Origin: Acidimicrobiales bacterium
Lineage (GTDB): Bacteria; Actinomycetota; Acidimicrobiia; Acidimicrobiales; RAAP-2
Assembly: GCA_049513455.1 (NCBI GenBank)
Contig: JBEKWB010000015.1
Location: forward strand, 4,029 to 68,028
Reading direction: 5' to 3'
Length of the DNA: 64,000 bases
Positions 1 to 64,000 of the stretch are shown here, in pieces. The translations under genes were made by a program, and so were the position numbers. Below the pieces are notes generated by a model. It was not told where the DNA came from. It did no database searches and saw only the letters and a list, made by a program, of their open reading frames with translations. Numbering within the stretch: the first letter of the stretch is position 1; each line of letters begins with the position of its first letter.

Positions 1-210
1 GTCGAGATCGCCCCCCGTGCAGTAGGCGTCGCCTGCGCCGGTAAGGATGGCAGAACGGATACTGTCATCGGCGTCGATCGCCTCCCAGGCGTCGGCGAGC
101 CGGACGAGCATGTCCAATGACAGAGCATTTCGCCGCGCCGGCCGGTTCATCGTGAGGACGACGGTGTCGCCTTGCCGGTCGTAGATCAGACTGGCTTCGT
201 TATCGCTCAT
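1..210 (-). CDS. enoyl-CoA hydratase/isomerase family protein, N-terminal part; the gene runs off the left edge
   Basis: Manual translation from ATG at 210-208: MSDNEASLIYDRQGDTVVLTMNRPARRNALSLDMLVRLADAWEAIDADDSIRSAILTGAGDAYCTGGDLD. This is the typical crotonase N-terminus (NRPxxxNAL ... TGAGxxFCxGGDL). Not in the ORF track because no stop lies in the window. Confidence 0.8.
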   Translation of the reverse strand, partial: MSDNEASLIYDRQGDTVVLTMNRPARRNALSLDMLVRLADAWEAIDADDSIRSAILTGAGDAYCTGGDLD

Positions 211-359
211 CGCTGCTCCTTGATGAAAGAACTAGGTGAAAAGGCCACACAAAGCAATGTATAGCCGGTCGGTTTGGCCAACGCCTGTCCGTGGTCGTCG
301 GCGGCCGAGCGGCCCGAGCATTGTGGTTCCTTCGATATTCCAACTAAAATGTTGGCCGA

Positions 360-1280
360 ATGGGCACGGAACAAGACGAGTTTTCTTTTCTGGTCGACTG
401 GGCTGAAGATGCCGGGCTGGCATGGGATTACAAACCACAAGTGGCGCGTCGACACGTTGATGTCGGCGGTCGAAAGATGAGCGCAATCGTATGGGGCGAT
501 TCGCCTGCGAAGATTGTCCTTCTCCACGGGGGCGCTCAGAACGCCCACACCTGGGACACGCTTGCCGTCGCGCTCCAAATGCCGCTTGTCGCGGTAGACC
601 TGCCCGGGCACGGACAGTCCGACTGGCGCAGCGATCATGAGTACGGCGTGCCGGCTATGGCTGACGATGTAGCTTCGGTGGTTCGACAGACTGCGCCCGA
701 GTCGTCCGTTCTCGTCGGCATCGGCCTCGGATGCCCGGTGGCGCTGCTCACGGCAGACCGCCTGTCACCTTTGGTCGAGCGCCTGGTCATGGTTGACTCG
801 GCCCCGGGTGCAGGTATGCCGAACGACAGGCGCGCGCCGTCCGAGGCGGGGGCCAATGTGGCGGCGTTCACTGCAGAGCGCCACTTCGCCAGCTTCGAAG
901 AGGCCCTCGAGCGGGCCGTTGCGTACAACCCGGGCCGGAGCGTCCGATCGCTGCGTCGCGGCGTGATCCACAATGCCAAGGAAATGCCGGATGGCTCCTG
1001 GGAGTGGCGATGGGATCCGAGGCAGCGCGACAACCGCGACTACGCCCCGGAGGCCCTCGAAAAGGCATTGGTCCGCTTCGCCGGCCCGGTCCTGCTGGTA
1101 CGGGGTGGACGATCGGACATCGTGAGCGACGAATTGGTCGCCGCATTCAAAGGACGGCATGCCTCGACCCGCCTGATAACGATCGAAGGAGCGGCCCACG
1201 CCGTCCAGGGGAGCCATCCCGTCGCGCTGGCTGAGGCGATTCGCTCATTTTGCGCAGAGGCAGAGTCCACGGAGTTTTGA
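360..1280 (+). CDS. alpha/beta-fold hydrolase
   Basis: 306-aa ORF with VLLHGGAQNAHTWD and VDLPGHGQSDW motifs and a C-terminal GAAHAVQGSHP. Divergent from the ECH gene at 1-210. Confidence 0.8.
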   Translation: MGTEQDEFSFLVDWAEDAGLAWDYKPQVARRHVDVGGRKMSAIVWGDSPAKIVLLHGGAQNAHTWDTLAVALQMPLVAVDLPGHGQSDWRSDHEYGVPAMADDVASVVRQTAPESSVLVGIGLGCPVALLTADRLSPLVERLVMVDSAPGAGMPNDRRAPSEAGANVAAFTAERHFASFEEALERAVAYNPGRSVRSLRRGVIHNAKEMPDGSWEWRWDPRQRDNRDYAPEALEKALVRFAGPVLLVRGGRSDIVSDELVAAFKGRHASTRLITIEGAAHAVQGSHPVALAEAIRSFCAEAESTEF

Positions 1281-1283
1281 TCT

Positions 1284-1795
1284 TCAGGCGAGACCTCGCT
1301 GCCGGCTGGCCTCGACCACCCGGGCGATCCCGACCATGTAGGCGGCGGTCCGTAGGTCGACTCTGCGTTCGGAGTGTGTCTCCCACATTGCTCGGAACGC
1401 CCGATCCATGAAGTCCAAGAGTTGTTCGTTGAACCGTTCCTCGGACCCACCGGAACTCGACCGGGCCACCTTCAGCTGGCCCTTGCCGTTGACGTCCTCT
1501 TGACAGAAGACGATCGGGGGTTGGTCGGCCCTCGCCTCCTTGAGCCGATACACCAGGAGCCGGACGTTGGGCGCCCCGCTCATGCCAGGAGCAAACAGCT
1601 CCCCACGGTCCACCGCCGCCACCAGCTCCGGAGTCAACTCTTGACCGGGGAAGAGTTCCAACTACCTTGTCATCCGGTGCTCGTCACATTGAAGGCGGTC
1701 CTCGGGTCGCAGTGCCAGATCCGATTGTTGGGGTCGGTCAGCAGAGCTTCAATCGTGCGGGGCGTTACGACCACCAGGACATGCTTCTGAACATC
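1284..1795 (-). pseudogene. remnant of a Glu/Leu/Phe/Val (RocG/GudB-type) glutamate dehydrogenase, C-terminal third only, frameshifted
   Basis: The ORF 1284-1661 ends SEERFNEQLLDFMDRAFRAMWETHSERRVDLRTAAYMVGIARVVEASRQRGLA, resembling the conserved GDH C-terminus (..VDMRLAAYMxGxRKxAEAxRFRGW). Upstream residues are colinear but degenerate. The preceding segment (..VLVVVTPRTIEALLTDPNNRI..FNVTSTG) is in another frame and ends in a stop at 1667-1669. The 5' two-thirds of a GDH gene is absent. Confidence 0.45.
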
Positions 1796-1900
1796 AAGAC
1801 TCTCCGCATGGTTCTGGGCACCCCGGCACGAGCGTCCGGAGTGGCGAGCATAACCTAAACATTGTCGTAATTCACCTAGACTCTGTAGGATCTCAATTCG

Positions 1901-2485
1901 ATGAGGGCGGCCCGACGAAGACTTGACCGTGCGGCGGTCGTGGAGGCGGCCGAGTTGCTTGTCGATCGTGACGGGGCGGCGCAGCTCACGATGACTGCCC
2001 TGGCCAGTGAGCTCGAGATCCGCGGCCCGTCGCTGTACTCGCACGTGGCGAGCCTCGAGGAGCTGCTGAGCCTGGTGCAGAACCGGGCGCTGGAAGAGCT
2101 CGGCTCGGGCCTTCAGCGCGCCGCGATGGGCCGATCAGGTCCGGACGGCGTCCGGGCGCTGGCGTCGGCACTGCGCACATTCGCCACAAGTCATCCGGGA
2201 CGGTACGACCTCGCCATGAGCAAGCCGATCGACCGACCTGCGATGCAGGTCGCCAGCCTGGCCGCAGGAGAGGCCTTCGTCGCCGTCATCGCGTCCGTCG
2301 GTGTGCAGATGTCCAACGAGCTTGCGTTCTCGTGTCTGGCCACACTGCACGGAGTCCTAACTTTGGATCGTGCCGGTCTGTATCCCCGGACCGAGGTGGA
2401 TGTCGATGCCGTCTACGCGCAAGCAACCGAACTCGTCCTGCACGTCATGGAGCAGGTTGCGAGCGTGCATATTCATGTCGACTGA
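1901..2485 (+). CDS. TetR/AcrR family transcriptional regulator
   Basis: 194-aa ORF. N-terminal HTH LTMTALASELEIRGPSLYSHVASLEELL. Sits directly upstream of, and co-directional with, the binding-protein/oxidoreductase pair. Confidence 0.9.
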   Translation: MRAARRRLDRAAVVEAAELLVDRDGAAQLTMTALASELEIRGPSLYSHVASLEELLSLVQNRALEELGSGLQRAAMGRSGPDGVRALASALRTFATSHPGRYDLAMSKPIDRPAMQVASLAAGEAFVAVIASVGVQMSNELAFSCLATLHGVLTLDRAGLYPRTEVDVDAVYAQATELVLHVMEQVASVHIHVD

Positions 2486-2529
2486 GACCGAACGTATCTA
2501 ACGTCCGCACGAGAACACGGAGGAACGAA

Positions 2530-3606
2530 ATGCCCGAACCCATAAAGATCGGCTGGCTCGGCGCAGCGCTCGATGGTCCCGATGGCGGCTACGACAAGAT
2601 CCACCGTTTGGCGTTCGACGAGGGGGTCGAATCAGGCCTACTCGATCGGCCGTACGAGTTCGTATTGCACGGCGAGAACGGCCTCCCGAACGGGTCTGCG
2701 AAAAACGCCACCGACGGCTTCAAATACCTCGTCGATGAAGGGTGCATCGGCATAGCGGGCGCCTACAGCTCCGACAACGCCATTACGGTGGCGCCGCTCG
2801 CGAACGACCTCCACGTACCCTTGATCTCCTGGGCCGGGACGGACCGCCTGCAAGGGGAATACTGCTTCAGGCTCGGAAACGGTGATTGCGGGGGCGACGC
2901 CGCGCTGGTCGTGTCCTGGTTGGTCAAGCAGGGCCACGCACGTATCGCCGTGCTGAGCGAGATAGCCCCCAACGGCGAGGAGTACTTCCGCTACTTCCGG
3001 ATGGAGTGCCGGCGGCGCGGCGTGAGTATCGCTGCCGTGGAATCGGTCAGCCAGAGTCCCGAGAACCTCGCCGAGAACCTCGACCATCTCCGTCAGGTCA
3101 ATGCCGATGCCCTCGTCTACATGGGATACGGGATGCTGGCGGCGAAGGGCCTCTTGCGCACGGCCTTGGATCAACTGGCATGGGATCCTCCCCGCATCAT
3201 GAGCACCGCATTCATGTGGTATCTGATGGGCTTCGAGAAGTTCGAAGGCTGGGTCGGCATCGACCAGTTCGACCCGGCGAACGCCCTGGCCCAGCAGTTC
3301 CACGATCACTTCGTCGCCCGCTACGGACAGTCCCCGCCCTTGTGGCCGAACGCCATCCCGGTTCTCGCCTTCGACACCGCCCGCGTGCTCGTCGAGGGCC
3401 TTTTCCGGGCCCCGATCCTGAGCGGACCAGGGCTCAAGGCCGGGCTCGAATCGATCCGGTTCTTGCCCAGTGCCACCGGGGGCTCCCACACCCACATCGC
3501 GTGCGCTCCCTATGAGCACGGCATGTTCCGCGGCGACTGGCTCCTCTATGGCCGCGTCCACAACGGGCAGCTCGAATTCGAGGGTCTGTTCGAGCCGTGG
3601 GAGTGA
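2530..3606 (+). CDS. type-1 periplasmic-binding-protein fold (LivJ/AmiC-like) protein without signal peptide, predicted cytoplasmic
   Basis: In-frame ATG at 2530 preceded by GGAGGA (2518-2523). The protein starts MPEPIKIGWLGAALDG.., directly at the first beta-strand of the PBP1 fold. Also has IGIAGAYSSDN and VPLISWAGTD motifs. The longer 424-aa ORF-track version overlaps the TetR gene and is Arg/Cys-rich junk. Confidence 0.8.
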   Translation: MPEPIKIGWLGAALDGPDGGYDKIHRLAFDEGVESGLLDRPYEFVLHGENGLPNGSAKNATDGFKYLVDEGCIGIAGAYSSDNAITVAPLANDLHVPLISWAGTDRLQGEYCFRLGNGDCGGDAALVVSWLVKQGHARIAVLSEIAPNGEEYFRYFRMECRRRGVSIAAVESVSQSPENLAENLDHLRQVNADALVYMGYGMLAAKGLLRTALDQLAWDPPRIMSTAFMWYLMGFEKFEGWVGIDQFDPANALAQQFHDHFVARYGQSPPLWPNAIPVLAFDTARVLVEGLFRAPILSGPGLKAGLESIRFLPSATGGSHTHIACAPYEHGMFRGDWLLYGRVHNGQLEFEGLFEPWE

Positions 3607-4616
3607 GCACACAGCGAGTCGTGCAATGGACGACAGGGAAGACTGGTCGAGCCGCCGTACGCGCCATAGTCGAGCATCCGAGGCTGACCCTCGTAGGGTG
3701 TTACGCCTGGTCAGCCGACAAGGTGGGTCGTGACGTCGGCGAGCTCTGCGGTATCGACAAAATCGGCGTGTCAGCCACGGACGACATCGACACGCTCCTC
3801 GCTCTCAAGCCTGACTGTGTTGTCTACACGCCGTATCGGCCCGATACCGACCATCTCACGCGGATCCTGGAGTCGGGTAGCAACGTCGTGACATCGATGT
3901 ACCAGCTCACTGGGCGCGGCTATGGCAATGACGCCTACGAGCGAATCGTCGCCGCAGCGGACCGTGGGTTCGCCTCGCTGTATGCGAGCGGTACCTACCC
4001 CGGATATGTCGGCACGGTCGCGCTCGCGCTCACGGCGGTGTCGTCGCGCATCGAGCGGATCACCATGCTCGAATCCGTGGACCTGCGCGGCTACGCGAAC
4101 GAGCCTATGTACCGGGCGATGGGCATCGACCGAGACCCGGCCGACCCCGAGGCCGCGAGATTGATTGCGGCAGCATGTGGATCGTTTCGTGATCAGGTGG
4201 CAGTGATGGCCCATGCTCTTGCGCTCGACCTCGACGAAATCCGCTTCCACGCTGACTTCGCCGTTGCCGATGCGGACACCGACTTCGGCTTCATGACCGT
4301 GGGCGCTGGTCGCGTTGCCGCAATCCGCGGCACCATCGCAGGCTGGGCCGGCGGCCGCCCCCGCATCGAATGCCGCTCAGTTTGGAAGCTCGGCGAGTAC
4401 ACGACTCCCGATTGGCCCGTCGAGCACGGCTATGTGATCGACATCGAGGGCACACCGTCGTTCCGGACCCGCATCGAGCCAGGCGAGCAGTGGAGCGGCT
4501 CGGTGAGCACGGCATTGCCGCTCGTCAACGCCATTCTCGGCGTCTGCGCGGCACCGCCGGGCATCGTCAACTACGGCGAACTCTCTCTTATCCGTGCTGC
4601 GCACGCTGTCCGCTGA
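3597..4616 (+). CDS. DapB-N-like NAD(P)-binding oxidoreductase (dihydrodipicolinate reductase N-domain / amine dehydrogenase-like family)
   Basis: 339-aa ORF. N-terminus RVVQWTTGKTGRAAVRAIVEHPRLTLVGCYAWSADKVGRDVGEL is a Rossmann-type motif. Overlaps the stop of the upstream gene (GTG 3597 or GTGA at 3603-3606). Paralog of 6907-7959. Confidence 0.7.
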   Translation: MGVSTQRVVQWTTGKTGRAAVRAIVEHPRLTLVGCYAWSADKVGRDVGELCGIDKIGVSATDDIDTLLALKPDCVVYTPYRPDTDHLTRILESGSNVVTSMYQLTGRGYGNDAYERIVAAADRGFASLYASGTYPGYVGTVALALTAVSSRIERITMLESVDLRGYANEPMYRAMGIDRDPADPEAARLIAAACGSFRDQVAVMAHALALDLDEIRFHADFAVADADTDFGFMTVGAGRVAAIRGTIAGWAGGRPRIECRSVWKLGEYTTPDWPVEHGYVIDIEGTPSFRTRIEPGEQWSGSVSTALPLVNAILGVCAAPPGIVNYGELSLIRAAHAVR

Positions 4617-4681
4617 CCACTAATCAAGGTTGCGGAGCTTCAGAGACCGCTTCGTAGCCCGAGCGTTTGAGTCGCTCGTGC

Positions 4682-4722
4682 GACCCGTGGAGATGCGTCC
4701 GACGGAAGCCACTCCACGGGTC
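4682..4722. repeat. perfect 11-bp inverted repeat (GACCCGTGGAG ... CTCCACGGGTC) with a 19-nt loop
   Basis: Read directly: arms at 4682-4692 and 4712-4722. Lies 65 nt downstream of the stop at 4616. No T-tract follows, so it is not a classic intrinsic terminator. Confidence 0.6.
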
Positions 4723-4823
4723 CGATGTCGCCAAATATCACGGACGTCCGCGCCTGCCGGGATTTGGGGAGCAGATCGGATACCAAGAAATAGCCACTGA
4801 CCAGTAACTTTCCGCCGAACGAG

Positions 4824-4853
4824 TGCGCCCCTCGGGAGTCGAACCCGAAACCT
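4824..4853 (-). other. 3' fragment of a tRNA gene (variable loop + T-arm + acceptor 3' strand), tRNA-Lys-like; not a complete tRNA
   Basis: The reverse complement reads AGGTT TCGGG TTCGACT CCCGA GGGGCGC A. No complementary 5' acceptor strand, D-arm or anticodon arm lies upstream. 32/33 identical to 10219-10251. Confidence 0.6.
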
Positions 4854-5047
4854 AGTGGTTGTTTTGCGGGTTGAAGTCGGTGTCTTCCGTACAGGTGCCG
4901 ACATGGGTAATGCCTACGTGTGGTAGGACCCGAATGCTCAACAGACCAATGGCAATGGGGACAGTCAGAGGAGGAGCCGGCCCTCGAAGAGGCGCGGCGG
5001 TTCGACAAGGTGGTCATCGACGCTCATCAGTATGATGTCGTCTACTT

Positions 5048-5638
5048 TCATGGTTCTCCTGCTTTGGCCGGTGGGGTGAGGACGCGCATGACAATCTCCA
5101 CGACTGTGTCCATCCGCTTCGCGTGGTCGGCGGCGAGAGGGACGAAGATCCGTGCGAGAAGCGTCCCGTGGAGGACGTCGAATATCTCGTCGACGTCGAG
5201 GCCGGGTTCGGCGCCGGCGGCTTCGATGATGGCGTAGAACTGAGGCCGGACCGAGAATTTGAGCCACTTGGTCGGGGGCGGCGGTTCGTGCTGGTACGCG
5301 GCGATGAGGCCGGGTATCGCGGCCCGGGCGGCGGGGGTGCCGAGGCTGCGGTGGAAGCCCTCGATCAGCCGGCTCAGGTCGGCACGCAGGTCGCCAGTCG
5401 CCTCGACGGCGATTTCGGTGAGGGTCGAGAAGGCGGCATCCTCGATGAGCGCGAGGCGGGTCGGCCAGCGCCTGTAGATGGACGGGGCGCTGGTGCCGGA
5501 GCGGCGGGCGATCTCCTGCACTGTCGCGGCGTTGAAGCCCTCCTCGGCAAGGATCTGCCGGGTCGCCTCCAGGACTGCCGGTTCGATCTTCGGATCGCGC
5601 GGCCGGCCCAGGGTCGCTGGTTCGATGGTGGTGCTCAT
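5048..5638 (-). CDS. TetR/AcrR family transcriptional regulator
   Basis: 196-aa ORF. HTH ATVQEIARRSGTSAPSIYRRWPTRLALI. Divergent from the P450 operon. Confidence 0.9.
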   Translation of the reverse strand: MSTTIEPATLGRPRDPKIEPAVLEATRQILAEEGFNAATVQEIARRSGTSAPSIYRRWPTRLALIEDAAFSTLTEIAVEATGDLRADLSRLIEGFHRSLGTPAARAAIPGLIAAYQHEPPPPTKWLKFSVRPQFYAIIEAAGAEPGLDVDEIFDVLHGTLLARIFVPLAADHAKRMDTVVEIVMRVLTPPAKAGEP

Positions 5639-5722
5639 GCGCTCCGTAGGGACTTGACAGCAGATACGTTTGGAAGTCTAACGTAAGAGTGTAGAACGAA
5701 ACTAGGGGTACGAAGGGGGAGC

Positions 5723-6919
5723 GTGGTGCGAGCGGAGTGTCCTGTGACGAAGCTCGACTTCGTCAACTTGGTCGCGGCCTTTGGTGGGATGGGTTCCAGT
5801 GAGCAGTCGCAGCCGGCGAATAGCGCGCTGCTTGAGCAGGGCGCGGTGCGAATCGGCGATGCGGTCATGATCAACACCCGGGCGCTCGTCGACGAGGTAT
5901 TGCGCAACCCGGGTTTGTACTCCTCGGAAGATCTAGTCGAGCAGGGAAACACCCTGCCGTTGATCCCGCTGAACATCGACCCGCCCGAGCACGTCGGCTA
6001 CCGGAAGCTGCTCGACCCGCTCTTTGCTCCGCGCCGGATTGACGCGCTGGAGGCCGACATCGCCGAGCGGGTGAACCACTTCATCGACGCGTTCATCGAT
6101 CGCGGCTCATGCAACTTCACCGCCGAGCTCGCCGAGCTGTTCCCCTCGTCGGTGTTCCTCGGGATGATGGGCCTCCCGTGGGAGGAGCTGGAGACGCTTG
6201 TCTCGATGCGGGACGGCCTGCTCCGGCCCGGCGACCACACCATGGCGCCGGAGGAACGGTCGGCGATCCAACGGGAAACCGCGACACGGGTCTACGCATA
6301 TTTCGACGCGATCCTCGAGGCGCGTGCCGCCGATCCGCGGGAGGACATCCTGTCGCACTTCGTCAGCCTCGAAGCTAACGGGGGCCGCCTGACGCGAGAC
6401 GAGGTGCTGTCGATTTGTTTCGTGCTGCTCACCGCCGGCCTCGACACCGTCACCGATTCGCTCACGTGCTTCTTCGCCTTCCTGGCGCAGAACCCCGAGC
6501 GTCGGCGACATATCGTCGAGGATCCCAACGTCATCCCAGGAGCGGTCGAGGAGCTCCTCCGCTGGGCGACCCCGGTGCCCTCGGTGGTGCGCTGGGTCCG
6601 GGAGGACACGAACCTCGGTGGCGAGACGATCGGTGCCGGGAACCACGTGATGGTCAACCTCGGTGCGGCGAACCTGGACCCGGCGCAGTTCGAGGCCCCG
6701 ATGGAGGTCCGCTTCGATCGGGAGGCGAATCGCCACCTCGCCTTCGGGGGTGGGGTGCACCGGTGCCTGGGCTCGCACCTGGCTCGCCGTGAGCTCCGAA
6801 TCGCGCTGCAGGAGTGGCACCGGCGCATCCCCGACTACACGCTTGCTCCCGACTACGAGGTCACGTACCTACCCCCGCTGCGGTACGTGCCGGACCTCCA
6901 GTTGACGTGGCCGGCCTGA
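5723..6919 (+). CDS. cytochrome P450
   Basis: 398-aa ORF. Heme-thiolate loop FGGGVHRCLGSHLARRE, EELLRW (ExxR), I-helix LLTAGLDT. RBS AGGGGGA at 5714-5720. No ferredoxin or ferredoxin reductase gene is adjacent. Confidence 0.92.
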   Translation: MVRAECPVTKLDFVNLVAAFGGMGSSEQSQPANSALLEQGAVRIGDAVMINTRALVDEVLRNPGLYSSEDLVEQGNTLPLIPLNIDPPEHVGYRKLLDPLFAPRRIDALEADIAERVNHFIDAFIDRGSCNFTAELAELFPSSVFLGMMGLPWEELETLVSMRDGLLRPGDHTMAPEERSAIQRETATRVYAYFDAILEARAADPREDILSHFVSLEANGGRLTRDEVLSICFVLLTAGLDTVTDSLTCFFAFLAQNPERRRHIVEDPNVIPGAVEELLRWATPVPSVVRWVREDTNLGGETIGAGNHVMVNLGAANLDPAQFEAPMEVRFDREANRHLAFGGGVHRCLGSHLARRELRIALQEWHRRIPDYTLAPDYEVTYLPPLRYVPDLQLTWPA

Positions 6920-7959
6920 CGCGGGTCGTCCAGTGGGCGACCGGCACGACTGGTCGCTTGGCCCTGCGCGCAGTGATCGACGCCCCCGACCTCGAACTGG
7001 TCGGCGTGCGGGTCTACGACCCCGCCAAGGTCGGGCTCGACGCCGGCGACCTCGTCGATCGGCCGGCGACCGGTGTCACCGCCACGGATGCAAAGCGGGC
7101 GATCCTCGACCTCGCCCCGGATGTCGTCCTCTACATGGGTCGGGTCGAGCAGGACCTGAAGGGCTGTTTTGCTGATGTGGTCGACCTGCTTGGTGCGGGC
7201 ATCGATGTCATCACGACCGGGAGCTCGTTCATCGACACCCGGGCCTTCGACCAGGCCCGGCACGGGGCGATCGCCGAGGCCTGTGAACGGGGCGGTGGCA
7301 CCTTCCTCGGTGTCGGTCTCTTCCCCGGCTTCTGGGGCGAAGTCATCGCACCGATACTCTCCCGCCTGGCCTTCACCTGCGATCGCATCTCTGTTCGGGA
7401 GACGCTGTCGTACGCCAGTTACCCGAGCGCCCAGCTGCTCTTCGACATCATGGGCTACGGCCACACGGCCGACTCGGACGTTCCGATGATGAGCGATCCA
7501 TCGCGGGCCGGCGGCGCCTTCAACGGCACGGCTACCGTTCTGGCTAAGGCACTCGGCCTCGAACTCGCCGGACTGGATCCCTACCGCGAGGTCGCCGTCA
7601 CCGAGCGCAAGCTGAACGTGGCCGCCGGCACGATTCCCGCCGGGACGGTCGGGGCCATGAAGCTCGGCGTGCGTGCCGACTGCGGCCCGGTGACCATCGA
7701 GGTCGAGCATGTGACCTGGATGGCACCCGACGTCGAGCCGACCTGGTCGGCCGGCGGGGAGGGCTACCACATCGAGTTCGGTGGGGCGCCGTCGCTGCGC
7801 TGCAGCCTCGAGCTCGGAATCCGCGGCGAGGACCACACCGAGATGGGCTGCCTGGCCACCGCGATGCACGCCGTTCACGCGATCCCCTCCGTGCGAGCAG
7901 CGAGCCCCGGTGTCCTCGACCTCGCCGACGTGACCACCTTCGTGGGGAGACTGACATGA
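6907..7959 (+). CDS. DapB-N-like NAD(P)-binding oxidoreductase, paralog of 3597-4616
   Basis: In-frame GTG at 6907 gives VAGLTRVVQWATGTTGRLALRAVIDAPDLELVGVRVYDPAKVGLDAGDL, colinear with the 3597 protein. Overlaps the P450 stop by 13 nt. The 381-aa ORF-track version would overlap the P450 by about 100 nt. Confidence 0.7.
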   Translation: MAGLTRVVQWATGTTGRLALRAVIDAPDLELVGVRVYDPAKVGLDAGDLVDRPATGVTATDAKRAILDLAPDVVLYMGRVEQDLKGCFADVVDLLGAGIDVITTGSSFIDTRAFDQARHGAIAEACERGGGTFLGVGLFPGFWGEVIAPILSRLAFTCDRISVRETLSYASYPSAQLLFDIMGYGHTADSDVPMMSDPSRAGGAFNGTATVLAKALGLELAGLDPYREVAVTERKLNVAAGTIPAGTVGAMKLGVRADCGPVTIEVEHVTWMAPDVEPTWSAGGEGYHIEFGGAPSLRCSLELGIRGEDHTEMGCLATAMHAVHAIPSVRAASPGVLDLADVTTFVGRLT

Positions 7960-9071
7960 GCAACGTGACGCCGGCCCGTATTGGTGTCCTGATCGACTAC
8001 CTCGATCCCAACGGCGGCTACGACGAGAACATCCTGCCTTCGCTCGGGCTCGTCGCCGACGAGTTCGCCGAGAAGGGCCTGCTCGAGCGCCCGGTCGAGT
8101 TCGTCGTCCGCGCCGTACAGGGCCTCCCGAACGGCACTTTCCGAGCCGTGCGTGACGCGTTCCACGAACTTCTCGACGAGGGCGCGCTCGTGATCTTCGG
8201 TCCGTGGGTCTCGGAGAACGGCGTCGCCCTACGGCCCTACGTCGAGGCGGCCGCCGAGGCGGCCTGCATCACGATGGGCGCCTCGGAGTCGATGCTCGGC
8301 GAATGGGTCTTCGGGCTCCCCTCCGGTTCGATGGAGGAAGAGCCCATCATCATGGCCACGGTCGCAGCGCTCGACGGCTGCCGATCCGTGGGCATCGCCT
8401 TCGAGGACTCCCTCATCGGCAACGAGTACCTCCGCACCACCCGGGTGGCTTGCAAGGACTGCGGGCTGCGCATCACCGCCGAGGTGCCGATCCCCCAAGT
8501 CGAGGCCGAGAAACAGGCGGCGATGCAGGTCCTCGCCGCCAACCGACCCGACGGCATCCTCCACGTGGGGTTCGGGCTCGGCATCCCCGGGATGAATGCA
8601 GCGCTCGAGGCGATCGGGTGGATGCCACCCCGCTACACCACTACCGCGTTCGAGTTCGCCGCCACCAACGACTGGTGGCGCGAGCAACTGGCCGGGTGGG
8701 TCGGCCTCGACCAATACGACGAGCGGAACCAGGTGGCCCGAAGGTTCCTCGACCGGTTCGAGGCCCGCCACGGCCGCCGGCCCGAGTACTTCTTCCCGCC
8801 CTACTGCTACGACGTAGGCAGGATGATGCTCCTCGCCATCGCCGGCGCGAAGCCACTCACCGGCGCCGGCGTCAAAGACGCCCTCGAGAAAATCAAGATG
8901 CTCCCGGCCGCCTCCGGCGCTCCGGGGACCCGACTGCGGTTCGGCCGCTACATCCGCCACGGGTGGATGGGTTCAGAGTTCCTCGTCGCCCGGCGCGTCC
9001 TTCCTGACGGCAGCCGCAGCGTCCTACACGCGACCATCGAGGGCCTCATCGATACACCGCCCGGCACGTGA
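7956..9071 (+). CDS. type-1 periplasmic-binding-protein fold (LivJ/AmiC-like) protein without signal peptide, predicted cytoplasmic
   Basis: 371-aa ORF starting MSNVTPARIGVLIDYLD (no hydrophobic leader). ATGA overlap with the upstream gene. Distant paralog of 2530-3606 (shared GLL-RP-EFV, GLPNG, GWVG-DQ-D blocks). Confidence 0.8.
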   Translation: MSNVTPARIGVLIDYLDPNGGYDENILPSLGLVADEFAEKGLLERPVEFVVRAVQGLPNGTFRAVRDAFHELLDEGALVIFGPWVSENGVALRPYVEAAAEAACITMGASESMLGEWVFGLPSGSMEEEPIIMATVAALDGCRSVGIAFEDSLIGNEYLRTTRVACKDCGLRITAEVPIPQVEAEKQAAMQVLAANRPDGILHVGFGLGIPGMNAALEAIGWMPPRYTTTAFEFAATNDWWREQLAGWVGLDQYDERNQVARRFLDRFEARHGRRPEYFFPPYCYDVGRMMLLAIAGAKPLTGAGVKDALEKIKMLPAASGAPGTRLRFGRYIRHGWMGSEFLVARRVLPDGSRSVLHATIEGLIDTPPGT

Positions 9072-9143
9072 CAGGGCACGGTCGATCGCCCGGTGTAGAT
9101 CGCGTTCAGTGAGGTCGAAACCAACAAAGGAGGAAAGACGATC

Positions 9144-10139
9144 ATGGTGCCCGAAAACATCGACTACGAGATGCACCTCGAAACCCCGACACTTGACCAC
9201 TACCGGTTGGAGTGGGCGCCTTCCCAGCACGTCCGGCTGGGCGGGATGTGGGCCCCAGGGATCGTGACTGACGCGTCAGGGCAGGACTACCTGGGTCTGC
9301 GCGGCTGGAGCGACTTTATCGGGGGCATGACCCATACGGTGTCGCCGTTCTGCGGCTTTCGCGCGCTTCGAAAGGACCTCTACGAGGACCCACCGCACCT
9401 GTACGCCGAATACTCGCACCACGACTGGTTCGAGCCCTTCCAGTACGACGATACCAACGGGCAACTGACGATGAGCTACGACAGCGGGCGCTTGCAACGA
9501 GACGTTGACGGCTTACACTGGTACGACGCTGACGGCCGCTGGGAGCTCCACGGCGAAACCATCAGCAAGATCTTCGTGCTCCACGTTCCTCGCCAGGACG
9601 GCATCGAGAACGAGGTCTACTACCGCCACGAGCTACTGAAGGCGCGTGGAACCGTCAGCGGCGCATCCGTCGAGGGTTACCTCCACCAGGACTACTGCTA
9701 CGGGCCACCCGGCTTCACCTACACCCAGCTGCCAATCGCCCGCCAGCTCGAAGGCTTATGGGTCTCCTGGATCCACGAATACACCGACGGTGAGGTGGGC
9801 GGCGGCTGTTTTTGGCAGGGCCGTGACAGCCCGAACTTCGGCCCGGGCTACCTCTTGCATGATGGCGAAACGACTGTGTACAGCGATGTAGCAGCCAAGT
9901 TGACCTTCAACGATGACGGTAAGCCCACGGCCATGCGTGTTGACGTCGGGGGCCAGTCGTTCGACTTCACCTTCGAATCGGTAGCGGGGCCACTCCATTT
10001 CATGGGCCGACTGGCCAGTAGCTCGTCGGGCAAAGAGGCCATTAGGAGCTGGTGCTGGATCGAGTACCCCAACGGCATGTTGTCACCGGAGATTCTCGAC
10101 ATGATGGGCCAGAAGTTCCACGTCGTGTGGGCGCGATAG
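9144..10139 (+). CDS. hypothetical protein, Trp/Tyr/His-rich, function unknown
   Basis: 331-aa ORF with a strong RBS AAAGGAGGA 6-14 nt upstream of ATG 9144. Coding-like GC3 bias. I recognise no family motif. Last gene of the P450 operon. Confidence 0.65.
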   Translation: MVPENIDYEMHLETPTLDHYRLEWAPSQHVRLGGMWAPGIVTDASGQDYLGLRGWSDFIGGMTHTVSPFCGFRALRKDLYEDPPHLYAEYSHHDWFEPFQYDDTNGQLTMSYDSGRLQRDVDGLHWYDADGRWELHGETISKIFVLHVPRQDGIENEVYYRHELLKARGTVSGASVEGYLHQDYCYGPPGFTYTQLPIARQLEGLWVSWIHEYTDGEVGGGCFWQGRDSPNFGPGYLLHDGETTVYSDVAAKLTFNDDGKPTAMRVDVGGQSFDFTFESVAGPLHFMGRLASSSSGKEAIRSWCWIEYPNGMLSPEILDMMGQKFHVVWAR

Positions 10140-10221
10140 AGCGGTTGGGAGGAGACTCTCGTGCACAGCAAAGCTGCCGACCTAAACAGGCGTAACGCCA
10201 AACGGGGTCCAGGCCTTCGAG

Positions 10222-10263
10222 TGCGCCCCTCGGGATTCGAACCCGAAACCTGCGGATTAAGAG
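10222..10263 (-). other. 3' half of a tRNA-Lys(CUU)-like gene (anticodon loop to discriminator); not a complete tRNA
   Basis: The reverse complement reads CTCTTAA TCCGC AGGTT TCGGG TTCGAAT CCCGA GGGGCGC A. The sequence 5' of the loop (TCCGA) cannot pair with TCCGC, and no D-arm or 5' acceptor strand is present. Confidence 0.6.
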
Positions 10264-10540
10264 TCGGAAGCAGGGGAGTCCGTGGAGTGCGTCCGAGTCT
10301 GTGACCTGCGGTTACGTCTAACGATAGTCCATTAGAATTGGCTGAATCCACCCTGTTTTCTTGAGATAGTGGGTTGGATTCTGGGGAGAAAATTGTGGGA
10401 TGACGCTCCGGGGTCGAGGGTTTCTCCCAGGTGGGAGCACTCGACCTCTTCGCAGCAACCTCTTGCGACGTCCAGGAATTAGGTGTATCCGGGTCGCGTT
10501 GGACAGGGTCTCTCCCGTGGGGGAGTGTCTCCGTTATCGG

Positions 10541-11248
10541 TCATGACCCGGTCGTCTTTCGAGGTACGCGCCTCGTGGGTCTCGACGAATGCGTATTCCC
10601 GGTCGGGCTCGCCAGGCGCCGTTCCAGGTCCGTGAAGGTTCTGATCAGCTCGGGTGCCTCGAAGGCACGATTTCTGCGTCCTACGTTGACCTGCGCCAGG
10701 ACGCCGGCTCCGACGAGTCGGGTGATCGCCTGGTTCGTCGCTTGAAACGTGCGCCCGATGAGTGCGGCAGCTCCATTGACGGTGACGATCGGCGCTCCTG
10801 GCAAGGAGCGGATCAACCGGTCGGTGGCAGATCCCGCACGCACCTGACCCAGCGCGGCTCGCCATTTTTCCTGCAGCCGGACGACCTGTTCCTCGAACTC
10901 GATTGCGTCATCTATCGCCCGACGTCCCGCCGTCGCGAAGAGACCCACCCACTTGTTCATTCCCTCCACCGCCGCCGGTGAGGACGGAGCTCCGATGTAG
11001 CGAGTAGCCGTGAGTGGGCTGATGCAGTCCTTGGACCACGTCGCGAGCAGGTCGGTCAGCAGGTCCTCGACGGCTTCGTGAGGCGGGGGAACGAACGCGG
11101 CAGAGCAGGGGTTGTAGCTGCTCCCACCGATCCAGATCTGTTCTCCTCTGAGCCGTCCTCCGTACTCGGCGGCGGTCAGGGAGTGACCGAACAGCGCCTG
11201 GACCGCTCGTCTTCCAACCGGCCCGCCGGAATCGACCGAACAGCCCGA
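10541..11248 (-). pseudogene. decayed Fic/DOC-family gene (core Fic motif missing, no start codon, upstream in-frame stop)
   Basis: Manual translation of the frame containing the 142-aa ORF extends upstream without a start: ..AVQALFGHSLTAAEYGGRLRGEQIWIGGSSYNPCSAAFVPPPHEAVEDLLTDLLATWSKD.., which resembles a Fic N-domain. It then jumps to the C-terminal winged-helix part (APIVTVNGAAALIGRTFQATNQAITRLVGAGVLAQVNVGRRNRAFEAPELI). No HPFxxGNGR block is present. TGA at 11249-11251 closes the frame upstream. Confidence 0.55.
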
Positions 11249-11510
11249 TCATCCCAGGCTGGGTAACCACGCCAGGGTGTCGAGGTCGGCGAGCTCCGTC
11301 ACTCCGCTTGGTCACGCATCTATCGACATTATCTTGACCATGGCTCAGAATGACGAACACGAAGCGGGTGCCCCAAACGGCTCGTTGTCGCCACCGCCCG
11401 GCAGCACCGACCTGGGGTATCGCCTGCGACGGGCCATTTCCAACCACGGGATTCATTGGCGCGCTAACTGATGGAGTGTTAGGAAATACGGGACGGCCAA
11501 GTACCCCGAG

Positions 11511-12548
11511 GTGACGAGGACTGTGGATCTGGATCCATCAAACGAACAGAGTCTCCTCATTGAGGCCTTCGACGCGCTGTACGCCAAGTGGGCGACTCCC
11601 GAACGGGTGCGCGGAGCGGAGCCAGTTGGCTTCGACGCCGATCTGTGGCAGCAGCTGCTGCAGATCGGTGCGCTCGGGATGGGTGTCCCAGTGGAGCAAG
11701 GCGGCATGGGCGCGTCGCTACTGGACCTGGAGCTCGTGGCGGAGCGTCACGGGCGCCATCTCGCCCCGGCGCCCATGCTCGAATCACAAGCCGCGGCCCG
11801 ATTGCTGGCCCGGTGCGAGGGTGCCGCCGCGTCAGACCTCCTCGCAACCATCATGGCCGGGGAGCAGATGGTGACTCTGGCGCTGCACCCCGTCCGGGCA
11901 GAATCGCTGACCATGGTGCCCGGCGGCTCCGTGGCCGATGTCGTCCTCGCCCTCGACGGTGACCGAGTGCTCGGCGTGCCGCTGGCAGGCAACCGGCGAT
12001 CGGTACCCAATTTGGGCAGCCTATCTCTGAGCGACGTTCTGGTGCCTGCCACGACTATGGAACTCGCCCGTGGCGCGGACGCTCGTACGGTCTACGCTTC
12101 CGCTGCCGACGAATGGATGGTGTTAATGGGGGGTGCACTCGCCGGATTAGCCCAGCGCGCGCTCGAAATCGGAGTGGATTACGTGAAGCAACGAGAGGCG
12201 TTCGGTGTGCCGATCGGCTCCTTCCAGGGGGTGGCTCATCCGCTGGCGGACTCGGCCACCGCCGTGGATGGGGCGTTGTTGTTGGCGCGTAAGGCGGCTT
12301 GGGCTGGTGAGGCCTCGCCCGATCGGAGCGCCGAGTTGGCGGCCATGTCCTTCGCTTTCGCGTCCGAAGCGGCACGCGATGCGAGTTACCGGAGCCTCCA
12401 CTTTCACGGTGGGTACGGATTCATGATGGAGTACGACGTCCAGCTCTACTTCCGGCGTGCCAAGGCATGGCCGGCGGTCTTGCGCGAGCCGCGGCGGACG
12501 TACGAGCTGGTAGCCAGTCGGCGGCGGGGGTGGGGGAATGGACTTTGA
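11511..12548 (+). CDS. acyl-CoA dehydrogenase family protein, short beta-type subunit candidate
   Basis: 345-aa ORF with the ACAD fold (GMGVPVEQGGMG, AFGVPIGSFQGVAHPLAD, FHGGYGF). The C-terminus (QLYFRRAKAWPAVL) lacks the (Y/I)xGGTxEIQ/EGT segment. 11-nt overlap with the next ACAD. Confidence 0.8.
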   Translation: MTRTVDLDPSNEQSLLIEAFDALYAKWATPERVRGAEPVGFDADLWQQLLQIGALGMGVPVEQGGMGASLLDLELVAERHGRHLAPAPMLESQAAARLLARCEGAAASDLLATIMAGEQMVTLALHPVRAESLTMVPGGSVADVVLALDGDRVLGVPLAGNRRSVPNLGSLSLSDVLVPATTMELARGADARTVYASAADEWMVLMGGALAGLAQRALEIGVDYVKQREAFGVPIGSFQGVAHPLADSATAVDGALLLARKAAWAGEASPDRSAELAAMSFAFASEAARDASYRSLHFHGGYGFMMEYDVQLYFRRAKAWPAVLREPRRTYELVASRRRGWGNGL

Positions 12549-13701
12549 GATCGAAGAGAGAGGCGAGGCACTGCGCCAGGAGGTGCGTAAGTTCCTCTCT
12601 GAGGCATTGACGCCCGACGTGAAGGAGAAGATTCGGCGCACGGGTACCCACCACGACGACGGGTTCCAGAAGGCTCTGGCTGCCCGCGGTTGGATGGCCC
12701 CGGGCTGGCCTGTCGAGCTGGGGGGCCAGGGGCAGGACCCGCTCGATCTGCTGGCTTTCAACGAGGAACTCGAGCTGGCAGGCGCGCCCATGTATGGCCC
12801 CCAGACCACGCTGATGGTAGCCAACGCAGTCGCCCAGTTCGGTACCGAGCAGCAGAAGGCAGACATAATCGAGCCATCGCTGCGCGGTGCGGTGGTATTC
12901 GTTCTCGGATTCAGCGAGCCCGGTTGCGGGTCCGATGTCGCGGCTGCCAAGACACGGGCCGAGCGCGAGGGTGACGAGTGGATCATCAATGGCGCCAAAA
13001 TGTTCACCACGAACGCGCACGTGGGTGACTGCGTGCTGTTGCTGGCCCGGACCGATCCGAACCGTCCCAAGCACCAGGGACTCACGATGTTCGTGGTCCC
13101 GCTGGACAGCCCGGGCATCGAGATCCGTCCGATCTACACGCTCTCAGGTGAGCGCACGAACCTGACCTTTTACACCGACGTGCGGGTGCCGGACTCGCTC
13201 CGGATCGGTGGGGTGAACGACGGCTGGCGGGTCCTCACCTTCAGCCTGGCCGAGGAACGCTCGGGAGCCTTCGGAGGAGAGTCGGAACGTCTTTTGCAGC
13301 GGATGGAGGCATGGGCGGAAACCGGTGACGCGGCGGGCCGGCCTCACCACGAGAGCCCTGATGTCCGAGAGCGCCTCGGACGGGCGGCAACCGAGAACGA
13401 AGTGATTAGGCTCCTGTCGTGGCGCAACGCGTGGATGAGTGCGCGCGGTCGGCTGCCCGGGGTCGAGGGCTCCATGGCCAAGCTCTTCTCGTCCGAGGCG
13501 ATCACACGCCAGGGTGCGGATCTGGTGGACATGCTCGGCCCCGACGGCATCAGGCTCCAGGGGGATCCGGATGCGCCGGCCGATGGTGAGGCCGAGTGGG
13601 CCCTGCGCTACGCGCTGGGCACGACGACCTACGGCGGGACGAGTGAGATACAACGTGGCATCATCGCTGAGCGTGGGCTTGGTCTGCCCCGGTCTCGCTA
13701 A
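12538..13701 (+). CDS. acyl-CoA dehydrogenase, alpha-type partner of 11511-12548
   Basis: 387-aa ORF with FSEPGCGSDVAAAKTRA, WIINGAKMFTTNAH and TYGGTSEIQRGIIAERGLGLPRS. Confidence 0.9.
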   Translation: MDFEIEERGEALRQEVRKFLSEALTPDVKEKIRRTGTHHDDGFQKALAARGWMAPGWPVELGGQGQDPLDLLAFNEELELAGAPMYGPQTTLMVANAVAQFGTEQQKADIIEPSLRGAVVFVLGFSEPGCGSDVAAAKTRAEREGDEWIINGAKMFTTNAHVGDCVLLLARTDPNRPKHQGLTMFVVPLDSPGIEIRPIYTLSGERTNLTFYTDVRVPDSLRIGGVNDGWRVLTFSLAEERSGAFGGESERLLQRMEAWAETGDAAGRPHHESPDVRERLGRAATENEVIRLLSWRNAWMSARGRLPGVEGSMAKLFSSEAITRQGADLVDMLGPDGIRLQGDPDAPADGEAEWALRYALGTTTYGGTSEIQRGIIAERGLGLPRSR

Positions 13702-13738
13702 CCATCAATGAGTCGCCCCTCGCTGACGCTGCGAAGGC

Positions 13739-14527
13739 TCAGCGCTCCGAACGTTGTGCGACCTGCCGAACCTTGAACCGCTCGACGGCTTCGGCATGCT
13801 CCGGAATCCGCATTGAGTGCAACTCAAGGCCAAGAGATGTCTCGAGGAGCTCGCCGGTGGCCCAGCGCTGGTAGCGGTTGATGATCATTTTGGTCGCTCG
13901 AACGGCGTACAACGGCCGGGCGGCGAGATCGCGCGCGCATGCATACGTATGCTCGGCCAGCTGTTCCGATGGGAAGGCCCCGTTTACCAAATGGGCTGCG
14001 GCAGCTTCGGCGCCGCTCACGAGATGACCGCGCAAGACGAAGTCCTTCGTGCGCATCGGTCCAGCGTTGAGCAGGAGCGGGATCATGGCGCCGTCCCCAG
14101 CCAATACGCCTAGGAGAACGTGGGTGTCGCCGATGGGAGCATCATCGGCCGCATAGACAATGTCACACGACATGGCCAGCGTTGCGCCCAACCCGACCGC
14201 GGCCCCATTGACCATGGCCAAGACAGGCTTCTCGGTCGCGAGCAGCACCTGGGTCAGGTGCCAATCCCTATGCAGGACACCGTCGACCGTCGGGCTTTCC
14301 CCCATGTTGCCCACGTCTCCGCCGGAGCAGAAGGCCCGTCCAGCTCCAGTGAGGACGATGCATCCTGTCGAAGGCTCGGCGTCGGCCTCGGCGAGAGTGG
14401 CAATGAGTTGCCTTGTCATTTCCGCACCGATGGCGTTGAGGCGATCAGGTTGATTCAGGGTAACCGTGCTGACGCCCTCTTGATGGTCCAGCAGCATGAG
14501 AGGTTCGGCCGACGCCTCAACCGTCAC
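13739..14527 (-). CDS. enoyl-CoA hydratase/isomerase (crotonase) family
   Basis: 262-aa ORF with VTLNQPDRLNA, LTGAGRAFCSGGD and MVNGAAVGLG. Confidence 0.9.
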   Translation of the reverse strand: MTVEASAEPLMLLDHQEGVSTVTLNQPDRLNAIGAEMTRQLIATLAEADAEPSTGCIVLTGAGRAFCSGGDVGNMGESPTVDGVLHRDWHLTQVLLATEKPVLAMVNGAAVGLGATLAMSCDIVYAADDAPIGDTHVLLGVLAGDGAMIPLLLNAGPMRTKDFVLRGHLVSGAEAAAAHLVNGAFPSEQLAEHTYACARDLAARPLYAVRATKMIINRYQRWATGELLETSLGLELHSMRIPEHAEAVERFKVRQVAQRSER

Positions 14528-14607
14528 GTCCTCTCCCGCCTTCCTTGCCGATCGTCGCCCCTGAGCGCGGCATAGCCATCACGCATTCACCCAGGTCATT
14601 ATGGAGT

Positions 14608-14621
14608 GTTGTCTGGGCACG
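14608..14621. promoter_or_regulatory. weak match (10/14) to the recurrent CTTGTCCGGACAAG palindrome
   Basis: GTTGTCTGGGCACG in the divergent ECH/ACAD intergenic region. Weakest site, listed for completeness. Confidence 0.2.
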
Positions 14622-14719
14622 CCAATCATGCCAGATTATGGCCCTCGGGCCTACACGAATGCGTGCAAGCTGAATTCACATAAGGCATCGGGCGGCAGAG
14701 GTGCCAGCAATTGGGAGGG

Positions 14720-15865
14720 ATGATGGATCTGAGATTTTCGCCCGAGCAGGAATCGTTCCGGTCCGAGGTGCGGCAGTGGATGGCAGCGCACGTACCGACC
14801 GAAGCCGAGCCGACCGACCGGGCGGCCCTCATCGAATATCAGCGGGCGTGGCAGGCGGAGTTGGCCAAGGAGTCGTTCGTCGCCGTGCACTTCCCCGTCG
14901 AATTCGGTGGACGCGGCATGGGGTGGACTGAGAGCTACGTGGTCCAGGAGGAGATGGCACTGGCCCGGGCGCCCGAGATCGTCAACCGGGTGGCGGTGAA
15001 CCTCGTCGGCCCCACTCTGATCGAACACGGGACCACAGCACAGCGAGAGCGTTTTCTGCGCCCGATCATTACCGCAGAGGACATTTGGTGCCAGCTCTTC
15101 AGCGAGCCAGGCGCCGGTTCGGACCTGGCCTCTTTGCAGACCACGGCGGTTCGCCAGGACGGCGGTTGGCGTGTCAACGGGCAAAAGGTATGGGCCAGCA
15201 ACGCCCAGTACGCTGACTACGGTGTGCTCTTGGCTCGAACGGGTGCGTCAGAGCGGGGCCGGCCGGAAATCGGCTACTTCCTGTTCGATATGCGTCAACC
15301 GGGCGTGGAGGTCCGCCCACTGCGGCAGATGACCGGTGACGCAGACTTCAATGAGGTGTTCCTCGACAACGCCTGGGTGGGCGACGACGCAGTCGTCGGT
15401 GATCCGGCCCAGGGTTGGGGTGTGATGAAAACCACCTTGGGGTACGAGCGCAGCACCTCGCCGCGCCAGCTCATCATCCATTCTGTACTGCTTGAAGAGC
15501 TTCTCGAGGAGGCTCGGCAGCGTGTGCAGACACCAGACATCCGTCAACGGCTGGCCCGTCTCTACGCTGAGCTCCGGATCTACCGCCTCCATCTCTACCG
15601 GACGCTGAGTGATCTCGAGGCCGGGAGGCCACCGGGCGCGGCCAGCTCGGTCATCAAGCTCTTCTGGAGCGAGATGGCACAGCGCATGCACGAGGTTTCC
15701 CTGGACATGCTGGGGCTCGTAGGGATCGCCTCAGCATCGAAGCGCAGCCGCAACTATGTCTACTATCGGGCGTGCACGATCTTCGCCGGCACGTCAGAGA
15801 TCCAACGCAACACCCTCGCCGAGCAGGCGCTCGGGCTCCCTCGCGAGCCACGCCCGGCGACGTGA
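14720..15865 (+). CDS. acyl-CoA dehydrogenase
   Basis: ATG at 14720 after GGGAGGG. MMDLRFSPEQESFR.., FSEPGAGSDLASLQTTA, WRVNGQKVWASNA, IFAGTSEIQRNTLAEQALGLPREP. The ORF track begins at TTG 14711. Confidence 0.9.
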   Translation: MMDLRFSPEQESFRSEVRQWMAAHVPTEAEPTDRAALIEYQRAWQAELAKESFVAVHFPVEFGGRGMGWTESYVVQEEMALARAPEIVNRVAVNLVGPTLIEHGTTAQRERFLRPIITAEDIWCQLFSEPGAGSDLASLQTTAVRQDGGWRVNGQKVWASNAQYADYGVLLARTGASERGRPEIGYFLFDMRQPGVEVRPLRQMTGDADFNEVFLDNAWVGDDAVVGDPAQGWGVMKTTLGYERSTSPRQLIIHSVLLEELLEEARQRVQTPDIRQRLARLYAELRIYRLHLYRTLSDLEAGRPPGAASSVIKLFWSEMAQRMHEVSLDMLGLVGIASASKRSRNYVYYRACTIFAGTSEIQRNTLAEQALGLPREPRPAT

Positions 15866-16041
15866 GCGGGGCAGGCCCTCCCGGCCTCCTCTCGTTGACA
15901 GGGCTTCGTAACTAACATAGATTCAGGAGCCGCGCGGGTCCGCGACGGGATAGAGGTAGGGCGTACCGGAGACCCGACTGCGGAGGTCGAGGATCGGAGC
16001 GGTGCGCCGAGCAGACCGGTTCGGGGGGATCTTTCTTCCCG

Positions 16042-17253
16042 ATGTTGAGGAAAGTGAAATCGACTATGGCTGTGGATCTCGGATACAAGATGTTCGATTC
16101 GGACAACCACCTCTACGAGGGGACCGACGCCTTTACCCGATACCTCGACCCACAGTATCGCGACGAGTTCAAGTGGGTCAGCGACGATCGGGGCCGTCGC
16201 TACATCATCCTGCACGGCAAATTCTGGCCATACATCGGCATTCCCACCTTTGACCCGGTCTCGATCCCCGGCAGTATGGAGCTGATGTACAAAGGCAAGC
16301 TGACCAAGCGCGAGCTGGGGGAGGCCGCTCCCGTCCTGATGGAGCCATTGCGCAACCGACCCGAGTACCAGAACCGCGAAGCGCGCATCGCCCGACTCGA
16401 CGAGCAGGGCATTGAGGCGTGCTGGATGTTCCCCACCATGGTCTCGGGGATTGAGGTGCAGACCAGTGATGATCTCGGGCTGACCTACGCCCTGACCAAT
16501 GCTTTGAACCACTGGCTTCTCGAGGAGTGGGGATTCCACCACCAAGAGCGCATGTTCGTCACCCCGGCGGTGTCGCTGGCCGACCCCGAGCAAGCCCAGC
16601 GCCAGCTGGAGTTCGCCATTGAGCACGGCGCCAAGGGCGTCATGATGCGCCCGGCGCCCGTGCCCACGGAAATGGGTCCCCGCTCGCCGGGCCGACCGAT
16701 GTTCGATCGATTCTGGGGCCGAGCGGCTGAGGCGGGTATGGCCATCTTGTGCCACGCCGGTGACACCGGCTACCAGCGCTATTCCGGGGACTGGACCGGA
16801 AATTACGAGATGCAACCCTACAAGACATCGGTACCGCAGACTGACTGGATCTACGTCGAAGGACGCGCTCCCTCCGACTTCATCCTGTCCCTGATCGCGC
16901 ACGGGGCGATCGATCGGCATCCGAACTTGCAGGTGGTATCCGTGGAAAGCGGGGGACACTGGGTTCCGGGTCTCATCAAGGCCATGAAGAAGTACTACAC
17001 GCACTACCCCGAGTCGTTCTTCGGCGATCCCATCGAGCAGTTCGACAACAACGTGTGGATCTCGCCGTTCTGGGAGGACGACATTGAGGAACTCGCGGCC
17101 GTGATGCCGGTCGAGCACATTCTGGCCGGGTCGGATTGGCCGCACCCCGAAGGCCTGGCTGATCCCACTGATTTTGTAAAGGGGCTGGACGCCTTCAACG
17201 AGGCTGATCAGCGCAAGATCATGCGGGAAAACGGGCTGAGCCTGGTGCGCTGA
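16042..17253 (+). CDS. amidohydrolase-2 (metal-dependent hydrolase/decarboxylase) family protein
   Basis: 403-aa ORF with KMFDSDNHLYE near the N-terminus and C-terminal LAGSDWPHPEG. An alternative start at ATG 16066 (MAVDLGYK) is equally plausible. Confidence 0.8.
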   Translation: MLRKVKSTMAVDLGYKMFDSDNHLYEGTDAFTRYLDPQYRDEFKWVSDDRGRRYIILHGKFWPYIGIPTFDPVSIPGSMELMYKGKLTKRELGEAAPVLMEPLRNRPEYQNREARIARLDEQGIEACWMFPTMVSGIEVQTSDDLGLTYALTNALNHWLLEEWGFHHQERMFVTPAVSLADPEQAQRQLEFAIEHGAKGVMMRPAPVPTEMGPRSPGRPMFDRFWGRAAEAGMAILCHAGDTGYQRYSGDWTGNYEMQPYKTSVPQTDWIYVEGRAPSDFILSLIAHGAIDRHPNLQVVSVESGGHWVPGLIKAMKKYYTHYPESFFGDPIEQFDNNVWISPFWEDDIEELAAVMPVEHILAGSDWPHPEGLADPTDFVKGLDAFNEADQRKIMRENGLSLVR

Positions 17254-17254
17254 A

Positions 17255-18832
17255 GTGCTCGAGCCAGCCCCAGGGCGCATGACGGTATGGGATCTCGTGG
17301 AGCAGCGGGCCGAGCGGACACCCGACCGCATCTTCATGATCGATGATCGTGGCCGCAGGGTGACGTTTGCTGAGTTTCACGCCTGGTCGGCGCGCGTGGC
17401 TGCCGGGTTGTCTGCCCTGCGGATCGGCGTGGACTCGGTGGTGGCCTGGCAGATCCCCACCTGGATCGAATCGCTCGTCCTCACGTCAGCACTGAGCCGT
17501 CTGGAGGCGGTGCAGGTGCCACTCCTTCCGATCTACCGCGAACGTGAGATGCGCTACATCTTCGACTCGACGCACGCCGAGTGGTACATCGCCCCCGCAG
17601 AGTGGCGCGGCCTGAGTTTTCGCGACCTCTTCGCAAGATCGGTCGACGAAGGAACGGCACTGCAGCGATTGTGGTTGGGTGAGGACCGAAGTCTGCCCGA
17701 GACGGATGCATCGTCGATCGCGCCTTGGCCGTCGGGCGTCAAGGACGGCAACGCGGTCAAATGGATTTACCACACCTCAGGGACCTCATCGGCGCCCAAG
17801 GGGGCCCGCCACACCGACGCCTCGGTCATGGCCTCGTCGTGGGGTTGGGTCTGTTCCGGACTCGTGCGCGCTGACGACGTCACTGCCCTGGTGTTCCCGG
17901 TGACCCACATCGGCGGGGCCAATCTGCTGCAGTCCTCACTTATCACCGGTTGCGCCATGGTGGTGGTGGAGCAGTTCGGTCCCGAGGCCATCGAGGTCCT
18001 CCGTCTCGGCGGGGTCACGCTACCCGGGGCCGGCCAGGTGTTCTTCCTGGCGTACCTCGAAGAGCAGAGGCGGCGCAACGACGGCCTTTTGTTTCCGCAG
18101 GCGCGAGCTTTTGCCACCGGCGGCGCGGCAAAGAGCCCTGAGCTCCACTACATCCTCAAGCGCGAAATGGGCGCCGGATTCCTGACGTCATACGGCATGA
18201 CGGAGTGCCCGCTGGCCGTCACCTGCCCGACAGACGCTCCGGACGAGAAGATCGCCCGCACCGAAGGTCGGCCCAACATCGGGATAGAGCTCAAGGTGGT
18301 TGATGACACCGGCGCTGAAGTGCCGGCCGGGACGGCCGGAGAGATCTGCGTGAAGGGAGAACAGCTATTCGTAGGCTACGTCGACGAGGCGCTCAACCAA
18401 GAGGCGTTCGACGACCAGGGGTACCTGCGCACCGGGGACTTGGGGATCCTCGACGAGGATGGGTATCTCGCCATTGTGGGCCGGATCAAGGACGTGATCA
18501 TTCGCAAGGGCGAGAACATCAGCGCTCGCGAGATCGAGGACTTGTTGTTCTTGCACCCAGAGGTCCGGGAGGTAGCGGTCATCGGCGTTCCGGATCCCGA
18601 GGTTGGGGAGCGGTGCTGCGCCGTGGTGGTTCCGGAGACTTCCGATGCCGCCATCGACTTCGATGGGCTTGCTTCTTTTTTGCGTTCAGAAGGGTTGATG
18701 GTGCAGAAGATCCCCGAGTTGTGGCAGCAGATCGCCGATCTCCCGCGTAATGGCCAGGGAAAAGTGCTCAAGGCCGACTTACGGACGCGCTACGCCAACC
18801 TGGTCAAGGCATGGGCAGTGCGCGGATCTTGA
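17255..18832 (+). CDS. AMP-dependent acyl-CoA synthetase/ligase
   Basis: 525-aa ORF with YHTSGTSSAPKGARH (AMP motif I), SYGMTEC, YLRTGDLG and IIRKGENIS. Possible alternative start ATG 17279. Confidence 0.9.
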   Translation: MLEPAPGRMTVWDLVEQRAERTPDRIFMIDDRGRRVTFAEFHAWSARVAAGLSALRIGVDSVVAWQIPTWIESLVLTSALSRLEAVQVPLLPIYREREMRYIFDSTHAEWYIAPAEWRGLSFRDLFARSVDEGTALQRLWLGEDRSLPETDASSIAPWPSGVKDGNAVKWIYHTSGTSSAPKGARHTDASVMASSWGWVCSGLVRADDVTALVFPVTHIGGANLLQSSLITGCAMVVVEQFGPEAIEVLRLGGVTLPGAGQVFFLAYLEEQRRRNDGLLFPQARAFATGGAAKSPELHYILKREMGAGFLTSYGMTECPLAVTCPTDAPDEKIARTEGRPNIGIELKVVDDTGAEVPAGTAGEICVKGEQLFVGYVDEALNQEAFDDQGYLRTGDLGILDEDGYLAIVGRIKDVIIRKGENISAREIEDLLFLHPEVREVAVIGVPDPEVGERCCAVVVPETSDAAIDFDGLASFLRSEGLMVQKIPELWQQIADLPRNGQGKVLKADLRTRYANLVKAWAVRGS

Positions 18833-19871
18833 CCAATTGCTTCCCCAGGTTCTTGCCTTCGAACACGCGCCGCAATCCGGCGGGGGCTTGCTCGAGACCG
18901 TCGAGCACGTCGACGGCATGGGCCAGATCGCCGTCGGCCAGCCATTGCTGCAGCTTTGACAGAGCAAGCGGGAATTGCGACCGGTAGTCACCGACCACGA
19001 ACCCCTCAATTCGACCCCGCTTGATTGCCAGCTTCGCGATGTACTTCGGCCCAGGGGGGAGGTTGTCGTCGCCGGTGTAGCCGCTCGAGATGTCCCCGCT
19101 CTGCACGATGCGACCGTGCTGAGCGAGGTTCTCGAGAGCAGCGTCAAGGATCTCGCCGCCCACATTGTCGAAGAAAACATCGATGCCTCCCGGGGCGAGG
19201 TCAGCCAGTCGCGCCGCGACATTTTCGTTCTTGTAGTCGATGGTGAAGTCGAGCTTGGCCTCCTCCTTCAACCAGGCGCATTTTTCGGGACCCCCAGCGA
19301 TACCGATGACGGTTGCCCCGCAAATCCGGGCGATCTGCGCGGCCACGGACCCGGTGGCCCCGGCGGCGGCCGACACAGCAACCACCTCCCCGGGCTTTGG
19401 GGCGCCGATCTCGGTCATCCCGAAGTACGCCGTCAGCGCGGTCAGTCCGAGGACGCTGAGGGCGTCCACGGGTGACACACCTTTAGGGATTTTTCCGAAG
19501 CCGGCGGGGCGCGTACCGTCACTCACGGCGAAGTCCTGCCAACCGAACCACCCTTCGACGAGATCGCCCGGCGCATACTGATCGTGGCGGGACTCGACGA
19601 CCACGCCGGCCGCCGGTCCCCAGACGGCAGCACCGAGTGGAATCGAGCCGCCATAGGCTCCGCTCTCGTTCAGAAATGCCCTTTGAGCTGGATCAATGGA
19701 CAGAATAACATTCTGGACCAAGAAGGTACCGGGTGTCAGCGCCGGTACCGGTGCCGTGCGGAGCTCGAAGTTGCTGTCCTCGACCATACCTGCGGGTCGT
19801 GAAATGAGCACGATCTGTCGGTTGACGGAATCCACGCCGACCTCCCCCTCTTTGGCTCCGTGTTGCGTCAT
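18804..19871 (-). CDS. NADP-dependent oxidoreductase, MDR superfamily (enone/alkenal reductase-like, YncB/PTGR type)
   Basis: 355-aa ORF with VSAAAGATGSVAAQIARICGATVIGIAGGPEKC and FEGKNLGKQLVK at the C-terminus. The 3' end overlaps the convergent ligase gene by 29 nt. Confidence 0.85.
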   Translation of the reverse strand: MTQHGAKEGEVGVDSVNRQIVLISRPAGMVEDSNFELRTAPVPALTPGTFLVQNVILSIDPAQRAFLNESGAYGGSIPLGAAVWGPAAGVVVESRHDQYAPGDLVEGWFGWQDFAVSDGTRPAGFGKIPKGVSPVDALSVLGLTALTAYFGMTEIGAPKPGEVVAVSAAAGATGSVAAQIARICGATVIGIAGGPEKCAWLKEEAKLDFTIDYKNENVAARLADLAPGGIDVFFDNVGGEILDAALENLAQHGRIVQSGDISSGYTGDDNLPPGPKYIAKLAIKRGRIEGFVVGDYRSQFPLALSKLQQWLADGDLAHAVDVLDGLEQAPAGLRRVFEGKNLGKQLVKIRALPMP

Positions 19872-21004
19872 GACTTCTGGGGCTCTCGGGGCAGACCGAG
19901 CGCAGCCTCACCAAGGATGTTCCGCTGGATCTCCGAGGTCCCGCCGGCGATGGAGCTCTGGCGGTACCAAAGAGTCGGCGTCCAGTCTTCGGCGTCCCCT
20001 GCGATCGCCCGCACCCCCTTGAGGGCCATGGCCGTATTGTGCAGGCGTTGGGCATAGTTGGCAAAGAAGAGCTTTGTGAGCGAAGCCTCGGGACCCAGCT
20101 CTGCTCCACTCGCCAGCTTGGACAGGGTTCTCAGATTGAGCAGGCCAAAGATCCTGTCTTGAATCACGCACTGGACGAGCTGATCGCGGACCTCGGGGCG
20201 CGAAGTCTCCAGTCCCTCCTTACGAGCGTGCTCGAGCATTCGCTCAAGATGTTGGCTCAGAACGATCTGCTCCTTCATCGGATACGACAGACCACGTTCA
20301 TTCGAGAGCGTGGTCTGGAGTACGTGCCACCCTCGGCCGACCGGGCCGATGACCCGGCCGATGGGGATGCAGACGTCCTTCAGGAAGACCTCGCAGAACT
20401 CGGAGTCCCCGGTGAGCTGGCGGAGGGGCCGAACCTCGACGCCGGGAGCCGACATGTCGCAGATGAGGCACGCGGTTCCGCCGGATCCCTCGGCATCGTC
20501 GAGGCGCACGAACAAAAGACCGAACTGCGCCTCCGCCGCGTTACTCGACCAGACCTTCTGCCCGCTGACGACCCAGTGGTCCCCCTTGCGGCGCGCCCTG
20601 GTCGAGATCGATCGGAGGTCTGACCCGGCGTTCGGCTCGCTGAGCATCTGACACCAGATCTCGTCACCCGCGAGCATTAGGGGTAGGTACCGCCCCTTCT
20701 GTTCCGGGCTTCCGTGGGCCAGAATCGTCGTCCCGATCATGTTGACGCCAACCCGCCCTGCTATCTGGGGCACTTGGTGACGACCCATCTCCTCCACGTA
20801 GAGGGCGAACTCGGTGATCGAGCAGCCGCGTCCCCCGAACTCCACCGGCCAATGAGGGGCGACCCAGTTATGGCGGTGCAAGGTGCGCTGCCATTCGAGC
20901 TGTGCGGTAAAGGACTGCGCGGGCGAGGGTGGGTGCTGCGCAGTCAAGAAGGACCGTAACTCGTCACGAAAGGCCAGTTCAGACGGAGTGAAGGTGAAGT
21001 CCAT
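19868..21004 (-). CDS. acyl-CoA dehydrogenase
   Basis: 378-aa ORF with LSEPNAGSDLRSISTRA, WVVSGQKVWSSNA and IAGGTSEIQRNILGEAALGLPREP. ATGA overlap with the downstream gene. Confidence 0.9.
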   Translation of the reverse strand: MDFTFTPSELAFRDELRSFLTAQHPPSPAQSFTAQLEWQRTLHRHNWVAPHWPVEFGGRGCSITEFALYVEEMGRHQVPQIAGRVGVNMIGTTILAHGSPEQKGRYLPLMLAGDEIWCQMLSEPNAGSDLRSISTRARRKGDHWVVSGQKVWSSNAAEAQFGLLFVRLDDAEGSGGTACLICDMSAPGVEVRPLRQLTGDSEFCEVFLKDVCIPIGRVIGPVGRGWHVLQTTLSNERGLSYPMKEQIVLSQHLERMLEHARKEGLETSRPEVRDQLVQCVIQDRIFGLLNLRTLSKLASGAELGPEASLTKLFFANYAQRLHNTAMALKGVRAIAGDAEDWTPTLWYRQSSIAGGTSEIQRNILGEAALGLPREPQKS

Positions 21005-21035
21005 GATGCCGGTTCAACCCCTCGGCGGAGCGGGT

Positions 21036-21818
21036 TCAGAGCTCCGGGAGCGAGTACCCGGCACGATCGGCGTCCCCAATGGCCGCCAGCGCTTCGAGAG
21101 CGAGTCCATATCCCTGATTGGCGACGATCATCTGCCGGATGGTGTGCTTCAGCGCCACCTTGGTGTAGCGCAGCACGAGTGGCGACTGTGTTGTCAGTTG
21201 GCGCGCCAGTTCCCAGGCCCGGGGGAGGAGGGCATCCGGTTCGAGTACTTCGTTCACCATGCCGATGGCAAGTGCCTCCTCGGCGGAGATCACCTGTCCC
21301 GTGAGCATGAAATAGCTCGCACGAACGGTGCCCATGACGAGGGGAAGCACAAGTTGCATGCCGTCGCCGGGAACGAGTCCGTTGACGAAATGGCCGGAGT
21401 CCTGAAACGAAGCACGAGTCGAAGCCAAGACGATGTCGCAGAGCAAGGGGGTCTCGCAGTGCCGTAGCGCAGGTCCGTTGATGGCGCTGATGATCGGGGC
21501 TTCCAGCGACAGGAGATTGTTGAGGAGTTTCCGGACGTTGAAGTGCCCACTGTCCCATCCGGCGGGCGTGCCTCCGGGGAACGTCTCGGGCGAGCCCTTG
21601 GGACCGTTGAACTCCTCCCCGGTGCCGGTGAGGATGACCACCTGGTTTTCCTTGTCCCGGCCCACCATCTCGAGGGCGTCCTGCAGCTCATCGACCGGCA
21701 GGGCGCCCCAGCGGAGGCTCCCTCCGTCGGTGTGCAGGGTCATCTGCAGAACGTTGTCCCGGCGCTCGAAGCGGACCGTCTCATAGCGGCCTTCGTAGTC
21801 AGCGATGTGGGTCTTCAT
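21036..21818 (-). CDS. enoyl-CoA hydratase/isomerase family protein
   Basis: In-frame ATG at 21818 (MKTHIADYEGRYETVRFERRDNVLQMTL..) makes an ATGA overlap with the stop of 21815-22609. Has ILTGTGEEF and AINGPAL. The 307-aa ORF-track version is an upstream extension. Confidence 0.8.
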   Translation of the reverse strand: MKTHIADYEGRYETVRFERRDNVLQMTLHTDGGSLRWGALPVDELQDALEMVGRDKENQVVILTGTGEEFNGPKGSPETFPGGTPAGWDSGHFNVRKLLNNLLSLEAPIISAINGPALRHCETPLLCDIVLASTRASFQDSGHFVNGLVPGDGMQLVLPLVMGTVRASYFMLTGQVISAEEALAIGMVNEVLEPDALLPRAWELARQLTTQSPLVLRYTKVALKHTIRQMIVANQGYGLALEALAAIGDADRAGYSLPEL

Positions 21819-22609
21819 CCAGGCTCCCCTGTTTTCGCGGGAGCTGCGCTGGAGTCTTCTCGGTTTTTCCATTTCTCGACGGCTTCGCGATATTCCGGAA
21901 GCCCGCGCGAGATCTCCTCGTACGCTAAGGCCACATCGAGGACCTGGCCCGCCATCCATCGTACATAGCGGTTCACCACCATTTTCGTGGCCCGAACGGC
22001 ATAGGTGGGTTGCGCTGCCAGCTCCTCGGCCAGCGCATACGTCGTAGACGAGAGCTCCGTCGCGGGCACCGAGCGGTTGATCATGCCCATTTCGGCGGCT
22101 TCTCTGCCGGACACTTTCCGGCCCGTCATGAGCAGCTCCTTCGCCCGGTGCGGTCCGACGACGAGTGGAAGCACGACGGCCACTCCGTCGCCGGCCGCCG
22201 CCCCGAGCTGTACGTGCGGGTCTCCCAACACGGCGTCATCGGCCGCGATGACGGCATCACACAGAAGGGCGATGGTGAGGCCCAAGCCCATGGCCGGCCC
22301 GTTGACCATGGCCACCATCGGCTTCTCGATCTCCAGCATCCGGTAGACCAAATGCCATCCCCGGCGATTCACCCGGTGGTCGGGGGCAGAACCGAACGAC
22401 TTGATATCCCCGCCTGCGGTGAACGCCCGACCCGCTCCGGTGATGACCATGGCTCGGGTACTCGGATCACGGTCGACTTCGACGAGTACGTCCATGAACT
22501 CCAAGAGTGCGGCAGGATCGAGGGCGTTCAGCCGGTCGGGTCGGTTGAACGTGATCGTCGCGACGTCGCGGGCCTGCCCGACGACGATCGCTTCCGGGCG
22601 GCTCTGCAT
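21815..22609 (-). CDS. enoyl-CoA hydratase/isomerase (crotonase) family, paralog of 13739-14527
   Basis: 264-aa ORF with ITFNRPDRLNAL, ITGAGRAFTAGGD and MVNGPAMGLG. Confidence 0.9.
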   Translation of the reverse strand: MQSRPEAIVVGQARDVATITFNRPDRLNALDPAALLEFMDVLVEVDRDPSTRAMVITGAGRAFTAGGDIKSFGSAPDHRVNRRGWHLVYRMLEIEKPMVAMVNGPAMGLGLTIALLCDAVIAADDAVLGDPHVQLGAAAGDGVAVVLPLVVGPHRAKELLMTGRKVSGREAAEMGMINRSVPATELSSTTYALAEELAAQPTYAVRATKMVVNRYVRWMAGQVLDVALAYEEISRGLPEYREAVEKWKNREDSSAAPAKTGEPG

Positions 22610-22718
22610 CAGCCAATACTAAAACAGAGTCAGGTAATTTGCGCAACAAGAAAACGGCGTCCACCAGATCCTGTCGCCGGTGCACAACCGAGCTGGGACT
22701 TCTCGCTGGGCGCGACCG

Positions 22719-23441
22719 TTATTGGTGTCGAATCACCATGGTGTAGAGGATGTCGGCGACACTGGCCTTCAGCGTCTCTATGTCAAGGCCCCAAGCCTCA
22801 TAGAGCCAGCGCCGCGAACTCACGTGCACCAGCGCGGCGGAGAGGCCGGCCGCCATAGCGCGTGGATCGACATCACTCGGTTGATGGCCTAGCGCCTTCT
22901 GGGAGGCGATGACGAAGCTCAGGGCCAGAACCGACTCGTTCAGGGTGTCGGAACGAATGCGGGCGAACCGCGTGTCGTGCTCGTCAATGGCGAGCTCGAC
23001 GACCCGCAGGACAGCCTCATTTCGTTCCCAAAACTCCACGAATCCGTCCACCACCCGCCTGGCGACCGCTTTGCCGTCGTTCTGCCAGTCGCCTGCCATG
23101 AGCTCGGTCAGATGGCGTGATTCCTCGACCATCCCATCGGCGAGGGCGAGAAGGGCGTCTTCGATTCCGGTGAAGTATTGGTAGAACGCGGCCGGCGTGA
23201 CGCCGACGCTCTCGGCAATGTCGACCACCTTCACATCGCGGAAGGACCGTTCCTGCAACTGCTTACGGAGGGCCTCGAGCATGCGCCGGCGGGTCTCGCG
23301 CCCTCGAACCCGGCGCGAGCTGTCCGGGACCTTGGACCGCCAGGCTGCCGGTTCTCCCTGGGTCTTCTTGCTCCGGCCACTGCGGACACCCGGAGGTGTC
23401 ACGCGTCCGGGAACAGGGCGAACGACGAGTACATGCGCCAA
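22719..23441 (-). CDS. TetR/AcrR family transcriptional regulator (N-terminal start uncertain)
   Basis: HTH VKVVDIAESVGVTPAAFYQYFTGIEDALLAL. There is a long basic N-terminal extension and the true start may lie downstream of 23441. Divergent from the ligase gene at 23589. Confidence 0.85.
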   Translation of the reverse strand: MAHVLVVRPVPGRVTPPGVRSGRSKKTQGEPAAWRSKVPDSSRRVRGRETRRRMLEALRKQLQERSFRDVKVVDIAESVGVTPAAFYQYFTGIEDALLALADGMVEESRHLTELMAGDWQNDGKAVARRVVDGFVEFWERNEAVLRVVELAIDEHDTRFARIRSDTLNESVLALSFVIASQKALGHQPSDVDPRAMAAGLSAALVHVSSRRWLYEAWGLDIETLKASVADILYTMVIRHQ

Positions 23442-23547
23442 AAGTTACCAGTTCGGACCGGATGGCCAGCGCAGCCGGTCGGGCTCGACGATGCGAGGTT
23501 ACGCTCATTAAGCTAAATAGGGGCCCGGTGCCCGTCGGGCCTGCGAG

Positions 23548-23572
23548 GGAACGGTTCCGGCTTTCCCGTTCC
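23548..23572. promoter_or_regulatory. 7-bp inverted repeat GGAACGG-N11-CCGTTCC just upstream of the RBS of the ligase gene
   Basis: Read directly. Preceded by a second GC hairpin GGCCCG-N8-CGGGCC at 23522-23541. Lies in the TetR/ligase divergent region, so it is a candidate local TetR operator or 5'-UTR structure. Confidence 0.3.
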
Positions 23573-23588
23573 GAAGGAGACCGGTTCT

Positions 23589-25226
23589 ATGGATGAGTCC
23601 ACTCAGTCGACGGGCGGCCGTTTCACGACTCGGATCGATCCGACGTGGGCGGCATGGTGGCGCCACATCGGCGCGTGGCGCGACGAACTCCTCGGAACCG
23701 TGTTCTCCGCGTACTGCAGAGATCACCGCACGCAGACCTTTGTCATCGACGGAGCGGTCAGGTTGACGTTCGGCCAGTTCGACAACGTGGTCAGCCGCCT
23801 TGCGTCAGGGCTCGGCGACCTAGGGATCGGCCTCGGTGACACCATTGCGTTCCAGTTGCCGAGCTGGTGGGAGGCCATTGCCATAAGCCACGCCGCCTTC
23901 CGATTGGGCGCCGTGGTTGCTCCGATCGGTCCGAACCTGCGGGCGCACGAGCTCCGCTACATCCTGGATGCCGCAACGCCGAAGGCGCTTTTTGTGCCGC
24001 ATCTCTTCCGGGGCGTCGATTGGAACGAGATCTTGCGCGACCTGGCCTTCTCGCCCGCACAGATCGTCGGAGTGCGGGGCTCGATCGGGAGCACGACGTT
24101 GGAATCCCTCATCTCGCGTGAAAGCGGTTTCGAAGAGTCTCGCTCCATCCGGCCCGTGGACCCGGCCCTGCTCTTGTTCACCTCGGGCAGCACGTCGGCA
24201 CCGAAGGGCGTCCTGCACGGCCACAACGACTTGCTGGCTGAGGCGCGCAGCCTGCGAGCCACGCACGACGTCGGAGCCGATGACGTGATGCTCATGCCCT
24301 ACCCGGTCACGCATATCGGCGGATTCGCATATGGGGTGCTCCTGCCGTTCGTCTCCTCCATGCGGGTCGTCCTGATGGACATCTGGGATGCTGGGGACGC
24401 GGTCCGGCTGATCGAACGTGAACAGGTGACTTTTCTCTCCGCGGTGCCCGGGGTGATCGACTCCATCGTGGCCGAGCCCGGGTTCGGACCGCAGGTCGCA
24501 CGCTCTGTCCGCTTGATCGCCATGGGCGGGACCAGGGTCACGGAGGAGAGCGTGCTCGATGCAGCCAGGGCCTTCGACTCCGTGTGCAAACGGGGCTACG
24601 GGCTCACCGAGATGCCGACGTTTACCAGTACCCCGGCTGACGCCGACGCCCGACGGTGGGCCACGAGCGACGGGACGCCTACAGGTCCCTCGGCCATAAG
24701 AATCGTCGACGACGAAGGCCGGGAGTTGCCGAACGGGATCTCAGGCGAGATTTTGGCCCAGGGACCCGAGTTGTTCCTGGGCTACCTCGATCCCTCGTTG
24801 AACGAGGAGGCGTTCACCCAAGACGGGTGGTTCAGGACCGGGGACCTCGGCGTCCTGGACGAGCGCGGCGCCGTCCACATTGACGGGCGCAAGAAGGACA
24901 TCATCATAAGGAACGGCGAGAACATCTCGGCGGCAGAAGTAGAAGAGCTCCTCTTGGCGCATCCGGCGGTGGTCGACGTCGCGGTGGTGGGAATTCGCGA
25001 TCCGGAGGTGGGGGAGCGGGCGTGCGCTGTCGTCGTCCCCGCTGCGTCGGGTTTTGCAATGGAGCAGATGGTCGAGATCCTGCGCACGTCAGGTTTGGCC
25101 AAATTCAAGTTCCCGGAGCGACTCGAACTCCGGGCTGTGCTCCCCATGACGGCGAACGGGAAGATACGCAAAGATGTGCTTCGCGACGAGCTCGAGACTC
25201 AGGAGGCACAGCGCCGGCGCCCATAA
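23589..25226 (+). CDS. AMP-dependent acyl-CoA synthetase/ligase
   Basis: 545-aa ORF with FTSGSTSAPKGVLH, GYGLTEM, WFRTGDLG and IIRNGENIS. RBS GAAGGAG at 23573-23579. Confidence 0.9.
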   Translation: MDESTQSTGGRFTTRIDPTWAAWWRHIGAWRDELLGTVFSAYCRDHRTQTFVIDGAVRLTFGQFDNVVSRLASGLGDLGIGLGDTIAFQLPSWWEAIAISHAAFRLGAVVAPIGPNLRAHELRYILDAATPKALFVPHLFRGVDWNEILRDLAFSPAQIVGVRGSIGSTTLESLISRESGFEESRSIRPVDPALLLFTSGSTSAPKGVLHGHNDLLAEARSLRATHDVGADDVMLMPYPVTHIGGFAYGVLLPFVSSMRVVLMDIWDAGDAVRLIEREQVTFLSAVPGVIDSIVAEPGFGPQVARSVRLIAMGGTRVTEESVLDAARAFDSVCKRGYGLTEMPTFTSTPADADARRWATSDGTPTGPSAIRIVDDEGRELPNGISGEILAQGPELFLGYLDPSLNEEAFTQDGWFRTGDLGVLDERGAVHIDGRKKDIIIRNGENISAAEVEELLLAHPAVVDVAVVGIRDPEVGERACAVVVPAASGFAMEQMVEILRTSGLAKFKFPERLELRAVLPMTANGKIRKDVLRDELETQEAQRRRP

Positions 25227-25266
25227 GTGAATTTATGTAAGTTACGGAGACGATGAAGGGGGTTAC

Positions 25267-26082
25267 ATGACTTCGACGGACGACAGCCCGATCCCGGATT
25301 ATCGGGGCAGGATCACGCTGCAGGGGAGGCCGTTCCTCGTCTTGGGGGCGGGCCAGGGTATAGGGCGGCAGACGTGCCATGCCCTTTCACAGGCCGGAGC
25401 TCGGCTCGTATGCGTCGACCGCGACGAGACCTTGGCCAAGGAGATCGCCGCCGAGGTCGATGGTGTGCCCGTCGTAGGCGACATCACCTCGCGCCAAGAC
25501 GTGGAGCGAGCGGTGGACACGACGGTGCGCGAACTGGGCAGCCTCTATGGCGTCGTCGATATCGTCGGCGTGTCGCACTTCGACAATCTCGTGGACATCA
25601 CCGATGAGGTGTGGGACAGCACTTTTTCCATCGTTTTGCGTCACGCCTTTCTGACCGCGCAGATCGCCGGGCGCCGCATGGCCGAAGCCGGAGCGGGAGT
25701 CATCGTGTTCGTGGCGTCCATCAGCGGGCTGACGAGCGCCCCGCAGCACGCGGCTTACGGTGCCGCCAAGGCCGGGCTGATGTCACTGGTCCGAACCGCC
25801 GCAGTCGAGCTCGGCCCGTCAGGTGTGAGGGTGAACGCCGTCGCGCCCGGCGGGGTCTTCACGCCGCGCTGGGGACCGCGATTCACCCCCGAGATCAGAA
25901 AAAAGACGGAGGCCGTGATCCCCTTGCGAAGGATGGCCGTACCGGACGATATCGCCAACGCGCTCCTGTTCTTTTCCAGTGACCTCTCGTCGTACATCAC
26001 CGGTCAGGTGTTGACCGTTGACGGAGGTGGCCACATCGGCTTCCCCTATGGTTCCCAAGAACAACATCTCGGATCGGAATGA
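25267..26082 (+). CDS. SDR family oxidoreductase
   Basis: 271-aa ORF with VLGAGQGIGRQ (Gly-rich loop), YGAAKAG (YxxxK) and VNAVAPG. Confidence 0.9.
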   Translation: MTSTDDSPIPDYRGRITLQGRPFLVLGAGQGIGRQTCHALSQAGARLVCVDRDETLAKEIAAEVDGVPVVGDITSRQDVERAVDTTVRELGSLYGVVDIVGVSHFDNLVDITDEVWDSTFSIVLRHAFLTAQIAGRRMAEAGAGVIVFVASISGLTSAPQHAAYGAAKAGLMSLVRTAAVELGPSGVRVNAVAPGGVFTPRWGPRFTPEIRKKTEAVIPLRRMAVPDDIANALLFFSSDLSSYITGQVLTVDGGGHIGFPYGSQEQHLGSE

Positions 26083-26100
26083 CGGTGAGGAGTCAAAGCC

Positions 26101-26982
26101 ATGCCTAATTCAATCGACCATGTGAGCCACGTCGTGTTCTGCGTGCGGCCGGAGCAGATGGACGAGGTCCGGCAATTCTGGAGTGCGCTCGACGTCGAGC
26201 TGGAGGAGTTCGTCCGTGAGGATTACGGACTGCGAATCCTCTACGGATGGAATACCGGAGTGGAGATCATCACATCGGTTGGCACCACCGGCGGGTTTGT
26301 CGAGGCGGTCTCGACGCACCTCGCGACGCACGGACCTGGTATCTATTCCGTGGTCTACGGAGTGGCCAGCCTGGCCAAGGCGGCAGAGCAGGTGCGGGCA
26401 GCGGGCGCCGACGTCGATATCTTTCCCGAATCGATGAACGGGAACGAGCCGTGGTTTCACCGCTACGAGTACCTGAGGGAGGGGTTGGTTCTGGGCCAGG
26501 ACACGCTCCGGCTCTCATTGGTCGAGAAGCGGCACGCCGATCACTCGGAGAATGAGTCTGGAGCCTTGAGCCACGTGATCTACACCCTCGACCCGAAGAG
26601 CCTCGCGCCGGCTCGGGCATTTTTGAAGTCGGCTCTCAATGTCGAATTCGAGGACGTCGACACCAAAAACCCCAACCTTGAGGTGTTGTACTCGCAAGAC
26701 GCCGGGCTCGAACTGCTCGGTCCCGCACCCGGTTCGGAAGGGTTCCTAGCCGACGGGCTGCGCCAGCAGGGCGAGGGTCCCTTGCTGGTTGCGTTCAAGG
26801 TGCCTGACATCGAGGTGGCGGCCGGCAAGGCCGAGGCCCACACGGGCGTGGGCCCGACCGCCTGCATCAGCTACACGGGGCTCCCCGGTTGGAGCGACAA
26901 GTACAAGGTACTCGAGGAGGTCATTTTGGAGCCGGTCTGCGGCCTACGGGTCGCCCTGGCACAGATCGACCTCGTTGAGTAG
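26101..26982 (+). CDS. putative VOC (glyoxalase/dioxygenase-fold) family protein
   Basis: 293-aa ORF. N-terminal IDHVSHVVFCV.. and an internal LSHVIYTL.. suggest two VOC-like modules. The coding call is solid; the family assignment is by eye only. Confidence 0.5.
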   Translation: MPNSIDHVSHVVFCVRPEQMDEVRQFWSALDVELEEFVREDYGLRILYGWNTGVEIITSVGTTGGFVEAVSTHLATHGPGIYSVVYGVASLAKAAEQVRAAGADVDIFPESMNGNEPWFHRYEYLREGLVLGQDTLRLSLVEKRHADHSENESGALSHVIYTLDPKSLAPARAFLKSALNVEFEDVDTKNPNLEVLYSQDAGLELLGPAPGSEGFLADGLRQQGEGPLLVAFKVPDIEVAAGKAEAHTGVGPTACISYTGLPGWSDKYKVLEEVILEPVCGLRVALAQIDLVE

Positions 26983-26997
26983 CGCTCGACCCACCGA

Positions 26998-28245
26998 CTA
27001 GATCACGCCGTCAGCCTGGAGATCCTCGAATTCGGCGTCACTCAGGCCCACCATCTCACACCAGACTTCTCGATTGTGCTGTCCGAGGAGGGGAGCGCCC
27101 GACGGCACTGTTCCCGCGCCGTCAATGCGGGGGAACGGCGCCTGCTGCAGGTGCGGGCCCGCGATGGGGTCATCGACGGTCACGAAATCCCCCCGCTCCT
27201 TCATATGCGGATCAGTCAGAATCTCGCTGGCGTCGTAGGCTGTGGCGACCGGTACCCCCTTCGCAATACAGATGCGCTCGATTTCCGCGGCCGTCAGCGT
27301 GCTGGTCCAGGCGGCCACGATGTCGTTTATGCGGTCAGACCGGGCCGCCCTGAGCGCAAGCGTTGCCCACTCGGGGCTCGATGCCAGTTCTGGCTGGCCC
27401 ATGGCATCGCAGAGGCGCCGGAAGTTCGCGTCCGAACCAGCGACGATGCAGATATACCGGCCGTCGGCGGTCGGGTAATTGTCGACGGGTGCCGATGTGT
27501 CGAGCCGATTCCCCTGGCGTTGGCGCGTCCGCCCGAGTACGTCCTGTCCAGCCAGAGTCCACTCGAGGACCCGGAGGACCGCTGCGTAGAGGGGAGCGTC
27601 GATAACTGCACCATGACCGGGCGTCGAGTGCTCGGTGCCGGCGTCCCTGCGGTAGAGGGCGGCGAGCACCGCCTGAGCGGCGAAGACGCCGGTGAGATAG
27701 TCAGAGATCGTGATGCCGGGTCGCACGGGGGGGTGCTCGGGGAAGCCCGTAATGTTGAGGAGGCCGCCATAGGCGATACCCATCCGATCGAGCCCGGGAC
27801 GAGTCGAGTAGGGGCCATCCTGTCCGAAGACACTGATACGGGCCCAGACAAGGCGTGGGTCGCACTCAGCCGGGCCGATGTCCCATGCCTCCATCGTGCC
27901 GGGTCGGAAATTCTCACAGACAACATCGGCCGACGCCACGAGACGGCGGAACAGATCCTGTCCCTTCGCCTTGCGCAAATTGAGCGTGATGCTGCGGCGC
28001 CCTCGACCCTCGACGGCCCACCACAAGGAATAGGCGGATCCATCATCCGCCGTGACGAACGGACCGACCGTCCGCATGAAGTCACCGACGTTCGGGTCTT
28101 CGATCTTGATGACATCCGCCCCCATCTCACCCAGCAGGCCGGCGCAGAAGGGGGCGCTGATCCGCGTGCCGGCATCGATGACGCGGATGCCGGCCAGCGG
28201 AGCACTTTCAGGCACGTCCGTACTCCCTTCGCACCGGGACTCCAA
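26998..28245 (-). CDS. family III CoA-transferase (CaiB/BaiF/Frc type)
   Basis: 415-aa ORF with PLAGIRVIDAGTRISAPFCAGLLGEMGADVIKIEDP, the signature N-terminus of this family. Confidence 0.9.
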   Translation of the reverse strand: MESRCEGSTDVPESAPLAGIRVIDAGTRISAPFCAGLLGEMGADVIKIEDPNVGDFMRTVGPFVTADDGSAYSLWWAVEGRGRRSITLNLRKAKGQDLFRRLVASADVVCENFRPGTMEAWDIGPAECDPRLVWARISVFGQDGPYSTRPGLDRMGIAYGGLLNITGFPEHPPVRPGITISDYLTGVFAAQAVLAALYRRDAGTEHSTPGHGAVIDAPLYAAVLRVLEWTLAGQDVLGRTRQRQGNRLDTSAPVDNYPTADGRYICIVAGSDANFRRLCDAMGQPELASSPEWATLALRAARSDRINDIVAAWTSTLTAAEIERICIAKGVPVATAYDASEILTDPHMKERGDFVTVDDPIAGPHLQQAPFPRIDGAGTVPSGAPLLGQHNREVWCEMVGLSDAEFEDLQADGVI

Positions 28246-28263
28246 CCCTCTTCCGCAAGGCGG

Positions 28264-29649
28264 TTACAAGGAGTTCAGCTGCGCCACCTGCGCTGCGGAC
28301 AGCGGGACGACGTTCTTGGGGTTGCAGTTCCAGATGGACTGCGTGGGATCGGTGAGCTTCTTGTCGTAGACGATCCCCTTGGTCGTCAACTGGAGCATGG
28401 CGAAACACGGGGAAGGTTGTGGGTTCTCGTTGGAGAGCGTCAACTTGGCGATGGGTGCCTCTATGCCCCCGGCGTCCCAGCTCTTTGTGTCGGCGGCGTG
28501 GGTCAGCACGCAGCTCACCGTGAGGTTGCTGGCGCCGCAGGCCGAGGCCGCCTTGGCCCACAGCAGCCACGCCTCGGCCGATTCCTCGTCGTCGAAGTCG
28601 ATGGTGTCGCCCTTGGAGTATTTGTGCATGGTGGTGACCAGCTCTTCGGTCGAGGGGTTCTGCGAGGCCTGCGCGACGGGCCACCACTGCGTCTCGACGT
28701 AAACGGGGGGCAGGCTGGGGTTGGCCGCCACGGCCTGCTGCGTCTGGGTGTTGTCGAACTGGACTCCCAGCAAAACGAAGGCGGGGTGATACCCGGCAGT
28801 GGCCATCGCCTGGGCGAAGGGGGTGAAGTTACCGCTGTCGGCGGGCCACAGGGCCTGGACCCCCTTTTGCTGGTACTGCTCGACGTAGGGCGCCCAGTTC
28901 TCCACCGAAGTCGGGGGCTCGGGGAAGTCCACGACCTTCCAACCCTGTGCCTCGGCGCCGAACTCGTACTTTGTTTCGGACTGGAGGATGGAGGGGGAGT
29001 CTTCCGCACCCATGCCGGCTTCCTTGACCGCTTTCGGGTAGGCCTTGGCCAAAGCCCCGAACCATCCCGAGGAAATGGAGTCCACGTTGAGCCCGGTCGG
29101 GTCGACCTGGTCGGTGGCAAGATCGGAGGCGTTCGAGACGACGTAGCCGCTGAGATTTCCCAGCCCGCACTTCTCACGGATGGGCACGGACGGCTGGTCG
29201 AGGGCCATGCCACCACCGACGGCCATGAAGTCGCTCTGGCAGGCCGCCGTCGCTTGCTGCGCCGCGTTGAACAGCGCGGCGTCGCGGTTGTCGATCACGA
29301 TTTTGCGGCCGTTGATGCCCCCCGCCGCGTTGCACCAGTCCGCGAACGCGGTGGCCTGCTGGACGAATTCGATCTCGAGTCCGGGGACAATGGTGTTGGA
29401 GGCGTCGTTGAACACGGCGATGTTGATGGTCTTGTCGCCCACACCGCGCACCGAGGAGGCGCCGCCCGGACCCGGTTCGCAAATTTTGCCGACCCCGGGC
29501 CACACGCCGCTCGAACTCGACGCCGAGGTCGCCGCCGCAGCGGTCGTCGACGAGGCTGCGACATAGGTCCCGGCGATCATCATGGTCGCCAGGGCCAGCG
29601 GCAGTAGGGACTTTCGAAGCTGGATCAGCCCTTTGCAGAACATCCTCAT
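28264..29649 (-). CDS. secreted solute-binding protein, Leu/Ile/Val-type (PBP1) fold, 8 conserved Cys
   Basis: ATG at 29649 (MRMFCKGLIQLRKSLLPLALATMMIAGTYVAASS..) after AAGGGGGG, with a signal-like hydrophobic leader. About 78% identical to 41524-42927. The ORF-track 516-aa version is an upstream extension. Confidence 0.85.
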   Translation of the reverse strand: MRMFCKGLIQLRKSLLPLALATMMIAGTYVAASSTTAAAATSASSSSGVWPGVGKICEPGPGGASSVRGVGDKTINIAVFNDASNTIVPGLEIEFVQQATAFADWCNAAGGINGRKIVIDNRDAALFNAAQQATAACQSDFMAVGGGMALDQPSVPIREKCGLGNLSGYVVSNASDLATDQVDPTGLNVDSISSGWFGALAKAYPKAVKEAGMGAEDSPSILQSETKYEFGAEAQGWKVVDFPEPPTSVENWAPYVEQYQQKGVQALWPADSGNFTPFAQAMATAGYHPAFVLLGVQFDNTQTQQAVAANPSLPPVYVETQWWPVAQASQNPSTEELVTTMHKYSKGDTIDFDDEESAEAWLLWAKAASACGASNLTVSCVLTHAADTKSWDAGGIEAPIAKLTLSNENPQPSPCFAMLQLTTKGIVYDKKLTDPTQSIWNCNPKNVVPLSAAQVAQLNSL

Positions 29650-29720
29650 ACCCCCCTTTGTGATCGGATCGGTAACCCGGCCTGAGATCGGCTGCAGCAT
29701 CGTAGCTGACCGCGCCGCTA

Positions 29721-29734
29721 CTTGTCCGTACAGC
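29721..29734. promoter_or_regulatory. site of the recurrent palindrome: CTTGTCCGTACAGC (11/14 to CTTGTCCGGACAAG)
   Basis: About 72 nt upstream of the SBP start. Contains the exact 10-mer TGTCCGTACA, also present at 39225-39234 and 39315-39324 and as its reverse complement at 34330-34339. Confidence 0.5.
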
Positions 29735-29814
29735 GGAACCTCGTCCCTGTTGCCTTCCCGTGCTCGCGCGCTCGTGCGGTCGTGGGATCGGTCGATGGTT
29801 CGCTCCTCAGTCAC

Positions 29815-30828
29815 TCATGCCGCCGACGGCGAGAGACCGGCCATAGCCTCACCGAGGTCGACACCGGTCGGGATGACCGCGAGGAGGGCCGGGATCGTGA
29901 CGCCGTTTTCCATGTAAGGCCTTATCTTGGCGCGGCAGTCGGCGTACGAGCCGTGGACGACCAGGTCGTCGACCACCTCGTCGGGGATGGCGGCCAGCGC
30001 CCCCTTGCGATCGCCGGCGGCCCAGGCGTCCCACATGGGCTGGAGCGCCGGACCCCGCCCGAGCCAGCGGTGGAACTCGGCGTAGGCGGGGACGTTCAAG
30101 TAGGTGGTGATCAGCCGGCGGCCCACCGTCCGGGCCAGCTCGGCGTCGTCGGAGGGCACCACGAAGATCCGGGCGACGACTTCGTGTCCCGACCCGCCCG
30201 CCTTCTCGACCTCGGCCACCGACTGGCGGACGTCTTCGGCACTGAGCCAGTTGAGGATCACGCCGTCGGCCTCCTTGCCCGCGAGGTGGAGCATTCCTGG
30301 TCGGAGAGCGGCCAGGTAGATGTCGGGTTGCTGTTCGGGCACGCGCGCAAGGCGGAAGCCGGTGACCGAGAACCCCTCGTAGGTCCCCGTCACTTTCTCC
30401 CCGGTGAGCGCCTGGCGCAAGAACCGCAGGGTGTCGCGCACCCGGCGGTAAGGATTCTCGAAGACGAGGCCGTTCCAGTTGGCCACTATGACTTCGGAGG
30501 AGGTACCGAGCCCGAAGGCGAACCGTCCCGGTGCGGCATCGGCGAGAGAGGCGACGCTCTGGGCCAGCAGGGCCGGACCACGCGTGTACGCGGGGGTGAT
30601 GGCGACACCGAGTTGCAGCGAGGGCTCCCAGGCGGCGGCGAGGGCCAGGGGCGTGAAGCCGTCGGCGCCGTCGACTTCCGCCGACCACAGGTCGGTGTAA
30701 CCCAGCTGGCGAAGGCGGGCGAACCATTCCTTGTGCGCGTGGAGCGGGATGTCGTCGAACGGGATCGTGATGCCGTAACGAGATCCCTTGGTCCAAGAGC
30801 CTGCGCTCGTCCCGGTGTTCTCGTTCAT
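29815..30828 (-). CDS. LLM-class (luciferase-like) F420/flavin-dependent oxidoreductase
   Basis: 337-aa ORF with GYTDLWSAEVDGADGFTPLA and RFAFGLGTSS, typical of the LLM family. Confidence 0.85.
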   Translation of the reverse strand: MNENTGTSAGSWTKGSRYGITIPFDDIPLHAHKEWFARLRQLGYTDLWSAEVDGADGFTPLALAAAWEPSLQLGVAITPAYTRGPALLAQSVASLADAAPGRFAFGLGTSSEVIVANWNGLVFENPYRRVRDTLRFLRQALTGEKVTGTYEGFSVTGFRLARVPEQQPDIYLAALRPGMLHLAGKEADGVILNWLSAEDVRQSVAEVEKAGGSGHEVVARIFVVPSDDAELARTVGRRLITTYLNVPAYAEFHRWLGRGPALQPMWDAWAAGDRKGALAAIPDEVVDDLVVHGSYADCRAKIRPYMENGVTIPALLAVIPTGVDLGEAMAGLSPSAA

Positions 30829-30886
30829 ACCTCGAACCTCGTCTGGTCGGTCATTGCGGCACCTGTCAGCATGTCGTTTCTCCCTC

Positions 30887-31702
30887 CTAGGACCCGTGGA
30901 CGGCGCTCAGGTCGTCGCCGGCCATCGATCCGCCATCCACCACGAACTCCTGGGCGGTGCAGTAGGAGGAGTCGTCCGAGGCCAGGAACAGGGCCATGCG
31001 GGCGATCTCCATGGGCCGGGCCATCCGGGCGATCGGTTGTCCCGCACATAACAGGTCGGCCGCTGCGGCGGCGGGATAGGAGTCGACCTCGCCGCGGGCC
31101 GGGGGTACGTCGTACTCATGCCCCACCATGCCTCCCAGGGGAGTTATGACCGAACCCGGATGCAACGAATTGACCCGCACCCCGCGCGGTCCGAGCTCGA
31201 TGGCGGCCGATTTGGTCAGGCCCCGTACGCCCCACTTGGAAGCGACATAGCCTCCGATCATCGACATGCCCTTCATTCCACCGGTGGAGGAGACGTTGAC
31301 GATCGATCCCCGGCCTGCGTCGGCCATGGCCCGGCCGATGATCTTCATGCCGAGGAACGGCCCGACCAGGTTGATGGCGAGCACCCGTTCGAAATCGGCC
31401 AGTTCCATGTCGATGATGGGTGCCACGTGCAGGATGCCTGCGTTGTTGATCAGTACATCGGGGACGCCGAAAGCGGAGACCGTTTCGTCGAGGAGATGTC
31501 GCCAGGCCGATTCGTCGCGGACATCGGTGTGCACGAAACGACCCGACGGGCCCAAGGAGTCGGCAACCTCCTGCCCCTCTGCGTCGAGAAGGTCGGCAAT
31601 CACCACCCGAGCGCCTTCGTCGGCGAGCAACTTTGCTTCTGCCTTGCCCATGCCGCGGGCTGCCCCGGTGACAATGGCGACCCGTCCGTCCACTCGACCC
31701 AC
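30887..31702 (-). CDS. SDR family oxidoreductase (3-alpha/20-beta-hydroxysteroid dehydrogenase-like)
   Basis: In-frame GTG at 31702 after GGAGGGGG. VGRVDGRVAIVTGAARGMGKAEAKLLADEGARVVIADL, YVASKWG. The ORF-track 317-aa version is an upstream extension. Confidence 0.9.
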   Translation of the reverse strand: MGRVDGRVAIVTGAARGMGKAEAKLLADEGARVVIADLLDAEGQEVADSLGPSGRFVHTDVRDESAWRHLLDETVSAFGVPDVLINNAGILHVAPIIDMELADFERVLAINLVGPFLGMKIIGRAMADAGRGSIVNVSSTGGMKGMSMIGGYVASKWGVRGLTKSAAIELGPRGVRVNSLHPGSVITPLGGMVGHEYDVPPARGEVDSYPAAAAADLLCAGQPIARMARPMEIARMALFLASDDSSYCTAQEFVVDGGSMAGDDLSAVHGS

Positions 31703-31869
31703 GTCTGCCCCCTCCGACCTTACGCCCGGGTGGGCTCTCGCCACCCGAAGCAATATGAATGGATGTTTACCGAATGAATATCTACCACGACGTCGACGAC
31801 GCTTCAATGTCTCCGTTCCGGGTGCGTCCGTCATCACCACTCAGGGGCTCGTACCCCGAAGTGGGGGTG

Positions 31870-33084
31870 TCACGCGACGATGCCGCCGTCGACGAGCGCC
31901 TCCCAGCCCTCGTTGGTCACGCCGAGGAGTGATTGGAGGATGTCGCGGGTGTCGTGACCGAAGTCCGGTGCCGGTCCGATAGGTCGCTCACCGACACCGT
32001 CGACCGCAATCCGCCATGGCAGCTTCGGAAGGATCGCCGGGCCGAGCTCGGTGTGGGTCACCTCCCCCAAGAAGTCGTCGGCGACCAGCTGCTGATCGGC
32101 CAGCAGGTCCTCGGCCGTGCGCACCGGCGCGGCCGCCACGCCGACCCCTTGCAGCGCCGAGGCCAGTTCGCCCGCATCGTGCCCGGGCGTCACGCTCGCG
32201 ATCGCCTCGTCGAGTGCCGTCCGGTTCTGCCACCGCAGCTCGAGCGACGCAAACCGTGGATCGTCGGCCAGTCCAGCCAGCTCGAGCACATCGAGCAGCG
32301 CCAGCCACTGCTCGTCGTCGAATGTCGCAACTGCCACCCAGCGATCGTTCCCGGCGCAGGGGTAGCAACCGTGCGGCGCCGCGCCGGGCTCATCATTGGC
32401 CCGCCGGGGCACGGCTTCGTCGTACAGCGCGGCATGAATTACCGGCTCGGGAGCGACTGCGATCATCGCCTCCAACATGGCGGTGTCGATGAATTCACCG
32501 TGACCGGTCTCTTCGCGTCGGTGCAGTGCTCCAAGGATGGACAGCACCGCGACCTGACCCCCGATGACGTCGGCATAGGTTCCGAAGAGCTGCTCCGGTG
32601 GCCCGTCGCGATATCCCGTCGCCGCGCTCAAGCCGCTGAAGGCATGGATGTTGGGGCCCAGCGCCTGAAAGGCTGCGAAATCACCCACGTACCCATAACC
32701 GGTGATCACCGCCATGACGATCCTCGGGTTGATCGCGCTCAGCGCCGCGTAGTCGAGGCCGAACTGTTCGAGCACGCCGGGGCGAAAATTGGCGACGACC
32801 ACGTCGCTGGCGGCGACCAGGTCGCGGCACAACTGCTGGCCCTCGGGCGTGGCGATGTCGAGGCAGCAGCTTCGTTTCATCAGGTTCGTGGCGGCGAAGA
32901 CCGCGCTGTTGTTCAACGTGGGTTCGAGGTTCGCCTTCAATTGCGACAGGCGGAAGGCGTCCGGCCGTGCCGGCGACTCGATCTTGATGACCTCGGCCCC
33001 CAGGCTGCCGAGCCACATGGTGCAGTGAGGTCCCGAGACGAAGTGGGTGAAATCGATGACCCGCACACCCTCGAGTGGTAACAC
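31870..33084 (-). CDS. family III CoA-transferase
   Basis: In-frame GTG at 33084 after GAGGAG. VLPLEGVRVIDFTHFVSGPHCTMWLGSLGAEVIKIESP. The start lies 13 nt downstream of the stop of the preceding transferase gene. Confidence 0.85.
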   Translation of the reverse strand: MLPLEGVRVIDFTHFVSGPHCTMWLGSLGAEVIKIESPARPDAFRLSQLKANLEPTLNNSAVFAATNLMKRSCCLDIATPEGQQLCRDLVAASDVVVANFRPGVLEQFGLDYAALSAINPRIVMAVITGYGYVGDFAAFQALGPNIHAFSGLSAATGYRDGPPEQLFGTYADVIGGQVAVLSILGALHRREETGHGEFIDTAMLEAMIAVAPEPVIHAALYDEAVPRRANDEPGAAPHGCYPCAGNDRWVAVATFDDEQWLALLDVLELAGLADDPRFASLELRWQNRTALDEAIASVTPGHDAGELASALQGVGVAAAPVRTAEDLLADQQLVADDFLGEVTHTELGPAILPKLPWRIAVDGVGERPIGPAPDFGHDTRDILQSLLGVTNEGWEALVDGGIVA

Positions 33085-33097
33085 GGACCCCAGCTCC

Positions 33098-34237
33098 TCA
33101 GTTCGACTCGGCCGGCCGCGCCGGGTACGCACGGCGGCTCGGCAACCCGGGCATGGAAGTCGTCCTCCCGTCCACCTGCACCGGTTGCCAAAATCCCCGG
33201 GCCCCGAGGACGCCCACCGCCAGCACGTCGCCACCCTCGTTCACCGGTGCGCACGGGATCCGCCAGCCTTGGCACAGGTAGAGCAGATGTTCCTTTTCGA
33301 ACTCGGCCGCCCACTCCTCCAGCCGCGGCACGATCTTGACCCAATTGCGATACCGCAGCGCCGGTGTGGCCAGGTCCTGGTCCTCCATCCATTCCGGATG
33401 GTCGAGCAGTCCCTTCAGCGAGTCCCACTGCTGCACGCCTCCCCACGCGAGGTTGAAATAGCCGTCCTTGCACTTGAGGTTGCGATGGTCGACCATGCCG
33501 CCGGCCCCCCGGCCGAACGCGAGATCGCGCCCCATGCCGCCGCCGTAGTAGGCGAAGGTGCCGAGACTCTGCCGGTAACTGTTGACCAGGGCTTCGTGGC
33601 AGCTCACGTCGACGGTGACGACGGCAGACGCCGGGTGACGGTCGCGCGCCAAGACGGCGGCACACACGTTGATGGCAGCGACGAGACCACCCACGAAGGA
33701 TCCCTGGTGGCTGCCCAGCCGCAGCGGCGCCATCGTGCGGGGATCAGCCACCAACCCCGGCACGGCATGGCCGGGACCGGCTCCATGGAAGAGGGTGAGA
33801 TCCGAGGCCAGGTCGTCGCGCCGCGGGCCGCCGCGGCCGTGCGGCGTGACCGATGCCACAATCGGAACCGGGTGATCGCCGACTGAGGTGACATCGATTC
33901 CGGCGGTGGCCAGCAACGGCTCGCGGAAGTCTTCTACCACCACGTCGACGCCGGATACCAACTCCGCCAGCGCGGCGCGACCGGCGGGCCCCGACAGGTC
34001 GATGGGCCGCCTCTCTTTTGCGCGGCCCAGGTAGTCGCGGTAGATCTCGGAGTCACTCAGCCGTGCGTCGAGAAACGCCGATGCCGCGCCATCAGGTCCA
34101 TCCACGATCTCCACGCGTACGACGTCGGCCCCCATCCGCTCCAGAGTGGCGGCGCAGAACGCGGCGCTCAGCGACTGCGAACAGTCGAGCACCTTTACCC
34201 CCACGAGGGAACCGTCGGTCGCGGGCACAGTCGCCAT
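33098..34237 (-). CDS. family III CoA-transferase
   Basis: In-frame ATG at 34237. MATVPATDGSLVGVKVLDCSQSLSAAFCAATLERMGADVVRVE. Confidence 0.85.
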   Translation of the reverse strand: MATVPATDGSLVGVKVLDCSQSLSAAFCAATLERMGADVVRVEIVDGPDGAASAFLDARLSDSEIYRDYLGRAKERRPIDLSGPAGRAALAELVSGVDVVVEDFREPLLATAGIDVTSVGDHPVPIVASVTPHGRGGPRRDDLASDLTLFHGAGPGHAVPGLVADPRTMAPLRLGSHQGSFVGGLVAAINVCAAVLARDRHPASAVVTVDVSCHEALVNSYRQSLGTFAYYGGGMGRDLAFGRGAGGMVDHRNLKCKDGYFNLAWGGVQQWDSLKGLLDHPEWMEDQDLATPALRYRNWVKIVPRLEEWAAEFEKEHLLYLCQGWRIPCAPVNEGGDVLAVGVLGARGFWQPVQVDGRTTSMPGLPSRRAYPARPAESN

Positions 34238-34327
34238 TGCGGCACGACACTGCCACGGCGCACCTCGTGTCCGCAATCGACGACGCGCGTTCTTGCGCCT
34301 GGCCGGCCTGCCCTCCTATGGTGCAGT

Positions 34328-34341
34328 CTTGTACGGACAAC
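34328..34341. promoter_or_regulatory. site of the recurrent palindrome: CTTGTACGGACAAC (12/14)
   Basis: In the divergent region between the CoA-transferase operon (minus) and the VOC-like/SDR/SDR operon (plus). Confidence 0.55.
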
Positions 34342-34395
34342 TGTGAGCCGGTCGGATGGACGGCTCGACCCGCGGAGCGCACGCAGGGGGTGCAG

Positions 34396-35418
34396 ATGGC
34401 GAAATGGTTCGATCGATACTACGGCCCCGACCTCGTGGTCGGCGGGCCGGAGTCCGCCCAACGGACCCTGGAGGAGAAGCTCGGCATTCCCGCAGGCCAG
34501 AGCATGCGGATGACCATACATGGCGTCGGTTTGACGGTGGCGTACCTGGCCGTGAACGAGGACGAGTCGCTCAGCTCCTCGTGCATTCAGCTGATGGGGA
34601 TCAAGCCGCTGGCGCACGACGAACCGCAGGGCGAAATCGGCCGCGACGTACGCAACATGCTGCTCGCCTACATCACGGCGCAGCGAATGGATCGCCCCAT
34701 CGTCACCCACGTGCAGGCGCTGTCGGCTCCGACCGAGGACGACATCGGCGCGATCACCGAAATGCTCAAGTCGCGCGGCGTCCCTCACCTGTGCCGCATG
34801 AAGAATGTCTACATCGGGCTCGTCCAGGAGGACAATGGCCGGATCCACTATGACCCGAGCGCCGATGCCGGCACATACCTCGAATGGGCGCCGACCGTGC
34901 AGACCGACTTTCCCGGCTTCGTCCTGCCCACGTACTTGCCGGAGAACCCAGAGGTGGCGGAGGTGGCGCCGGGATCCATGGTCGGGGTCATCGCCCGGAC
35001 CCAGATCGTACACAGCGCCCAGGCGGTGATCGATCGATTCCAGTGGATGCTCGACTGGCCCGAGGACGGTGACATCGAGTACGTCAAGGGTGACGGGCAG
35101 CGATCCATCGTGATCAAGCCGATCAACGGGCTTAGCGCGGTCTGGGAGTTTGTGGAGCCGACCCGTCCCGACAGCCGGGCCGGCCAGGTTCTCGAGCGCT
35201 ACGGCGAAGGTCCGTGGACGATCCGCATCGGAGTGCACGGGCTGGACGCCAAGCTCGGCGACCTCGAGTCGCGCGGGACACGGTGGAGCGAAATCGGCGA
35301 GGGGCCCAAGGGGGCACGTCGGGTGGCGGTCAACCGTTGGGACCTCCGCGGCATCCCGATCGAACTCGAGGAGGTGCCAGTCGTCTACCGGGGCATCAGC
35401 CAGGGACGGACGGCCTGA
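34396..35418 (+). CDS. hypothetical protein, possibly VOC/glyoxalase-fold in the C-terminal part
   Basis: In-frame ATG at 34396 (MAKWFDRYYGPDLVVGG..). The C-terminal WEFVEPTRPDSRAGQVLERYGEGPWTIRIGV resembles glyoxalase-like domains. The ORF-track 466-aa version extends upstream into the divergent promoter. Confidence 0.5.
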   Translation: MAKWFDRYYGPDLVVGGPESAQRTLEEKLGIPAGQSMRMTIHGVGLTVAYLAVNEDESLSSSCIQLMGIKPLAHDEPQGEIGRDVRNMLLAYITAQRMDRPIVTHVQALSAPTEDDIGAITEMLKSRGVPHLCRMKNVYIGLVQEDNGRIHYDPSADAGTYLEWAPTVQTDFPGFVLPTYLPENPEVAEVAPGSMVGVIARTQIVHSAQAVIDRFQWMLDWPEDGDIEYVKGDGQRSIVIKPINGLSAVWEFVEPTRPDSRAGQVLERYGEGPWTIRIGVHGLDAKLGDLESRGTRWSEIGEGPKGARRVAVNRWDLRGIPIELEEVPVVYRGISQGRTA

Positions 35419-35420
35419 CC

Positions 35421-36206
35421 ATGGCGGGTGATCCCTTCGACCTCACCGGCCGGCGCGCGCTGGTGACCGGGGCCGCGAGCGGCATCGGTCGTCAGACCGC
35501 AATCCGCTTCGCGGGTGCTGGTGCCGAGGTGGTCTGTGTCGACGTCGACGGGGCCGGCGCCCAGGTGACGGCACAAATGATCGAGTCGGCCGGAGGCCGG
35601 GCGACTGCGGTCGCACTCGACGTATCCGACCGGAACCGAGTCTTCGAGGTGATCGCTGGCGCCCCCCCGCTGCACATCCTGTGCAACGTGGCCGGGATTC
35701 TCCGGCACGCCGTCGCCGCCGAGTTGACCGAGACCGACCTCGACGGAGTCCTGGCCATAAACCTCAAGGGGACGTTGTTCTGTGCCCAGGCCGCCTACGA
35801 AGGGATGCGGAAGACCGGCAACGCCAGTGTGATCAATCTCGCGTCGGCGGCGATCGATGTCATCGCGCCGGGCCTCGGCGCCTATGCGATGTCGAAGGCC
35901 GCCATCACCCAGTTGACGCGGACGCTGGCCACCGAGTGGGCCCCTGACGGTATCCGGGTCAACGCGGTCGCCCCGGGCTTTGTCGACACCGCCATGACCA
36001 CGCACTCCTACCGCGATGCAAGTGGTCGGATCGACGAGGCGGGCCGGGCGGACTATCTCGCCAAAATGCGCGACTTCACGCCGCTCGGCATCGCCGCCGA
36101 GGCTGACGACATCGCAACGACGATCTGGTTCCTGGCGGCGGATGCCAGCCGCTACATGACCGGGCAGATCCTGCGCCCCAATGGCGGTATCGCCATGCCC
36201 TGGTGA
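35421..36206 (+). CDS. SDR family oxidoreductase
   Basis: In-frame ATG at 35421. MAGDPFDLTGRRALVTGAASGIGRQTA, YAMSKAA, VNAVAPG. Confidence 0.9.
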   Translation: MAGDPFDLTGRRALVTGAASGIGRQTAIRFAGAGAEVVCVDVDGAGAQVTAQMIESAGGRATAVALDVSDRNRVFEVIAGAPPLHILCNVAGILRHAVAAELTETDLDGVLAINLKGTLFCAQAAYEGMRKTGNASVINLASAAIDVIAPGLGAYAMSKAAITQLTRTLATEWAPDGIRVNAVAPGFVDTAMTTHSYRDASGRIDEAGRADYLAKMRDFTPLGIAAEADDIATTIWFLAADASRYMTGQILRPNGGIAMPW

Positions 36207-36251
36207 CCACCGTAGTGCCGTCGTGATACAGGCCCCGAACAGGGAGAATCG

Positions 36252-37025
36252 ATGAACGGATTGCAGGGCAAGGTCGGCCTCGTCGTCGGGGGGGCCAGCG
36301 GGGTCGGTCGGGCGACCTCTATTCGGTTGGCCGAGGAGGGCGCCAAGGTCGTTGTCGGCGACATCAACGAGCCCGGAGCGGAGGCCGTGGCCAACGAGAT
36401 CCGGGCCGCCGGCGGGGACGCCGAGTCGTGCCGGGTCGACCTGCGCCGGGAGGACGACGTCAAAGCGCTCGTTGCCTTTACGATCGAGAAATTCGGCCGG
36501 GTCGATCTTCTGCACAACGTCGCTTACAACCCGGTGCATGTCACCACGAAGGATTTCGACATCACCACCACGGAGCTCGACGACTACGACGAGATGCACG
36601 CGGTGACCCTGCGCGGCTACGTCCTCACCTGTCGCGAGGTCATCCCGCACATGGTGGCACAGGGTGGCGGCGCCATCGTCAACACCTCCTCGCTCGCCGC
36701 CCTCCGCTCCCTACCGACCGGCTTGCGGTTCTCGTACTCGATTGCGAAGAGCGGTCTCGGTCCGCTGTCGCAGCACATCGCCGTTCGCTACGGCAAGCAG
36801 GGTGTGCGCGCCAACACGGCCGCTCTCGGCATGGTCGTCTCGGAGAGCTTCAAGGCGACAATGAGCCCGGACCGGGTCCAGACGTCCGCCGACTCGGTCC
36901 TCGTGCCCAATCCGGGAGTGCCCGAGGACATCGCGGCGGCGATCGTGTTCCTCTTGTCCGACGATGCCCGCTATATCACTGGACAGACGATCAATATCGA
37001 CGGCGGTTCATCGGCCCGGCTCTGA
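36252..37025 (+). CDS. SDR family oxidoreductase, paralog of 48219-48992
   Basis: 257-aa ORF. MNGLQGKVGLVVGGASGVGRATSIRLAEEGAKVVVGDIN, YSIAKSG. Confidence 0.9.
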   Translation: MNGLQGKVGLVVGGASGVGRATSIRLAEEGAKVVVGDINEPGAEAVANEIRAAGGDAESCRVDLRREDDVKALVAFTIEKFGRVDLLHNVAYNPVHVTTKDFDITTTELDDYDEMHAVTLRGYVLTCREVIPHMVAQGGGAIVNTSSLAALRSLPTGLRFSYSIAKSGLGPLSQHIAVRYGKQGVRANTAALGMVVSESFKATMSPDRVQTSADSVLVPNPGVPEDIAAAIVFLLSDDARYITGQTINIDGGSSARL

Positions 37026-37036
37026 TCCGGCTTGCC

Positions 37037-38182
37037 TCACTGCGGCCGGGCTCGTGGCAACCCCAGCCGGCGCTCGGCAATTATCTCGCGCATGACCTCG
37101 CTCACGCCGCCACCGATGAGGCGGACGGGGGAGTCGCGCAGGCAGTAGTTGAACCAGCCCCCTGACACCGTTCCCTCCTCCTCGAAGGGGATCACGGCGG
37201 CGGGGCCCACCATGGAGAAGAAGTCGGCTGCGGCCCGCGCATACGCTTCAGTTTCGAACAGCTTCGAACCCGGTCCCCAGCCCGGGTTCTTCTCTACGCC
37301 CGTGGCCGTCGCCCAGGCCGAGCGCTGGGCCAGCAGCGTGGCGACTTCGAGGTCGATGGCGGCCCGGGCGAGCCGCTCGCGGACGATCGGGTCATCGACC
37401 ATCCGGTCGCCGTCGGGCGCCTCCGACCGTTCGGCCCAGAGGATGGCTTGGCGCACCAGTTCGTGCAGGTCGGTGCTCCCTTCGCCCGCCTGTTCGCGTG
37501 AGAGCGCAACTTTCATCACGTCCCAACCACCGTCGACCTCGCCGATGCGGGCCGAGTCCGGTACGTGGACCTCGCGGTACAGGGTCATGTTCGTGTGGTG
37601 ATAGGCCAGCGTGTGCAGCGGGCGCACCTCCACGCCGGGGGCATCGATCGGTACGAGGAACACCGTGAGGCCCTTGTGCTTGGGGGCGTCGGTGTTCGTG
37701 CGGGTGAGCAGGAAGACGTGCGTCGCATGCTGGGCGTTGCTGGTGTAGATCTTCTCCCCGTTGATCACCCAGTGGTCGCCCTGGCGGACGGCACGAGTGC
37801 GGGCCGCGGCGAGGTCCGAGCCTGCGTCCGGCTCGGTGAGTCCGAGGGCGATCAGGTAGTCGCCCTCGCGCATCCGGGGCGCCACCTCGGCTTTTTGTTG
37901 CTCCGTCCCGATCTGCTCCAGGGTCTCGGCGATCATCCGGGTGGGTGCGTGGGTGGTGAGTTCGATGCCTGCCTGTGCAGCCTCCTGGAAGAACGCGCTG
38001 GTCTCGTAGGCGTCCCGGTCGGCCAGATGCTCGCGCTGCCAGCGCAGGACGGCTCGAAAGAACTCCTTGTCGTGCGGACGTTCGAAGCGGCGGCTCCGCA
38101 ACTCGTCGGGGTAGGCCTCGGCAAAGAAGGCCCGCACCTTGTCCCGGAAGTCGTCCGCCTGGGGCGGAACCGAGAACTCCAT
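37037..38182 (-). CDS. acyl-CoA dehydrogenase, alpha-type partner of 38182-39189
   Basis: 381-aa ORF with LTEPDAGSDLAAARTRA, WVINGEKIYTSNA and IGGGVSEVMREIIAERRLGLPRA. The start ATG shares one base with the upstream stop (TGATG). Confidence 0.9.
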   Translation of the reverse strand: MEFSVPPQADDFRDKVRAFFAEAYPDELRSRRFERPHDKEFFRAVLRWQREHLADRDAYETSAFFQEAAQAGIELTTHAPTRMIAETLEQIGTEQQKAEVAPRMREGDYLIALGLTEPDAGSDLAAARTRAVRQGDHWVINGEKIYTSNAQHATHVFLLTRTNTDAPKHKGLTVFLVPIDAPGVEVRPLHTLAYHHTNMTLYREVHVPDSARIGEVDGGWDVMKVALSREQAGEGSTDLHELVRQAILWAERSEAPDGDRMVDDPIVRERLARAAIDLEVATLLAQRSAWATATGVEKNPGWGPGSKLFETEAYARAAADFFSMVGPAAVIPFEEEGTVSGGWFNYCLRDSPVRLIGGGVSEVMREIIAERRLGLPRARPQ

Positions 38183-39189
38183 CAGCTGCTCCTCCGCTCA
38201 CCGAACATCCTCGTCGACAACGTTGCGAGCTCGGAGCGGGGGTCGCCGAGAGCCAGCGGCCAGGCGGCGGCACGCCGGAAGTACAGCTGGATGTCGTGCT
38301 CGAGCGTGTAGCCGATCCCGCCGTGAAAATGGAGGCACTCCGCGGTGACCCGCTGGGCCAGGCTCGTCGCGTACGAGTACGCCATTGAGGTGAGGCGCCC
38401 CGCGGCGTCATCGTCGCTGTCGATGGCCCAGGCCGCCTTGTGGACCAGAAAGCGGGCGCCGTCCAGGTCGTTGATCGAGTCGGCGAGGCGATGGGCCACG
38501 GTCTGGAACCAGCCGATCGGCACGCCGAAGGCCTTGCGCTCCTTCACGTAGGCCACCGTCATGCGGTGCGCTTCGCCGGCCAGCCCGACCAATGCCGCCG
38601 AGAGAAGAACCTTCCAGTCGTCGACGGCCAGCTCGAACACCGGGTGGGCTGGCGCGCCGGCGACCAGAACGGTCCGCCGGGTTCCCGGGTTTCTGGTGGC
38701 AATTGGGCTCGAGCCCAAGTTGCTGAGAAATCCCTCACCCGGTACGCCGGCGAGGTCGGTGAGCACCAGCGTGTCATTGATGAGGGCGACGGCGCCGTCG
38801 GCCACCGCACCCGCGCCGAGGAGGCGCAGCGATCCATCGCGTTCTGCTGGTCGCAAGGCGATCGTCACGATCCCCGACTCGGGGAGGTCGATACCCGCCC
38901 GGTCAAGCGCGCGGGCAGCCGTCACCGCTTCGAGCAACGGCACCGGAGCGAGTCGCCGTCCGTATTCCTCGGCCACGACGATCAGCTGGCTCATCGTCGC
39001 CGGGGCACCGTCGGTCGCCCCGCTCGACGCCATGTCCGGTATGCCGAGGTCACCGAGGCGTCGCCAGAGCTCGGAACTGAAACCGACCGGCTCGGCGGCG
39101 CGCACCGCGGCCGACGTGGCGTGGTCGTCGAAAAGACGGCCGACGGCCGCCTGCAACTCGCTCTGGTCGTCCGTGAGTGAAAAGTCCAT
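38182..39189 (-). CDS. acyl-CoA dehydrogenase family protein, short beta-type subunit candidate
   Basis: In-frame ATG at 39189 (MDFSLTDDQSELQAAVGRLFDDH..), 335 aa. Has AFGVPIGWFQTVAHRLAD and FHGGIGY. The C-terminus (QLYFRRAAAWPLAL) lacks the GGTxEIQ segment. Colinear with 11511-12548. Confidence 0.8.
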   Translation of the reverse strand: MDFSLTDDQSELQAAVGRLFDDHATSAAVRAAEPVGFSSELWRRLGDLGIPDMASSGATDGAPATMSQLIVVAEEYGRRLAPVPLLEAVTAARALDRAGIDLPESGIVTIALRPAERDGSLRLLGAGAVADGAVALINDTLVLTDLAGVPGEGFLSNLGSSPIATRNPGTRRTVLVAGAPAHPVFELAVDDWKVLLSAALVGLAGEAHRMTVAYVKERKAFGVPIGWFQTVAHRLADSINDLDGARFLVHKAAWAIDSDDDAAGRLTSMAYSYATSLAQRVTAECLHFHGGIGYTLEHDIQLYFRRAAAWPLALGDPRSELATLSTRMFGERRSS

Positions 39190-39222
39190 CGCCGCTCTTA
39201 TTTCGGACTTGTCCTCGCGTGA

Positions 39223-39236
39223 GTTGTCCGTACAGA
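39223..39236. promoter_or_regulatory. site of the recurrent palindrome: GTTGTCCGTACAGA (10/14, exact TGTCCGTACA core)
   Basis: In the ACAD-pair/APH-pair divergent region. An extra half-site CTTGTCC lies at 39208-39214. Confidence 0.45.
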
Positions 39237-39312
39237 TCGTGAAACTTATGCACTGTGCGCGCGCGGCGCAAGGACGCTGGGCTCCCTTGCCCATCCAGAT
39301 GGCCGAAACTAT

Positions 39313-39326
39313 GGTGTCCGTACAAC
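39313..39326. promoter_or_regulatory. site of the recurrent palindrome: GGTGTCCGTACAAC (10/14, exact TGTCCGTACA core)
   Basis: Second site in the same divergent region, 27 nt upstream of the preferred APH start codon. Confidence 0.45.
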
Positions 39327-39352
39327 TGATCTCCACGCGCAGACGAGGGACC

Positions 39353-40405
39353 ATGCCGATCGACGAACTCGCCCCTGCCCCCAACGATCTCAGTGAGGTG
39401 TTATCGCCGGCCTGGCTCAGCCGAGCGCTGCAGGGAGCCTTTCCCGGCGTGATCGTGGGTAACATCGAGGTAGTAGAGAGCCTCGAATCTACGGCGCGCA
39501 AGGTCCGCTTCACCGTCCGCTACACGGATACCGGCGGGCAGGACGCGCCGACGGCCTTCTGCGTCAAAGGATATTTCAACCCCGAGTACGTGCAGTTCGG
39601 TTCTACCGGTATCCACGAGGTCCACTTCTACGACCGCCTGGCGGGGCGCGTTCCCATCCAAGTGCCCACGGCGCGCTACACCGGCATTGATCCCGAGTCG
39701 CGGCACGGACTCGTCCTCATGGACGACATCGTGGCGAGGGGAGGGGAGTTCTTCGACCAGCTCGGCTGGTACGACTCCACCACGGTGCGGACGTCCGTGA
39801 CGGAGCTGGCCGGCCTGCACGCACGATTCTGGGAGGACATGCTGGCGGACGAGGAGTGGCTGGCGCCGAAAATCCGCAGGTTCCCGGGCTACATCAGCGA
39901 CGAAGTCCTGGACGACCTGCTCCGCGGCCCCCGGGCCGAGGGCCTCCCGGATTCGATGCGTGACGCGGCGCGGCTAAAGGCAGGGATGTTCGCTCTGGCG
40001 GATCGCTATGCGGGCAAGCCGCGTACGCTCTTGCACGCCGACCTCCACCTGGGCAACCTCTATCGTTCGGCTGACGGCCGCATCGGTTTCATCGACTGGC
40101 AGAACTACGAGTTCGGGCACTGGTCCATGGACGTGGCCTACCATCTCGGCACCGCTCTGCGGCCGTCCGTGCGGGCCGAGAGCGAGCGGAGCCTGCTGGA
40201 GTACTACCTGGAGCAGCTGGCCGAGCGGGGAGGTCCGGTGCTGGCGCGCCACGAGGCGTGGGAGGACTACCGGGCCGCCCTTCTCTACGGATACTTCCTG
40301 TGGGGGATGACCCGCCGCGTCGAACCACATATCACGGAGCAGCTGACCCAACGCCTCGGTCGGGCAGTCCTCGACCACGACAGCCTCGAGGTCCTGGGTG
40401 TCTGA
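39353..40405 (+). CDS. phosphotransferase (APH/choline-kinase-like) family protein
   Basis: In-frame ATG at 39353 (MPIDELAPAPNDLSEVLSPAWL..). Catalytic loop LLHADLHLGNL and IGFIDWQN. An alternative ATG at 39299 is possible. The 614-aa ORF-track version is antisense to the ACAD gene. Confidence 0.8.
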   Translation: MPIDELAPAPNDLSEVLSPAWLSRALQGAFPGVIVGNIEVVESLESTARKVRFTVRYTDTGGQDAPTAFCVKGYFNPEYVQFGSTGIHEVHFYDRLAGRVPIQVPTARYTGIDPESRHGLVLMDDIVARGGEFFDQLGWYDSTTVRTSVTELAGLHARFWEDMLADEEWLAPKIRRFPGYISDEVLDDLLRGPRAEGLPDSMRDAARLKAGMFALADRYAGKPRTLLHADLHLGNLYRSADGRIGFIDWQNYEFGHWSMDVAYHLGTALRPSVRAESERSLLEYYLEQLAERGGPVLARHEAWEDYRAALLYGYFLWGMTRRVEPHITEQLTQRLGRAVLDHDSLEVLGV

Positions 40406-41513
40406 CAGCCCCGGCGCTCCCGACTTCTCGCCACGCGCGTCTCCCCGGTTCGTCAAAGGACCACGCGATCCCGAAGAGACCCGCGTCGCCATCGAGCGGT
40501 GGTTGCGGGGTCGCCTACAGATGCCGGTTCAGGTCTCCGGCCTCGACATCCCCACCGGCGCCGGGGTGTCGAACGAGACCTTTTTGTTCCGGGCGCGCCG
40601 GGACGTGGACGGCCGCCCGATGGAGAGCGAGTACGTCCTGCGCCTCCACCCCTCGCCTGATTACCAGGTCTTCTTCGACCCGGAGTTCCGCATGCAGTTC
40701 GACCTGCTTAGTCGCCTCCGGGAGGTCAGTGACGTCCGGGTGCCCGAGGTGCATTGGTTCGAGGACGATCCTGCGACCTTCGGCCGGCCCTTCTTCGTGA
40801 TGGAGCGCAAGTACGGGCGGGTCCCGGTGAGCATCCCGCTCTACAACCGTGAGGGCTTCCTGGTCGACGCAACACCCGCCCAGCGACGGCGGGCCTGGGA
40901 AGGTGCAATCGGACAGATGGCGGCCATCCACTCCGTGCCCGTGACAGAAGTCGAGTTCCTCGACCGTCCGCAGTGGGGGGCAACCCCACTGGAGCAGCAA
41001 TTGACCTACTGGCAGAAGGCCGCCGAGTGGGGACTGGAGGACCACTACCTCTCCCAGCTCGACGAGATGATCGCCTGGCTACGGGCGAACCAGCCGGAAG
41101 CGATCGAACGCGGACTCTCATGGGGGGACGCGCGTCTCGGTAATTTGATGTTCGACGAGAGTTTCGATGTCGCAGCCGTGCTGGACTGGGAGCAGGCGTC
41201 ACTCATAGGGCCCACTGCCGACCTCGCCTGGTGGTTGTTCTTCGACGAGATGTTCAGCACCGGGCAGGGTGTCCCGCGGCTCGCCGGGATGGGCGACCGC
41301 GACGAGACGCTCGAATTGTGGAGTTCGTTGTCAGGCCGCATCCCCCACGACCTGCACTGGCACGAGGTCTTCGTCGGCTACAAAATGGCGAACCTGGCCA
41401 TACGTACGACCGTTGTGCTGGCGTCCGCTCGCGGCGCCGCGCCGGTCACGACGCTCAACATCGTCAATGGTGCCCTCGGGCGCCTGGACCTTCAGCCGGT
41501 CGAGAGTCTCTGA
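40398..41513 (+). CDS. phosphotransferase (APH-like) family protein
   Basis: 371-aa ORF with LSWGDARLGNLMF and VAAVLDWEQASL. 8-nt overlap with the upstream APH gene. Confidence 0.85.
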   Translation: MSDSPGAPDFSPRASPRFVKGPRDPEETRVAIERWLRGRLQMPVQVSGLDIPTGAGVSNETFLFRARRDVDGRPMESEYVLRLHPSPDYQVFFDPEFRMQFDLLSRLREVSDVRVPEVHWFEDDPATFGRPFFVMERKYGRVPVSIPLYNREGFLVDATPAQRRRAWEGAIGQMAAIHSVPVTEVEFLDRPQWGATPLEQQLTYWQKAAEWGLEDHYLSQLDEMIAWLRANQPEAIERGLSWGDARLGNLMFDESFDVAAVLDWEQASLIGPTADLAWWLFFDEMFSTGQGVPRLAGMGDRDETLELWSSLSGRIPHDLHWHEVFVGYKMANLAIRTTVVLASARGAAPVTTLNIVNGALGRLDLQPVESL

Positions 41514-41523
41514 AATCCCCTGC

Positions 41524-42927
41524 TCACAGCGAGTTTATCTGCGCCTGTTGCGCTGCGGTCAGTTGGACGAGACCCTTGGGATTGCAGTTCCAGATGGACT
41601 GGGTGGGCCGGGTGAGCGCCTTGTCGTAGACGATCCCCTTGGCTTCCACCCTGAGCATGGCGAAACATGGAGAGGGCTGGGGGTCCTCGTTGGACAGCGT
41701 CAATCGTGCAATGGGCGCCTGAATGCCTCCGGCGTCCCAGTTCTTCGTGGCTGTGGCGTGGCTCAGGACGCAGGTCACCGTGAGGCTGCTGCCGCAGGCC
41801 GAAGCCGATTTGGCCCACAGGAGCCACCCCAGTGCCCCGACCTCATTATCGAAGTCGATGGTGTCGCCCTTGGCGTATTTGTGCATGATGGTGACGAGCT
41901 CCTCCGTCGAGGGATTCTGCGCAGCCATCGTGAGTGGCCAAAACCCCGTATAGATGTAGACCGGGGGCAGGCTGGGGTTCGCAGCCACGGCTTGCTGCGT
42001 CTCAGAGTCGGCGAATTGGGGCCCCAATATGACGAAGGCGGGGTGGTACCCGGCCGTGGTCATCGCCTGGGCGAAGGGAGGGAAGTTGGAGGCGTCGGCC
42101 GGCCAGAGCGCCTGGACCCCCTTTTGCTGGTAGTCCTCGACGTAAGGTGCCCAGTTCTCGACCGAGACCGGGGGCTCGAGGAAGTCGACCACCTTCCAAC
42201 CCTCAGCCTCCGCTCCGAACTCGTCCTTCGTCTCCTCCTGGAGGACCGACGGGGTGTCGGCGCCACCCATGCCGGCCAACGTGACCGCCTTCGGGTAGGC
42301 CCGGGCCAACGCAGCGAACCACCCTGCGGTAACCGAGTTCGTGTTGGTGCCCCCTGGGTCGACCTGGTCGGAGGCAAGAATCGATGCATTCGAGACGACA
42401 TAGCCGGTGATCTGTCCCAGCCCGCACTTCTCACGGATCGGGACGGCTGACTCGTCGAGGGCCATGCCGCCGCCGACCGCCATGAAGTCGCTCTGGCAGG
42501 CCGCCGTTGCCTCTTGCGCCGCGTTGAACAGCGCCGCGTCGCGGTTGTCGATCACGATCTTACGCCCGTTGATGCCCCCCGCGGCGTTGCACCAGTCTGC
42601 GAACGCAGTGGCCTGCTGGACGAACTCCACCTCGAGTCCCGGTTGGATGGTGTTCGCGGCGTCGTTGAACACGGCGATGTTGACGGTCTTATCGCCCACA
42701 CCGCGCACCGAGGATGCACCGCCGGGTCCCGGTTCGCATATTTTGCCGACCCCGGGCCAGACGCCGTTCGAGGCGGCGCTCGACGCCAAAGTCCGGCTGG
42801 CCGACGTCGCCGCGCCAGCGGTGGTGGACGCCACGGCCACGAACGTCGCAGTGGCGGTGATGGTGGCCATGGCTATCTGCAGCACCGACCTTCGAAGTTT
42901 GCGTAACCCAGTGCAGGACAATTTCAC
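41524..42927 (-). CDS. secreted solute-binding protein, Leu/Ile/Val-type (PBP1) fold, 8 conserved Cys; paralog of 28264-29649
   Basis: 467-aa ORF. GTG start after AAAGGGGAGGG. Hydrophobic leader IAMATITATATFVAVAS. Long identical blocks with the other copy (GVWPGVGKICEPGPGGASSVRGVGDKT, FVQQATAFADWCNAAGGINGRKIVIDNRDAALFNAAQ). Confidence 0.85.
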   Translation of the reverse strand: MKLSCTGLRKLRRSVLQIAMATITATATFVAVASTTAGAATSASRTLASSAASNGVWPGVGKICEPGPGGASSVRGVGDKTVNIAVFNDAANTIQPGLEVEFVQQATAFADWCNAAGGINGRKIVIDNRDAALFNAAQEATAACQSDFMAVGGGMALDESAVPIREKCGLGQITGYVVSNASILASDQVDPGGTNTNSVTAGWFAALARAYPKAVTLAGMGGADTPSVLQEETKDEFGAEAEGWKVVDFLEPPVSVENWAPYVEDYQQKGVQALWPADASNFPPFAQAMTTAGYHPAFVILGPQFADSETQQAVAANPSLPPVYIYTGFWPLTMAAQNPSTEELVTIMHKYAKGDTIDFDNEVGALGWLLWAKSASACGSSLTVTCVLSHATATKNWDAGGIQAPIARLTLSNEDPQPSPCFAMLRVEAKGIVYDKALTRPTQSIWNCNPKGLVQLTAAQQAQINSL

Positions 42928-42971
42928 ACCCTCCCCTTTGAATCGGATCGCTCACCTATGGCCGGTCGGCC

Positions 42972-43889
42972 TCAGAATCCCATCTCTGACCACTGCCGCT
43001 GGATCTCGTTCAGTGCCTCTCGCACGCTGCTCTTGTTGCGTTCGCGCATGAAATTGAACTCGTCATCGCGCCAGACGACGTTGGTGAACAAGGGATGGGC
43101 GATGCTCGTCCAGGTGTCATAGGCCGTGATGCCGAGTAGCTCATAGAAGAGCTGCATGGAGCGGCGGCCCAGCATCAGGTTGTCTGTGGAGTGCCACGCC
43201 ACCATGCGCGCATAGCGGAGTGCTTCGTCCATCAGCTGCTCGGGAGGGACCACCGAGTCGACGACTCCCCATTGTTCGAGCTGGTCGGCCGTGAAAAGCC
43301 GGCCGGTCAGCAGCATCGACCGCGCCCGGTTGGGGCCCAGCTTCAGTGCGAGGAGCGGCCACCCCGGTGAGAAACCGGCAAATCCGATCCTCGACTCCGG
43401 CTCCCCGAAACGGGCCCCGGCGCCCGCGACGATCAGGTCGGATGAAATGGCGAAGTGAAAGCCCGCGGCGACACAGGGCCCGTTCACCGCGGCGATGACC
43501 GTCTTGTCACACTTGAGAAGGTTCGGCGCACCGAACGACGCCATACGCATCCGTCGCGACTGCGGCAACCTCTCGCCCGGTTTGAGTCCGGCGTCCTCGA
43601 CGGGCGTCCGTCGCAGGTCCACCCCGGCGCAGAACGAGTCGCCGGCACCGGTCAGGACGATCACCTTGATGTCGTCATCGTCCTCGGCTCGCTCGACCTT
43701 GCGCCGCAGCTCTAAGAAACTGTCGGGCGCCAGCATCGCGTTGCGCCGCTCCGGGCGGTTCAGCGTGATCACCGCGATGTGGGAATCGACTTTCTCGTAC
43801 AGCACGAGGTCGTCGATCTGTTCTGCAGTGAGGTTGGTGAGGCCGGCGTCCTGCGGCCGTCCGGGCGAATCCGGCTTGCTCTCCGTCAC
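42972..43889 (-). CDS. enoyl-CoA hydratase/isomerase family protein
   Basis: Preferred start is GTG 43889, after GGGGGA with a 6-nt spacer. Has ITLNRPERRNAM, LTGAGDSFCAGVD and AVNGPCVAAG. The ORF-track start at 43979 would place a palindrome site (43946-43959) inside the gene. Confidence 0.8.
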   Translation of the reverse strand: MTESKPDSPGRPQDAGLTNLTAEQIDDLVLYEKVDSHIAVITLNRPERRNAMLAPDSFLELRRKVERAEDDDDIKVIVLTGAGDSFCAGVDLRRTPVEDAGLKPGERLPQSRRMRMASFGAPNLLKCDKTVIAAVNGPCVAAGFHFAISSDLIVAGAGARFGEPESRIGFAGFSPGWPLLALKLGPNRARSMLLTGRLFTADQLEQWGVVDSVVPPEQLMDEALRYARMVAWHSTDNLMLGRRSMQLFYELLGITAYDTWTSIAHPLFTNVVWRDDEFNFMRERNKSSVREALNEIQRQWSEMGF

Positions 43890-43945
43890 GGTAGGTCCCC
43901 CATCGTCGGGCGAGGGTCTCGGCGAGCCGAGCGGATCGCCGTCAA

Positions 43946-43959
43946 TCTGTCCGGACAAT
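43946..43959. promoter_or_regulatory. site of the recurrent palindrome: TCTGTCCGGACAAT (11/14)
   Basis: Shares the 13-mer TGTCCGGACAATA with the site at 56709-56722. Lies between the ECH/SBP operon (minus) and the ADP-forming ligase (plus). Confidence 0.5.
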
Positions 43960-44085
43960 AACACGCCGGCATCGCCCAAAGTCCATGCGTCGCTTCATCA
44001 TCCTTGCGCTGAGCAGCGAGCTGTCGTGCCACGCGCAGGGTGGTGATGACCGCGCGGTCTGCCGGCCCAGTCGTCAAGCGACTTT

Positions 44086-44098
44086 GCGTCCGGACGTC
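44086..44098. promoter_or_regulatory. variant palindrome GCGTCCGGACGTC (core GTCCGGAC)
   Basis: 40 nt upstream of GTG 44138. Shares only the central 8-mer with the main motif. Confidence 0.3.
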
Positions 44099-44137
44099 CT
44101 GCTGACTCTAGAATACTAGGGAAAAGGGGAGGAAGCA

Positions 44138-46264
44138 GTGGCTTTGGACAGCGACCTGACGCACGTACTCGGTCGGGGGCTTGCCCCCCGTGCAGTGGCG
44201 CTCTACGGAGCCAGTGCACGTCGACCCAACAGTCAGGCGTTCCGCATCGCAAAAAAGTTGCTCACGAACGGCCATGCCGGCCGGCTGGTCCTGGTAAACC
44301 CCAATTCACAAGAAGTGCATGGCGTGGCCACCGTCGCCAAGGCAGGATTGAGCGAGCTCGCCTCCGAACTCGATCTCGCGATCATCGCGGTCCCGCGCGA
44401 ATCGGTCGTCGACGCACTGGACGACGCCGCGGACGCCGGCATCGGCCTGGCGATCGTGACCACCGCTCAATTTGCGGAGTCCGACGCCCGTGGCGTCGAG
44501 TTGCAGGAGGAGCTCGTGGCGCGAGCCCGCCAGCGGAATGTGCGCCTCATCGGTCCGAACTGCATGGGCGTCATCAACTACAGCGATGGCCTCATCGCGG
44601 CCGGGCGTGAAATTTACGCGCCACCAGGACATATTTCCGTCGTGGCCCAGAGCGGCTTCCTTTCCATGCGGATCATGGACTACATCGCGGAGACTGGCCA
44701 GGGCGTCGACCTGTGGGTGACCATCGGGAACAGCGCAGACCTGGCCCCGACCGACCTGATCGAGTACCTCGGCGCGCGCGCTCAGACGTCGGTCATTGTG
44801 GTCTATCTCGAGAATGTCCCTGATCCGCCGCGGCTCGCCGCGGCGATCGCCGGTGCCCGGGCCGCCGGAACCGACGTGGTGCTGGTGAAGTCGGGGCGCA
44901 CCGAGGTCGGCAGCCAGCTGGCGGCCTCGCACACCGGGGCCCTGGCGTCGCCGGACGTGTTCGTTGACGTCCTGGCCGAGGACGCCGACTGCATCCGGGT
45001 GGAGACCGTACGGGAGGCCGCGCAGGTCGCCAGCCTGATCGCCGCCTTCGGCGAGCGACCGACGGGGCCGTTTCTCGTCACGAGCGGCTCAGGGGGCGAC
45101 TGCGTCCTGGCGGGCGACGCGTGTGCACAGCGTGAGATCCCTTTAGCGCGGCTCTCGGCCACGACGCTCGAGCGGCTCCACGAGATCGTGCCCGAGGCCG
45201 GGAACGGCAACCCCCTCGACATCAGCCCTTTCCCCTTCGACGGGACCGGCCGCCAGGTCGCCGCGCTGGCCGCTCTCGCTGAGGCGCCCGAAGTCGGTTG
45301 CGTCGTCCTGATGGACGGCTGGGGCTGGGATTCGCACGAGGCACCGGAGGGACGGGTCATCGTGCTCGATCCCCTGATCAGGCCGGGGCGCGGGCTACCG
45401 GTGCCGGTCATCGTCGACTCCCGCATGGAGGAATGGCAGCGCACGGCACTCGTGGCGGCCGGACTCGCAGTGACCTCAGACGGGGAGACCATCTGGCGCT
45501 CGCTCGGGCACATCGTCCGCCAGGCACGCTGCGCCGGAGCCTTGGCTGAACCTGACACGCCGGCGGGTGCCTACGGTGAGGAGCATCTCGCGACCACACC
45601 GGAGCGTCTGCCGGAGCGCACGGCGTTTTCACGCCTGCGGGCCGCCGGCGTCCCGATGGTCGCCACCGAGGTGGTCACCACTCCCGAGGAGCTGCTCGAG
45701 ACCTGCCGCAGGCTGGGTTATCCCGTCGTCCTCAAAGGTCTGGTGCCCGGAGTCGTGCACAAGGCCGACCAGCAGCTCGTCCATACCGTCATGTCCGGGG
45801 ATGGGGAAGCACTCGACGCCTGGAAGCGATTGGCCGAGGTGATCGACGAGCGTGGTGGCGAGGTCGTCGTGCAACCGATGCTGACGAACTCGCTCGCCGA
45901 ACTCATCGTCGCGACCCTTGACGATCCGGCCTACGGCCTCCACGTCATGGTGGGAGACGGCGGCAAGTGGGTCGATTTCGACTCCGACGTGGCCTGGGCC
46001 AAGGCGCCTATCACGGCGAGCGGCGCACAGCGGTTGATCCGGCGAACCAATATCGGGCGCGGGCTGGCGAAGAAGCATCCCGAGGTGCTCGCCGAAACGG
46101 CCCTGCCTGCCGTGATCGCGGCGATAAGCGACGTCGCAGCCGAATGGATCGGATCGGTCACCGAGATCGAAATAAACCCACTCATTGTGCGGGGCGACCG
46201 AATCGAGGCGGTCGATGCCGTCGTCACCCTTCGTCCGGATGCTGAGCCTGCGTCGGGCCACTGA
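44138..46264 (+). CDS. ADP-forming acyl-CoA synthetase (acetate--CoA ligase family: CoA-binding + ligase-CoA + ATP-grasp domains)
   Basis: 708-aa ORF. GTG start after GGGGAGGAAG. N-terminal VALYGASARRPNSQAF.., IGPNCMGVINY, GNSADL. The C-terminal half is ATP-grasp-like (GYPVVLKG). Confidence 0.85.
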   Translation: MALDSDLTHVLGRGLAPRAVALYGASARRPNSQAFRIAKKLLTNGHAGRLVLVNPNSQEVHGVATVAKAGLSELASELDLAIIAVPRESVVDALDDAADAGIGLAIVTTAQFAESDARGVELQEELVARARQRNVRLIGPNCMGVINYSDGLIAAGREIYAPPGHISVVAQSGFLSMRIMDYIAETGQGVDLWVTIGNSADLAPTDLIEYLGARAQTSVIVVYLENVPDPPRLAAAIAGARAAGTDVVLVKSGRTEVGSQLAASHTGALASPDVFVDVLAEDADCIRVETVREAAQVASLIAAFGERPTGPFLVTSGSGGDCVLAGDACAQREIPLARLSATTLERLHEIVPEAGNGNPLDISPFPFDGTGRQVAALAALAEAPEVGCVVLMDGWGWDSHEAPEGRVIVLDPLIRPGRGLPVPVIVDSRMEEWQRTALVAAGLAVTSDGETIWRSLGHIVRQARCAGALAEPDTPAGAYGEEHLATTPERLPERTAFSRLRAAGVPMVATEVVTTPEELLETCRRLGYPVVLKGLVPGVVHKADQQLVHTVMSGDGEALDAWKRLAEVIDERGGEVVVQPMLTNSLAELIVATLDDPAYGLHVMVGDGGKWVDFDSDVAWAKAPITASGAQRLIRRTNIGRGLAKKHPEVLAETALPAVIAAISDVAAEWIGSVTEIEINPLIVRGDRIEAVDAVVTLRPDAEPASGH

Positions 46265-47138
46265 GCAGGGTTGCCATGTTGGCGTCGAGCTGATCGAGCG
46301 TCCAGCGCTGGGACTGCGTGATTTCGCCCGCAATGGCCCACGGGCTGAACACCCCGATCTGGCCGCCCCTTACGAGGAAGACCCGTCCGGACACGTCGCA
46401 CTCCTCGGTGCTCAACCAGGCCACCAAGGGACTGACGTTGGCAGGGTCCCACTCGTCGAAGGCGTCGGGATTCGCCGGAGCGGCGATGCGCTCTTCCAGA
46501 CCGGGAGTTGAGAGTGTCAGGCGGGTGCGGGCGACCGGTGCGATGGCATTGACCCGGACGTCGTAGCGGGCGAGCTCCTTGGCGGCGATCTCGGTGAAGG
46601 TGGCCAGCCCGGACTTGGCGGCGCCGTAGTTGGTCTGACCAGGGTTGGAGAAGAGTCCCGACGTCGACGTGGTGTTGATGACCGATCCGTGGACCGGGTT
46701 ACCCGCCTTGGCCTGCTCGCGCCAGTAAGCCGCGGCGAACCGGGTCGGCACGAAGTGGCCCTTCAGGTGGACGCGCATGACGGAGTCCCAATCGCCCTCG
46801 GTCATGTTGACCAGCACCCGGTCCCGGAGGATGCCGGCGTTGTTGACCAGAATGTGGAGGCCACCGAACGTCTCGAGCGCCGTCGCGATCAGGTGCTGGC
46901 CGCCTTCCCAGTCGGCGACATCGTCACCATTGGCGACGGCGGTCCCCCCGCGCTCGTGAATCTCCGCGGCGACCAGCTCAGCTGCGGTGCGGTCAGACCC
47001 CTCACCGTCGGGTGCCCCGCCGAGGTCGTTGATCACCACCTTGGCCCCCTCTGACGCCAGAAGCAGGGCATGCTCACGCCCTAGGCCTCGACCGGCGCCC
47101 GTGACGACGGCCACCCGCCCATCCAATCTTCCCACCAC
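46224..47138 (-). CDS. SDR, MFE-2/Hsd4A-like (R)-3-hydroxyacyl-CoA dehydrogenase type
   Basis: 304-aa ORF. RVAVVTGAGRGLGREHALLLASEGAKVVINDLGG..., LVNNAGILRD, YGAAKSG. The 3' end overlaps the convergent ligase gene by 41 nt. Confidence 0.85.
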   Translation of the reverse strand: MVGRLDGRVAVVTGAGRGLGREHALLLASEGAKVVINDLGGAPDGEGSDRTAAELVAAEIHERGGTAVANGDDVADWEGGQHLIATALETFGGLHILVNNAGILRDRVLVNMTEGDWDSVMRVHLKGHFVPTRFAAAYWREQAKAGNPVHGSVINTTSTSGLFSNPGQTNYGAAKSGLATFTEIAAKELARYDVRVNAIAPVARTRLTLSTPGLEERIAAPANPDAFDEWDPANVSPLVAWLSTEECDVSGRVFLVRGGQIGVFSPWAIAGEITQSQRWTLDQLDANMATLLSGPTQAQHPDEG

Positions 47139-47186
47139 AGTCCCTCCGGCCGGTACGCCTGGTGCGCCGTGTCAGCCGGGCGCGGC

Positions 47187-47204
47187 GTAGAAAAACTAGA
47201 AAAA
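47187..47204. repeat. tandem 9-bp direct repeat GTAGAAAAA CTAGAAAAA inside an AT-rich promoter island (47187-47234)
   Basis: Read directly. Followed by TTATGAATAGCCATTGATTATCATAGCGAA and then ATG 47235. This is the most AT-rich stretch in the window. Confidence 0.6.
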
Positions 47205-47234
47205 TTATGAATAGCCATTGATTATCATAGCGAA

Positions 47235-48005
47235 ATGAACACAATCCAGGTCAATCGGCATGACGGTGTGGTGGAGGTGATGCTCGACCGGCCGGAGAAG
47301 AAGAACGCCATGAACGGGGAGATGATCGAGGAGCTCCGGGTACTTTTTGCGGAGCTCGCGGCGGCGGCCAGCGACGACCGGGTGATCGTGATCTCTGGCT
47401 CGGGAGGGGCGTTCTGCTCGGGGGCCGATCTCACCGGGCGCACCCCCGGCGTTCCTCCACTGGTCGGCATGAGGAATGTCGGTCAGGCCTGCCTGGCCCT
47501 GCGCTCGCTGCCGCAGCCCACTATCGCCAAGGTGGTCGGCCCCGCGCTGGGCGCCGGGCTCAACCTGGCTCTGTCCTGCGACTTCGTGGTGGCATCGGAC
47601 ACGGCGCGACTCTGCGAGATCTTCGTGAAAAGAGGCCTCACTGTCGATTTCGGCGGATCCTGGTTGCTGCCACGGTTGGTGGGGGAGCGTAAGGCCAAGG
47701 AGCTCGTGTTCTTCGGCGAGTTCGTCGACGGGGCGGCGGCGGTGGAGATGGGCTTGATCAATCGCGTCGTTCCCGTCGATGAGATCGACGCCTTCGTGGC
47801 GACGTGGGCAACGCAGTTGGCCCACGGCCCTGCGCTCGCTCTGGCGGCATGCAAGCGCCTGCTGGACCAGTCGTATTCGGTGAGCTTGTCCGAGGCGGTG
47901 GAAGCCGAGGCCCGTGCGCAGGTGGCGAGCTTTGAAAGTGCCGACGCCGCCGAGGCCCTGACGGCCTTCATGGAGAAGCGGCCTCCCGTGTTCCGGGGCC
48001 ATTGA
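47235..48005 (+). CDS. enoyl-CoA hydratase/isomerase (crotonase) family
   Basis: 256-aa ORF with MLDRPEKKNAM, ISGSGGAFCSGADL and KVVGPALGAG. No RBS is visible. A -10-like TATCAT ends 6 nt before the ATG, so the transcript may be leaderless. Confidence 0.9.
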   Translation: MNTIQVNRHDGVVEVMLDRPEKKNAMNGEMIEELRVLFAELAAAASDDRVIVISGSGGAFCSGADLTGRTPGVPPLVGMRNVGQACLALRSLPQPTIAKVVGPALGAGLNLALSCDFVVASDTARLCEIFVKRGLTVDFGGSWLLPRLVGERKAKELVFFGEFVDGAAAVEMGLINRVVPVDEIDAFVATWATQLAHGPALALAACKRLLDQSYSVSLSEAVEAEARAQVASFESADAAEALTAFMEKRPPVFRGH

Positions 48006-48073
48006 CCTGAGGGGTCAGATCCATCATGGCGTCGGGGTCGATCGTGACCGGGAGAGCGCGAAAGTAAGTTGCC

Positions 48074-48087
48074 CTTGCGCGGACAAG
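48074..48087. promoter_or_regulatory. site of the recurrent palindrome: CTTGCGCGGACAAG (12/14)
   Basis: The 17-mer CTTGCGCGGACAAGTAG is 16/17 identical to 61529-61545. Upstream of the SDR/ACAD/cyclase/LLM/TetR operon. Confidence 0.55.
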
Positions 48088-48218
48088 TAGTTAGTGTTGG
48101 CAACCTGGTCACTGAACGTTGATCGCTACTGTCGCTGATCACCGAACTACGGGGAGTTGCTCATGGCGGACGAGCTGTCGCTCGAGTTGGTGGCCAACGG
48201 GGGGAACGGATTGAGGAC

Positions 48219-48992
48219 GTGAACGGCTTGCGCGGGAAGGTTGCCATTGTCATCGGGGGGGCCAGCGGGGTCGGCAAAGCCACCGCGCTGCGACTCGGTG
48301 AGGAGGGCGCCCTGGTGGTGGTGGGCGATATCAACGAAGGCGGTGCCACCACCGTCGCCGAGAGCATCTCGACAGCCGGTGGGACGGCGCAGGCCCGCAG
48401 GGCGGACATCAGTGACGAGGACCAGGTCAATGATCTGGTGGACTTTGCCCACCGTACCTTTGGCCGGGTCGACCTCCTGCATAACGTCGCGGCGGACCTG
48501 GGGGACACATTGTTGGCCGACACCGATGCGGAGACGGTACCTCTCGACGTTTTCGACCGGACGATCGATGTCAATCTCCGCGGCTACTTGCTGTCGATCC
48601 GGGCCGTGCTCCCGCTCATGGTCGAGGCGGGCGCGGGCTCCATTGTCAACACGTCATCGTTGGCGGCCGACCGCGCCCTCGCCACGGGCGCTCGTGTGTC
48701 GTACTCGATCTCCAAGAGCGGAGTCCACGCCCTGACCCGGCACGTGGCTATCCGCTACGGGCGGCAGGGGATCCGGTGTAACACGGCGTGCCTGGGCCTC
48801 GTCTTGTCCGAGGCGCTCCGGGCCACGGTACCGCCAGAGAGGATCGCCCGTTACGTGGAGCAGGTACCGAACACCAATCCCGGTGAGCCCGCTGCCATCG
48901 CTGCCGCGGTGGCGTTCCTCCTCTCGGATGACGCCCGTTACATCAACGGCCAGACGATCAACATCGACGGAGGGTCTTCGGTAAAGCAGTAA
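48219..48992 (+). CDS. SDR family oxidoreductase, paralog of 36252-37025
   Basis: 257-aa ORF. MNGLRGKVAIVIGGASGVGKATALRLGEEGALVVVGDIN, YSISKSG. Confidence 0.9.
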   Translation: MNGLRGKVAIVIGGASGVGKATALRLGEEGALVVVGDINEGGATTVAESISTAGGTAQARRADISDEDQVNDLVDFAHRTFGRVDLLHNVAADLGDTLLADTDAETVPLDVFDRTIDVNLRGYLLSIRAVLPLMVEAGAGSIVNTSSLAADRALATGARVSYSISKSGVHALTRHVAIRYGRQGIRCNTACLGLVLSEALRATVPPERIARYVEQVPNTNPGEPAAIAAAVAFLLSDDARYINGQTINIDGGSSVKQ

Positions 48993-49037
48993 ACGTTCCA
49001 CTACGCTCCGATCTCACCATGCACGAAAGGTCATTCA

Positions 49038-50246
49038 ATGGATTTCGAACTTTCAGCTGAACAGCAGGACCTCGTCACGCGGGCTGGTGCCGCCGGCGCA
49101 GAATGGCAGGCGTTCGCCGAGGAGTGGGACCGGAGCAATTACGCTCCGATCGGCGAGGTGACCAAGCGAATGGGCGAACTCGGCTTCCTCGGGATAACCA
49201 TTCCGAAGGAGTTCGGGGGCCAGGGCCGCACCAACGTCGAGTACACCCTCGCCGTCGAGGAGATCACCCGACGTGCCACGACGTGGATCGCGGCCGAGCC
49301 CCTCTTCAGGACGTCGGCGGCCGGACCGACCATCTGCCTGATGTCGAAGAACCACGTGGCCAAGGAGAAATTCCTGCCGCGCATCGTCACCGGAGAGCTC
49401 GGTTGCACCATCGGCATCACCGAGCCGGCGCACGGATCCGACATGACCTCCCTGGAGACGACCGCCGAACGGCGCGGCAAGGAGTTCGTCCTTAACGGGG
49501 AGAAGCATCTCATCACCGGGGAGAAGCATCTCATCACGGGCGCCGTCGAGGACTCTTTGTATGCGACGTTCGTCCGCTTCGACGGGATCCCGGGTGCCAA
49601 AGGCGTCGGTGCGGTGATGGTCGAGAAGGGGACACCGGGTTTCGAGATGGAGCGGGGACCCGAGTTTGTGGGGTCGCGTGGAATTCCCCATGGGAACTTG
49701 CGGTTCACCGACTGTCACGTGCCGGAGGATAATTTCCTTTTCGGACCCGGCGAGTTCGCCGATCTGATGAAGGCCTTCAACATGGAGCGCTTGCACAACG
49801 CGGCGTCATCGATCGGATCCTCCGAAGCCGTCTTCGATGCCACGTTGGAGTACGTGCAGACACGGAGACAGTTCGACCGGGACATCATCGAATTCCAGGC
49901 GATCCAGCATGAGGTGGCCGACATGTGGACGAAGATCGAGGCGGCCCGGTGGTTGGTCTATCGCGCCGCGGCGACGTCCATCGATGGCAATTTCCCACGA
50001 CCGATGGACGTCACCCTGGCCAAGTACTACTCCAACCAGGTGATGTTCGATGTCACGAGCAGTGGCGTCCTGCTGCACGGGGGGATCGGTACGACGCTCG
50101 GATGCGCCATGCAACGCATTCATCGTGACTGCCTGGTGTACCGAATTGCTGGCGGCTCGCCCCACATCACCCGCAACACCATTGCGAGCCAGTTGATGCC
50201 AAATCGCCGCTTCAGTCAGCGCCCGGAAAAGGCCACGGCCGGATGA
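49038..50246 (+). CDS. acyl-CoA dehydrogenase (carries an in-frame 7-aa tandem duplication)
   Basis: 402-aa ORF with ITEPAHGSDMTSLETTA, FQAIQHEVADM and LHGGIGT. GEKHLIT-GEKHLIT is encoded by the 21-bp repeat at 49497-49538. Confidence 0.9.
   Translation: MDFELSAEQQDLVTRAGAAGAEWQAFAEEWDRSNYAPIGEVTKRMGELGFLGITIPKEFGGQGRTNVEYTLAVEEITRRATTWIAAEPLFRTSAAGPTICLMSKNHVAKEKFLPRIVTGELGCTIGITEPAHGSDMTSLETTAERRGKEFVLNGEKHLITGEKHLITGAVEDSLYATFVRFDGIPGAKGVGAVMVEKGTPGFEMERGPEFVGSRGIPHGNLRFTDCHVPEDNFLFGPGEFADLMKAFNMERLHNAASSIGSSEAVFDATLEYVQTRRQFDRDIIEFQAIQHEVADMWTKIEAARWLVYRAAATSIDGNFPRPMDVTLAKYYSNQVMFDVTSSGVLLHGGIGTTLGCAMQRIHRDCLVYRIAGGSPHITRNTIASQLMPNRRFSQRPEKATAG
49497..49538 (+). repeat. 21-bp tandem duplication (2 copies, 20/21 identical) within the ACAD coding sequence
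   Basis: GGGGAGAAGCATCTCATCACC GGGGAGAAGCATCTCATCACG, read directly. In frame. Confidence 0.9.
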
Positions 50247-50279
50247 ACGCCGGGATGCGGCGCACCAAGGGAGGCGATC

Positions 50280-51176
50280 GTGGCTGAAGACGCGCACAGC
50301 AACTGGGGCCGTTGGGGGGAGGACGACGAACGGGGCGCCCTGAATCTGGTGACTCCCGATCGCACCATGGATGGAGTCAGGGCCTGTCGCACGGGAAAGG
50401 TCTATAGCTTGGCTTACCCGCTGCAACGTGAGGGGGTGCCGATCGTCCCGTACCGGGGGGCGCCGCAGCGGCTGTCGCTTATGAACCAAGCGGACCCGGG
50501 CCAGTTCGCGGCCTGGGGTGGCGGGCCGGAGATGGGCGCCAATGAGGACGTCCTGGTGGTGCCGTCCCACTCTGTTACGCACATGGACGCCCTCTGCCAC
50601 GTCTATGACGAGGGCCTGATCTACAACGGCTTCCCCGCCGACTCGTTCCGGACCTACGACGGTGCGGGCAAGTGCGGCATTGACAAGGTGGGCGCGGTGG
50701 CCGCCCGCTCGGTGCTCCTCGATCTCCCGGGGTATCTCGGCGTGCCGTGGCTCGAGCCCGGCCACACGATCACCGGTGCCGAGCTCGAAGCCTGTGCCCA
50801 GCACGAGGATGTCGCCATTCACCCCGGTGATGTGTTGCTGATCCGAACCGGCTACATGACCTACTGGTTCAGTCAGAGCGGCGAAGCGCCGGGCTTTGCG
50901 CAACCCGGTGTCGGGCTCGATGCGGTCGACTACATTCGCGACCACGATGTGGCGATCGTAGGCGCGGACAATTCCGCGGTCGAGGTCGTCCCCTTCGACT
51001 CCCATTACATGAGCGGACATCTGACGCTTCTGGTTCAGCTGGGGATACATCTGTTGGAGCATGTCCGCCTGGACGAATTGGCGTCTGACGCCGTCTACGA
51101 GGGGCTCTTCATGGTAGGACCGCTCAACGTGACCGGCGCCTCCGGCAGTCCGGTTAATCCGGTAGTTATCGGCTAA
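50280..51176 (+). CDS. cyclase-family protein (kynurenine formamidase-like metal hydrolase)
   Basis: 298-aa ORF with NWGRWGEDDERGALN and HSVTHMDALCH (an HxGTHxDxPxH-like motif). Confidence 0.8.
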   Translation: MAEDAHSNWGRWGEDDERGALNLVTPDRTMDGVRACRTGKVYSLAYPLQREGVPIVPYRGAPQRLSLMNQADPGQFAAWGGGPEMGANEDVLVVPSHSVTHMDALCHVYDEGLIYNGFPADSFRTYDGAGKCGIDKVGAVAARSVLLDLPGYLGVPWLEPGHTITGAELEACAQHEDVAIHPGDVLLIRTGYMTYWFSQSGEAPGFAQPGVGLDAVDYIRDHDVAIVGADNSAVEVVPFDSHYMSGHLTLLVQLGIHLLEHVRLDELASDAVYEGLFMVGPLNVTGASGSPVNPVVIG

Positions 51177-51221
51177 GCCCGCGGAGGAGACGCTTCCGTG
51201 CAGTGAGAAAGGACGAATAGA

Positions 51222-52343
51222 GTGGAGTTCGGCATATTCATTCAGGGCTACGTGCCTGAGTTCCGGCGCGGTGATCCCGACGCCGAGCATCACGCCCTAC
51301 TCAACGACCTCGAGCTTGCCATTGCGGCCGATGCCGCCGGCTTCAAGTACGTCTGGGTCTCCGAGCACCACTTCCTCGACGAGTACTCCCACCTGTCGGC
51401 CAATGACGTGGTGCTTGGTTATCTGGCCCATGCGACGGAGCGGATCCACATCGGCTCGGGAATCTTCAACCCTCTGCCACAGGTGAATCACCCGGCGAAG
51501 GTGGCCGAGCGGGTGGCCATGCTGGACCACCTGTCCGACGGACGCTTCGAGTTCGGAACTGGCCGGGGTGCGGGAAGCCACGAGATCCTGGGCTTCCTCC
51601 CCGGCGTCGAGGACCTCAACGTGACCAAGGAGATCTGGGAGGAGACCATCGGGGAGTTCCCCAAAATGTGGTTGCAGGATACGTACGAGGGGTTCTCCGG
51701 GAAGTACTGGCAGCTTCCGCCCCGCAAGGTCCTCCCGAAGCCCTGGAAGAAGCCGCACCCTCCGATGTGGTACGCCGCGGGCAACCCACCCAGCTACGCC
51801 ATGGCGGCCCGGAAGGGGCTCGGGGTGCTCGGCTTCTCGGTCGGCTCCTACGCCGATCTGGAAAAGGTGCTGGCCTCGTACAAGTCCGAGATCGTGAACG
51901 CCGAGCCGATCGGTGCCTACGTCAACGACAACATCATGGTGGCCTCCGGATTCTTCGTGGCCGAAGACACCGAGAAGGCCGTTGAGAGAGCGGTCAACGC
52001 CCGGCTGAACTACATGCAGAGCCTCGTGTTCCGGTACCACGACACCTTCCCTGCGCCCGCCGGCATTCCCCTATGGCCGGACGTGATCCCGGACTTCACC
52101 GCCGACCAGGTGAAGGAGATGGCCAAGGGCGGGATGATCTGCGGTAACCCCGATGAAGCGCTCGCCCAATGTCGCGAGTGGGAGTCGACCGGCGCCGATC
52201 AACTCGCTTTCGGGATGGGGACCGCTTCACACGAGGAGAACCTTGAGATGATCCGCCTCATGGGCGAGTACGTGATCCCGAAAATCGACACCGATCCGGT
52301 GCACCGGAGCTCCCGTTTCCGCGATGCTGCGGCCGCCTCGTAA
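51222..52343 (+). CDS. LLM-class (luciferase-like) flavin/F420-dependent oxidoreductase
   Basis: 373-aa ORF. MEFGIFIQGYVP.., FKYVWVSEHHFLDEYSHLS, RFEFGTGRGAG. Confidence 0.85.
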   Translation: MEFGIFIQGYVPEFRRGDPDAEHHALLNDLELAIAADAAGFKYVWVSEHHFLDEYSHLSANDVVLGYLAHATERIHIGSGIFNPLPQVNHPAKVAERVAMLDHLSDGRFEFGTGRGAGSHEILGFLPGVEDLNVTKEIWEETIGEFPKMWLQDTYEGFSGKYWQLPPRKVLPKPWKKPHPPMWYAAGNPPSYAMAARKGLGVLGFSVGSYADLEKVLASYKSEIVNAEPIGAYVNDNIMVASGFFVAEDTEKAVERAVNARLNYMQSLVFRYHDTFPAPAGIPLWPDVIPDFTADQVKEMAKGGMICGNPDEALAQCREWESTGADQLAFGMGTASHEENLEMIRLMGEYVIPKIDTDPVHRSSRFRDAAAAS

Positions 52344-52386
52344 GCGGCAACTGCACGCCTGATATCGGGAGTCCCACCCGCCCGTC

Positions 52387-53148
52387 ATGCCCAGCCCCGT
52401 TGCATCTCGCCGGGACGTAGAGAATCTCCAGGTCATCCGGGAGTCCCTGCCGGGTGCCGCCAAACGGCAGGTTCCGCAGCGATCGTCTTCGAGCTCGCGG
52501 GATTCACTCAGGGAAGTGGCGCTCCGCCTCTTCGACGAACGCGGGTTCAAGGCGGTCACCGTGCGGGACATCATGGAAGTCCAGGGCCTGACTGCGGGCG
52601 CCATGTACAACCATTTCCGGTCGAAGGAACTCGTGCTCGTCTCGCTCATCACCGACTCGGTGGGGGGGTTGGAGGGCTATCTGAGGGTGGCGTTCTCCGT
52701 GAGCGAGCCCGATGACCGCCCGGCCCGGCTGGCGGCTCTGGTCTATGCGCATGCCCGATATCAGTGTGAATTTGCCCCGCTGGCCCGCGTCTCGTCGAAT
52801 GAGTTCGTGCACCTTCCCGCCAAGGCCAAACGTGAGTTGGCGACGCGTCTGCTGCGAATCCGGGCCCACCAAGTGGGTGTGACCACCGAGGGCATCGCAC
52901 GCGGAGAGTTCGACATCGACAGTCCGGAGATCGCAGTCATGGAATTTCAAGGAATGGCGGCGAAAATGTCCGAGTGGTACGACATCAAAGGACCGTTCGA
53001 TCCGGCGCGGATGTCCCGATATCACGCCAAAATTGTCCTACGGATGGTGGGCGGGAAGACGTCCGACGCCGTTTTCGACGCGCTCGACGTCGCCTTCCGA
53101 CCTATTCGTCTGCGCACGGTCGCGACCGTGGTGGAAGCTGCGTCGTGA
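52387..53148 (+). CDS. TetR/AcrR family transcriptional regulator
   Basis: 253-aa ORF. HTH VTVRDIMEVQGLTAGAMYNHFRSKELVL. Last gene of the 48.2-53.1 kb operon. Confidence 0.85.
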   Translation: MPSPVASRRDVENLQVIRESLPGAAKRQVPQRSSSSSRDSLREVALRLFDERGFKAVTVRDIMEVQGLTAGAMYNHFRSKELVLVSLITDSVGGLEGYLRVAFSVSEPDDRPARLAALVYAHARYQCEFAPLARVSSNEFVHLPAKAKRELATRLLRIRAHQVGVTTEGIARGEFDIDSPEIAVMEFQGMAAKMSEWYDIKGPFDPARMSRYHAKIVLRMVGGKTSDAVFDALDVAFRPIRLRTVATVVEAAS

Positions 53149-53159
53149 CACGACGTCCG

Positions 53160-53903
53160 TCAGGTGTTCCCCCGACGGCCGAACGCGTCGGTGTCGAATG
53201 ACCCGCTTTCTGCCATGGATCCGAACTCGAGATGCACCAGTCCCTGCTGCAGAATGTGCAGGTTGACCGCTCGCTTGGTGTCCCGCAGTGCTTCGGGTGG
53301 CTGGGCGGCGAGCGTGGCGGCGATTTCGAGCGCTCTCGGCAGCAACGACTCCTCCGACACGATGTCGGAGGCCAGGTCCACCCGCTGGGCCGTCTCGGCA
53401 TCTATCCGTCGACCCATATAGAGGACTTGACGGGCGAGGGGAAGCCCGACGAGGTGGGGAAGCAGCAGCGCACCGCCATCTCCGGCGACGATACCGCTGG
53501 AGACGTGGGGATCAGCCAGATAAGAAGTCGGACTCATGACGAGAACGTCGGCGGCGAGAGCGATGGTGCACCCCACCCCGACGGCCGGTCCGTTGATCGC
53601 CGCCACCAGTGGGAGCTCGCACCGCAGCATGTTCAGGAGCAGGTTGCGGGCCTCGGCCATGCGGCGGCGTCGGTAGGCGCGGTCGTTGCGCAATCGGTCC
53701 CAGCCACCCCGGTCGCCACCGCTGCAGAAGGTAGTCCCCGCGCCGGTGATGACGACCGCTCTGACTGTCTCGTCGTCCGCCAGGTCCTGCCAGACGGTGG
53801 TCAGTTTGAGATGCATGGCGGCATCCAGGGCGTTGGCCTTGTCGGGGCGGTTGATGGTGAGCAGCGTGACGCCCCCATCCACTGCTGCAACATCGATGCT
53901 CAT
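53160..53903 (-). CDS. enoyl-CoA hydratase/isomerase (crotonase) family
   Basis: 247-aa ORF with LTINRPDKANAL, ITGAGTTFCSGGD and AINGPAVGVG. Confidence 0.9.
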   Translation of the reverse strand: MSIDVAAVDGGVTLLTINRPDKANALDAAMHLKLTTVWQDLADDETVRAVVITGAGTTFCSGGDRGGWDRLRNDRAYRRRRMAEARNLLLNMLRCELPLVAAINGPAVGVGCTIALAADVLVMSPTSYLADPHVSSGIVAGDGGALLLPHLVGLPLARQVLYMGRRIDAETAQRVDLASDIVSEESLLPRALEIAATLAAQPPEALRDTKRAVNLHILQQGLVHLEFGSMAESGSFDTDAFGRRGNT

Positions 53904-54937
53904 GTGTCCTCAAGGGTAGCTGTTCGTCCACCCGAGCGGATGGCGTCGACCACCGGTTGCCACGTCGAGGGATCGCTCTCGTAGGGGATGTAGAGGCTGG
54001 TGCGCTGCACGAGGCCTTCGAATCGCTCCGCCAACGCCGGGGCGATCTCAGCGGGTTCCGCCACGATGGCAAAGCCGTTCAGCACGTCGTCATCGATCAA
54101 CTCGCCCATCTCGTCCCAGCGGTCTTGGCGAGCCAGCGCATTGAGGTCGCTTTGCAGCTCCCCCCATCCGTGGACCTCCAGGACCGGGCGGTAGGCCGGG
54201 GTGGACGCATAGAACGCAATCTGCTGTTTCGTCTCGCGTAGGGCGATATCGAATGCTTCGGCGGTGGCGCCGGTGACGATGAAGGACGGGCCGGAGATCT
54301 CGAACCCCTCCATGCCCTTGCCGATGCCCGCTCTTCCCCGCAAAAGTGCAGGAATGGTGACCTCGCGCAGGTAGCGCTCCGTGGTGAAGGCATGGCAGAT
54401 GAACCCGTCGGCGACCTCTCCGGCCACCTCCGTCATGCGCGGCCCCACTCCGGCCACCATCACTTTGGGGGGTCCGAACGGGTTCGGGTCGGGCGCAAAG
54501 AACGGCGTCATCAGCGTGTGGTGATAGAACTCCCCTTCGAAGTCCAGCGGCACGCCTTCGTTCCAGCTTCTCCATATGGCACGGAGGGCGAGAACGAACT
54601 CTCGCATACGTGGTGCCGGGTGCGACCATGGCATCGAGAAGCGATGGAGGATGTGGGACCTCACCTGTGTGCCGAGGCCGAGTACGAGTCGACCTCCCGA
54701 GAGGGCCTGCAGGTCGTTGGCGCTGATGGCCACGGTCATGGGACTGCGGGCGAAGGCCACGACAATCGACGTCCCGACTTCAGCGGTCGTGGTCGTCTGG
54801 GCGGAGAGGAGGACGGACAAGAACGGGTCGTGGGTCGTTTCCGAAATCCAGATCCCTGAGTACCCGGCCTCCTCATAGCGGCGCGCCGCCTCCCCCGCCT
54901 GCTGTTGCGGGACGGTCAGGCGGACGTCGAGCTTCAT
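53900..54937 (-). CDS. LLM-class F420/flavin-dependent oxidoreductase
   Basis: 345-aa ORF with AGYSGIWISETTHDPF and RLVLGLGTQV. Overlaps both neighbours by 4 nt. Confidence 0.85.
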   Translation of the reverse strand: MKLDVRLTVPQQQAGEAARRYEEAGYSGIWISETTHDPFLSVLLSAQTTTTAEVGTSIVVAFARSPMTVAISANDLQALSGGRLVLGLGTQVRSHILHRFSMPWSHPAPRMREFVLALRAIWRSWNEGVPLDFEGEFYHHTLMTPFFAPDPNPFGPPKVMVAGVGPRMTEVAGEVADGFICHAFTTERYLREVTIPALLRGRAGIGKGMEGFEISGPSFIVTGATAEAFDIALRETKQQIAFYASTPAYRPVLEVHGWGELQSDLNALARQDRWDEMGELIDDDVLNGFAIVAEPAEIAPALAERFEGLVQRTSLYIPYESDPSTWQPVVDAIRSGGRTATLEDT

Positions 54938-55494
54938 GAATCCTCGAGGCCGGGAGCCGACGGAGCAACCGCAGCCGCGCCAGGGGACCTGATGGGTGTC
55001 GTCGGTTCCGGGAAGTAGGGGATCGCATCGGCCTCGGACCTCCAGACCATGAAGGTGCGCTCGAAGTCGAGCACCTCCTCGCCCCGCTGATTGATCCCAC
55101 GGGTGGCGCAGGTGACGATTCCTGCCTTTGGTCGGGAGGCGGAAGACCGAACCCCTGTGATGATGCTCTCGCCGTAAAGCGTGTCGCCGACGAACACCGG
55201 CGCGGTCAAGCGGATCTCTTTCCAGCCCAGGTTGGCGATAGCGTTCTGGCTGATGTCGGCCACGGAGAGCCCCAGTACGAGGGCGACGGTCAATCCCGAG
55301 TTGACGAGCTCCTGGCCATGTTCGGACTTCTTGGCGTAGTCGGCGTTGAAGTGCAGCTGGTTGGTGTTCATGGTGAGGAGGGAGAACCAGCGATTGTCGG
55401 CCTCGCCGATCGTCCGTCCCAGCTGGTGCCGGTAGACCTGACCCAAGGCAAAGTCCTCATAGAAATTGCCCTTCTGCATGAGAAATTCAGGCAC
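54934..55494 (-). CDS. MaoC-like (R)-specific enoyl-CoA hydratase, hotdog fold
   Basis: 186-aa ORF with NQLHFNADYAKKSEHGQELVNS, VFVGDTLYGESIITGVRSS and GIVTCATRGINQRGEEVLDFERT. Confidence 0.85.
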   Translation of the reverse strand: MPEFLMQKGNFYEDFALGQVYRHQLGRTIGEADNRWFSLLTMNTNQLHFNADYAKKSEHGQELVNSGLTVALVLGLSVADISQNAIANLGWKEIRLTAPVFVGDTLYGESIITGVRSSASRPKAGIVTCATRGINQRGEEVLDFERTFMVWRSEADAIPYFPEPTTPIRSPGAAAVAPSAPGLEDS

Positions 55495-55502
55495 GGTTCG
55501 CG

Positions 55503-56657
55503 TCAGCCCTCGGCTAGGAGTGCGCGGGCGATAATTATGCGCTGGATCTCGTTGGTGCCTTCGCCGATGCAGAGCAGGGGAGCGTCACGGTAGTAGCGCT
55601 CGATGTGCCCCTCGGTGGAGTAGCCGTAGGCGCCATGGATGCGCATGGCATCGGTGGCGTTGTCCAGGGCTGCCTCGGTGGCCACCAACTTGGCCATCCC
55701 CGCCTCCAGGTCGCAGCGCTGGCCGGCATCGAATGCCTCTGCCGCTTTCTGGACGAGAAGCCGGGAGGAGGCGGTGCGGCAGGCCATGTCGGCGAGCTTC
55801 AACTGGATCGCCTGGTGCTGACCGATGGGCTTTCCCATGGTGTGACGAGTGCGGCTGTACTGGAGCGAGGCGTCCAGGGCAGCCGTGGACAGGCCTACAC
55901 CCCGGGCGGCCACGTTGATCCGGCCCAGTTCGAGGGCGCCCACGGTCTGATGAAAGCCCTGGCCCGGCACTGTCCCGATGAGCCGGTTCGCCGGGACCTC
56001 CATGTCGTCGAAGTGCAACTCGACGGTGTCGACGCCTTTGTAGCCGATCTTGCCCAGCTGTCGGGACACCTCGTAGCCGTCGGAGCGCAGGACAATGAGC
56101 AGGGACATCCCGGCGTGCCGGGGTTGCGCCTGAGGATCCGTTTTCACCAGAAGCGCCAGACAGTTCCCCTTGCCACCGTTGGTGATCCACAGTTTCGTCC
56201 CCGACACCACATAGCGGTCCCCATCTCGTACGGCCACGGTGCGGATGGCCTGCAGATCGCTGCCGCAATCCGGTTCGGTCAGGCCGAGCCCTCCCCGCAA
56301 TTCACCGGAAGCGAAACGGGGGAGCCACTCCTGGCGTTGTTCCTCGGTCCCGTAGCGGCGCACCAACTCGGCCATCATGAGGTGGGAGTTGATGACCCCG
56401 GTGAGAGACATCCAGACCTTGGAGATTGTCTCGACTATGCGCGAATAGGCCAGGGCGGAAAGCCCCAAGCCCCCGTACGCCTCGGGAATGGTGGCACCGA
56501 AGAGTCCGAATTCCTGCATCTGTTCGACCATGGCCGTCGGATACTTGTCAGCGTGCTCGAACTCGAGTACCTCAGGCAGGACGTCTTGCTCGAGCCACTT
56601 CTCAATGACGCGGACGAACTCGTCGAGTTCACCTTCGTGTTGCATCGGATCCTCCAT
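55503..56657 (-). CDS. acyl-CoA dehydrogenase (canonical short/branched-chain type with catalytic Glu)
   Basis: 384-aa ORF with LTEPDCGSDLQAIRTVA, YVVSGTKLWITNG and IGEGTNEIQRIIIARALL. Confidence 0.95.
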   Translation of the reverse strand: MEDPMQHEGELDEFVRVIEKWLEQDVLPEVLEFEHADKYPTAMVEQMQEFGLFGATIPEAYGGLGLSALAYSRIVETISKVWMSLTGVINSHLMMAELVRRYGTEEQRQEWLPRFASGELRGGLGLTEPDCGSDLQAIRTVAVRDGDRYVVSGTKLWITNGGKGNCLALLVKTDPQAQPRHAGMSLLIVLRSDGYEVSRQLGKIGYKGVDTVELHFDDMEVPANRLIGTVPGQGFHQTVGALELGRINVAARGVGLSTAALDASLQYSRTRHTMGKPIGQHQAIQLKLADMACRTASSRLLVQKAAEAFDAGQRCDLEAGMAKLVATEAALDNATDAMRIHGAYGYSTEGHIERYYRDAPLLCIGEGTNEIQRIIIARALLAEG

Positions 56658-56708
56658 CGGGTCAGTGCGCCGGAAAGCCCAGAGCTGTCGTGACTTGCGC
56701 CCCTCCAG

Positions 56709-56722
56709 CTTGTCCGGACAAT
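56709..56722. promoter_or_regulatory. best site of the recurrent palindrome: CTTGTCCGGACAAT (13/14)
   Basis: In the divergent region between ACAD 55503-56657 (minus operon) and ACAD 56798 (plus operon). Confidence 0.6.
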
Positions 56723-56797
56723 ATACGCCATGGAACGGGCCTCACGTTCGAACGGAATCTCTCGTCGCGCCGGCGGATGTAAGGAGTTCTCCCGCCT

Positions 56798-58036
56798 GTG
56801 AAAGCCGAATTCGACAGGATCAGCGATGCGGAGATCAGGTCCACGGTGACCATATGGGCCCGAGCGACGTGGGATCCGACAATGACCCTGGGGGAGTGGT
56901 GGAGGCAGCTGGCGGATGCCGGATGGGCGGTTCCGAGCTGGCCGGTCGAGTGGCTGGGGAAAGGGTGGACGCGGGCGCAGGCGGTAGTGGCGCACGCCGC
57001 GCTCGCGGAGGCAGGGGTGCCCGGTCCCCCCGCCGGACTCGGCGTCATGCTGGCGGGTCCCACCCTCCTCCGCCACGGTGACGACGCGCAAAAGCAGCGA
57101 TTTCTTCCCGGGATCGCCGACGGGAGCGAAAACTGGTGTCAGCTGTTCAGCGAGCCGGGAGCGGGATCGGATCTGGCCGGTGTCCAGACCCGGGCGGTCC
57201 GACAGGACGCCCGGTGGGTAGTGACCGGTCAGAAGGTGTGGACCTCGAACGGCCAGCTGGCCGATCGGGGCATGCTGCTGGCCCGGACCAACGAGAGCGC
57301 TCCCAAGCATCGGAACCTCACCTGGTTCGCGCTGGACATGGCACAATCCGCCGTGGAGGTGCGCCCGCTCCGGGAGATGACGGGAAGATCTCTGTTCACT
57401 GAAGTGTTTCTCGATGGCGCCAGCGCGACCGACGACGAGATCGTCGGTGGTCTCGACGGGGGTTGGCCTGTGGCCAGGACCACATTGATGAACGAGCGCA
57501 TGGGTCTCGGAGGCGGGGGAGGAGCGGTCGGTGGTGTCCCTGGCCGGCGGGGGGGCATGCTCGAGACCCAGGCGGTCGCTGCGCTCGCTGCAGGGGGACG
57601 GAGCCGCCAGAGCTCGGGCACCGCATTGGCCATGCGCGGTCGGGCTTTTGCGGAACTGGCCGAGTTGGCGCAAAAGACCGGGCGCCACCGCGATCGGGTC
57701 GTGCGGGACCGTCTGAGCGATCTCTACATTGTCGAACGCGTGGCGCAGATGACCGGTCAGCGAGCCCGGGCCCAACGGGGGAGCGTCGCCGACGGAGGCG
57801 CGGAATCGAGTGGTTCCATCGGAAAACTACTGGGGAGCCGGGCCACGGCCCGGGCCCGCGATCTGGGTCTGGCTATGCTCGGGCCCCTCGGGATGCTCTG
57901 GGCCCAGGACCGATCACTGGCCGGCGCGCTCGTTGAGCTCTGTCTCTTCAGTCCGGCCGTGTCGATCTACGGGGGGACGGATCAGATCCAACGGAACATT
58001 CTGGCCGAGCGGGTACTGGGTCTGCCCAGGGAGTGA
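56798..58036 (+). CDS. acyl-CoA dehydrogenase
   Basis: 412-aa ORF (GTG start) with FSEPGAGSDLAGVQTRA, WVVTGQKVWTSNG and IYGGTDQIQRNILAERVLGLPRE. Contains a Gly-rich insertion (GLGGGGGAVGGVPGRRGG). Confidence 0.9.
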   Translation: MKAEFDRISDAEIRSTVTIWARATWDPTMTLGEWWRQLADAGWAVPSWPVEWLGKGWTRAQAVVAHAALAEAGVPGPPAGLGVMLAGPTLLRHGDDAQKQRFLPGIADGSENWCQLFSEPGAGSDLAGVQTRAVRQDARWVVTGQKVWTSNGQLADRGMLLARTNESAPKHRNLTWFALDMAQSAVEVRPLREMTGRSLFTEVFLDGASATDDEIVGGLDGGWPVARTTLMNERMGLGGGGGAVGGVPGRRGGMLETQAVAALAAGGRSRQSSGTALAMRGRAFAELAELAQKTGRHRDRVVRDRLSDLYIVERVAQMTGQRARAQRGSVADGGAESSGSIGKLLGSRATARARDLGLAMLGPLGMLWAQDRSLAGALVELCLFSPAVSIYGGTDQIQRNILAERVLGLPRE

Positions 58037-59289
58037 ACGGGTCAGCTACCCGCCCTACACACGAGAGGTCAAAGAGTGTGAGTGACGAAAACGAATTCGA
58101 CGACATCACCGAGGGTGTTCGGGCGTTCTTGCGCTCTGAGGTGGTGCCCCGCCAGGTACGGCTAGCGGAGTCCGGCCACTCCGAGTACGGGCCGAACGGA
58201 AGGTTCAGCGACGAAGTGTTGCAGGCCTTCTCCGAAGTGCGCATGGCTTCTGCCGAGGCCGGTTTCTACTGCATCCTGGCGCCCGAAGCCGTCGGTGGGG
58301 CGGGCCTGGGGTTCGAGGCGCTCTATCGGGTGTGGGAGACGGTCTTCGACTTCTGTGGTGCCAATTACTGGCTCGGACACCAGGCGATCAGCCATTGGTC
58401 ACGCGGGCCGAGCCACCTCTATCTCCACGTCGACGAAGGGTTCCGGGAAGAGGTGCTTCCGGAGCTGTGCAGCGGGCGTCGAACGACATGCTTTGCCATG
58501 TCGGAGCCGGACGCCGGTTCCGACGTCTGGAACATGCGCACGACGGCCACCAAGGTCGAGGGGGGATGGATCCTCAACGGCACCAAGCAGTGGTCGACCA
58601 ACGCTCCCTACGCCGGCTGGGCCATCACGTTCGCCGTGACGGATCGAGAAGCATTCAATGCCCACAGGCGCGGGTTGACCGGATTCGTCGTGGACCTGAA
58701 CAGCGAGGGCGTCCTGGTGGAGAGCGTCATTCCCATGTTCGGGCACAGCGGAGGGGACGAAGGGATCGTCAGCTTCTCGGATGCCTTCGTGGCCGACCGC
58801 CAAGTAATCGGCGAGCCGGGTGATGGACTGGTCCACGCCATGTCCGGCGTCTCCTCGGGTCGCCTCTACAACAGCGGGCGGGCGGTGGGGCTGGCCCGCT
58901 GGGCCGTGGCGCGTGCGCTCTCCTACGCCGAAGAGCGCCGGACGTTCGGCTCGCCCCTGATTGAGAACCAGGCCATCGCCTTCCCGCTGGCCGATGCCGC
59001 CATGGATATCCATGCCGCCCATCTGATGGGCCTCGAAACTGCGCGGCGCCTGGATCGGGGGACGTGCACCCGAGCCGAGGTGTCCATGACCAAGACCTAC
59101 TCCACGGAGATGGCGGTTCGAGCCATCGATCACGCCATGCAGGTCCACGGGGCGATGGGCTTCACCAACGAGATGTACCTGGCGCAGGCGTGGCAGCAGA
59201 TGCGCCGCACGTGCGTGGCCGATGGCTCTTCTGAAATGATGCGGATACAGATCGTGAAGGCCCTCCGCCGGGACGGAGTGCAGTTCTAG
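58033..59289 (+). CDS. acyl-CoA dehydrogenase
   Basis: 418-aa ORF. GTGA overlap with the upstream ACAD; an alternative GTG near 58075-58080 (VSDENEFDD) is possible. Has MSEPDAGSDVWNMRTTA, WILNGTKQWSTNA and VHGAMGF. Confidence 0.85.
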   Translation: MNGSATRPTHERSKSVSDENEFDDITEGVRAFLRSEVVPRQVRLAESGHSEYGPNGRFSDEVLQAFSEVRMASAEAGFYCILAPEAVGGAGLGFEALYRVWETVFDFCGANYWLGHQAISHWSRGPSHLYLHVDEGFREEVLPELCSGRRTTCFAMSEPDAGSDVWNMRTTATKVEGGWILNGTKQWSTNAPYAGWAITFAVTDREAFNAHRRGLTGFVVDLNSEGVLVESVIPMFGHSGGDEGIVSFSDAFVADRQVIGEPGDGLVHAMSGVSSGRLYNSGRAVGLARWAVARALSYAEERRTFGSPLIENQAIAFPLADAAMDIHAAHLMGLETARRLDRGTCTRAEVSMTKTYSTEMAVRAIDHAMQVHGAMGFTNEMYLAQAWQQMRRTCVADGSSEMMRIQIVKALRRDGVQF

Positions 59290-59302
59290 TCCGTGAGCTG
59301 CC

Positions 59303-60202
59303 TCAGCGGAGGGCGTTGCGCAGCGCGCGAAAGTCGTCGGCCATCGACGTCGCCGGGACGGCGTCGGTGGGATCCTCAATCTGCTCATGATGGTCGCGGA
59401 CATCCTCGGGATCGAGCACACCGTCGCGCTTCGTCCATCCCGCGGTCATGCCGACGAAGAATCGAGCGACCCGACCGCCTCCGACGCTGTACAGGTAGCC
59501 GGTCGTGGTGCACTCCTCATGGGTCAACCACGCCACGACCGCGGAGACCTGGGTCGGGTCAACTGAGTCGATCAGCTTGCCGAGCACATTCTCGGTCATT
59601 CTCGTCCTGGCGATGGGAGCGATGGCGTTCGAGGTGATGTTGTGCTTGGACCCCTCGATGGCCAGTGTGTTGGAGAAACCGACCAGGCCGGCCTTGGCGG
59701 CGGCATAGTTGCTCTGACCGAAATTGCCGAACACACCGGCGGCGGACGACGTGAAGACCACCCTTCCGAACTGCTGCTCTCGCATGTGGCGCCATGCCGG
59801 CAGGGTCACATTGAATGCACCCCTCAGGTGGACGTCGATCACGGCCCCGAACGTGTCGCCATCGCTGTTGTGGAACGCCCGATCCCGCAGGATCCCCGCG
59901 GTGTTGACCAGAATGTCGATCCGGCCGAAGTTGTCGATCGCCGTTTGCACGATGGCCCGGCCACCCTCCGGTGTCGCCACGCTGTCGAGGTTGGGTACGG
60001 CCGATCCTCCCGAAGCGGTGATCTCCTCCACCACTTGTTGCGCCGGTCCGTCGCTGGTGCCGTCGCCCTCGACGGACCCGCCGATATCGTTCACGACCAC
60101 GCTGGCACCGCGCCGCGCCAGCAGGAGAGCATGCTGGCGGCCCAGGCCACCTCCGGCTCCGGTCACTACTGCTACCCGGCCATCGAAGCGAAGTTGACTC
60201 AT
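59303..60202 (-). CDS. SDR, MFE-2/Hsd4A-like (R)-3-hydroxyacyl-CoA dehydrogenase type; paralog of 46224-47138
   Basis: 299-aa ORF. RVAVVTGAGGGLGRQHALLLARRGASVVVNDIGG.., LVNTAGILRD, YAAAKAG. Confidence 0.85.
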   Translation of the reverse strand: MSQLRFDGRVAVVTGAGGGLGRQHALLLARRGASVVVNDIGGSVEGDGTSDGPAQQVVEEITASGGSAVPNLDSVATPEGGRAIVQTAIDNFGRIDILVNTAGILRDRAFHNSDGDTFGAVIDVHLRGAFNVTLPAWRHMREQQFGRVVFTSSAAGVFGNFGQSNYAAAKAGLVGFSNTLAIEGSKHNITSNAIAPIARTRMTENVLGKLIDSVDPTQVSAVVAWLTHEECTTTGYLYSVGGGRVARFFVGMTAGWTKRDGVLDPEDVRDHHEQIEDPTDAVPATSMADDFRALRNALR

Positions 60203-60240
60203 ATGCTCAAACTACTCGCGGATACGGGCGCAGCCCAAAA

Positions 60241-60254
60241 CCTGTCCGGACTAG
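60241..60254. promoter_or_regulatory. site of the recurrent palindrome: CCTGTCCGGACTAG (12/14)
   Basis: In the 56-nt gap between SDR start 60202 and the first possible start (GTG 60259) of the racemase-like gene. Confidence 0.5.
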
Positions 60255-60258
60255 ATTT

Positions 60259-61518
60259 GTGCACGACGCCGAGATCATCGAGCGAGCGACGACGGCGCCA
60301 GCCGGCGCCGGATCGACGCCAGAACGAGGGGAGCCCCGCCGCGTGACGCACGTCCAACCAGTTCCACCCGGAGTGGCGGCCGAGACGCCGTCACCGCCGT
60401 CGGGGCCGCTTTGCGGTCTGCGGGTGATCGAGCTGGCTGGAATTGGTCCGTCTCCCTTCTGCGGAATGGTCCTCTCGGACATGGGCGCCGATGTTGTCCG
60501 TGTAGACCGGATCGAGAGCCGGGAGGGCGGGGATGACGCCCCACCGGCCTTGTGGGATCGCGGACGCCGATCAGTGGCATTGGACCTGAAAGACCCCGGC
60601 GACATCGAGACGCTGCTGCGCCTGGTCGACACGGCGGACGCGCTGATCGAAGGGTATCGACCGGGGGTGGTGGAGCGTCTGGGTATCGGCCCGGACATAT
60701 GCCTGGCGCGTAATCGGCGTCTCGTCTACGGGCGGGTGACCGGTTGGGGCCGCGAGGGTCCGCTGGCCCAGACGCCCGGTCACGACTTGAACTTCATCGC
60801 ACTCTCCGGCGTTCTCAACGCGATAGGCCATCACGAGGGGCGCCCGGTCCCGCCCCTCAATCTCGTCGGTGATTTCGGCGGAGGGGGGATGCTCCTGGCC
60901 CTGGGTGTGTGTGCCGCGTTGGTCCACGCCGCCCGCTCGGGCATCGGCCAGGTGGTCGATGCGGCGATGATCGACGGTTCCGCCCAGTTGATGACATCGA
61001 TCTTCGGCCTGCGCGCCCAGGGCAGGTGGAACGACGAGCGGGGCTCGAACCTCATTGATTCGGGTGCCCCGTTCTACGACGTGTACGAAACGTCAGATGG
61101 CGCGTACGTGTCAATCGCGGCGTTGGAAAGAAGATTCTTCGCCGATCTCGTCACGCGCCTGGGTCTCGCCGACGACCCGGTCATGGGGAACAGGATGGAT
61201 CCGGCTTCATGGCCTGCCATGCGACAGCGGTTCGTCGACACGTTCAAGACCAGGACCCAAGCCGCCTGGTGCGCCCTTCTCGAGGGTACCGACTGTTGCT
61301 TCGCTCCGGTGCTGAGCATGCACGACGCACCGGAGCATCCCCAGAATGCCCTGCGAAGGACCTTTGTCGATCACGATGGTGTCATCCAGCCTGCTCCGGC
61401 GCCCCGCTTCAGCGTGACGCCGGGCGGCATCTCAAGGCCCGCACCCCGCCGGGGTCAACACACCGAGGAAGTCCTGGCGGAGTGGGGGGTCGCCCCTCAC
61501 CCGGAGCGGGGAGAGTAA
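60259..61518 (+). CDS. family III CoA-transferase, alpha-methylacyl-CoA racemase-like (start uncertain)
   Basis: GPLCGLRVIELAGIGPSPFCGMVLSDMGADVVRVDRI closely resembles the racemase (Mcr/AMACR) N-terminus. About 50 non-conserved residues precede it, so the true start may be a downstream GTG (for example about 60343). Confidence 0.8.
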   Translation: MHDAEIIERATTAPAGAGSTPERGEPRRVTHVQPVPPGVAAETPSPPSGPLCGLRVIELAGIGPSPFCGMVLSDMGADVVRVDRIESREGGDDAPPALWDRGRRSVALDLKDPGDIETLLRLVDTADALIEGYRPGVVERLGIGPDICLARNRRLVYGRVTGWGREGPLAQTPGHDLNFIALSGVLNAIGHHEGRPVPPLNLVGDFGGGGMLLALGVCAALVHAARSGIGQVVDAAMIDGSAQLMTSIFGLRAQGRWNDERGSNLIDSGAPFYDVYETSDGAYVSIAALERRFFADLVTRLGLADDPVMGNRMDPASWPAMRQRFVDTFKTRTQAAWCALLEGTDCCFAPVLSMHDAPEHPQNALRRTFVDHDGVIQPAPAPRFSVTPGGISRPAPRRGQHTEEVLAEWGVAPHPERGE

Positions 61519-61528
61519 CGACGTGAGA

Positions 61529-61542
61529 CTTGCACGGACAAG
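61529..61542. promoter_or_regulatory. site of the recurrent palindrome: CTTGCACGGACAAG (12/14), overlapping a -35-like TTGCAC
   Basis: TTGCAC (61530-61535), a 17-nt spacer, then TATCTT (61553-61558). About 100 nt upstream of the thiolase start. Confidence 0.55.
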
Positions 61543-61646
61543 TAGGCGGTCCTATCTTGACGCTGGGCTCGCCCGCAGTCAGTCGGGACCATGGGGTCCT
61601 TCCGACAGAGCGACTCGCCCGAACTGTGCGATCAAGAGGAGGTCGA

Positions 61647-62873
61647 ATGCCCGAAGCGTGGATCATCGAGGGTACCCGGACGCCGCGCGGGAAGGGAAAG
61701 GAGACGGGGGGGCTCCACGAGATCCACCCCCAGGAGCTGTTGGCGCAGGTGCTGCAGTCTCTGGTTGCACGCACCGGAATCGACCCGGCCGAAGTGGATG
61801 ATGTCGTCATCGGGAACAACGAGAACAACGGTGACCACGGCTCGTGCATCGGGCGGATGGCGGTGCTCGCGGCCGGGTGGCCCAACGTAACCCCCGGGGT
61901 GACGTTGAATCGGTTCTGCGGATCCGGCCAGCAGGCAGTGAACTTCGCGGCCATGGGGGTGATGTCGGGACAACAGGACCTGGTGGTGGGCGGCGGCGTG
62001 GAGTCGATGTCGCGATGGGTGCGACAAGGCCGGCTCGACTTCTCGGCGGGGAACGAGGCACTCTTGGAATTGCACCCTCTTGTTCCACAGGGGGTGTCCG
62101 CCGACCTGATCGCCACCTTGGAGAAATTCAGTCGGGCTGATCTGGACGAGTTCGCCGTGCGCAGCCAGGACCGGGCCGAGCAGGCCCAGAAGAACGGCCA
62201 CTTCGACCGGAGCATTATCCCTGTCCACGCCGCCGATGGCTCTGTGGCCCTCGACCGTGACGAGCATCCTCGTGCGGGGACGACCGTCGAATCATTGGCC
62301 GCGTTGCCACCCTCTTTCGAGCGGCAGGGTCGACGGGTTCCCGAAGGCGGAGGCAGCACGTTCGACGAGAAATGCGCTACCGTCTACCCCGAGGTGGGGG
62401 AGGTGCAACACCTTCACCACGCGGGGAACTCCTCTGGCATTGTTGATGGCGCCGGTGCACTCCTGCTCGCCAGTGATGAGTACGCCCGAGCTCACGGCCT
62501 TCGTCCGCGCGCCCGGATCGTCGCCACCGCTGTGGCGGGGGCGGAACCAGTGATCATGTTGACCGCCCCCGGCCCCGCCGCGGCGCGGTGCTTGGCCAAG
62601 GCGGAGATGAGTGTGGCGGATATCGACTTGTGGGAGATCAACGAGGCGTTCGCCGCCATCCCGCTCAAGGCCATCCGCGACCTCGACATCGACCCTGACC
62701 GGGTCAACGTCAACGGGGGTGCGATCGCCCTAGGCCACCCCATCGGTGCCACGGGGGCGATGCTCATCGGGACCGTCCTCGACGAACTCGAGCGGCAGGA
62801 CAAGTCAACGGGGTTGGTAGTCATGTGTACCGGCGGTGGAATGGGCACGGCCACCATCATCGAGCGCATCTGA
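61647..62873 (+). CDS. acetyl-CoA C-acyltransferase (thiolase)
   Basis: In-frame ATG at 61647 after AGAGGAGG. MPEAWIIEGTRTPRGKGK.., NRFCGSGQQA (active-site Cys), NGGAIALGHPIGATG, MCTGGGMG. Confidence 0.9.
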   Translation: MPEAWIIEGTRTPRGKGKETGGLHEIHPQELLAQVLQSLVARTGIDPAEVDDVVIGNNENNGDHGSCIGRMAVLAAGWPNVTPGVTLNRFCGSGQQAVNFAAMGVMSGQQDLVVGGGVESMSRWVRQGRLDFSAGNEALLELHPLVPQGVSADLIATLEKFSRADLDEFAVRSQDRAEQAQKNGHFDRSIIPVHAADGSVALDRDEHPRAGTTVESLAALPPSFERQGRRVPEGGGSTFDEKCATVYPEVGEVQHLHHAGNSSGIVDGAGALLLASDEYARAHGLRPRARIVATAVAGAEPVIMLTAPGPAAARCLAKAEMSVADIDLWEINEAFAAIPLKAIRDLDIDPDRVNVNGGAIALGHPIGATGAMLIGTVLDELERQDKSTGLVVMCTGGGMGTATIIERI

Positions 62874-62928
62874 GCGCCCTCGGCATTTCGCTTTCCGTCA
62901 TGCATCGTCCTGAGGGGGGACTAGCTCC

Positions 62929-64000
62929 GTGTCCGAGTGGGTGATTGCCGACGTGTGGGAACGCGTCGCAGCACTGCAGCCGGAGGCCGACTGCCTCATT
63001 CAGGGAACCCGCCGCGTGTCGTGGGGGCAATTCGACCAGCGGGCTGACGGTGTCGCCGATTTCCTCCTTCGCCGCGGTCTCGGGCATCAGGCGAAGGTCG
63101 CCCAGTATCTCTACAGCTGTCCCGAGTACATCGAGAGCGTCTTCGCCTGCTTCAAGGCGGCGTTGGTTCCGGTGAACACCAACTTTCGCTATCGGGCCGA
63201 TGAACTCGTGGCGCTGTGGCTCGACGCCGACATCGAGGCCGTCGTCTTCGACGTGAGTTTCACCGATCGTATCGAGGAAGTCCGTCACCGGCTCCCGGAC
63301 GTGCGTTGCTGGCTCTGCGTGTCCGATGGGACCGGTGCCGCGCCGTCGTGGGCCACCCCCTTCGAGGAGGCGACGCGCACCGATGCGCCACATCGGCGGA
63401 CCGTCCCCCCCTGGGGGCGGAGCCCCGACGATCTCGTGCTCCTCTACACCGGAGGCACGACCGGACAGCCGAAAGGGGTCATGTGGCGACAAGATGACGT
63501 CTTTGGCATGCAGAACGAAGTGGGGGGCGTGCGCTATCGCGCTGAGGCAGGGATCGAAGGGGTGGAGCAGGCTCTGGCGGGCCGTCGCCACCCACCTCCC
63601 CGGCTGGTTCCCTGCGCCCCCCTGGTCCATGGCACGGGAGGATTCTCCGCGTACGCTGTCCTCAGCGACGGCGGTGCGGTCGTCCTGTTGGAAGGGCGGT
63701 CATTCTCAGCCGGCGAACTGTTGGACACTGTCCAACGCGAGCGAGTGACCCAACTGGCCATTGTCGGCGATGCCTTCAGCCGCCCCATCGTCTCCGAACT
63801 CGATGCCCACCCGGGGCGGTGGGACCTCTCGTCGCTGTGGCTCATCGTTTCGTCGGGCATGATCTGGAGCCACCAGAGCAAGGCCGACCTGCTGCGCCAC
63901 CTGCCACACCTTCTTTGTGTCGATTCGCTCGGTTCCTCCGAAGCGATCGGGATCGGGATGTCCCGGACCTCCAGCGGTGCGGCATCCGGGGGCGAGAGAT
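62929..64000 (+). CDS. AMP-dependent acyl-CoA synthetase (FadD17/FadD19-like), 5' part; the gene runs off the right edge
   Basis: Manual translation from GTG 62929, after GAGGGGGGA with an 8-nt spacer: VSEWVIADVWERVAALQPEADCLIQGTRRVSWGQF..LLYTGGTTGQPKGVMWRQDDVF..SSGMIW.. The frame stays open to 64000. Absent from the ORF track because there is no stop. Confidence 0.85.
   Translation, partial: MSEWVIADVWERVAALQPEADCLIQGTRRVSWGQFDQRADGVADFLLRRGLGHQAKVAQYLYSCPEYIESVFACFKAALVPVNTNFRYRADELVALWLDADIEAVVFDVSFTDRIEEVRHRLPDVRCWLCVSDGTGAAPSWATPFEEATRTDAPHRRTVPPWGRSPDDLVLLYTGGTTGQPKGVMWRQDDVFGMQNEVGGVRYRAEAGIEGVEQALAGRRHPPPRLVPCAPLVHGTGGFSAYAVLSDGGAVVLLEGRSFSAGELLDTVQRERVTQLAIVGDAFSRPIVSELDAHPGRWDLSSLWLIVSSGMIWSHQSKADLLRHLPHLLCVDSLGSSEAIGIGMSRTSSGAASGGER

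Follow-up and report, generated by a model that had tools for sequence, protein, structure and literature searches.

The 64,000-nt stretch of DNA analysed here (the window) encodes two paralogous binding proteins, BP1 and BP2, which carry no export leader and which, on the best reading, belong to a LivJ/Peripla_BP_6 clade no longer engaged in ABC transport. Each gene is coupled to a gene for an NAD(P) oxidoreductase (OR1 and OR2, respectively), and BP2 lies in a conserved cassette with a cytochrome P450. From the genomic context we propose, with a probability of roughly 0.4, that these proteins are cytosolic ligand-binding accessory proteins for the oxidation of hydrophobic substrates, acting in the second module as set out below. 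The first-pass annotation had not recognized such a pairing as a described functional unit, and indeed no description of the unit or of the leaderless clade was found in the literature searched. The genes of the two modules and two comparator solute-binding proteins (SBPs) of the window are as follows.

1901..2485, + strand: TetR1, TetR-family regulator upstream of module 1; Pfam TetR_C_33 (E 6e-12) and a weak TetR_N match
2530..3606, + strand: BP1, leaderless type-I binding protein, 358 aa; Pfam Peripla_BP_6 (E 5e-17, 63 bits)
3597..4616, + strand: OR1, NAD(P) oxidoreductase; Pfam DapB_N and DAP_DH_C
5048..5638, - strand: TetR2, TetR-family regulator divergent from the P450 operon; Pfam TetR_N and TetR_C_11
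5723..6919, + strand: class-I cytochrome P450; Pfam p450 (87 bits), FGGGVHRCLG heme-thiolate motif
6907..7959, + strand: OR2 (ORa type), second AmDH-like oxidoreductase; Pfam DapB_N and DAP_DH_C
7956..9071, + strand: BP2, leaderless type-I binding protein, 371 aa; Pfam Peripla_BP_6 (E 2e-19, 70.7 bits)
9144..10139, + strand: AttH-like/DUF7064 all-beta protein, last gene of the module 2 operon; Pfam DUF7064
28264-29814, - strand: comparator SBP with a hydrophobic leader; Peripla_BP_6
41524-42927, - strand: comparator SBP with a hydrophobic leader; Peripla_BP_6

All eight module genes are present as open reading frames at these coordinates. ORF inspection and alignment reproduced the coordinates, the overlapping stops and starts and the paralogy annotated earlier, with identities of 32% between BP1 and BP2 (E 4e-52) and 31% between OR1 and OR2 (E 2e-34), and an HMM search that matched Peripla_BP_6 and DapB_N bore out the earlier family assignments at the Pfam level. 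In module 1, the BP1 stop overlaps the OR1 start within GTGGGAGTGA; in module 2, the GTG start of OR2 overlaps the P450 stop by 13 nt, and the OR2 stop and BP2 start have ATGA in common. The gene order is unlike between the modules, BP→OR in module 1 and OR→BP in module 2. An alternative P450 start at 5744 (391 aa) is possible, as gene callers place it there in metagenome copies, and GTG 3603 is a possible alternative start of OR1; OR2 is called at 350 aa in metagenome copies.

The absence of a leader from both binding proteins, as claimed earlier, held up in an upstream-start scan combined with a hydropathy heuristic as the export-signal test, which found no signal-encoding extension. If the starts were mis-annotated, both proteins would be ordinary exported SBPs with missed signal peptides, and the BP1 frame can indeed be extended, to a sole upstream alternative start at GTG 2332. 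The resulting extension of 66 residues is, however, Arg-rich, has no hydrophobic core (maximum Kyte-Doolittle value -0.25) and would overlap the TetR gene, and ATG 2530 is preceded at 7 nt by a strong Shine-Dalgarno sequence, GGAGGA. For BP2, no in-frame ATG, GTG or TTG occurs in the 136 codons that separate its start from the preceding stop. The short form is also that of most of the orthologs listed (357-358 aa for BP1, about 370-372 aa for BP2), and across the clade almost every full-length representative opens directly with the first beta-strand and has no hydrophobic N-terminal region. The two secreted SBPs that had been noted in the same window were both found, as Peripla_BP_6 proteins with obvious hydrophobic leaders. 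Missed signal peptides are thus extremely improbable, and BP1 and BP2 are presumably cytoplasmic, as judged from their sequences.

Both proteins exceed the PF13458 (Peripla_BP_6) gathering cut-off of 31.7 bits, and the leaderless clade comprises 754 representatives at E<=1e-3 and 139 at E<=1e-30 (50% identity level); BP1 scores 403 bits against the clade profile. BP2 orthologs are 77-90% identical. The AF2 model of BP2 (pLDDT 95) predicts a two-lobe Venus-flytrap fold, with a Foldseek TM score of 0.8 to 4mpt, 4q6w and 3td9; the best matches of the model are aromatic-acid and LivJ/K binding proteins, and the ligands of its structural matches are 3-hydroxybenzoate, 4-hydroxybenzoate, p-coumarate and Leu. 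The annotated neighbours, in the window as in the annotated loci, are oxidoreductases, P450s, CoA enzymes and regulators, with no gene for an ABC permease or ATPase seen among them. Current automatic annotation is almost certainly wrong for this clade. In a census of SBPs, predicted cytosolic SBP-fold proteins, ~1% of those retrieved, were flagged for manual curation (PMC9602780). Here, such overlooked, predicted cytosolic proteins form a sizeable and well conserved clade tied to P450 and lipid-catabolic operons, which occur in mycobacteria and their relatives.

Conservation of the paired BP and OR genes was found for module 2 but not for module 1. An OR gene adjoins BP2 orthologs in 20 of 29 loci (ORa-BP2 and BP2-ORb taken together), on both sides in ~10 of them, and a frequent arrangement is TetR< P450-OR-BP-OR. 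This adjacency of 69% exceeds the few percent roughly estimated by hand for chance neighbours, on the basis of ~1 stand-alone OR in every 85 kb of DNA sampled; the sampled loci are phylogenetically related, so that the counts are not independent events. The P450-linked module 2 is a real, conserved cassette, from which TetR2 orthologs are divergent in loci L009, L010, L011, L014, L031 and L167-169. Over seven cassette loci, the mean identity to the window is 80% for BP2, 69% for OR2 and 68% for the P450, making BP2 the most conserved gene of the cassette. For BP1 orthologs, in contrast, an OR is adjacent in only 6 of 74 loci, and module 1 (TetR-BP1-OR1), a smaller version, is confined to close relatives; a TetR1 ortholog precedes BP1-OR1 in L087, L088, L105 and L106. 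The position-equivalent of the module 1 pair (BP→OR) in relatives is BP2→ORb, where ORb is a third OR paralog whose place in module 2 of the window is taken by the AttH-like gene. BP-OR adjacency recurs with three OR paralog groups and in three BP clades, the third clade (group 2) contributing a single instance among 51 loci (L035). OR-family genes, at least one of which is present in 34 of the 84 sources scanned (83 loci and the window), often stand without a BP (~19 in the sampled loci). Conversely, at least seven BP2-ortholog loci, with BPs 77-81% identical, have no nearby OR, and an AttH-like gene or mce genes adjoin instead. We accordingly rejected the BP and OR pair as a general functional unit; a complex of the two cannot be the general mode of the family, because an OR neighbour is missing from most BP1 orthologs and from almost every group-2 BP.

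On sequence grounds, the ORs are members of the native amine dehydrogenase (AmDH)/2,4-diaminopentanoate dehydrogenase (2,4-DAPDH) superfamily. Their best PDB sequence matches, aligned over the full length, are 6g1h/6g1m for OR1 and 7xdu and 6g1h for OR2; we take 6g1h/6g1m to be AmDH4, deposited under the name 'dihydrodipicolinate reductase'. At position P3, where AmDH4 carries its catalytic Glu (E102), OR1 has Tyr and OR2 has Ser, and all 27 family members from the loci have Y, S, T, A, L or G, so that the catalytic Glu is absent throughout; the W-x-T-G-x-x-G nucleotide-binding motif is kept. The ORs are unlikely to be amine dehydrogenases. The NCBIfam equivalog ornith_Ord was rejected for OR1 and OR2 (87 and 77 bits against a cut-off of 400), as was DapB (TIGR00036, 34.5 and 21.4 bits against a cut-off of 122, with a match spanning only the N-terminal 90-100 residues). 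The earlier term 'DapB-N-like' is therefore right as to the DapB_N domain, but the proteins are DAP_DH_C-containing, Glu-less relatives of native amine dehydrogenases and not DapB. Group G5 of the native AmDH/2,4-DAPDH family has the same DapB_N and DAP_DH_C architecture without the catalytic Glu at P3, a likeness to OR1 and OR2 by feature only and not by the classification of that study (PMC11164908). G5 is inactive and of no known function, and genomic-context analysis of the family gave no clear clue to its metabolic function (PMC11164908). The context found here provides a first functional clue for Glu-less amine dehydrogenase relatives.

The nearest solved structures to the module 2 P450 are CYP143 (E 1.5e-60), CYP101 and CYP125/142. 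As the first-pass annotation had stated, no ferredoxin or reductase is adjacent: the scan of flanking ORFs found none, and no small Cys-rich ORF lies at 4600-5060 or 10130-11520. The last gene of the operon, previously listed as unknown, encodes a DUF7064 protein with a UniRef homolog named 'AttH domain-containing protein'. Its AF2 model (pLDDT 92) matches AttH (2ich, E 8e-9), kievitone hydratase (7a0q) and the Diels-Alderases Fsa2/CghA with a Foldseek probability of 1.0, which suggests an AttH/hydratase/pericyclase-like protein; the TM scores are only 0.41-0.47 and the rmsd 9-12 Å, and the domain orientation probably differs. In 6 of 29 loci, an AttH-like gene is found no more than 2 kb from the BP2 ortholog.

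The wider surroundings common to the BP family are P450s, dehydrogenases, acyl-CoA enzymes, mce lipid-import genes and TetR/GntR regulators. A P450 lies within 5 kb in 13 of 29 BP2-ortholog loci, 39 of 51 group-2 loci and 8 of 26 BP1-ortholog loci; mce operons adjoin BP2 orthologs; and acyl-CoA dehydrogenases, enoyl-CoA hydratases, acyl-CoA synthetases and Amidohydro_2 proteins are encoded around both BP clades as well as in the window. The third BP clade has a conserved operon of its own, comprising VWA, a MoxR-type AAA ATPase, the BP, an AveC-like membrane protein, an SDR, a P450 and an aldehyde dehydrogenase. On the best reading, the clade is part of actinobacterial gene clusters for oxidizing hydrophobic compounds. 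The immediate partners are highly diverse (OR, HIBADH-like dehydrogenase, SDR, enoyl-CoA hydratase, acyl-CoA synthetase, Amidohydro_2 or the MoxR/VWA/AveC-like set). Since BP orthologs keep 77-81% identity while these neighbours change, what they bind may be a shared metabolite or protein and not the substrates of particular pathways.

As accessory proteins, BP1 and BP2 would be cytoplasmic, stand-alone Venus-flytrap ligand-binding proteins, and the leaderless clade would serve actinobacterial cassettes that oxidize hydrophobic substrates, the candidates being lipid-, terpenoid- or steroid-like compounds, or aromatic or aliphatic acids and their CoA esters. Module 2 would form an operon under TetR control, in which the P450 would hydroxylate the substrate, the Glu-less AmDH-like OR would act on the resulting C-OH/C=O (or C=N) and the AttH-like protein would hydrate or rearrange the product. 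BP2 would bind either the substrate, itself poorly soluble, or an intermediate for presentation to these enzymes, probably in a stoichiometric partnership with the ORs. This role is supported by the type-I fold of a leaderless clade without ABC neighbours, by the repeated BP-OR adjacency with translationally coupled junctions, by the conservation of BP2 above the rest of its cassette and by the hydrophobic and CoA-related context (P450s, mce, acyl-CoA enzymes and the AttH-like gene). It is further supported by the ORs, which have kept the nucleotide-binding motif and lost the amine-activating Glu, as in G5. It is weakened by the nearest structural relatives of BP2, which bind small polar or aromatic acids and not lipids, by the constancy of BP orthologs beside changing neighbours, by the many BPs that lack an OR neighbour and by the search for natural BP-OR fusion proteins, which found none.

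Several other explanations account for part of this evidence. BP2 could be a subunit, non-catalytic or catalytic, of an obligate heteromeric OR-BP(-OR) enzyme, fixed to the flanking Glu-less ORs and supplying with its Venus-flytrap the substrate-binding site that they have lost. The ATGA and GTGA overlaps at the junctions and the OR-BP-OR sandwich would suit such an enzyme; BP2 as the most conserved cassette member is what a hub subunit would lead one to expect, and all of the ORs lack the amine/ammonia-binding Glu. Nevertheless, we consider it unlikely, given the closely similar BP2 orthologs without a nearby OR, the 68 of 74 BP1 orthologs without an OR neighbour, the OR-family genes that stand without a BP and the lack of fusions. 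An equally low probability attaches to the view that BP and OR are independent proteins of the same pathway that happen to share a transcript in catabolic islands where both families abound. The BP itself might then be an enzyme or serve for storage or buffering, and the two pairs in the window would follow from the high copy number of both families in these genomes. The variety of BP partners, the frequency of OR-family genes in the islands and the different gene orders of the modules fit this view, but it accounts poorly for an adjacency of BP2 above the chance estimate, for its recurrence across OR paralog groups and BP clades and for the translational coupling.

A third possibility is that the BP is an AmiC-like sensor that sequesters a regulator (TetR/GntR) or another signalling protein and so controls the operon instead of acting on the enzymes directly. 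The BPs share with AmiC a type-I fold without a leader, a TetR or GntR gene adjoins the BP in many loci, and the BP sequence is better conserved than the enzymes and persists across enzyme contexts. We hold this to be quite improbable, however, because TetR and GntR/FCD regulators have ligand-binding domains of their own, the module 2 BP gene lies inside an enzyme operon, where the gene to which it is translationally coupled encodes an enzyme, not the regulator, and no ANTAR/AmiR-type partner was seen in the window and the Pfam-annotated loci, nor were the domains of an AmiR/ANTAR antiterminator and aliphatic amidase operon found among the Pfam-annotated neighbours. The comparison with AmiC drawn in the first-pass annotation does not extend to close relationship: AmiC (1pea) ranks only 50th by Foldseek and is absent among the 60 profile matches listed.

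The accessory role can be widened to a proposal that we put forward with considerable doubt, namely that Actinobacteria and a few Proteobacteria have a dedicated family of cytosolic Venus-flytrap proteins, soluble substrate carriers for P450s and Glu-less ORs or their obligate partner subunits, which would link lipid import at the membrane (by Mce or AveC-like membrane proteins) to oxidation in the cytosol. If the BPs deliver or sense hydrophobic substrates, they may help to de-orphan mycobacterial P450s and mce systems and may offer ready-made ligand-binding scaffolds for biosensors.

Among known systems, the best structural matches to the BPs (TM 0.7-0.82) are periplasmic LivJ/LivK and aromatic-acid SBPs, among them 4q6w, 4ey3, 4f8j and 3td9, which share the Pfam family and the two-lobe cleft architecture at an identity of only 15-18%; these SBPs are exported and feed ABC transporters, whereas the BPs have neither a leader nor adjacent permease and ATPase genes. 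AmiC of Pseudomonas aeruginosa is an amide sensor that sequesters the antiterminator AmiR. Like the BPs, it is a stand-alone type-I fold protein without a signal peptide, presumably cytoplasmic and encoded in a catabolic operon, but the partners of the BPs are oxidoreductases, P450s and TetR/GntR regulators. Class-I P450 operons of the CYP143/CYP101/CYP125 type likewise have a divergent TetR gene and downstream dehydrogenases; module 2 differs in having no adjacent ferredoxin or ferredoxin reductase and in its embedded binding-protein gene. In eukaryotes, FABP and SCP2 are soluble cytosolic lipid carriers that hold a hydrophobic substrate and hand it over to oxidizing enzymes. The BPs may resemble them by analogy of working only, their fold and ancestry being unrelated; were the carrier or partner reading true, the BPs would be a bacterial counterpart of fatty-acid-binding and sterol-carrier proteins, derived by relocation of an ABC-transporter binding protein to the cytoplasm.

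All genes that the first-pass annotation had named in the two modules were recovered in an ORF check of the window, and Pfam assigns them as follows.

1901-2485 (+), TetR regulator of module 1
2530-3606, BP1, binding protein (Peripla_BP_6)
3597-4616, OR1, NAD(P) oxidoreductase (DapB_N + DAP_DH_C)
5048-5638 (-), divergent TetR regulator of module 2
5723-6919, P450
6907-7959, OR2, NAD(P) oxidoreductase of the ORa type (DapB_N + DAP_DH_C)
7956-9071, BP2, binding protein (Peripla_BP_6)
9144-10139, DUF7064 protein (AttH-like)

The modules had been described as paralogous, and they are: the binding proteins (BPs) share 32% identity (E 4e-52) and the oxidoreductases (ORs) share 31% (E 2e-34). The overlapping stops and starts taken as translational coupling were seen at the BP1/OR1, P450/OR2 and OR2/BP2 junctions; the first overlap lies within GTGGGAGTGA, the GTG of OR2 overlaps the P450 stop by 13 nt, and an ATGA is common to the OR2 stop and the BP2 start. 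The BP1 and DUF7064 genes have strong GGAGG-type ribosome-binding sites. Seven JGI metagenome contigs carry identical copies of the module 2 cassette (TetR<P450-OR-BP-DUF7064), and on these the P450, OR, BP and DUF7064 genes are called as 391, 350, 371 and 331 aa, respectively; given the 391 aa call, the P450 start is possibly 5744. Operator-like inverted repeats, sigma-70 promoters and terminators around the TetR genes gave nothing above chance, and tblastn found no match to BP2 among the plasmids of PLSDB. Only overlapping ORFs occupy the ~1.3 kb (10140-11500) that separate the DUF7064 gene from the first acyl-CoA dehydrogenase (ACAD) gene; the sole one tested, 10908-11456 (-), has no Pfam match, and this DNA is possibly non-coding or the remnant of a decayed gene.

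Both BPs had been said to lack a leader, and this was borne out by start-codon logic combined with hydropathy. BP2 has no in-frame ATG, GTG or TTG in the 136 codons from the upstream stop to its ATG. The extension from the sole alternative start of BP1, GTG 2332, would be 66 residues long, rich in Arg and devoid of a hydrophobic core, and would overlap the TetR gene; most BP1 orthologs among those listed are called as 357-358 aa. An upstream start encoding a signal peptide is rejected on this check, and that such peptides were missed on BP1 and BP2 is extremely improbable. The other Peripla_BP_6 genes of the window, 28264-29814 (-) and 41524-42927 (-), encode the clear hydrophobic leaders attributed to them; against the leaderless-clade profile their products give no match (E > 0.5), and they thus represent a different, exported branch.

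BP1 and BP2 belong to a leaderless clade: searched exhaustively with HMMER, a set of 1.84 billion representatives yielded 754 relatives at E<=1e-3, 139 of them at E<=1e-30. The full-length representatives are nearly all 345-397 aa long, and nearly all start within a few residues of the first strand (xxIRVGxLxD) with no hydrophobic N-terminal region. Sources annotate these proteins as branched-chain amino acid ABC transporter binding proteins, which is probably wrong. In the PDB, the BP2 AF2 model (pLDDT 95) best matches exported binding proteins of type I whose ligands are 3-hydroxybenzoate, 4-hydroxybenzoate, p-coumarate and Leu, with 15-18% identity. Among the long clade representatives there are extensions without a domain match and a BP-BP tandem, the 800-aa metagenomic protein P0129, which is a natural fusion of two leaderless Peripla_BP_6 domains; none is a natural BP-OR fusion, which would be Rosetta-stone evidence. 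A 1072-aa ORF across ORa, BP and ORb (locus L031:8975-12193) was rejected as a fusion by domain mapping, since its gene pieces lie in different frames; it is thus an indel/frameshift artefact of a long-read MAG. Members with 45-61% identity to BP2 occur beyond Actinomycetota, at loci L029, L035, L049 (Novosphingobium), L054 (Gammaproteobacteria MAG) and L037 (Binatia), which suggests occasional horizontal transfer of cassettes. No named homolog traced by accession comes from a model strain.

Conservation of the pairing was assessed in 80 genome loci found with an 11-sequence BP profile, 80 metagenome loci found with BP1 and several contigs obtained by exact look-up, onto which homologs of the window proteins were mapped with phmmer.

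Neighbours of three BP clades in the sampled loci
BP2 orthologs (58-86% identical): OR adjacent in 20/29; P450 within 5 kb in 13/29
BP1 orthologs (77-94% identical): OR adjacent in 6/74 (loci with at least 400 bp of downstream sequence); P450 within 5 kb in 8/26 (among loci that span 9 kb or more)
Group 2, a third BP clade (43-50% identical to BP2): OR adjacent in 1/51; P450 within 5 kb in 39/51

The commonest order at BP2 ortholog loci is TetR< P450> ORa> BP> ORb>, where ORb is a third OR paralog with 35-39% identity to OR2, and at about ten loci an OR flanks the BP on both sides. Culturable carriers of the cassette include Mycolicibacterium moriokaense, M. setense and Mycobacterium numidiamassiliense. 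At least seven BP2 ortholog loci lack an OR; there the BP has the DUF7064 gene, an mce operon or both as neighbours. BP1 orthologs have an OR directly downstream at six loci (L087, L088, L098, L101, L105 and L106), with the same upstream TetR in four; the remainder are flanked by Amidohydro_2, acyl-CoA synthetase, enoyl-CoA hydratase, SDR, acyl-CoA dehydrogenase, P450, luciferase-like or HIBADH-like genes. The positional equivalent of module 1 (BP then OR) in other genomes is BP2 followed by ORb, and the AttH-like gene takes the place of ORb in module 2 of the window. BP-OR linkage therefore recurs across three OR paralog groups, three BP clades and both gene orders, and OR-family genes without a BP are also found, often close to P450s. 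The pairing is conserved in the BP2 orthologs, but a general BP-OR unit is rejected on the counts for BP1 and group 2. Pairing is thus a feature of particular clades and does not define either family as a unit. In one Acidimicrobiia MAG (L086:7001-9922), translational coupling joins a BP1 ortholog (86% identical) to a HIBADH-type NAD_binding_2 dehydrogenase rather than to an OR, and a zinc-type ADH comes next; the dehydrogenase partner is kept there, but is of another fold.

Group 2 members sit in a conserved operon, TetR< VWA> MoxR/CbbQ AAA> BP> AveC-like membrane protein> SDR> P450> aldehyde dehydrogenase (loci L034-L083, for example L055:6642-16084), of which we know of no description. Its AveC_like protein is integral to the membrane with at least five TM segments, and its carriers include many Mycobacterium, Nocardia, Frankia and Acidimicrobiia genomes. 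At the BP2 ortholog loci L022:9025-19685 and L028:9045-19480, and also at L001 and L020, a GntR/FCD regulator is directly followed by the BP, and the BP directly by an mce (MlaD/Mce4_CUP1) run, with no room for yrbE permease genes between the two, and in Nocardia bovistercoris BP-OR-SDR-P450 genes lie upstream of a complete yrbE-mce operon. Further downstream in the window lie ACAD gene pairs and an alcohol dehydrogenase gene. Two overlapping ACAD genes (11511-13701), the first without a middle-domain Pfam match, are patterned like the heteromeric alpha/beta ACADs that degrade the side chains of steroids or branched lipids; beyond them, up to ~22 kb, come more ACADs together with enoyl-CoA hydratases, an Amidohydro_2 protein and an acyl-CoA synthetase.

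By sequence, the best solved relatives of OR1 and OR2 are 6g1h/6g1m, which we take to be the native amine dehydrogenase AmDH4, and 7xdu, all deposited as "dihydrodipicolinate reductase". The ORs score far under the NCBIfam cut-offs for 2,4-diaminopentanoate dehydrogenase and DapB. They retain the N-terminal W-x-T-G-x-x-G motif, and at position P3, the catalytic Glu of AmDH4 (E102), OR1 has Tyr and OR2 has Ser; all 27 OR-family genes from related loci have Y/S/T/A/L/G. In this they resemble group "G5", in which the catalytic Glu is mainly absent and whose members showed no activity on the tested substrates and are of unknown function (PMC11164908); synteny with binding proteins or P450s does not come up in the supplements of that paper. 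Rather than working as amine dehydrogenases, the ORs probably target a C-OH/C=O or C=N group on the substrate or product of the P450. A role as P450 redox partner was rejected by inference, as they carry only a Rossmann NAD(P) domain and lack flavin and Fe-S motifs.

The P450 is nearest to CYP143, CYP101 and CYP125/142, and the searched flanks contain no ferredoxin gene, in agreement with the first-pass annotation. The DUF7064 model (pLDDT 92) matches AttH (2ich), kievitone hydratase and the decalin-forming Diels-Alderases Fsa2/CghA with probability 1.0 but a TM of 0.41-0.47, and one homolog is named an AttH-domain protein in UniRef. AttH-fold members act on hydrophobic polyenes, isoprenoids or polyketides. 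DUF7064 homologs are widely distributed across Mycobacterium (for example in M. intracellulare and M. simiae), none of known function.

In the most likely reading, with a probability of about 0.4, the BPs would be cytosolic ligand-binding accessory proteins of hydrophobic-substrate oxidation pathways, and BP2 may act as a stoichiometric partner to the ORs that flank it. For the BPs and ORs we infer cytoplasmic location, ligand, reaction and contacts alike. An obligate OR-BP heteromer would accord with the coupled junctions and the flanking ORs of the BP2 orthologs; the lack of fusions and the scarcity of ORs beside BP1 and group 2 weigh on the other side, as does the 77-81% identity still kept by BP2 orthologs lacking P450 and ORa neighbours, and we consider it unlikely. 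We are equally doubtful that these are independent proteins, merely co-transcribed: the varied flanks of the BPs suit this, and the recurrent linkage speaks against it. Over seven complete cassettes, mean conservation is 80% for BP2, 68% for the P450 and 69% for ORa. An AmiC-like regulatory role, compatible with a leaderless BP, is quite improbable; AmiC ranks only 50 among the PDB matches of the BP2 model.

Literature searches on cytoplasmic Peripla_BP_6, DAP_DH_C, DUF7064 and P450 + DapB + SBP operons found no description. In the literature searched, there appears to be no account of the leaderless clade, of its place within P450, CoA-enzyme and mce operons, or of its recurrent coupling to Glu-less relatives of amine dehydrogenases. 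The component parts all belong to known families, and cytoplasmic binding-protein folds are already known from AmiC and from the effector domains of LacI-type repressors.

Follow-up and report, generated by a model that had tools for sequence, protein, structure and literature searches.

A putative composite island of acyl-CoA catabolism with operator-marked genes from an uncultured soil actinomycete

Gene content of the locus

The window analysed here is a 64,000-nucleotide stretch of an Acidimicrobiales contig. Genes within positions 11511-64000 were called by third-position GC and the calls were then scanned with Pfam; independent gene calls on a JGI contig with 99.995% identity to window positions 16998-38215 agree with ours. 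This confirmed a dense block of acyl-CoA breakdown genes: ten acyl-CoA dehydrogenases (ACADs; g12, g13, g15, g19, g35, g36, g45, g52, g53, g54), six ECH_1 crotonases (g14, g20, g21, g40, g43, g49), one MaoC hydratase (g51), seven SDRs (g24, g29, g33, g34, g42, g44, g55), four CoA_transf_3 proteins (g26, g30, g31, g56), four CoA ligases (AMP-binding g17, g23 and g58, and the NDP-forming acyl-CoA synthetase g41), three LLM oxidoreductases (g28, g47, g50), and single genes for an MDR enone-reductase type protein (g18), Amidohydro_2 (g16), a cyclase (g46), a VOC protein (g25) and a thiolase (g57). A sequence-only reading had given the same tally, and every category count proved exact. Its list did not include the TetR regulators g22 and g48, the Peripla_BP_6 proteins g27 and g39, the APH kinases g37 and g38, or g32, a 340 aa protein with no Pfam match.

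Acyl-CoA enzyme families account for about 33 of the 47 genes, while lipid metabolism takes up about 6% of genes even in lipid-rich Mycobacterium tuberculosis, so the clustering is far above chance. Identity between paralogues is mostly 30-47%, the exceptions being the binding proteins (76%) and one pair of SDRs (59%), which indicates that most are old; recent tandem duplication thus fails to account for the gene density. The only enzymes to score above a curated family cut-off were two LLM oxidoreductases (g28, g50), SDR g42 and thiolase g57; because all others fall below, substrate specificities are guesses.

A putative operator motif marks the right-hand part of the block

Between about 29.6 kb and the right end of the window, almost all promoter regions carry a 12-bp palindrome with the consensus TTGTCCGGACAA. 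Ten matches with at most two mismatches were found against 2.43 expected, a count reached in 0 of 100 shuffles. Nine of the ten are intergenic, though intergenic DNA makes up 7.9% of the window (binomial P = 1.1e-9), and each of these nine lies 28-180 bp from a start codon. The motif scan located them as follows (no strand assigned):

29722..29733: operator-like site TTGTCCGTACAG, 79 bp upstream of g27
34329..34340: operator-like site TTGTACGGACAA, divergent g31/g32 promoter region; also present at the equivalent position of L004, L006-L009, L011, L012, L017 and L020
39224..39235: operator-like site TTGTCCGTACAG, g36/g37 divergent region
39314..39325: operator-like site GTGTCCGTACAA, g36/g37 divergent region
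43947..43958: operator-like site CTGTCCGGACAA, g40/g41 divergent region; kept in L009, L014, L016, L017 and L020
48075..48086: operator-like site TTGCGCGGACAA, upstream of g44; its counterpart in L020 stands before an insert encoding a binding protein and an ABC transporter
56710..56721: perfect operator TTGTCCGGACAA, g52/g53 divergent region
60242..60253: operator-like site CTGTCCGGACTA, g55/g56 divergent region
61530..61541: operator-like site TTGCACGGACAA, upstream of g57

The g42/g43 divergent promoter region carries no operator. Related metagenome contigs (L001-L020), in which identity of the anchor protein is no more than 61-97%, have the motif at equivalent intergenic sites, which argues for conservation of the right part as a regulon. 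L008, L009, L017 and L020 preserve the order of the genes between g29 or g30 and g41, extending to g47 in L020, and more distant genomes carry the same gene set in shuffled order around a g32 homologue. On this evidence, about two-thirds of the block is predicted to be one co-regulated gene set of an uncultured soil actinomycete (Actinomycetota).

The candidate operator-binding protein is g48, as it is the sole regulator gene within the regulon:

52387..53148, + strand: g48, TetR regulator (TetR_C_24; Pfam)

The GT-N4-AC core of the operator would also suit a GntR-type protein, but the window contains no GntR-type gene. No regulator adjoins the core genes in the relatives examined.

The left 18 kb probably consists of separate modules

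11511..12548, + strand: g12, ACAD beta-type subunit without the middle domain (Pfam); top NCBIfam model IpdE2, 134.9 bits against a 450-bit cut-off
12538..13701, + strand: g13, ACAD alpha-type subunit (Pfam; sub-threshold likeness to the PimC large subunit)
13739..14527, - strand: g14, crotonase (enoyl-CoA hydratase/isomerase family; Pfam ECH_1, E 7e-43)
14711..15865, + strand: g15, ACAD (Pfam; sub-threshold PimC likeness)
16042..17253, + strand: g16, Amidohydro_2 metal-dependent hydrolase (Pfam, E 2.4e-25; no NCBIfam match)
17255..18832, + strand: g17, AMP-forming acyl-CoA ligase (Pfam; below all NCBIfam cut-offs)
18804..19871, - strand: g18, MDR protein of NADPH enone/alkenal reductase type (Pfam ADH_N_2); CurA likeness 293.6 bits against a 440-bit cut-off
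19868..21004, - strand: g19, ACAD (Pfam; NCBIfam)
21036..21818, - strand: g20, crotonase (Pfam; a 260 aa call on same-strain contig L022)
21815..22609, - strand: g21, crotonase (Pfam ECH_1, E 9e-49)
22719..23282, - strand: g22, TetR regulator (TetR_C_38; Pfam), divergent from g23
23589..25226, + strand: g23, AMP-forming acyl-CoA ligase (Pfam; below all NCBIfam cut-offs)
25267..26082, + strand: g24, SDR (Pfam)
26101..26982, + strand: g25, two-domain VOC protein (weak Pfam Glyoxalase_4 match)
26998..28215, - strand: g26, family III CoA-transferase (Pfam, E 2.5e-105), catalytic Asp present in the alignment

The overlap of the g12 and g13 reading frames makes translational coupling probable. The window has no operator motif before 29.7 kb, and the module from TetR g22 to CoA-transferase g26 is found in other genomes without the regulon. 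L024 and the P0177 contig both keep the pairing of a g22-like TetR gene with a g23-like ligase, and the intergenic DNA of L024, an unrelated g26 context, is also free of the motif. The g26 type is widely conserved (3168 homologues at E<=1e-120), and homologues of g25 invariably adjoin a CoA-transferase of this type. A search of the PDB returned no sequence homologue of g25, which is a distant relative of g32 (a profile from distant g32 relatives matches it at E 4.8e-7). The earlier view of the 52 kb as one functional unit does not hold: the common operator is confined to the DNA right of about 29.6 kb, and the remaining 18 kb on the left (11.5-29.6 kb) would comprise separately regulated acyl-CoA modules that lie alongside the regulon by chance.

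Predicted uptake, activation and racemization genes of the regulon

28264..29643, - strand: g27, secreted solute-binding protein (Peripla_BP_6; Pfam), first gene of the regulon
41524..42927, - strand: g39, secreted solute-binding protein (Pfam), 76% identical to g27
31870..33084, - strand: g30, BbsF-like catalytic subunit of a family III CoA-transferase pair (PDB search)
33098..34240, - strand: g31, divergent partner subunit of g30 (PDB search, alignment)
44138..46264, + strand: g41, NDP-forming acyl-CoA synthetase (Pfam)
62929..64000, + strand: g58, AMP-forming acyl-CoA ligase truncated at the end of the window (Pfam); NF005863, 335 bits across model positions 1-347 of 540
60406..61518, + strand: g56, family III protein of alpha-methylacyl-CoA racemase (MCR) type (start approximate; 60259 in the tally)
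34396..35418, + strand: g32, rare tandem-VOC protein (AlphaFold2 model, Foldseek, profile match)
35421..36206, + strand: g33, SDR, conserved neighbour of g32 (Pfam; synteny)

Both binding proteins have signal-peptide-like N-termini, and in L020 an ABC permease and ATPase lie inside the same operon as the binding protein. The top PDB match of g30 is BbsF (9fn0_B, E 4.7e-61) and its catalytic Asp is present in the alignment; for g31, BbsE (9fn0_A, E 1.2e-15) outscores BbsF. The two resemble the BbsEF pair, but g31 carries Ser in place of the catalytic Asp. The g41 subfamily is lineage-specific, with identity falling sharply from at least 54% (29 proteins) to 40% or below; it co-occurs on contigs with the g32 family, several of the 29 sharing contigs with g32 homologues. 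As the window ends within g58, the extent of the regulon is a minimum on the right side.

In g56, His175, Asn201, Asp205 and Glu290 (long-ORF numbering) have the exact spacing of the catalytic residues 126/152/156/241 of M. tuberculosis MCR (PMC10967716), and g56 is predicted to be an MCR-type racemase. The racemase-like transferase noted earlier is thus borne out by g56. For g26, g30 and g31 a racemase assignment was rejected: two resemble true CoA-transferases (dicarboxylate or BbsF type) and the third is a degenerate partner subunit.

The g32 protein matches no Pfam or NCBIfam model. It has 55 homologues, and a separate search gave 128 matches among 1.84e9 representative proteins. An AlphaFold2 model (pTM 0.81) gave Foldseek matches, and the C-terminal half resembles methylmalonyl-CoA epimerase (profile match, E 5e-7) but lacks the canonical metal-binding histidines.

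Predicted chain-shortening and accessory enzymes of the regulon

29815..30828, - strand: g28, F420-dependent LLM oxidoreductase, Rv3093c family (TIGR03841, 316.2 bits, above the 213.65-bit cut-off)
30887..31693, - strand: g29, SDR (Pfam); top NCBIfam match trans-4-hydroxycyclohexanecarboxylate dehydrogenase, sub-threshold
36252..37025, + strand: g34, SDR (Pfam)
37037..38182, - strand: g35, ChsE4/Tcur3483-like ACAD alpha subunit (PDB search)
38182..39183, - strand: g36, ACAD beta subunit without the middle domain (Pfam; sub-threshold IpdE2 likeness); L020 orthologue a 333 aa call
39353..40405, + strand: g37, APH/EcKL-family small-molecule kinase (Pfam; HADLHLGN motif); L020 orthologue a 350 aa call
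40398..41513, + strand: g38, APH-family kinase (Pfam, E 5e-28; WGDARLGN and DWE motifs); PDB matches 9fsg and 3ats at about 1e-36, ACAD11 kinase domain at 1e-10
42972..43889, - strand: g40, crotonase (Pfam; orthologues in relatives 77-97% identical)
46224..47138, - strand: g42, SDR of about 300 aa, PRK07791 subfamily (NF005861, 393.5 bits, above the 373-bit cut-off)
47235..48005, + strand: g43, crotonase (Pfam, E 4e-53)
48219..48992, + strand: g44, SDR (Pfam)
49038..50246, + strand: g45, ACAD of ordinary homotetramer type (PDB search, with ACAD11 not among the matches)
50280..51176, + strand: g46, cyclase-family (PF04199) metal hydrolase (Pfam)
51222..52343, + strand: g47, LLM oxidoreductase (Pfam; all NCBIfam matches sub-threshold)
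53160..53903, - strand: g49, crotonase (Pfam); orthologue (59%) adjoins a g32 homologue in L002
53900..54937, - strand: g50, F420-dependent LLM oxidoreductase, MSMEG_2256 family (TIGR03617, 474.8 bits, above the 278.15-bit cut-off)
54934..55494, - strand: g51, MaoC (R)-specific hydratase (Pfam); RipB/Ich likeness 181 bits against a 340-bit cut-off
55503..56657, - strand: g52, ACAD (Pfam; NCBIfam)
56798..58036, + strand: g53, ACAD, 4-bp overlap with g54 (Pfam; NCBIfam)
58033..59289, + strand: g54, ACAD (PDB search; orthologues in L002 and L004)
59303..60202, - strand: g55, SDR of about 300 aa (Pfam; NCBIfam)
61647..62873, + strand: g57, degradative thiolase of FadA (Rv0859) type (start 61530 in the tally; PDB, NCBIfam)

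The alpha/beta ACADs noted previously are present as two pairs, in which the beta subunits match the IpdE2 model best. The top PDB matches of g35 are 6wy8 (Tcur3483, E 2e-53) and 4x28 (M. tuberculosis ChsE4-ChsE5, E 2e-50), and g35/g36 is predicted to be a ChsE4-ChsE5-like α2β2 acyl-CoA dehydrogenase. The thiolase g57, single as had been claimed, is of the general FadA type (PDB 4b3h, E 4e-112; NF006090, 547.7 bits, above the 514-bit cut-off); assignment as a steroid FadA5-type thiolase was rejected, as the steroid model scored 322 bits against a 515-bit cut-off.

Predicted pathway and substrate

The window lacks KstR and KstR2 boxes, an Ltp2/ChsH pair and a thiolase of FadA5 type. It also has no Rieske or Hsa-type ring-opening genes and no Mce genes, in agreement with the sequence-only reading, and no canonical pathway matched gene for gene. 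We favour, with moderate confidence, a composite acyl-CoA catabolic island in which an operator-marked regulon, predicted to degrade branched acids, adjoins separate left modules. It is reasonable to propose a non-standard, methyl-branched acyl chain, as suggested earlier: the most likely substrate is a bulky, methyl-branched carboxylic acid, which could resemble an isoprenoid or steroid side chain and may be alicyclic or dicarboxylic. The sole thiolase, however, is of the general fatty-acid type. Acyl-CoA paralogues of this kind are plentiful in actinobacterial genomes, and part of the set may act on ordinary fatty acids instead.

For branched-acid degradation, we infer the substrate class, a repressor function for g48 and the order of steps as follows. 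One regulon, with 32 or more genes in roughly 12 transcription units, would start at about 29.6 kb and reach the end of the window or beyond. Its repressor presumably binds the operator and lets go once the substrate, or a CoA ester of it, appears. The organic acid would be captured by g27 and g39, with the matching ABC permease and ATPase also present in relatives, and converted to its CoA ester by BbsEF-like g30/g31, NDP-forming g41 or AMP ligase g58. Racemase g56 would then invert 2-methyl stereocentres, a step at which the epimerase-like g32 may also act. Beta-oxidation-type cycles could cut back the chain using several enzyme sets, comprising the steroid-type ACAD g35/g36 and four more ACADs, together with three crotonases, the MaoC hydratase, six SDRs and the FadA-type thiolase. 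Finally, the two F420-dependent LLM oxidoreductases, the third LLM protein, the cyclase-family hydrolase and the two APH-type kinases would deal with functional groups beyond the reach of ordinary beta-oxidation.

Gene content of the cluster and its upstream flank

Actinobacterial genomes often contain islands rich in ACADs and crotonases, which tend to be catalogued as sets of paralogues without assigned substrates. Gene calling and a Pfam scan across positions 11511-64000 reproduced exactly the gene tally of the sequence-only reading of this DNA: ten ACAD genes, six crotonases, one MaoC hydratase, seven SDRs, four genes of the family III CoA-transferase fold, three AMP-forming ligases, one NDP-forming acyl-CoA synthetase, three LLM oxidoreductases, and a single gene each for an MDR protein of the enone-reductase type, an Amidohydro_2 protein, a cyclase-family protein, a VOC protein and a thiolase. 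The families counted in that list stood, but it had omitted two TetR genes, two secreted Peripla_BP_6 proteins, two APH-family kinases and a 340-aa protein with no Pfam match (g32). Genes were called from base composition (about 65% GC in the window, with third-position GC near 0.8), and independent gene calls on a contig from JGI sample 3300043776, which shares 99.995% identity with window positions 16998-38215, concur with ours.

The 47 genes (g12 to g58, left to right) are spread over both strands in approximately 17 short transcription units, and nine of the promoter regions are divergent. The paralogues are mostly only 30-47% identical and are therefore old, so recent duplication does not explain their density. 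Among the ACADs, crotonases, transferases, ligases, SDRs, LLMs and thiolase, a curated NCBIfam cut-off was passed by g28, g50, g42 and g57 alone. The LLM proteins g28 (TIGR03841, 316.2 bits against a cut-off of 213.65) and g50 (TIGR03617, 474.8 against 278.15) are assigned as F420-dependent, while no ACAD, crotonase, transferase, ligase or SDR other than the SDR g42 reached the cut-off of a curated family. A megablast search of PLSDB for signs of plasmid origin gave no match for 24 kb, Rfam and tRNA scans detected no non-coding RNAs, an exact-protein look-up of g55 (an SDR) gave no record, and a broad literature query for a comparable gene cluster returned nothing.

The region upstream of the cluster (1.9-10.1 kb) encodes two TetR proteins, a cytochrome P450, two DapB-like oxidoreductases, two binding-protein-like proteins and a DUF7064 protein, arranged as two modules of similar make-up at 1901-10139.

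Features upstream of the cluster (window coordinates, strand, description)
1-210 (-), C-terminal end of a crotonase, the leftmost ORF fragment
1284-1661 (-), 125-aa ORF whose match is confined to the final 52 positions of the Glu/Leu/Phe/Val dehydrogenase domain
1901 (+), module 1, TetR
2527-3606 (+), module 1, binding-protein-like
3597 (+), module 1, DapB-like oxidoreductase
5048 (-), module 2, TetR
5723-6919 (+), module 2, cytochrome P450
6814 (+), module 2, DapB-like oxidoreductase
7956 (+), module 2, binding-protein-like
9144 (+), module 2, DUF7064 protein
10541-10969 (-), weak ORF
10908-11456 (-), weak ORF

As the leftmost ORF fragment is another crotonase, acyl-CoA genes run past the window on both sides. 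The 125-aa ORF may be a gene remnant, neither binding-protein-like gene encodes a signal peptide, and the P450 could catalyse the initial oxidation of a hydrophobic substrate. The two weak ORFs have poor coding statistics and no Pfam match, and no convincing ORF, Rfam family or tRNA was found in the gaps at 10140-10540 (401 bp) and 10970-11510 (541 bp).

A conserved operator and its predicted regulon

A k-mer comparison of intergenic regions revealed a perfect 12-bp palindrome, TTGTCCGGACAA, at position 56710, along with near variants elsewhere; no long palindromes were common to these regions. At up to two mismatches, the window contains ten sites against 2.43 expected, a count reached in none of 100 shuffles, and nine of the ten are intergenic, although intergenic DNA makes up 7.9% of the window (binomial P = 1.1e-9). 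Five start codons were corrected from homologue gene calls and N-terminal inspection before the sites were placed. The intergenic sites lie 28-180 bp from a start codon and precede g27, g31/g32, g36/g37 (two sites), g40/g41, g44, g52/g53, g55/g56 and g57, with positions G3, C6, G7 and C10 invariant. No site was found left of 29.7 kb in a scan of the window. This short, conserved operator is predicted to separate a conserved regulon of about 32 genes in approximately 12 units, running from g27 (~29.6 kb) to at least the end of the window, from the neighbouring genes, so that the 52-kb gene list from an uncultured lineage becomes a regulon open to testing.

The g42/g43 intergenic region is the sole divergent promoter region of the regulon that lacks the motif, and its sequence at 47180-47234 (gtagaaaaactagaaaaattatgaatagccattgattatcatagcgaa) is strikingly AT-rich against the 65% GC of the genome. 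The regulator could be g48, a TetR protein encoded within the cluster, which would keep the ~12 units switched off until the substrate appears; no regulator gene adjoins the core genes in three related loci (L001, L002 and L020). A search of a paper library for the operator yielded unrelated eukaryotic matches only and no bacterial report.

Conservation in related loci

Twenty related loci were fetched from other genomes and metagenome contigs. In the close relatives L008, L009, L017 and L020, gene order is kept from g29 or g30 to g41, and in L020 as far as g47, while shorter contigs carry pieces of the same order. In distant relatives, where the anchor protein is 61-76% identical, a g32 homologue is surrounded by the same gene set in altered order. 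This set comprises a kinase of the g37 type, a crotonase of the g49 type and a ligase of the g58 type, together with the transferase pair, the NDP-forming synthetase and the predicted α2β2 ACAD. The subfamily of the NDP-forming synthetase g41 is lineage-specific (at least 54% identity inside, at most 40% outside) and occurs on the same contigs as g32 homologues. Nearly all fetched loci have the operator at matching intergenic positions, and in L004 a perfect copy precedes the g32 homologue by 38 bp; this recurrence across relatives is a phylogenetic footprint. No intergenic site was found in L024, an unrelated locus that carries a g26 homologue.

In L020 (~85% nucleotide identity), an insert at 14123-18967, between the equivalents of g43 and g44 and behind a matching operator, encodes a binding protein, a fused ABC permease/ATPase and a second ATPase. 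Compared with L020, the window is without this permease/ATPase insert and has two additional stand-alone binding-protein genes, g27 and g39, and the SDR g42. The distant locus L001 (NCBI GCA_021733565.1) features two convergent g32-family paralogues at 5039-10714 that adjoin a Baeyer-Villiger-type flavin monooxygenase, an SDR and an esterase, a neighbourhood suggestive of a connection with ketone or lactone chemistry in this relative.

Comparison with known pathways

Judging from its predicted enzymes, the regulon would most likely act on a methyl-branched acid that is bulky and may be alicyclic or dicarboxylic. A related proposal is a Bbs- or Pim-like pathway for a dicarboxylic or substituted-succinate acid, in which a succinyl-CoA-dependent transferase would be followed by heteromeric ACADs, a hydratase, paired SDRs and a thiolase. 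The family III proteins, which fall into three groups (g26 and g30; g31; g56), score best against mesaconate, glutarate, oxalate and hydroxymethylglutarate enzymes; g26 and g30, which score best against the dicarboxylate transferases, retain the catalytic Asp. The top PDB match of g30 is BbsF (E = 4.7e-61), and its divergent partner g31, in which Ser replaces the catalytic Asp, is nearer to BbsE (E = 1.2e-15) than to BbsF (E = 1.9e-11), with other transferases outscoring both. Five ACADs score best against the large subunit of pimeloyl-CoA dehydrogenase, the sole model match of the stand-alone MaoC protein (186 aa) is the itaconyl-CoA hydratase RipB/Ich, and the adjacent SDRs g33 and g34 recall BbsCD, with BbsD among the best 10 PDB matches for g33. 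All such matches are nevertheless far below curated cut-offs (for example, 130-198 bits for PimC against 624), and an MCR racemase is foreign to both the Bbs and Pim pathways.

The bbs operon of anaerobic toluene degraders (BbsEF, BbsG, BbsH, BbsCD and BbsAB) resembles the regulon in its ACAD, crotonase, two adjacent SDR genes and thiolase, and its two-subunit family III CoA-transferase has a putative counterpart in g30/g31. In contrast, the host here is an F420-using actinomycete, the BbsAB-type thiolase with its DUF35 (BbsA) subunit is absent, the catalytic Asp is missing from g31, the sequences share little identity and many additional enzymes are encoded. Likewise, pimFABCDE of Rhodopseudomonas palustris shares large and small ACAD subunits and associated Peripla_BP_6 binding proteins of ABC importers, but the scores are far below the PimC cut-off and the pim operon contains no racemase, kinases, LLMs or VOC proteins. 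A Bbs- or Pim-like pathway is unlikely, and it is compatible with the preferred reading because a methyl-branched acid could itself be a dicarboxylate.

The regulon appears to work most like the cholesterol side-chain pathway, yet its operator and gene content do not fit that pathway. The best matches of g35 in a PDB search are Tcur3483 (6wy8, E = 2e-53) and M. tuberculosis ChsE4-ChsE5 (4x28, E = 2e-50); its partner g36, like g12 in the left-hand part, is a beta-type ACAD subunit, and the g35/g36 pair best matches the same two systems. In g56, His175, Asn201, Asp205 and Glu290 (long-ORF numbering; offsets of +26, +30 and +115) have exactly the spacing of the catalytic His126, Asn152, Asp156 and Glu241 of M. 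tuberculosis MCR (PMC10967716), so g56 is predicted to be a racemase. The cluster could accordingly be read as a divergent sterol or bile-acid side-chain cluster with its ring genes outside the window, comprising a P450, CoA ligation, MCR, ChsE4-ChsE5, a hydratase, Hsd4A and a thiolase, which fits the logic described for cholesterol side-chain degradation (PMC8204306). Further points in favour are the upstream P450 (5723-6919) with its own TetR, the SDRs g42 and g55 of ~300 aa, and the sub-threshold similarity of g34 and g44 to 7-alpha-hydroxysteroid dehydrogenase.

The M. tuberculosis KstR regulon (Cyp125, FadD19, MCR, ChsE4-ChsE5, EchA19/ChsH3, ChsB1/Hsd4A, FadA5, ChsE1-E2, ChsH1-H2 and Ltp2) has several features in common with the predicted regulon: a heteromeric ACAD, here of probable α2β2 type, from the family to which the closest structural homologues of g35 belong; a racemase of the MCR type whose catalytic residues are identical; multiple crotonases and SDRs; acyl-CoA ligases; a palindromic operator with a TetR-type repressor (here the candidate g48); and a bulky methyl-branched acyl-CoA, which for the present regulon is a prediction. 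The sequence-only reading had likened the gene content to steroid side-chain or branched-lipid clusters of actinobacteria and proposed a comparison with the KstR and KstR2 regulons, which went against membership of either. The operators of both are absent from every promoter region: the KstR operator, TnnAACnnGTTnnA, has one match, inside the g56 coding sequence (0.2 expected), and the KstR2 operator, AnCAAGnnCTTGnT, has none. No family I CoA-transferase (IpdAB) was found, and the IpdE2 model scores 115-135 bits against a cut-off of 450, with the EchA19, CasG and FadD3 models also far below theirs. The thiolase g57 is of the FadA (Rv0859) type rather than FadA5 and scores 322 bits against the steroid 3-ketoacyl-CoA thiolase model (cut-off 515). 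Pfam analysis detected a single stand-alone MaoC protein but no ChsH1-ChsH2 pair, and no DUF35 or SCP2-type thiolase-like gene that could point to Ltp2; the Mce4 transporter, KshAB and HsaABCD were likewise not found within the 64-kb window. Conversely, the BbsEF-like pair g30/g31, the NDP-forming synthetase, the two APH kinases and the tandem-VOC protein g32 have no role in a known steroid pathway, and the F420-dependent LLMs and secreted ABC binding proteins are also additional to the KstR regulon. We regard a sterol or bile-acid side-chain cluster as decidedly unlikely.

A 4-hydroxy-acid or lactone pathway of the Lva/ACAD10-ACAD11 type was also considered for the core. In this documented mechanism, an SDR yields a hydroxyacyl-CoA that is phosphorylated by an APH-type kinase, and an ACAD-fold enzyme eliminates phosphate to give the enoyl-CoA; LvaC and ACAD10/11 are marked by an Asp in place of the Glu base and by an Arg/His/Arg helix (PMC12440821). 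Like LvaABCDE and mammalian ACAD10/ACAD11, the core combines APH-family kinases (g37 and g38, divergent from the g35/g36 ACAD pair) with adjoining ACAD and SDR genes in an acyl-CoA pathway, g38 is weakly similar to the ACAD11 kinase domain (E = 1e-10) and to the APH-fold structure 3dxp, deposited as a 'putative acyl-CoA dehydrogenase', and L001 carries a Baeyer-Villiger-type monooxygenase and an esterase beside its homologues. However, the neighbouring ACAD pair is ChsE4-ChsE5-like rather than LvaC- or ACAD11-like, and the kinases, both of which keep the catalytic Asp and Asn, match Rv3168-type proteins (3ats, 9fsg) far better than ACAD11. Assignment of g45 and g54 to the ACAD11/LvaC type was rejected, since ACAD11 (8v3v) is absent among the PDB matches listed for them, as it is for g35; both are ordinary ACADs. 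A pathway of this type is very unlikely. Less probable still is a chance neighbourhood of housekeeping beta-oxidation paralogues without common function or regulation, for which the operator-free left third, the occurrence of one left-hand module on its own elsewhere, the very wide conservation of g26, the general FadA type of the thiolase and the many short units on both strands could be cited, but which is at odds with a phylogenetically conserved common operator, the preserved core gene order, the occurrence of one gene set in different orders around g32 homologues of distant genomes and the co-occurrence of the lineage-restricted g32 and g41 subfamilies.

The tandem-VOC protein g32

Within the regulon of the preferred reading, g32 represents a new and rare protein family. 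Only 55 homologues were found among 5.8 billion sequences, nearly all metagenomic, and a g32 HMM gave 128 matches among 1.84 billion representative proteins, the core family being a single 50%-identity cluster. In species-representative genomes, a pattern-based scan led to confirmed homologues in one uncultured Actinomycetes MAG, which carries two copies. An AlphaFold2 model (pLDDT 75.8, pTM 0.81) features two VOC modules. Foldseek grouped the whole protein with hydroxymandelate synthase and HPPD; for its C-terminal half it pointed to methylmalonyl-CoA epimerase, at a TM-score of 0.75-0.79 when normalised to that enzyme.

The likeness to methylmalonyl-CoA epimerase extends to a profile match (E = 5e-7) that includes a common EPTREDS...GEG motif, whereas g32 differs in its two modules, its length and its wealth of Arg. 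The epimerase HH pair is replaced by Trp274 and a variable residue, and the catalytic Glu43 by an invariant Ser237, while only Glu251 and Glu323 are kept; g32 thus does not share the epimerase metal site (His/Gln/His/Glu), two catalytic Glu residues and single VOC module. The family features one invariant His and many invariant Arg residues, and a single invariant His makes a 2-His-1-carboxylate site unlikely. Distant relatives of g32 give only weak Glyoxalase_4 signals, and a profile built from them also detects the VOC protein g25 (E = 4.8e-7). A family III CoA-transferase gene neighbours both g25 and g32, so that tandem-VOC proteins are paired with transferases of this kind more than once. 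As a candidate ring-cleavage dioxygenase of the HsaC/BphC type, g25 was rejected, since a PDB search at E<=1 gave no homologous sequence.

In three distant loci (L001, L013 and L018), g32 homologues directly adjoin a g37-type kinase. It is conceivable that g32, the kinases, the α2β2 ACAD, g30/g31 and g41, all under TTGTCCGGACAA, perform an undescribed processing of bulky branched acyl-CoA, in which the kinases would phosphorylate a hydroxyl of the CoA ester and g32 would abstract the alpha-proton and expel phosphate, making it a VOC-fold counterpart of the LvaC/ACAD11 step; candidate substrates would be a methyl-branched dicarboxylic membrane lipid and an isoprenoid acid abundant in the soils of the host. 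We offer this scheme as speculation, with a low probability of being right in full.

Proposed pathway

For a bulky methyl-branched acid, the genes of the regulon suggest the following route. Secreted binding proteins and an ABC importer would bring in the organic acid, which would be activated via CoA transfer or ligation. The stereochemistry of the 2-methyl centre would then be set by MCR, and possibly also by g32, and chain shortening would fall to several enzyme sets of the beta-oxidation type, among them the steroid-type α2β2 ACAD, with the LLMs, cyclase-family hydrolase and kinases probably treating groups that block ordinary beta-oxidation. The predicted regulon would unite parts of otherwise separate pathways, namely a steroid-type α2β2 dehydrogenase, an MCR racemase, a benzylsuccinate-type pair and APH kinases. 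If its substrate is a recalcitrant branched or alicyclic soil lipid, this would constitute a new route of carbon turnover and provide new enzymes for bulky CoA esters.

Probable separately regulated modules in the left 18 kb

A search for a second operator common to the left 18 kb (11.5-29.6 kb, g12-g26) and the upstream region found no k-mer family above shuffled controls. An exact 10-mer, AGACCGGTTC, occurs at 16013-16022 and 23578-23587, 1-20 bp upstream of the starts of the amidohydrolase gene g16 and the ligase gene g23, and is not enriched in the window (nine matches, with 5.6 expected). The TetR protein g22 may use it as a weak operator, or its occurrence may be due to chance. The module that runs from g22 through a ligase, an SDR and a VOC protein to the transferase g26 is kept in other genomes, with extra genes and with no adjoining regulon. 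Given this and the lack of a common motif, we read 11.5-29.6 kb as a series of separately regulated acyl-CoA modules beside the regulon.

Proteins ~70% identical to g26 are encoded in MAGs of Acidimicrobiales and other Actinomycetota, and 3168 close homologues match at E<=1e-120. A g26-type transferase is always paired with a VOC protein of ~293 aa, and the two look like a widespread unit without a named family. Near the g26 homologue of the unrelated genome in L024, a reverse-transcriptase (RVT_1) gene at 18152-19519 may belong to a group II intron or a retron.

Follow-up and report, generated by a model that had tools for sequence, protein, structure and literature searches.

A conserved palindrome as the putative operator of an acyl-CoA catabolic regulon in an uncultured Acidimicrobiales bacterium, with a HutC-type GntR protein as its probable regulator

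KstR, the TetR-family regulator of mycobacterial steroid catabolism, recognises the motif TnnAACnnGTTnnA; the KstR2 motif, AnCAAGnnCTTGnT, uses identical words but reverses their order about the dyad. Genes for regulators of the HutC type usually adjoin those that they control. The canonical HutC operator, TGTA-N2-TACA, is represented by the Phut site of Pseudomonas HutC (PMC12977541), and the dre site of NagR/DasR reads GTGGTCTAGACCAC (PMC4333415). MscA (MSMEG_5630) has been classed in the HutC subfamily (PMC2018728), and its EMSA- and lacZ-validated main site is TTGTCCGGACAA (PMC11711680). The motif of the TetR-family protein BkaR is GTTAnTnnnnAnTAAC (PMC3920632).

The 64-kb stretch of DNA analysed here (the window), from an uncultured member of the Acidimicrobiales, carries a recurrent 14-bp palindrome (Table 1). 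All nine 14-mers listed in the original prediction were recovered at the same coordinates and with the same sequences, and its counts of exact 10-mers, four for TGTCCGTACA, two for TGTCCGGACAATA and two for CTTGC(G/A)CGGACAAGTAG, were reproduced. The site sequences fit none of the KstR, KstR2 or BkaR motifs, in line with the predicted distinction from KstR and KstR2. The nine sites occupy eight promoter regions, however, and not the "at least nine" that had been claimed, as the sites at 39223 and 39313 lie in one shared intergenic region. Likewise, only the inner 12 bp of the proposed 14-bp consensus, TTGTMCGKACAA, proved informative, together with a weak A at -8 and T at +8, while the outer C...G (positions 1 and 14) contributes only 0.11 bit. 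Across 18 sites, G-4 and C+4 are invariant in 36/36 half-sites and T-3/A+3 are present in 32/36. Two weaker variants had also been proposed; the one placed at 44086 is located at 44085-44098 and retains the GTCCGGAC core only, and that at 14608, with a score of 8.2 bits, is a doubtful site.

Table 1. Palindromic sites in the window, with the genes that they head and the extent of the putative regulon
Feature	Position	Strand	Sequence	Matrix score (bits)	Context
Operator site	29721..29734		CTTGTCCGTACAGC	19.1	77 bp upstream of SBP1-CoA-transferase operon (29643<-26998)
Operator site	34328..34341		CTTGTACGGACAAC	21.6	Divergent: CoA-transferase 3 (-) and VOC-like 340-aa gene (+)
Operator site	39223..39236		GTTGTCCGTACAGA	17.9	33 bp upstream of ACAD2 (ATG 39189, - strand)
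Operator site	39313..39326		GGTGTCCGTACAAC	16.6	26 bp upstream of APH1; -10-like TATGGT overlaps
Operator site	43946..43959		TCTGTCCGGACAAT	17.8	Upstream of ECH1-SBP2 operon (- strand, start GTG 43889)
Weak variant, uncertain	44085..44098		TGCGTCCGGACGTC	low	10 bp upstream of -10-like TAGAAT of ADP-forming acyl-CoA synthetase gene
ADP-forming acyl-CoA synthetase gene	44138->46264				Downstream of weak variant 44085
Operator site	48074..48087		CTTGCGCGGACAAG	15.8	Between -35-like TTGCCC and -10-like TAGTGT
SDR6-ACAD3-cyclase-LLM2-TetR operon	48219->53148				Under site 48074
TetR gene (TetR_N + TetR_C_24; related to KstR2/FadR/PfmR/Mce3R)	52387..53148	+			Last in operon of site 48074
Operator site	56709..56722		CTTGTCCGGACAAT	21.5	Divergent ACAD4 (-) / ACAD5 (+)
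Operator site	60241..60254		CCTGTCCGGACTAG	16.4	56-bp divergent region, SDR7 (-) / CoA-transferase 4 (+)
Operator site	61529..61542		CTTGCACGGACAAG	18.7	Upstream of thiolase and AMP-ligase genes
Putative regulon	26998..64000				~13 transcription units, ~33 genes (gene calls, Pfam matches, site map)

The core TGTCCGKACA occurs at six places in the window (eight strand matches) against 0.26 expected, while TGTNCGNACA was observed six times against 0.69 expected, a count reached in none of 100 shuffled sequences. The full 14-mer, with up to three mismatches, occurs nine times against 3.1 expected. When the whole window was scanned with a matrix built from the nine sites, these scored 15.8-21.6 bits, a result that is circular for the nine themselves, and everything else scored at most 9.4 bits, the value of the best match in coding sequence. 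By intergenic region, eight scored 15.8-21.6 bits and the remaining 22 no more than 8.2 bits, with the high-scoring regions confined to 29.6-61.6 kb. Three of the sites fall within over-long ORF calls. Orthologue lengths place the starts of two of these ORFs at 43889 (ECH, 305 aa) and 39189 (ACAD2, from a 335-aa orthologue in L094), and the thiolase domain of the third begins at around residue 45, so that these three sites also become intergenic and the claim that every strong site lies between genes holds.

Conservation of the palindrome near orthologous genes in relatives, which the original prediction had expected, was observed with the matrix trained on the window alone. The loci reached via VOC-like orthologues of 61-74% identity contain 12 sites, all of them intergenic according to independent JGI gene calls. 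In four of these loci, where intergenic DNA makes up 5.7%, 9/9 sites are intergenic (naive P ~6e-12), and the background amounts to eight matches of at least 13 bits in 777 kb of other actinobacterial loci. An identical copy of site 34328 is found upstream of the orthologue in L099, site 56709 is conserved in L089, and the orthologous ECH/ADP-forming ligase region of L096 contains two sites. The sites are kept in close strains, and where an insertion has created a new promoter before ECH3, a new motif-like site occurs exactly there. The motif-bearing clusters form a continuous series of 49-95% identity. At the level of sequence, these observations support the palindrome as a genuine, conserved cis-regulatory operator.

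It is highly improbable that the palindrome is instead a repeat element, an RNA or DNA hairpin (a terminator or 5'-UTR structure) or an artefact of chance or composition. Although the intergenic DNA around it is AT-richer and a portion of the palindrome can double as a -35-like (GACA) or -10-like element, the folding z-scores of the sites (-0.94 to +1.0) are no better than those of shuffled sequences and no T-tracts follow them. Half-site substitutions such as CTTGC...ACAAG break the pairing and are uncompensated, while both half-sites keep their base identity across organisms with GC contents of 62-71%. The absence of Rfam matches for the sites and of common similarity among their flanks, together with the folding results, likewise disfavours a terminator, a structured RNA or a REP-like repeat.

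As had been proposed, the conserved operator joins some 13 transcription units, with ~33 genes between 27 and 64 kb, in a single putative regulon. Encoded there are four family-III CoA-transferases, six ACADs, three enoyl-CoA hydratases, a MaoC protein, a thiolase, seven SDRs, three luciferase-like monooxygenases, an ADP-forming CoA ligase, an AMP-ligase, two APH-type kinases, two solute-binding proteins, a VOC-like protein and a cyclase. The operator common to these operons suggests that their genes act in one pathway.

TAnnnT hexamers are enriched approximately 10-fold at -15 to -1 and +9 to +16 relative to the 14-mer (21 sites). A strict sigma-70 scan found no promoters, and the promoter positions given here are TAnnnT matches only. 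Site 61529 overlaps a -35-like TTGCAC located 17 bp ahead of a -10-like TATCTT, while a minus-strand -10-like TATATT overlaps the edge of site 56709. Since the motif directly adjoins -10-like hexamers and no stable hairpin can be formed from it, it would behave as a repressor operator. The palindromes are probably the operators of one dimeric, ligand-responsive transcriptional repressor, which would coordinate an acyl-CoA/organic-acid catabolic regulon of several operons in this uncultured bacterium. Each site lies on or beside a predicted -10 or -35 element in front of the operon that it heads, so that the bound repressor would block RNA polymerase until released by a pathway metabolite. The reported role of MscA as an activator (PMC11711680) counts against a repressor model. 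Judged from sequence, one dimeric repressor probably acts at the palindromes, with a HutC-type GntR protein encoded outside the window, and none of the three window TetRs, as the best candidate.

Two of these TetR genes had been named as candidates in the original prediction. The candidacy of that at 22719 was not supported, its own divergent promoter being siteless (best score 2.0 bits); the TetR gene at 5048 reaches at best -3.9 bits in its own promoter. Within the 32 kb that bear the motif, TetR 52387 is the sole regulator gene. A gap of just 43 bp precedes it, leaving it no separate promoter, and it is linked to the motif only at the operon level, through site 48074. This KstR2/FadR-like and putatively acyl-CoA-responsive protein could be a KstR-like master regulator, autoregulated via that site. 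The gene lies between two motif-controlled operons in an arrangement kept in four related contigs, its closest relatives among solved structures are TetRs that sense acyl-CoAs (PfmR 3VPR, Mce3R, Fad35R and KstR2), and 14-bp palindromes are typical of TetR operators as well. However, P0009, which is 51% identical to TetR 52387 and has an identical recognition helix (LTAGAMYNHF), has the motif neither in its 80-bp divergent promoter nor in the rest of its contig. Furthermore, the relatives of TetR 52387 that were found are close ones (at least 79% identity) plus one of about 50% only, whereas the motif clusters span 49-95%. The equivalent position is occupied by an unrelated TetR gene in L094 and a PadR-like gene in L096, while a regulator is absent from four other loci. 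The lack of a TetR 52387 orthologue within 10 kb on either side of the VOC gene elsewhere is uninformative, because the two are 17 kb apart in the window. The fit of the motif to the HutC operator class and its linkage with HutC genes also make TetR 52387 the less likely regulator, and control by this local protein appears improbable.

In its layout, the core TGTnCGnACA corresponds to HutC operators (TGTA-N2-TACA), and the motif shares with these and with dre the GT/AC pairs at positions -4/-3 and +3/+4 relative to the dyad. In L039, a GntR+UTRA gene carries ATTTGTCCGGACATAT 74 bp upstream of its ATG, and a second site heads the adjoining lyase-MaoC-ACAD-CoA-transferase operon. One or two copies of TGTnCGnACA (ATATGTYCGRACATAT) occur in the own promoters of eight of the ten homologous HutC-type GntR genes examined (L039 and seven of nine plasmid homologues), within ~150 bp upstream of the gene, against a background of approximately one match per 150 kb. 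All but one of the matches in the nine plasmid loci are upstream of the GntR gene, and the exception is intergenic too. The motif-bearing GntR genes adjoin family-III CoA-transferase, ACAD and MmgE/PrpD genes, a content like that of the window. The autoregulated proteobacterial HutC-type GntR genes with ATATGTYCGRACATAT are apparently uncharacterised.

No GntR-like ORF was found in the 64-kb window by consensus tblastn (E<=1) or by Pfam searches of all called genes, and the regulator is thus presumed to be encoded elsewhere. Consensus tblastn (E<=1) also found no GntR gene in ~130 kb of motif-bearing close and diverged relatives (L089-L099). The HutC genes with the motif are proteobacterial (35-40% mutual identity) or mycobacterial, with none from the Acidimicrobiia, and the promoter of the single Acidimicrobiales HutC gene seen (L035 3087-3860) is without such a site. 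On the comparisons made here, a HutC-type GntR protein encoded outside the window appears more likely as the cognate regulator than a local TetR.

A regulator of another family (MarR, PadR, IclR or others) encoded elsewhere, with the HutC resemblance being convergent, is an unlikely alternative that draws on the sister Acidimicrobiales MAGs L009, L010 and L035. In these, the palindrome at the ACAD4|ACAD5 promoter is another one, TTGT-N10-ACAA, with an identical TATATTGTC edge retained, and a second copy of it is found in the promoter of a MarR gene. This suggests that the regulators were exchanged there while half-site words remained common. The window motif nevertheless agrees with the sites in eight HutC-gene promoters and with the MscA site in the exact 10-bp core, in spacing, in the central CG and in the A/T flanks, and no comparable link between the motif and another regulator family was found.

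More broadly, and tentatively, one unlinked HutC-type GntR protein could be the master repressor of a lipid/alicyclic-acid regulon of more than 30 genes in several uncultured Acidimicrobiia, a reading that includes operator spread and MarR rewiring in sister lineages. If so, a KstR-like role would have been assumed by a different transcription factor family, the operator would have spread from a small autoregulated CoA-transferase/ACAD cluster, still present in Proteobacteria, to a dozen promoters, and sister lineages would have rewired the same promoters to the MarR-associated palindrome. The palindrome does not represent a new regulatory principle. The sites provide a testable regulon map (eight promoter regions, ~13 transcription units) for a large, functionally opaque catabolic island of uncultured soil and peat Acidimicrobiia and redirect the search for its regulator from the neighbouring TetRs to HutC-type GntR proteins. 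They also connect to a HutC clade that is defined by its sequence (ATATGTYCGRACATAT) and largely uncharacterised, the mycobacterial MscA being perhaps its only studied member. The motif could serve as a probe for delimiting the regulon in MAGs, cloning the regulator and finding the inducer.

Among the known systems, the HutC Phut site (PMC12977541) has the same 10-bp palindromic core, TGT-x-NN-x-ACA, with identical spacing, and some sites, TGTACGTACA (L094, L097) among them, are exact matches to the HutC consensus. There, as putatively here, a repressor site overlaps the promoter. The centre is an invariant CG here and position 4 is C or A, whereas it is A in HutC sites. The genes concerned are acyl-CoA catabolic, with no adjoining hutC-like gene, rather than those of histidine utilisation, and eight sited regions head ~13 transcription units where HutC has one or two. 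The proteobacterial HutC-type GntR genes (ATATGTYCGRACATAT) share the TGTnCGnACA core and A...T flanks, as well as family-III CoA-transferase, ACAD, MaoC and MmgE/PrpD neighbours. They have A at position -5, where T occurs here, and one or two sites in their own divergent promoter within a small local cluster, in contrast to nine sites in eight regions of a window that holds no regulator gene of this type. Box2 of MscA, TTGTCCGGACAA, has the same sequence as both the 12-bp core of site 56709 and the consensus, and both hosts are actinobacterial, but in M. smegmatis MscA is reported to be Cu2+/redox-sensitive and to activate a single 'antioxidant' operon, its own gene included (PMC11711680). 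The dre site of NagR/DasR shares the 14-16-bp geometry, with GT at -4/-3 and AC at +3/+4, and G-4, a key arginine contact there (PMC4333415), is invariant here (36/36 half-sites). Position -5 is T here and G in dre, and -1/+1 are CG here and TA in dre. DasR exemplifies a HutC-type regulator able to govern a large unlinked regulon, although its effectors, as those of NagR, are amino-sugar phosphates and the regulon content is unrelated. The architecture of the window, with one 14-bp palindrome before many divergent beta-oxidation-type operons over tens of kb, and with ACAD pairs, an Hsd4A-like SDR, MaoC, thiolase and CoA-transferases among the operon contents, follows the logic of KstR and KstR2, which are TetR-family proteins, while the regulator here is probably a GntR protein.

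All nine 14-bp palindromes of the original prediction are present as written in the window, which has a GC content of 65%. The sequence TGTCCGKACA occurs in six places versus 0.26 expected, a degenerate core, TGTNCGNACA, occurs six times versus 0.69 expected, a count reached by no shuffle, and the full 14-mer is found nine times at up to three mismatches (3.1 expected). When the whole window is scanned with a position weight matrix trained on the nine sites, these score 15.8-21.6 bits and the next best match 9.4 bits. Applied region by region on a gene map that combines Pfam with the JGI gene calls of near-identical metagenome contigs, the matrix gives 15.8-21.6 bits in eight intergenic regions (29.6-61.6 kb) and at most 8.2 in the other 22, which take in all regions of the left 29 kb. 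Three of the sites fell within over-long ORF calls, and shifting these starts according to orthologue lengths renders the sites intergenic. Lone half-sites occur at chance level in coding DNA, while in intergenic DNA half-sites are found only within full sites. The nine window sites, pooled with nine independent ones, yield the refined motif A-s-T-T-G-T-(C/A)-C-G-(G/T)-A-C-A-A-s-T, in which positions 2-13 are informative and G4 and C11 never vary. In the consensus first proposed, the C/G at the outer ends adds a mere 0.11 bit, compared with 0.53 bit for A at -8 and T at +8.

The 30-nt contexts of the sites fold no more stably than shuffles (z = -0.94 to +1.0), the substitutions among sites are non-compensatory, the flanks have no sequence in common and an Rfam search gave no matches. 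Hairpin, terminator and repeat-element readings are therefore excluded, and the palindrome is very probably a transcription-factor operator. Relative to more distal positions, the -10-like TAnnnT is enriched about ten-fold just 5' of, or overlapping, the 14-mer (peak at -3), with a second enrichment 9-16 nt past its start. Since a strict sigma-70 scan found no promoters, the promoter assignments are inferences from TAnnnT only. The operator would lie on the -10 or transcription start site of ACAD4, ECH1, APH1, VOC and CoA-transferase 4, in the promoter spacer of SDR6 and on the -35 of thiolase and SBP1. With the promoters so placed, the predicted geometry fits steric repression.

Approximately 13 transcription units between 27 and 64 kb are headed by the sites. 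Of the sizeable divergent regions within this putative regulon, only the one between SDR5 and ECH2, in its middle, lacks a site (best score -4.0 bits), and this gene pair may be under other control.

The sites are conserved in both close and distant relatives, a property on which the original prediction had been made to depend. The closest matches to the window are Acidimicrobiales/Acidimicrobiaceae MAGs, and close strains, with proteins 82-99% identical, retain the sites. More distant loci were reached through orthologues of the 340-aa VOC-like protein, whose identities grade from 95% down to 49%. Five such loci (61-74% identity; 62-71% GC) contain 12 sites of at least 14 bits, all 12 intergenic by independent JGI gene calls, although intergenic DNA makes up 5.7% of L094-L097. 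Equivalent promoters are matched again, namely that of the VOC gene, the region separating ECH from the ADP-forming ligase and the region ahead of a solute-binding protein gene. The background is eight matches of at least 13 bits in 777 kb of other actinobacterial loci. In the homologous loci L089 and L092 an insertion parts ECH3 from LLM3, giving a new promoter region, and a motif-like CCTGTCCGTAKAGG (11.6 bits) occurs immediately 5' of the ECH3 start. No site is present at the equivalent position of the window (~53904), where ECH3 and LLM3 overlap. In this case the operator seems to turn up where a new promoter is needed.

Coordinates of the features discussed, in the window or in homologous loci (L numbers) fetched from other genomes, metagenomes or plasmids
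Feature	Locus	Position (strand)	Remark
14-bp palindrome	window	29721, 34328, 39223, 39313, 43946, 48074, 56709, 60241, 61529	
14-bp palindrome	L094	7749, 14710	
14-bp palindrome	L095	9752	
14-bp palindrome	L096	7720, 7816, 19970	
14-bp palindrome	L097	9928, 14329, 14429	
14-bp palindrome	L099	2844, 9965, 13004	
CCTGTCCGTAKAGG	L089	9815-9828	
CCTGTCCGTAKAGG	L092	3624-3637	
TTGT-N10-ACAA	L009	9912	
TTGT-N10-ACAA	L010	390, 4233	
TTGT-N10-ACAA	L035	6136, 9940	
MarR gene	L035	5579-6058 (-)	
Corrected start, ECH	window		orthologue length, 305 aa
Corrected start, ACAD	window		orthologue length, 335 aa
Corrected start, thiolase	window		domain onset near residue 45
SDR5|ECH2 divergent region	window	47040-47234	195 bp
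VOC-like gene	window	34396-35418 (+)	340 aa
ABC-transporter ATPase remnant	window	48158-48218	compare L089 3400-4140
Remnant, first part	window	48158-48190	L089 3845-3877
Remnant, second part	window	48191 onward	L089 4109 onward
34-bp direct repeats	window	4820-4853, 10218-10251	
Dehydrogenase-like ORF	window	1284-1661 (-)	125 aa
TetR_C_38 gene	window	22719-23441	
GACACCCGGAGGTGTC	window	23385-23400	near 5' end of TetR_C_38 gene

No Pfam family matches the VOC-like protein above threshold, and its C-terminal third bears a distant likeness to methylmalonyl-CoA epimerase/VOC domains (E ~7e-6, PDB 6XBS). It is represented by 55 protein clusters (95% to 49% identity), always within ACAD/CoA-transferase/SDR clusters and occasionally in two copies (L095), and is probably an acyl-CoA epimerase- or isomerase-like enzyme of unassigned specificity. 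A regulatory role for this protein, whose gene adjoins site 34328, was rejected on its resemblance to methylmalonyl-CoA epimerase and its lack of an HTH. Downstream of site 48074 lies the remnant of an ABC-transporter ATPase gene, whose alignment to L089 implies a 231-bp internal deletion and the loss of everything upstream. L089 encodes an intact Liv-type permease/ATPase pair ahead of SDR6; in the window lineage these genes are absent, with operator site 48074 in their place, and their loss leaves the Peripla_BP_6 binding proteins of the window without an adjacent permease. Elsewhere in the window, two near-identical 34-bp direct repeats, CGAGTGCGCCCCTCGGGA(G/T)TCGAACCCGAAACCT, resemble a minus-strand tRNA gene in its 3' half and flank a 5.4-kb segment (TetR(5048)-P450-DAP-dehydrogenase-like-SBP-DUF7064). 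No intact tRNA was found by ARAGORN and no integrase was recognised; an integrated island may have left the repeats as att-like scars. The dehydrogenase-like ORF aligns with just the C-terminal ~50 residues of the Glu/Leu/Phe/Val dehydrogenase domain and probably represents a pseudogene or a gene fragment.

Orthologous ACAD4 loci were also taken from GTDB genomes. The gammaproteobacterial orthologues occur in other gene contexts, and in the nearest Acidimicrobiales MAGs the 14-mer is missing. Reading this as non-conservation was dropped, as the same promoter has another palindrome. Three Acidimicrobiales MAGs (ACAD4 76-79% identical) retain the module of ACAD6-ACAD5 divergent from ACAD4-thiolase-SDR7-MaoC and, as in the window, the TATATTGTC promoter edge, with the second half-site 10 bp away rather than 4 bp, giving an 18-bp TTGT-N10-ACAA. 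A second copy of this palindrome occurs in the promoter of the L035 MarR gene, which is divergent from a MaoC hydratase/AMP-ligase pair. Comparison of these promoters suggests that regulation of the same catabolic module has been rewired between lineages.

Two TetR genes, 22719 and 52387, had been proposed as the source of the regulator. The former encodes a TetR_C_38-type protein and has no site in its own divergent promoter, and the divergent promoter of a third TetR gene, at 5048, is likewise without a site. The perfect 6+4+6 palindrome GACACCCGGAGGTGTC, located between the 5' part of this first TetR gene and the AMP-ligase gene that begins further on, at 23589, may be the own operator of TetR 22719, distinct from the 14-mer motif. 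TetR 52387 (253 aa, TetR_C_24; closest solved relatives PfmR, Mce3R, Fad35R and KstR2) is a fair candidate by position, being the last gene in the operon under site 48074 and the sole regulator gene of the 32-kb site-bearing span. Its binding of the motif appears unlikely: the promoter of a 51% identical homologue with the same recognition helix (P0009) is without the motif, the relatives found are all close whereas motif-bearing clusters are widespread, and in other loci with the motif the regulator gene is an unrelated TetR or PadR-like, or is absent altogether. Metagenome matches to TetR 52387 were confined to close strains, and the HMMER search covered clustered sequences and so does not resolve the 50-100% identity range. 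Its orthologue was not found by tblastn in L094-L097 (+/-10 kb of the VOC gene), a comparison without weight because the window's own TetR lies 17 kb from the VOC anchor.

The motif is instead linked to GntR regulators of the HutC type. In Mycobacterium smegmatis, TTGTCCGGACAA is box2, the main EMSA- and reporter-validated site of MscA (Ms5630) (PMC11711680), a protein classed as a HutC-subfamily GntR regulator (PMC2018728), and in a literature string search this was the sole bacterial report treating TTGTCCGGACAA as a regulatory site. A consensus-GntR tblastn over all fetched loci had no match in the window and its relatives but picked up a GntR gene in L039, a Phenylobacterium MAG locus reached via the ACAD4 orthologue. 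This gene encodes GntR+UTRA and has ATTTGTCCGGACATAT 74 bp 5' of its ATG, while a second site, AATGTCCGGACAAATT, heads the adjoining HpcH-lyase/MaoC/ACAD/CoA-transferase operon. Searching plasmids with the L039 protein gave nine homologues for inspection (35-40% identity), seven of which have TGTnCGnACA (consensus ATATGTYCGRACATAT) once or twice in the ~150 bp 5' of their own start, so that, counting L039, eight of the ten HutC-type GntR genes examined have the motif in their own promoter. A single further match, intergenic, occurs elsewhere in those plasmid loci, and the background in unrelated loci is ~1 match per 150 kb. The motif-bearing clade comprises L039 and seven plasmid or chromid loci (L101-L106, L109) from Cupriavidus, Burkholderia, Roseomonas, Ralstonia, Paraburkholderia and Methylobacterium. 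Its own divergent promoters contain duplicated 16-bp ATATGTYCGRACATAT palindromes ~25 bp apart, and its neighbours include pcaB/adenylosuccinate-lyase-like, dicarboxylate symporter, MmgE/PrpD, ACAD and family-III CoA-transferase genes. No description of an ATATGTYCGRACATAT operator was found in a literature search, save for MscA box2.

The KstR and KstR2 regulons share the logic of one palindrome ahead of many beta-oxidation-type operons, and the original prediction rightly set the motif apart from theirs, as the sequence differs. The KstR2 words CTTG and CAAG are ordered the other way round about the dyad. Likeness to LacI-type (cre-like), LexA/Cheo-box and Rex-box operators was rejected on misfitting spacing or half-sites. 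The BkaR motif (PMC3920632), the Nocardioides Lcin1 motif and the M. tuberculosis DasR ChIP motif also differ. The canonical HutC operator is TGTA-N2-TACA (PMC12977541), and the NagR/DasR dre site GTGGTCTAGACCAC, in which G-4 is a key contact, has the same geometry as the window motif (PMC4333415). Given MscA box2, the HutC gene promoters and the HutC/dre consensus, the window motif is, judged by its sequence, a member of the HutC operator class, and its most probable regulator is a HutC-type GntR whose gene lies outside the window. Against this, HutC genes usually adjoin their targets, a feature lacking in the window, and no Acidimicrobiia example was found, the sole HutC gene seen in Acidimicrobiales (L035) having a differing promoter sequence. 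The full statement, operator and HutC assignment together, is nevertheless more probable than not. The putative regulon is noteworthy for its size, as is the link that ties CoA-transferase/ACAD catabolism to a HutC clade so far uncharacterised, while the kind of operator and the regulatory principle are ordinary, those of a GntR/HutC-type repressor operator, a class that the window motif fits by both sequence and linkage.
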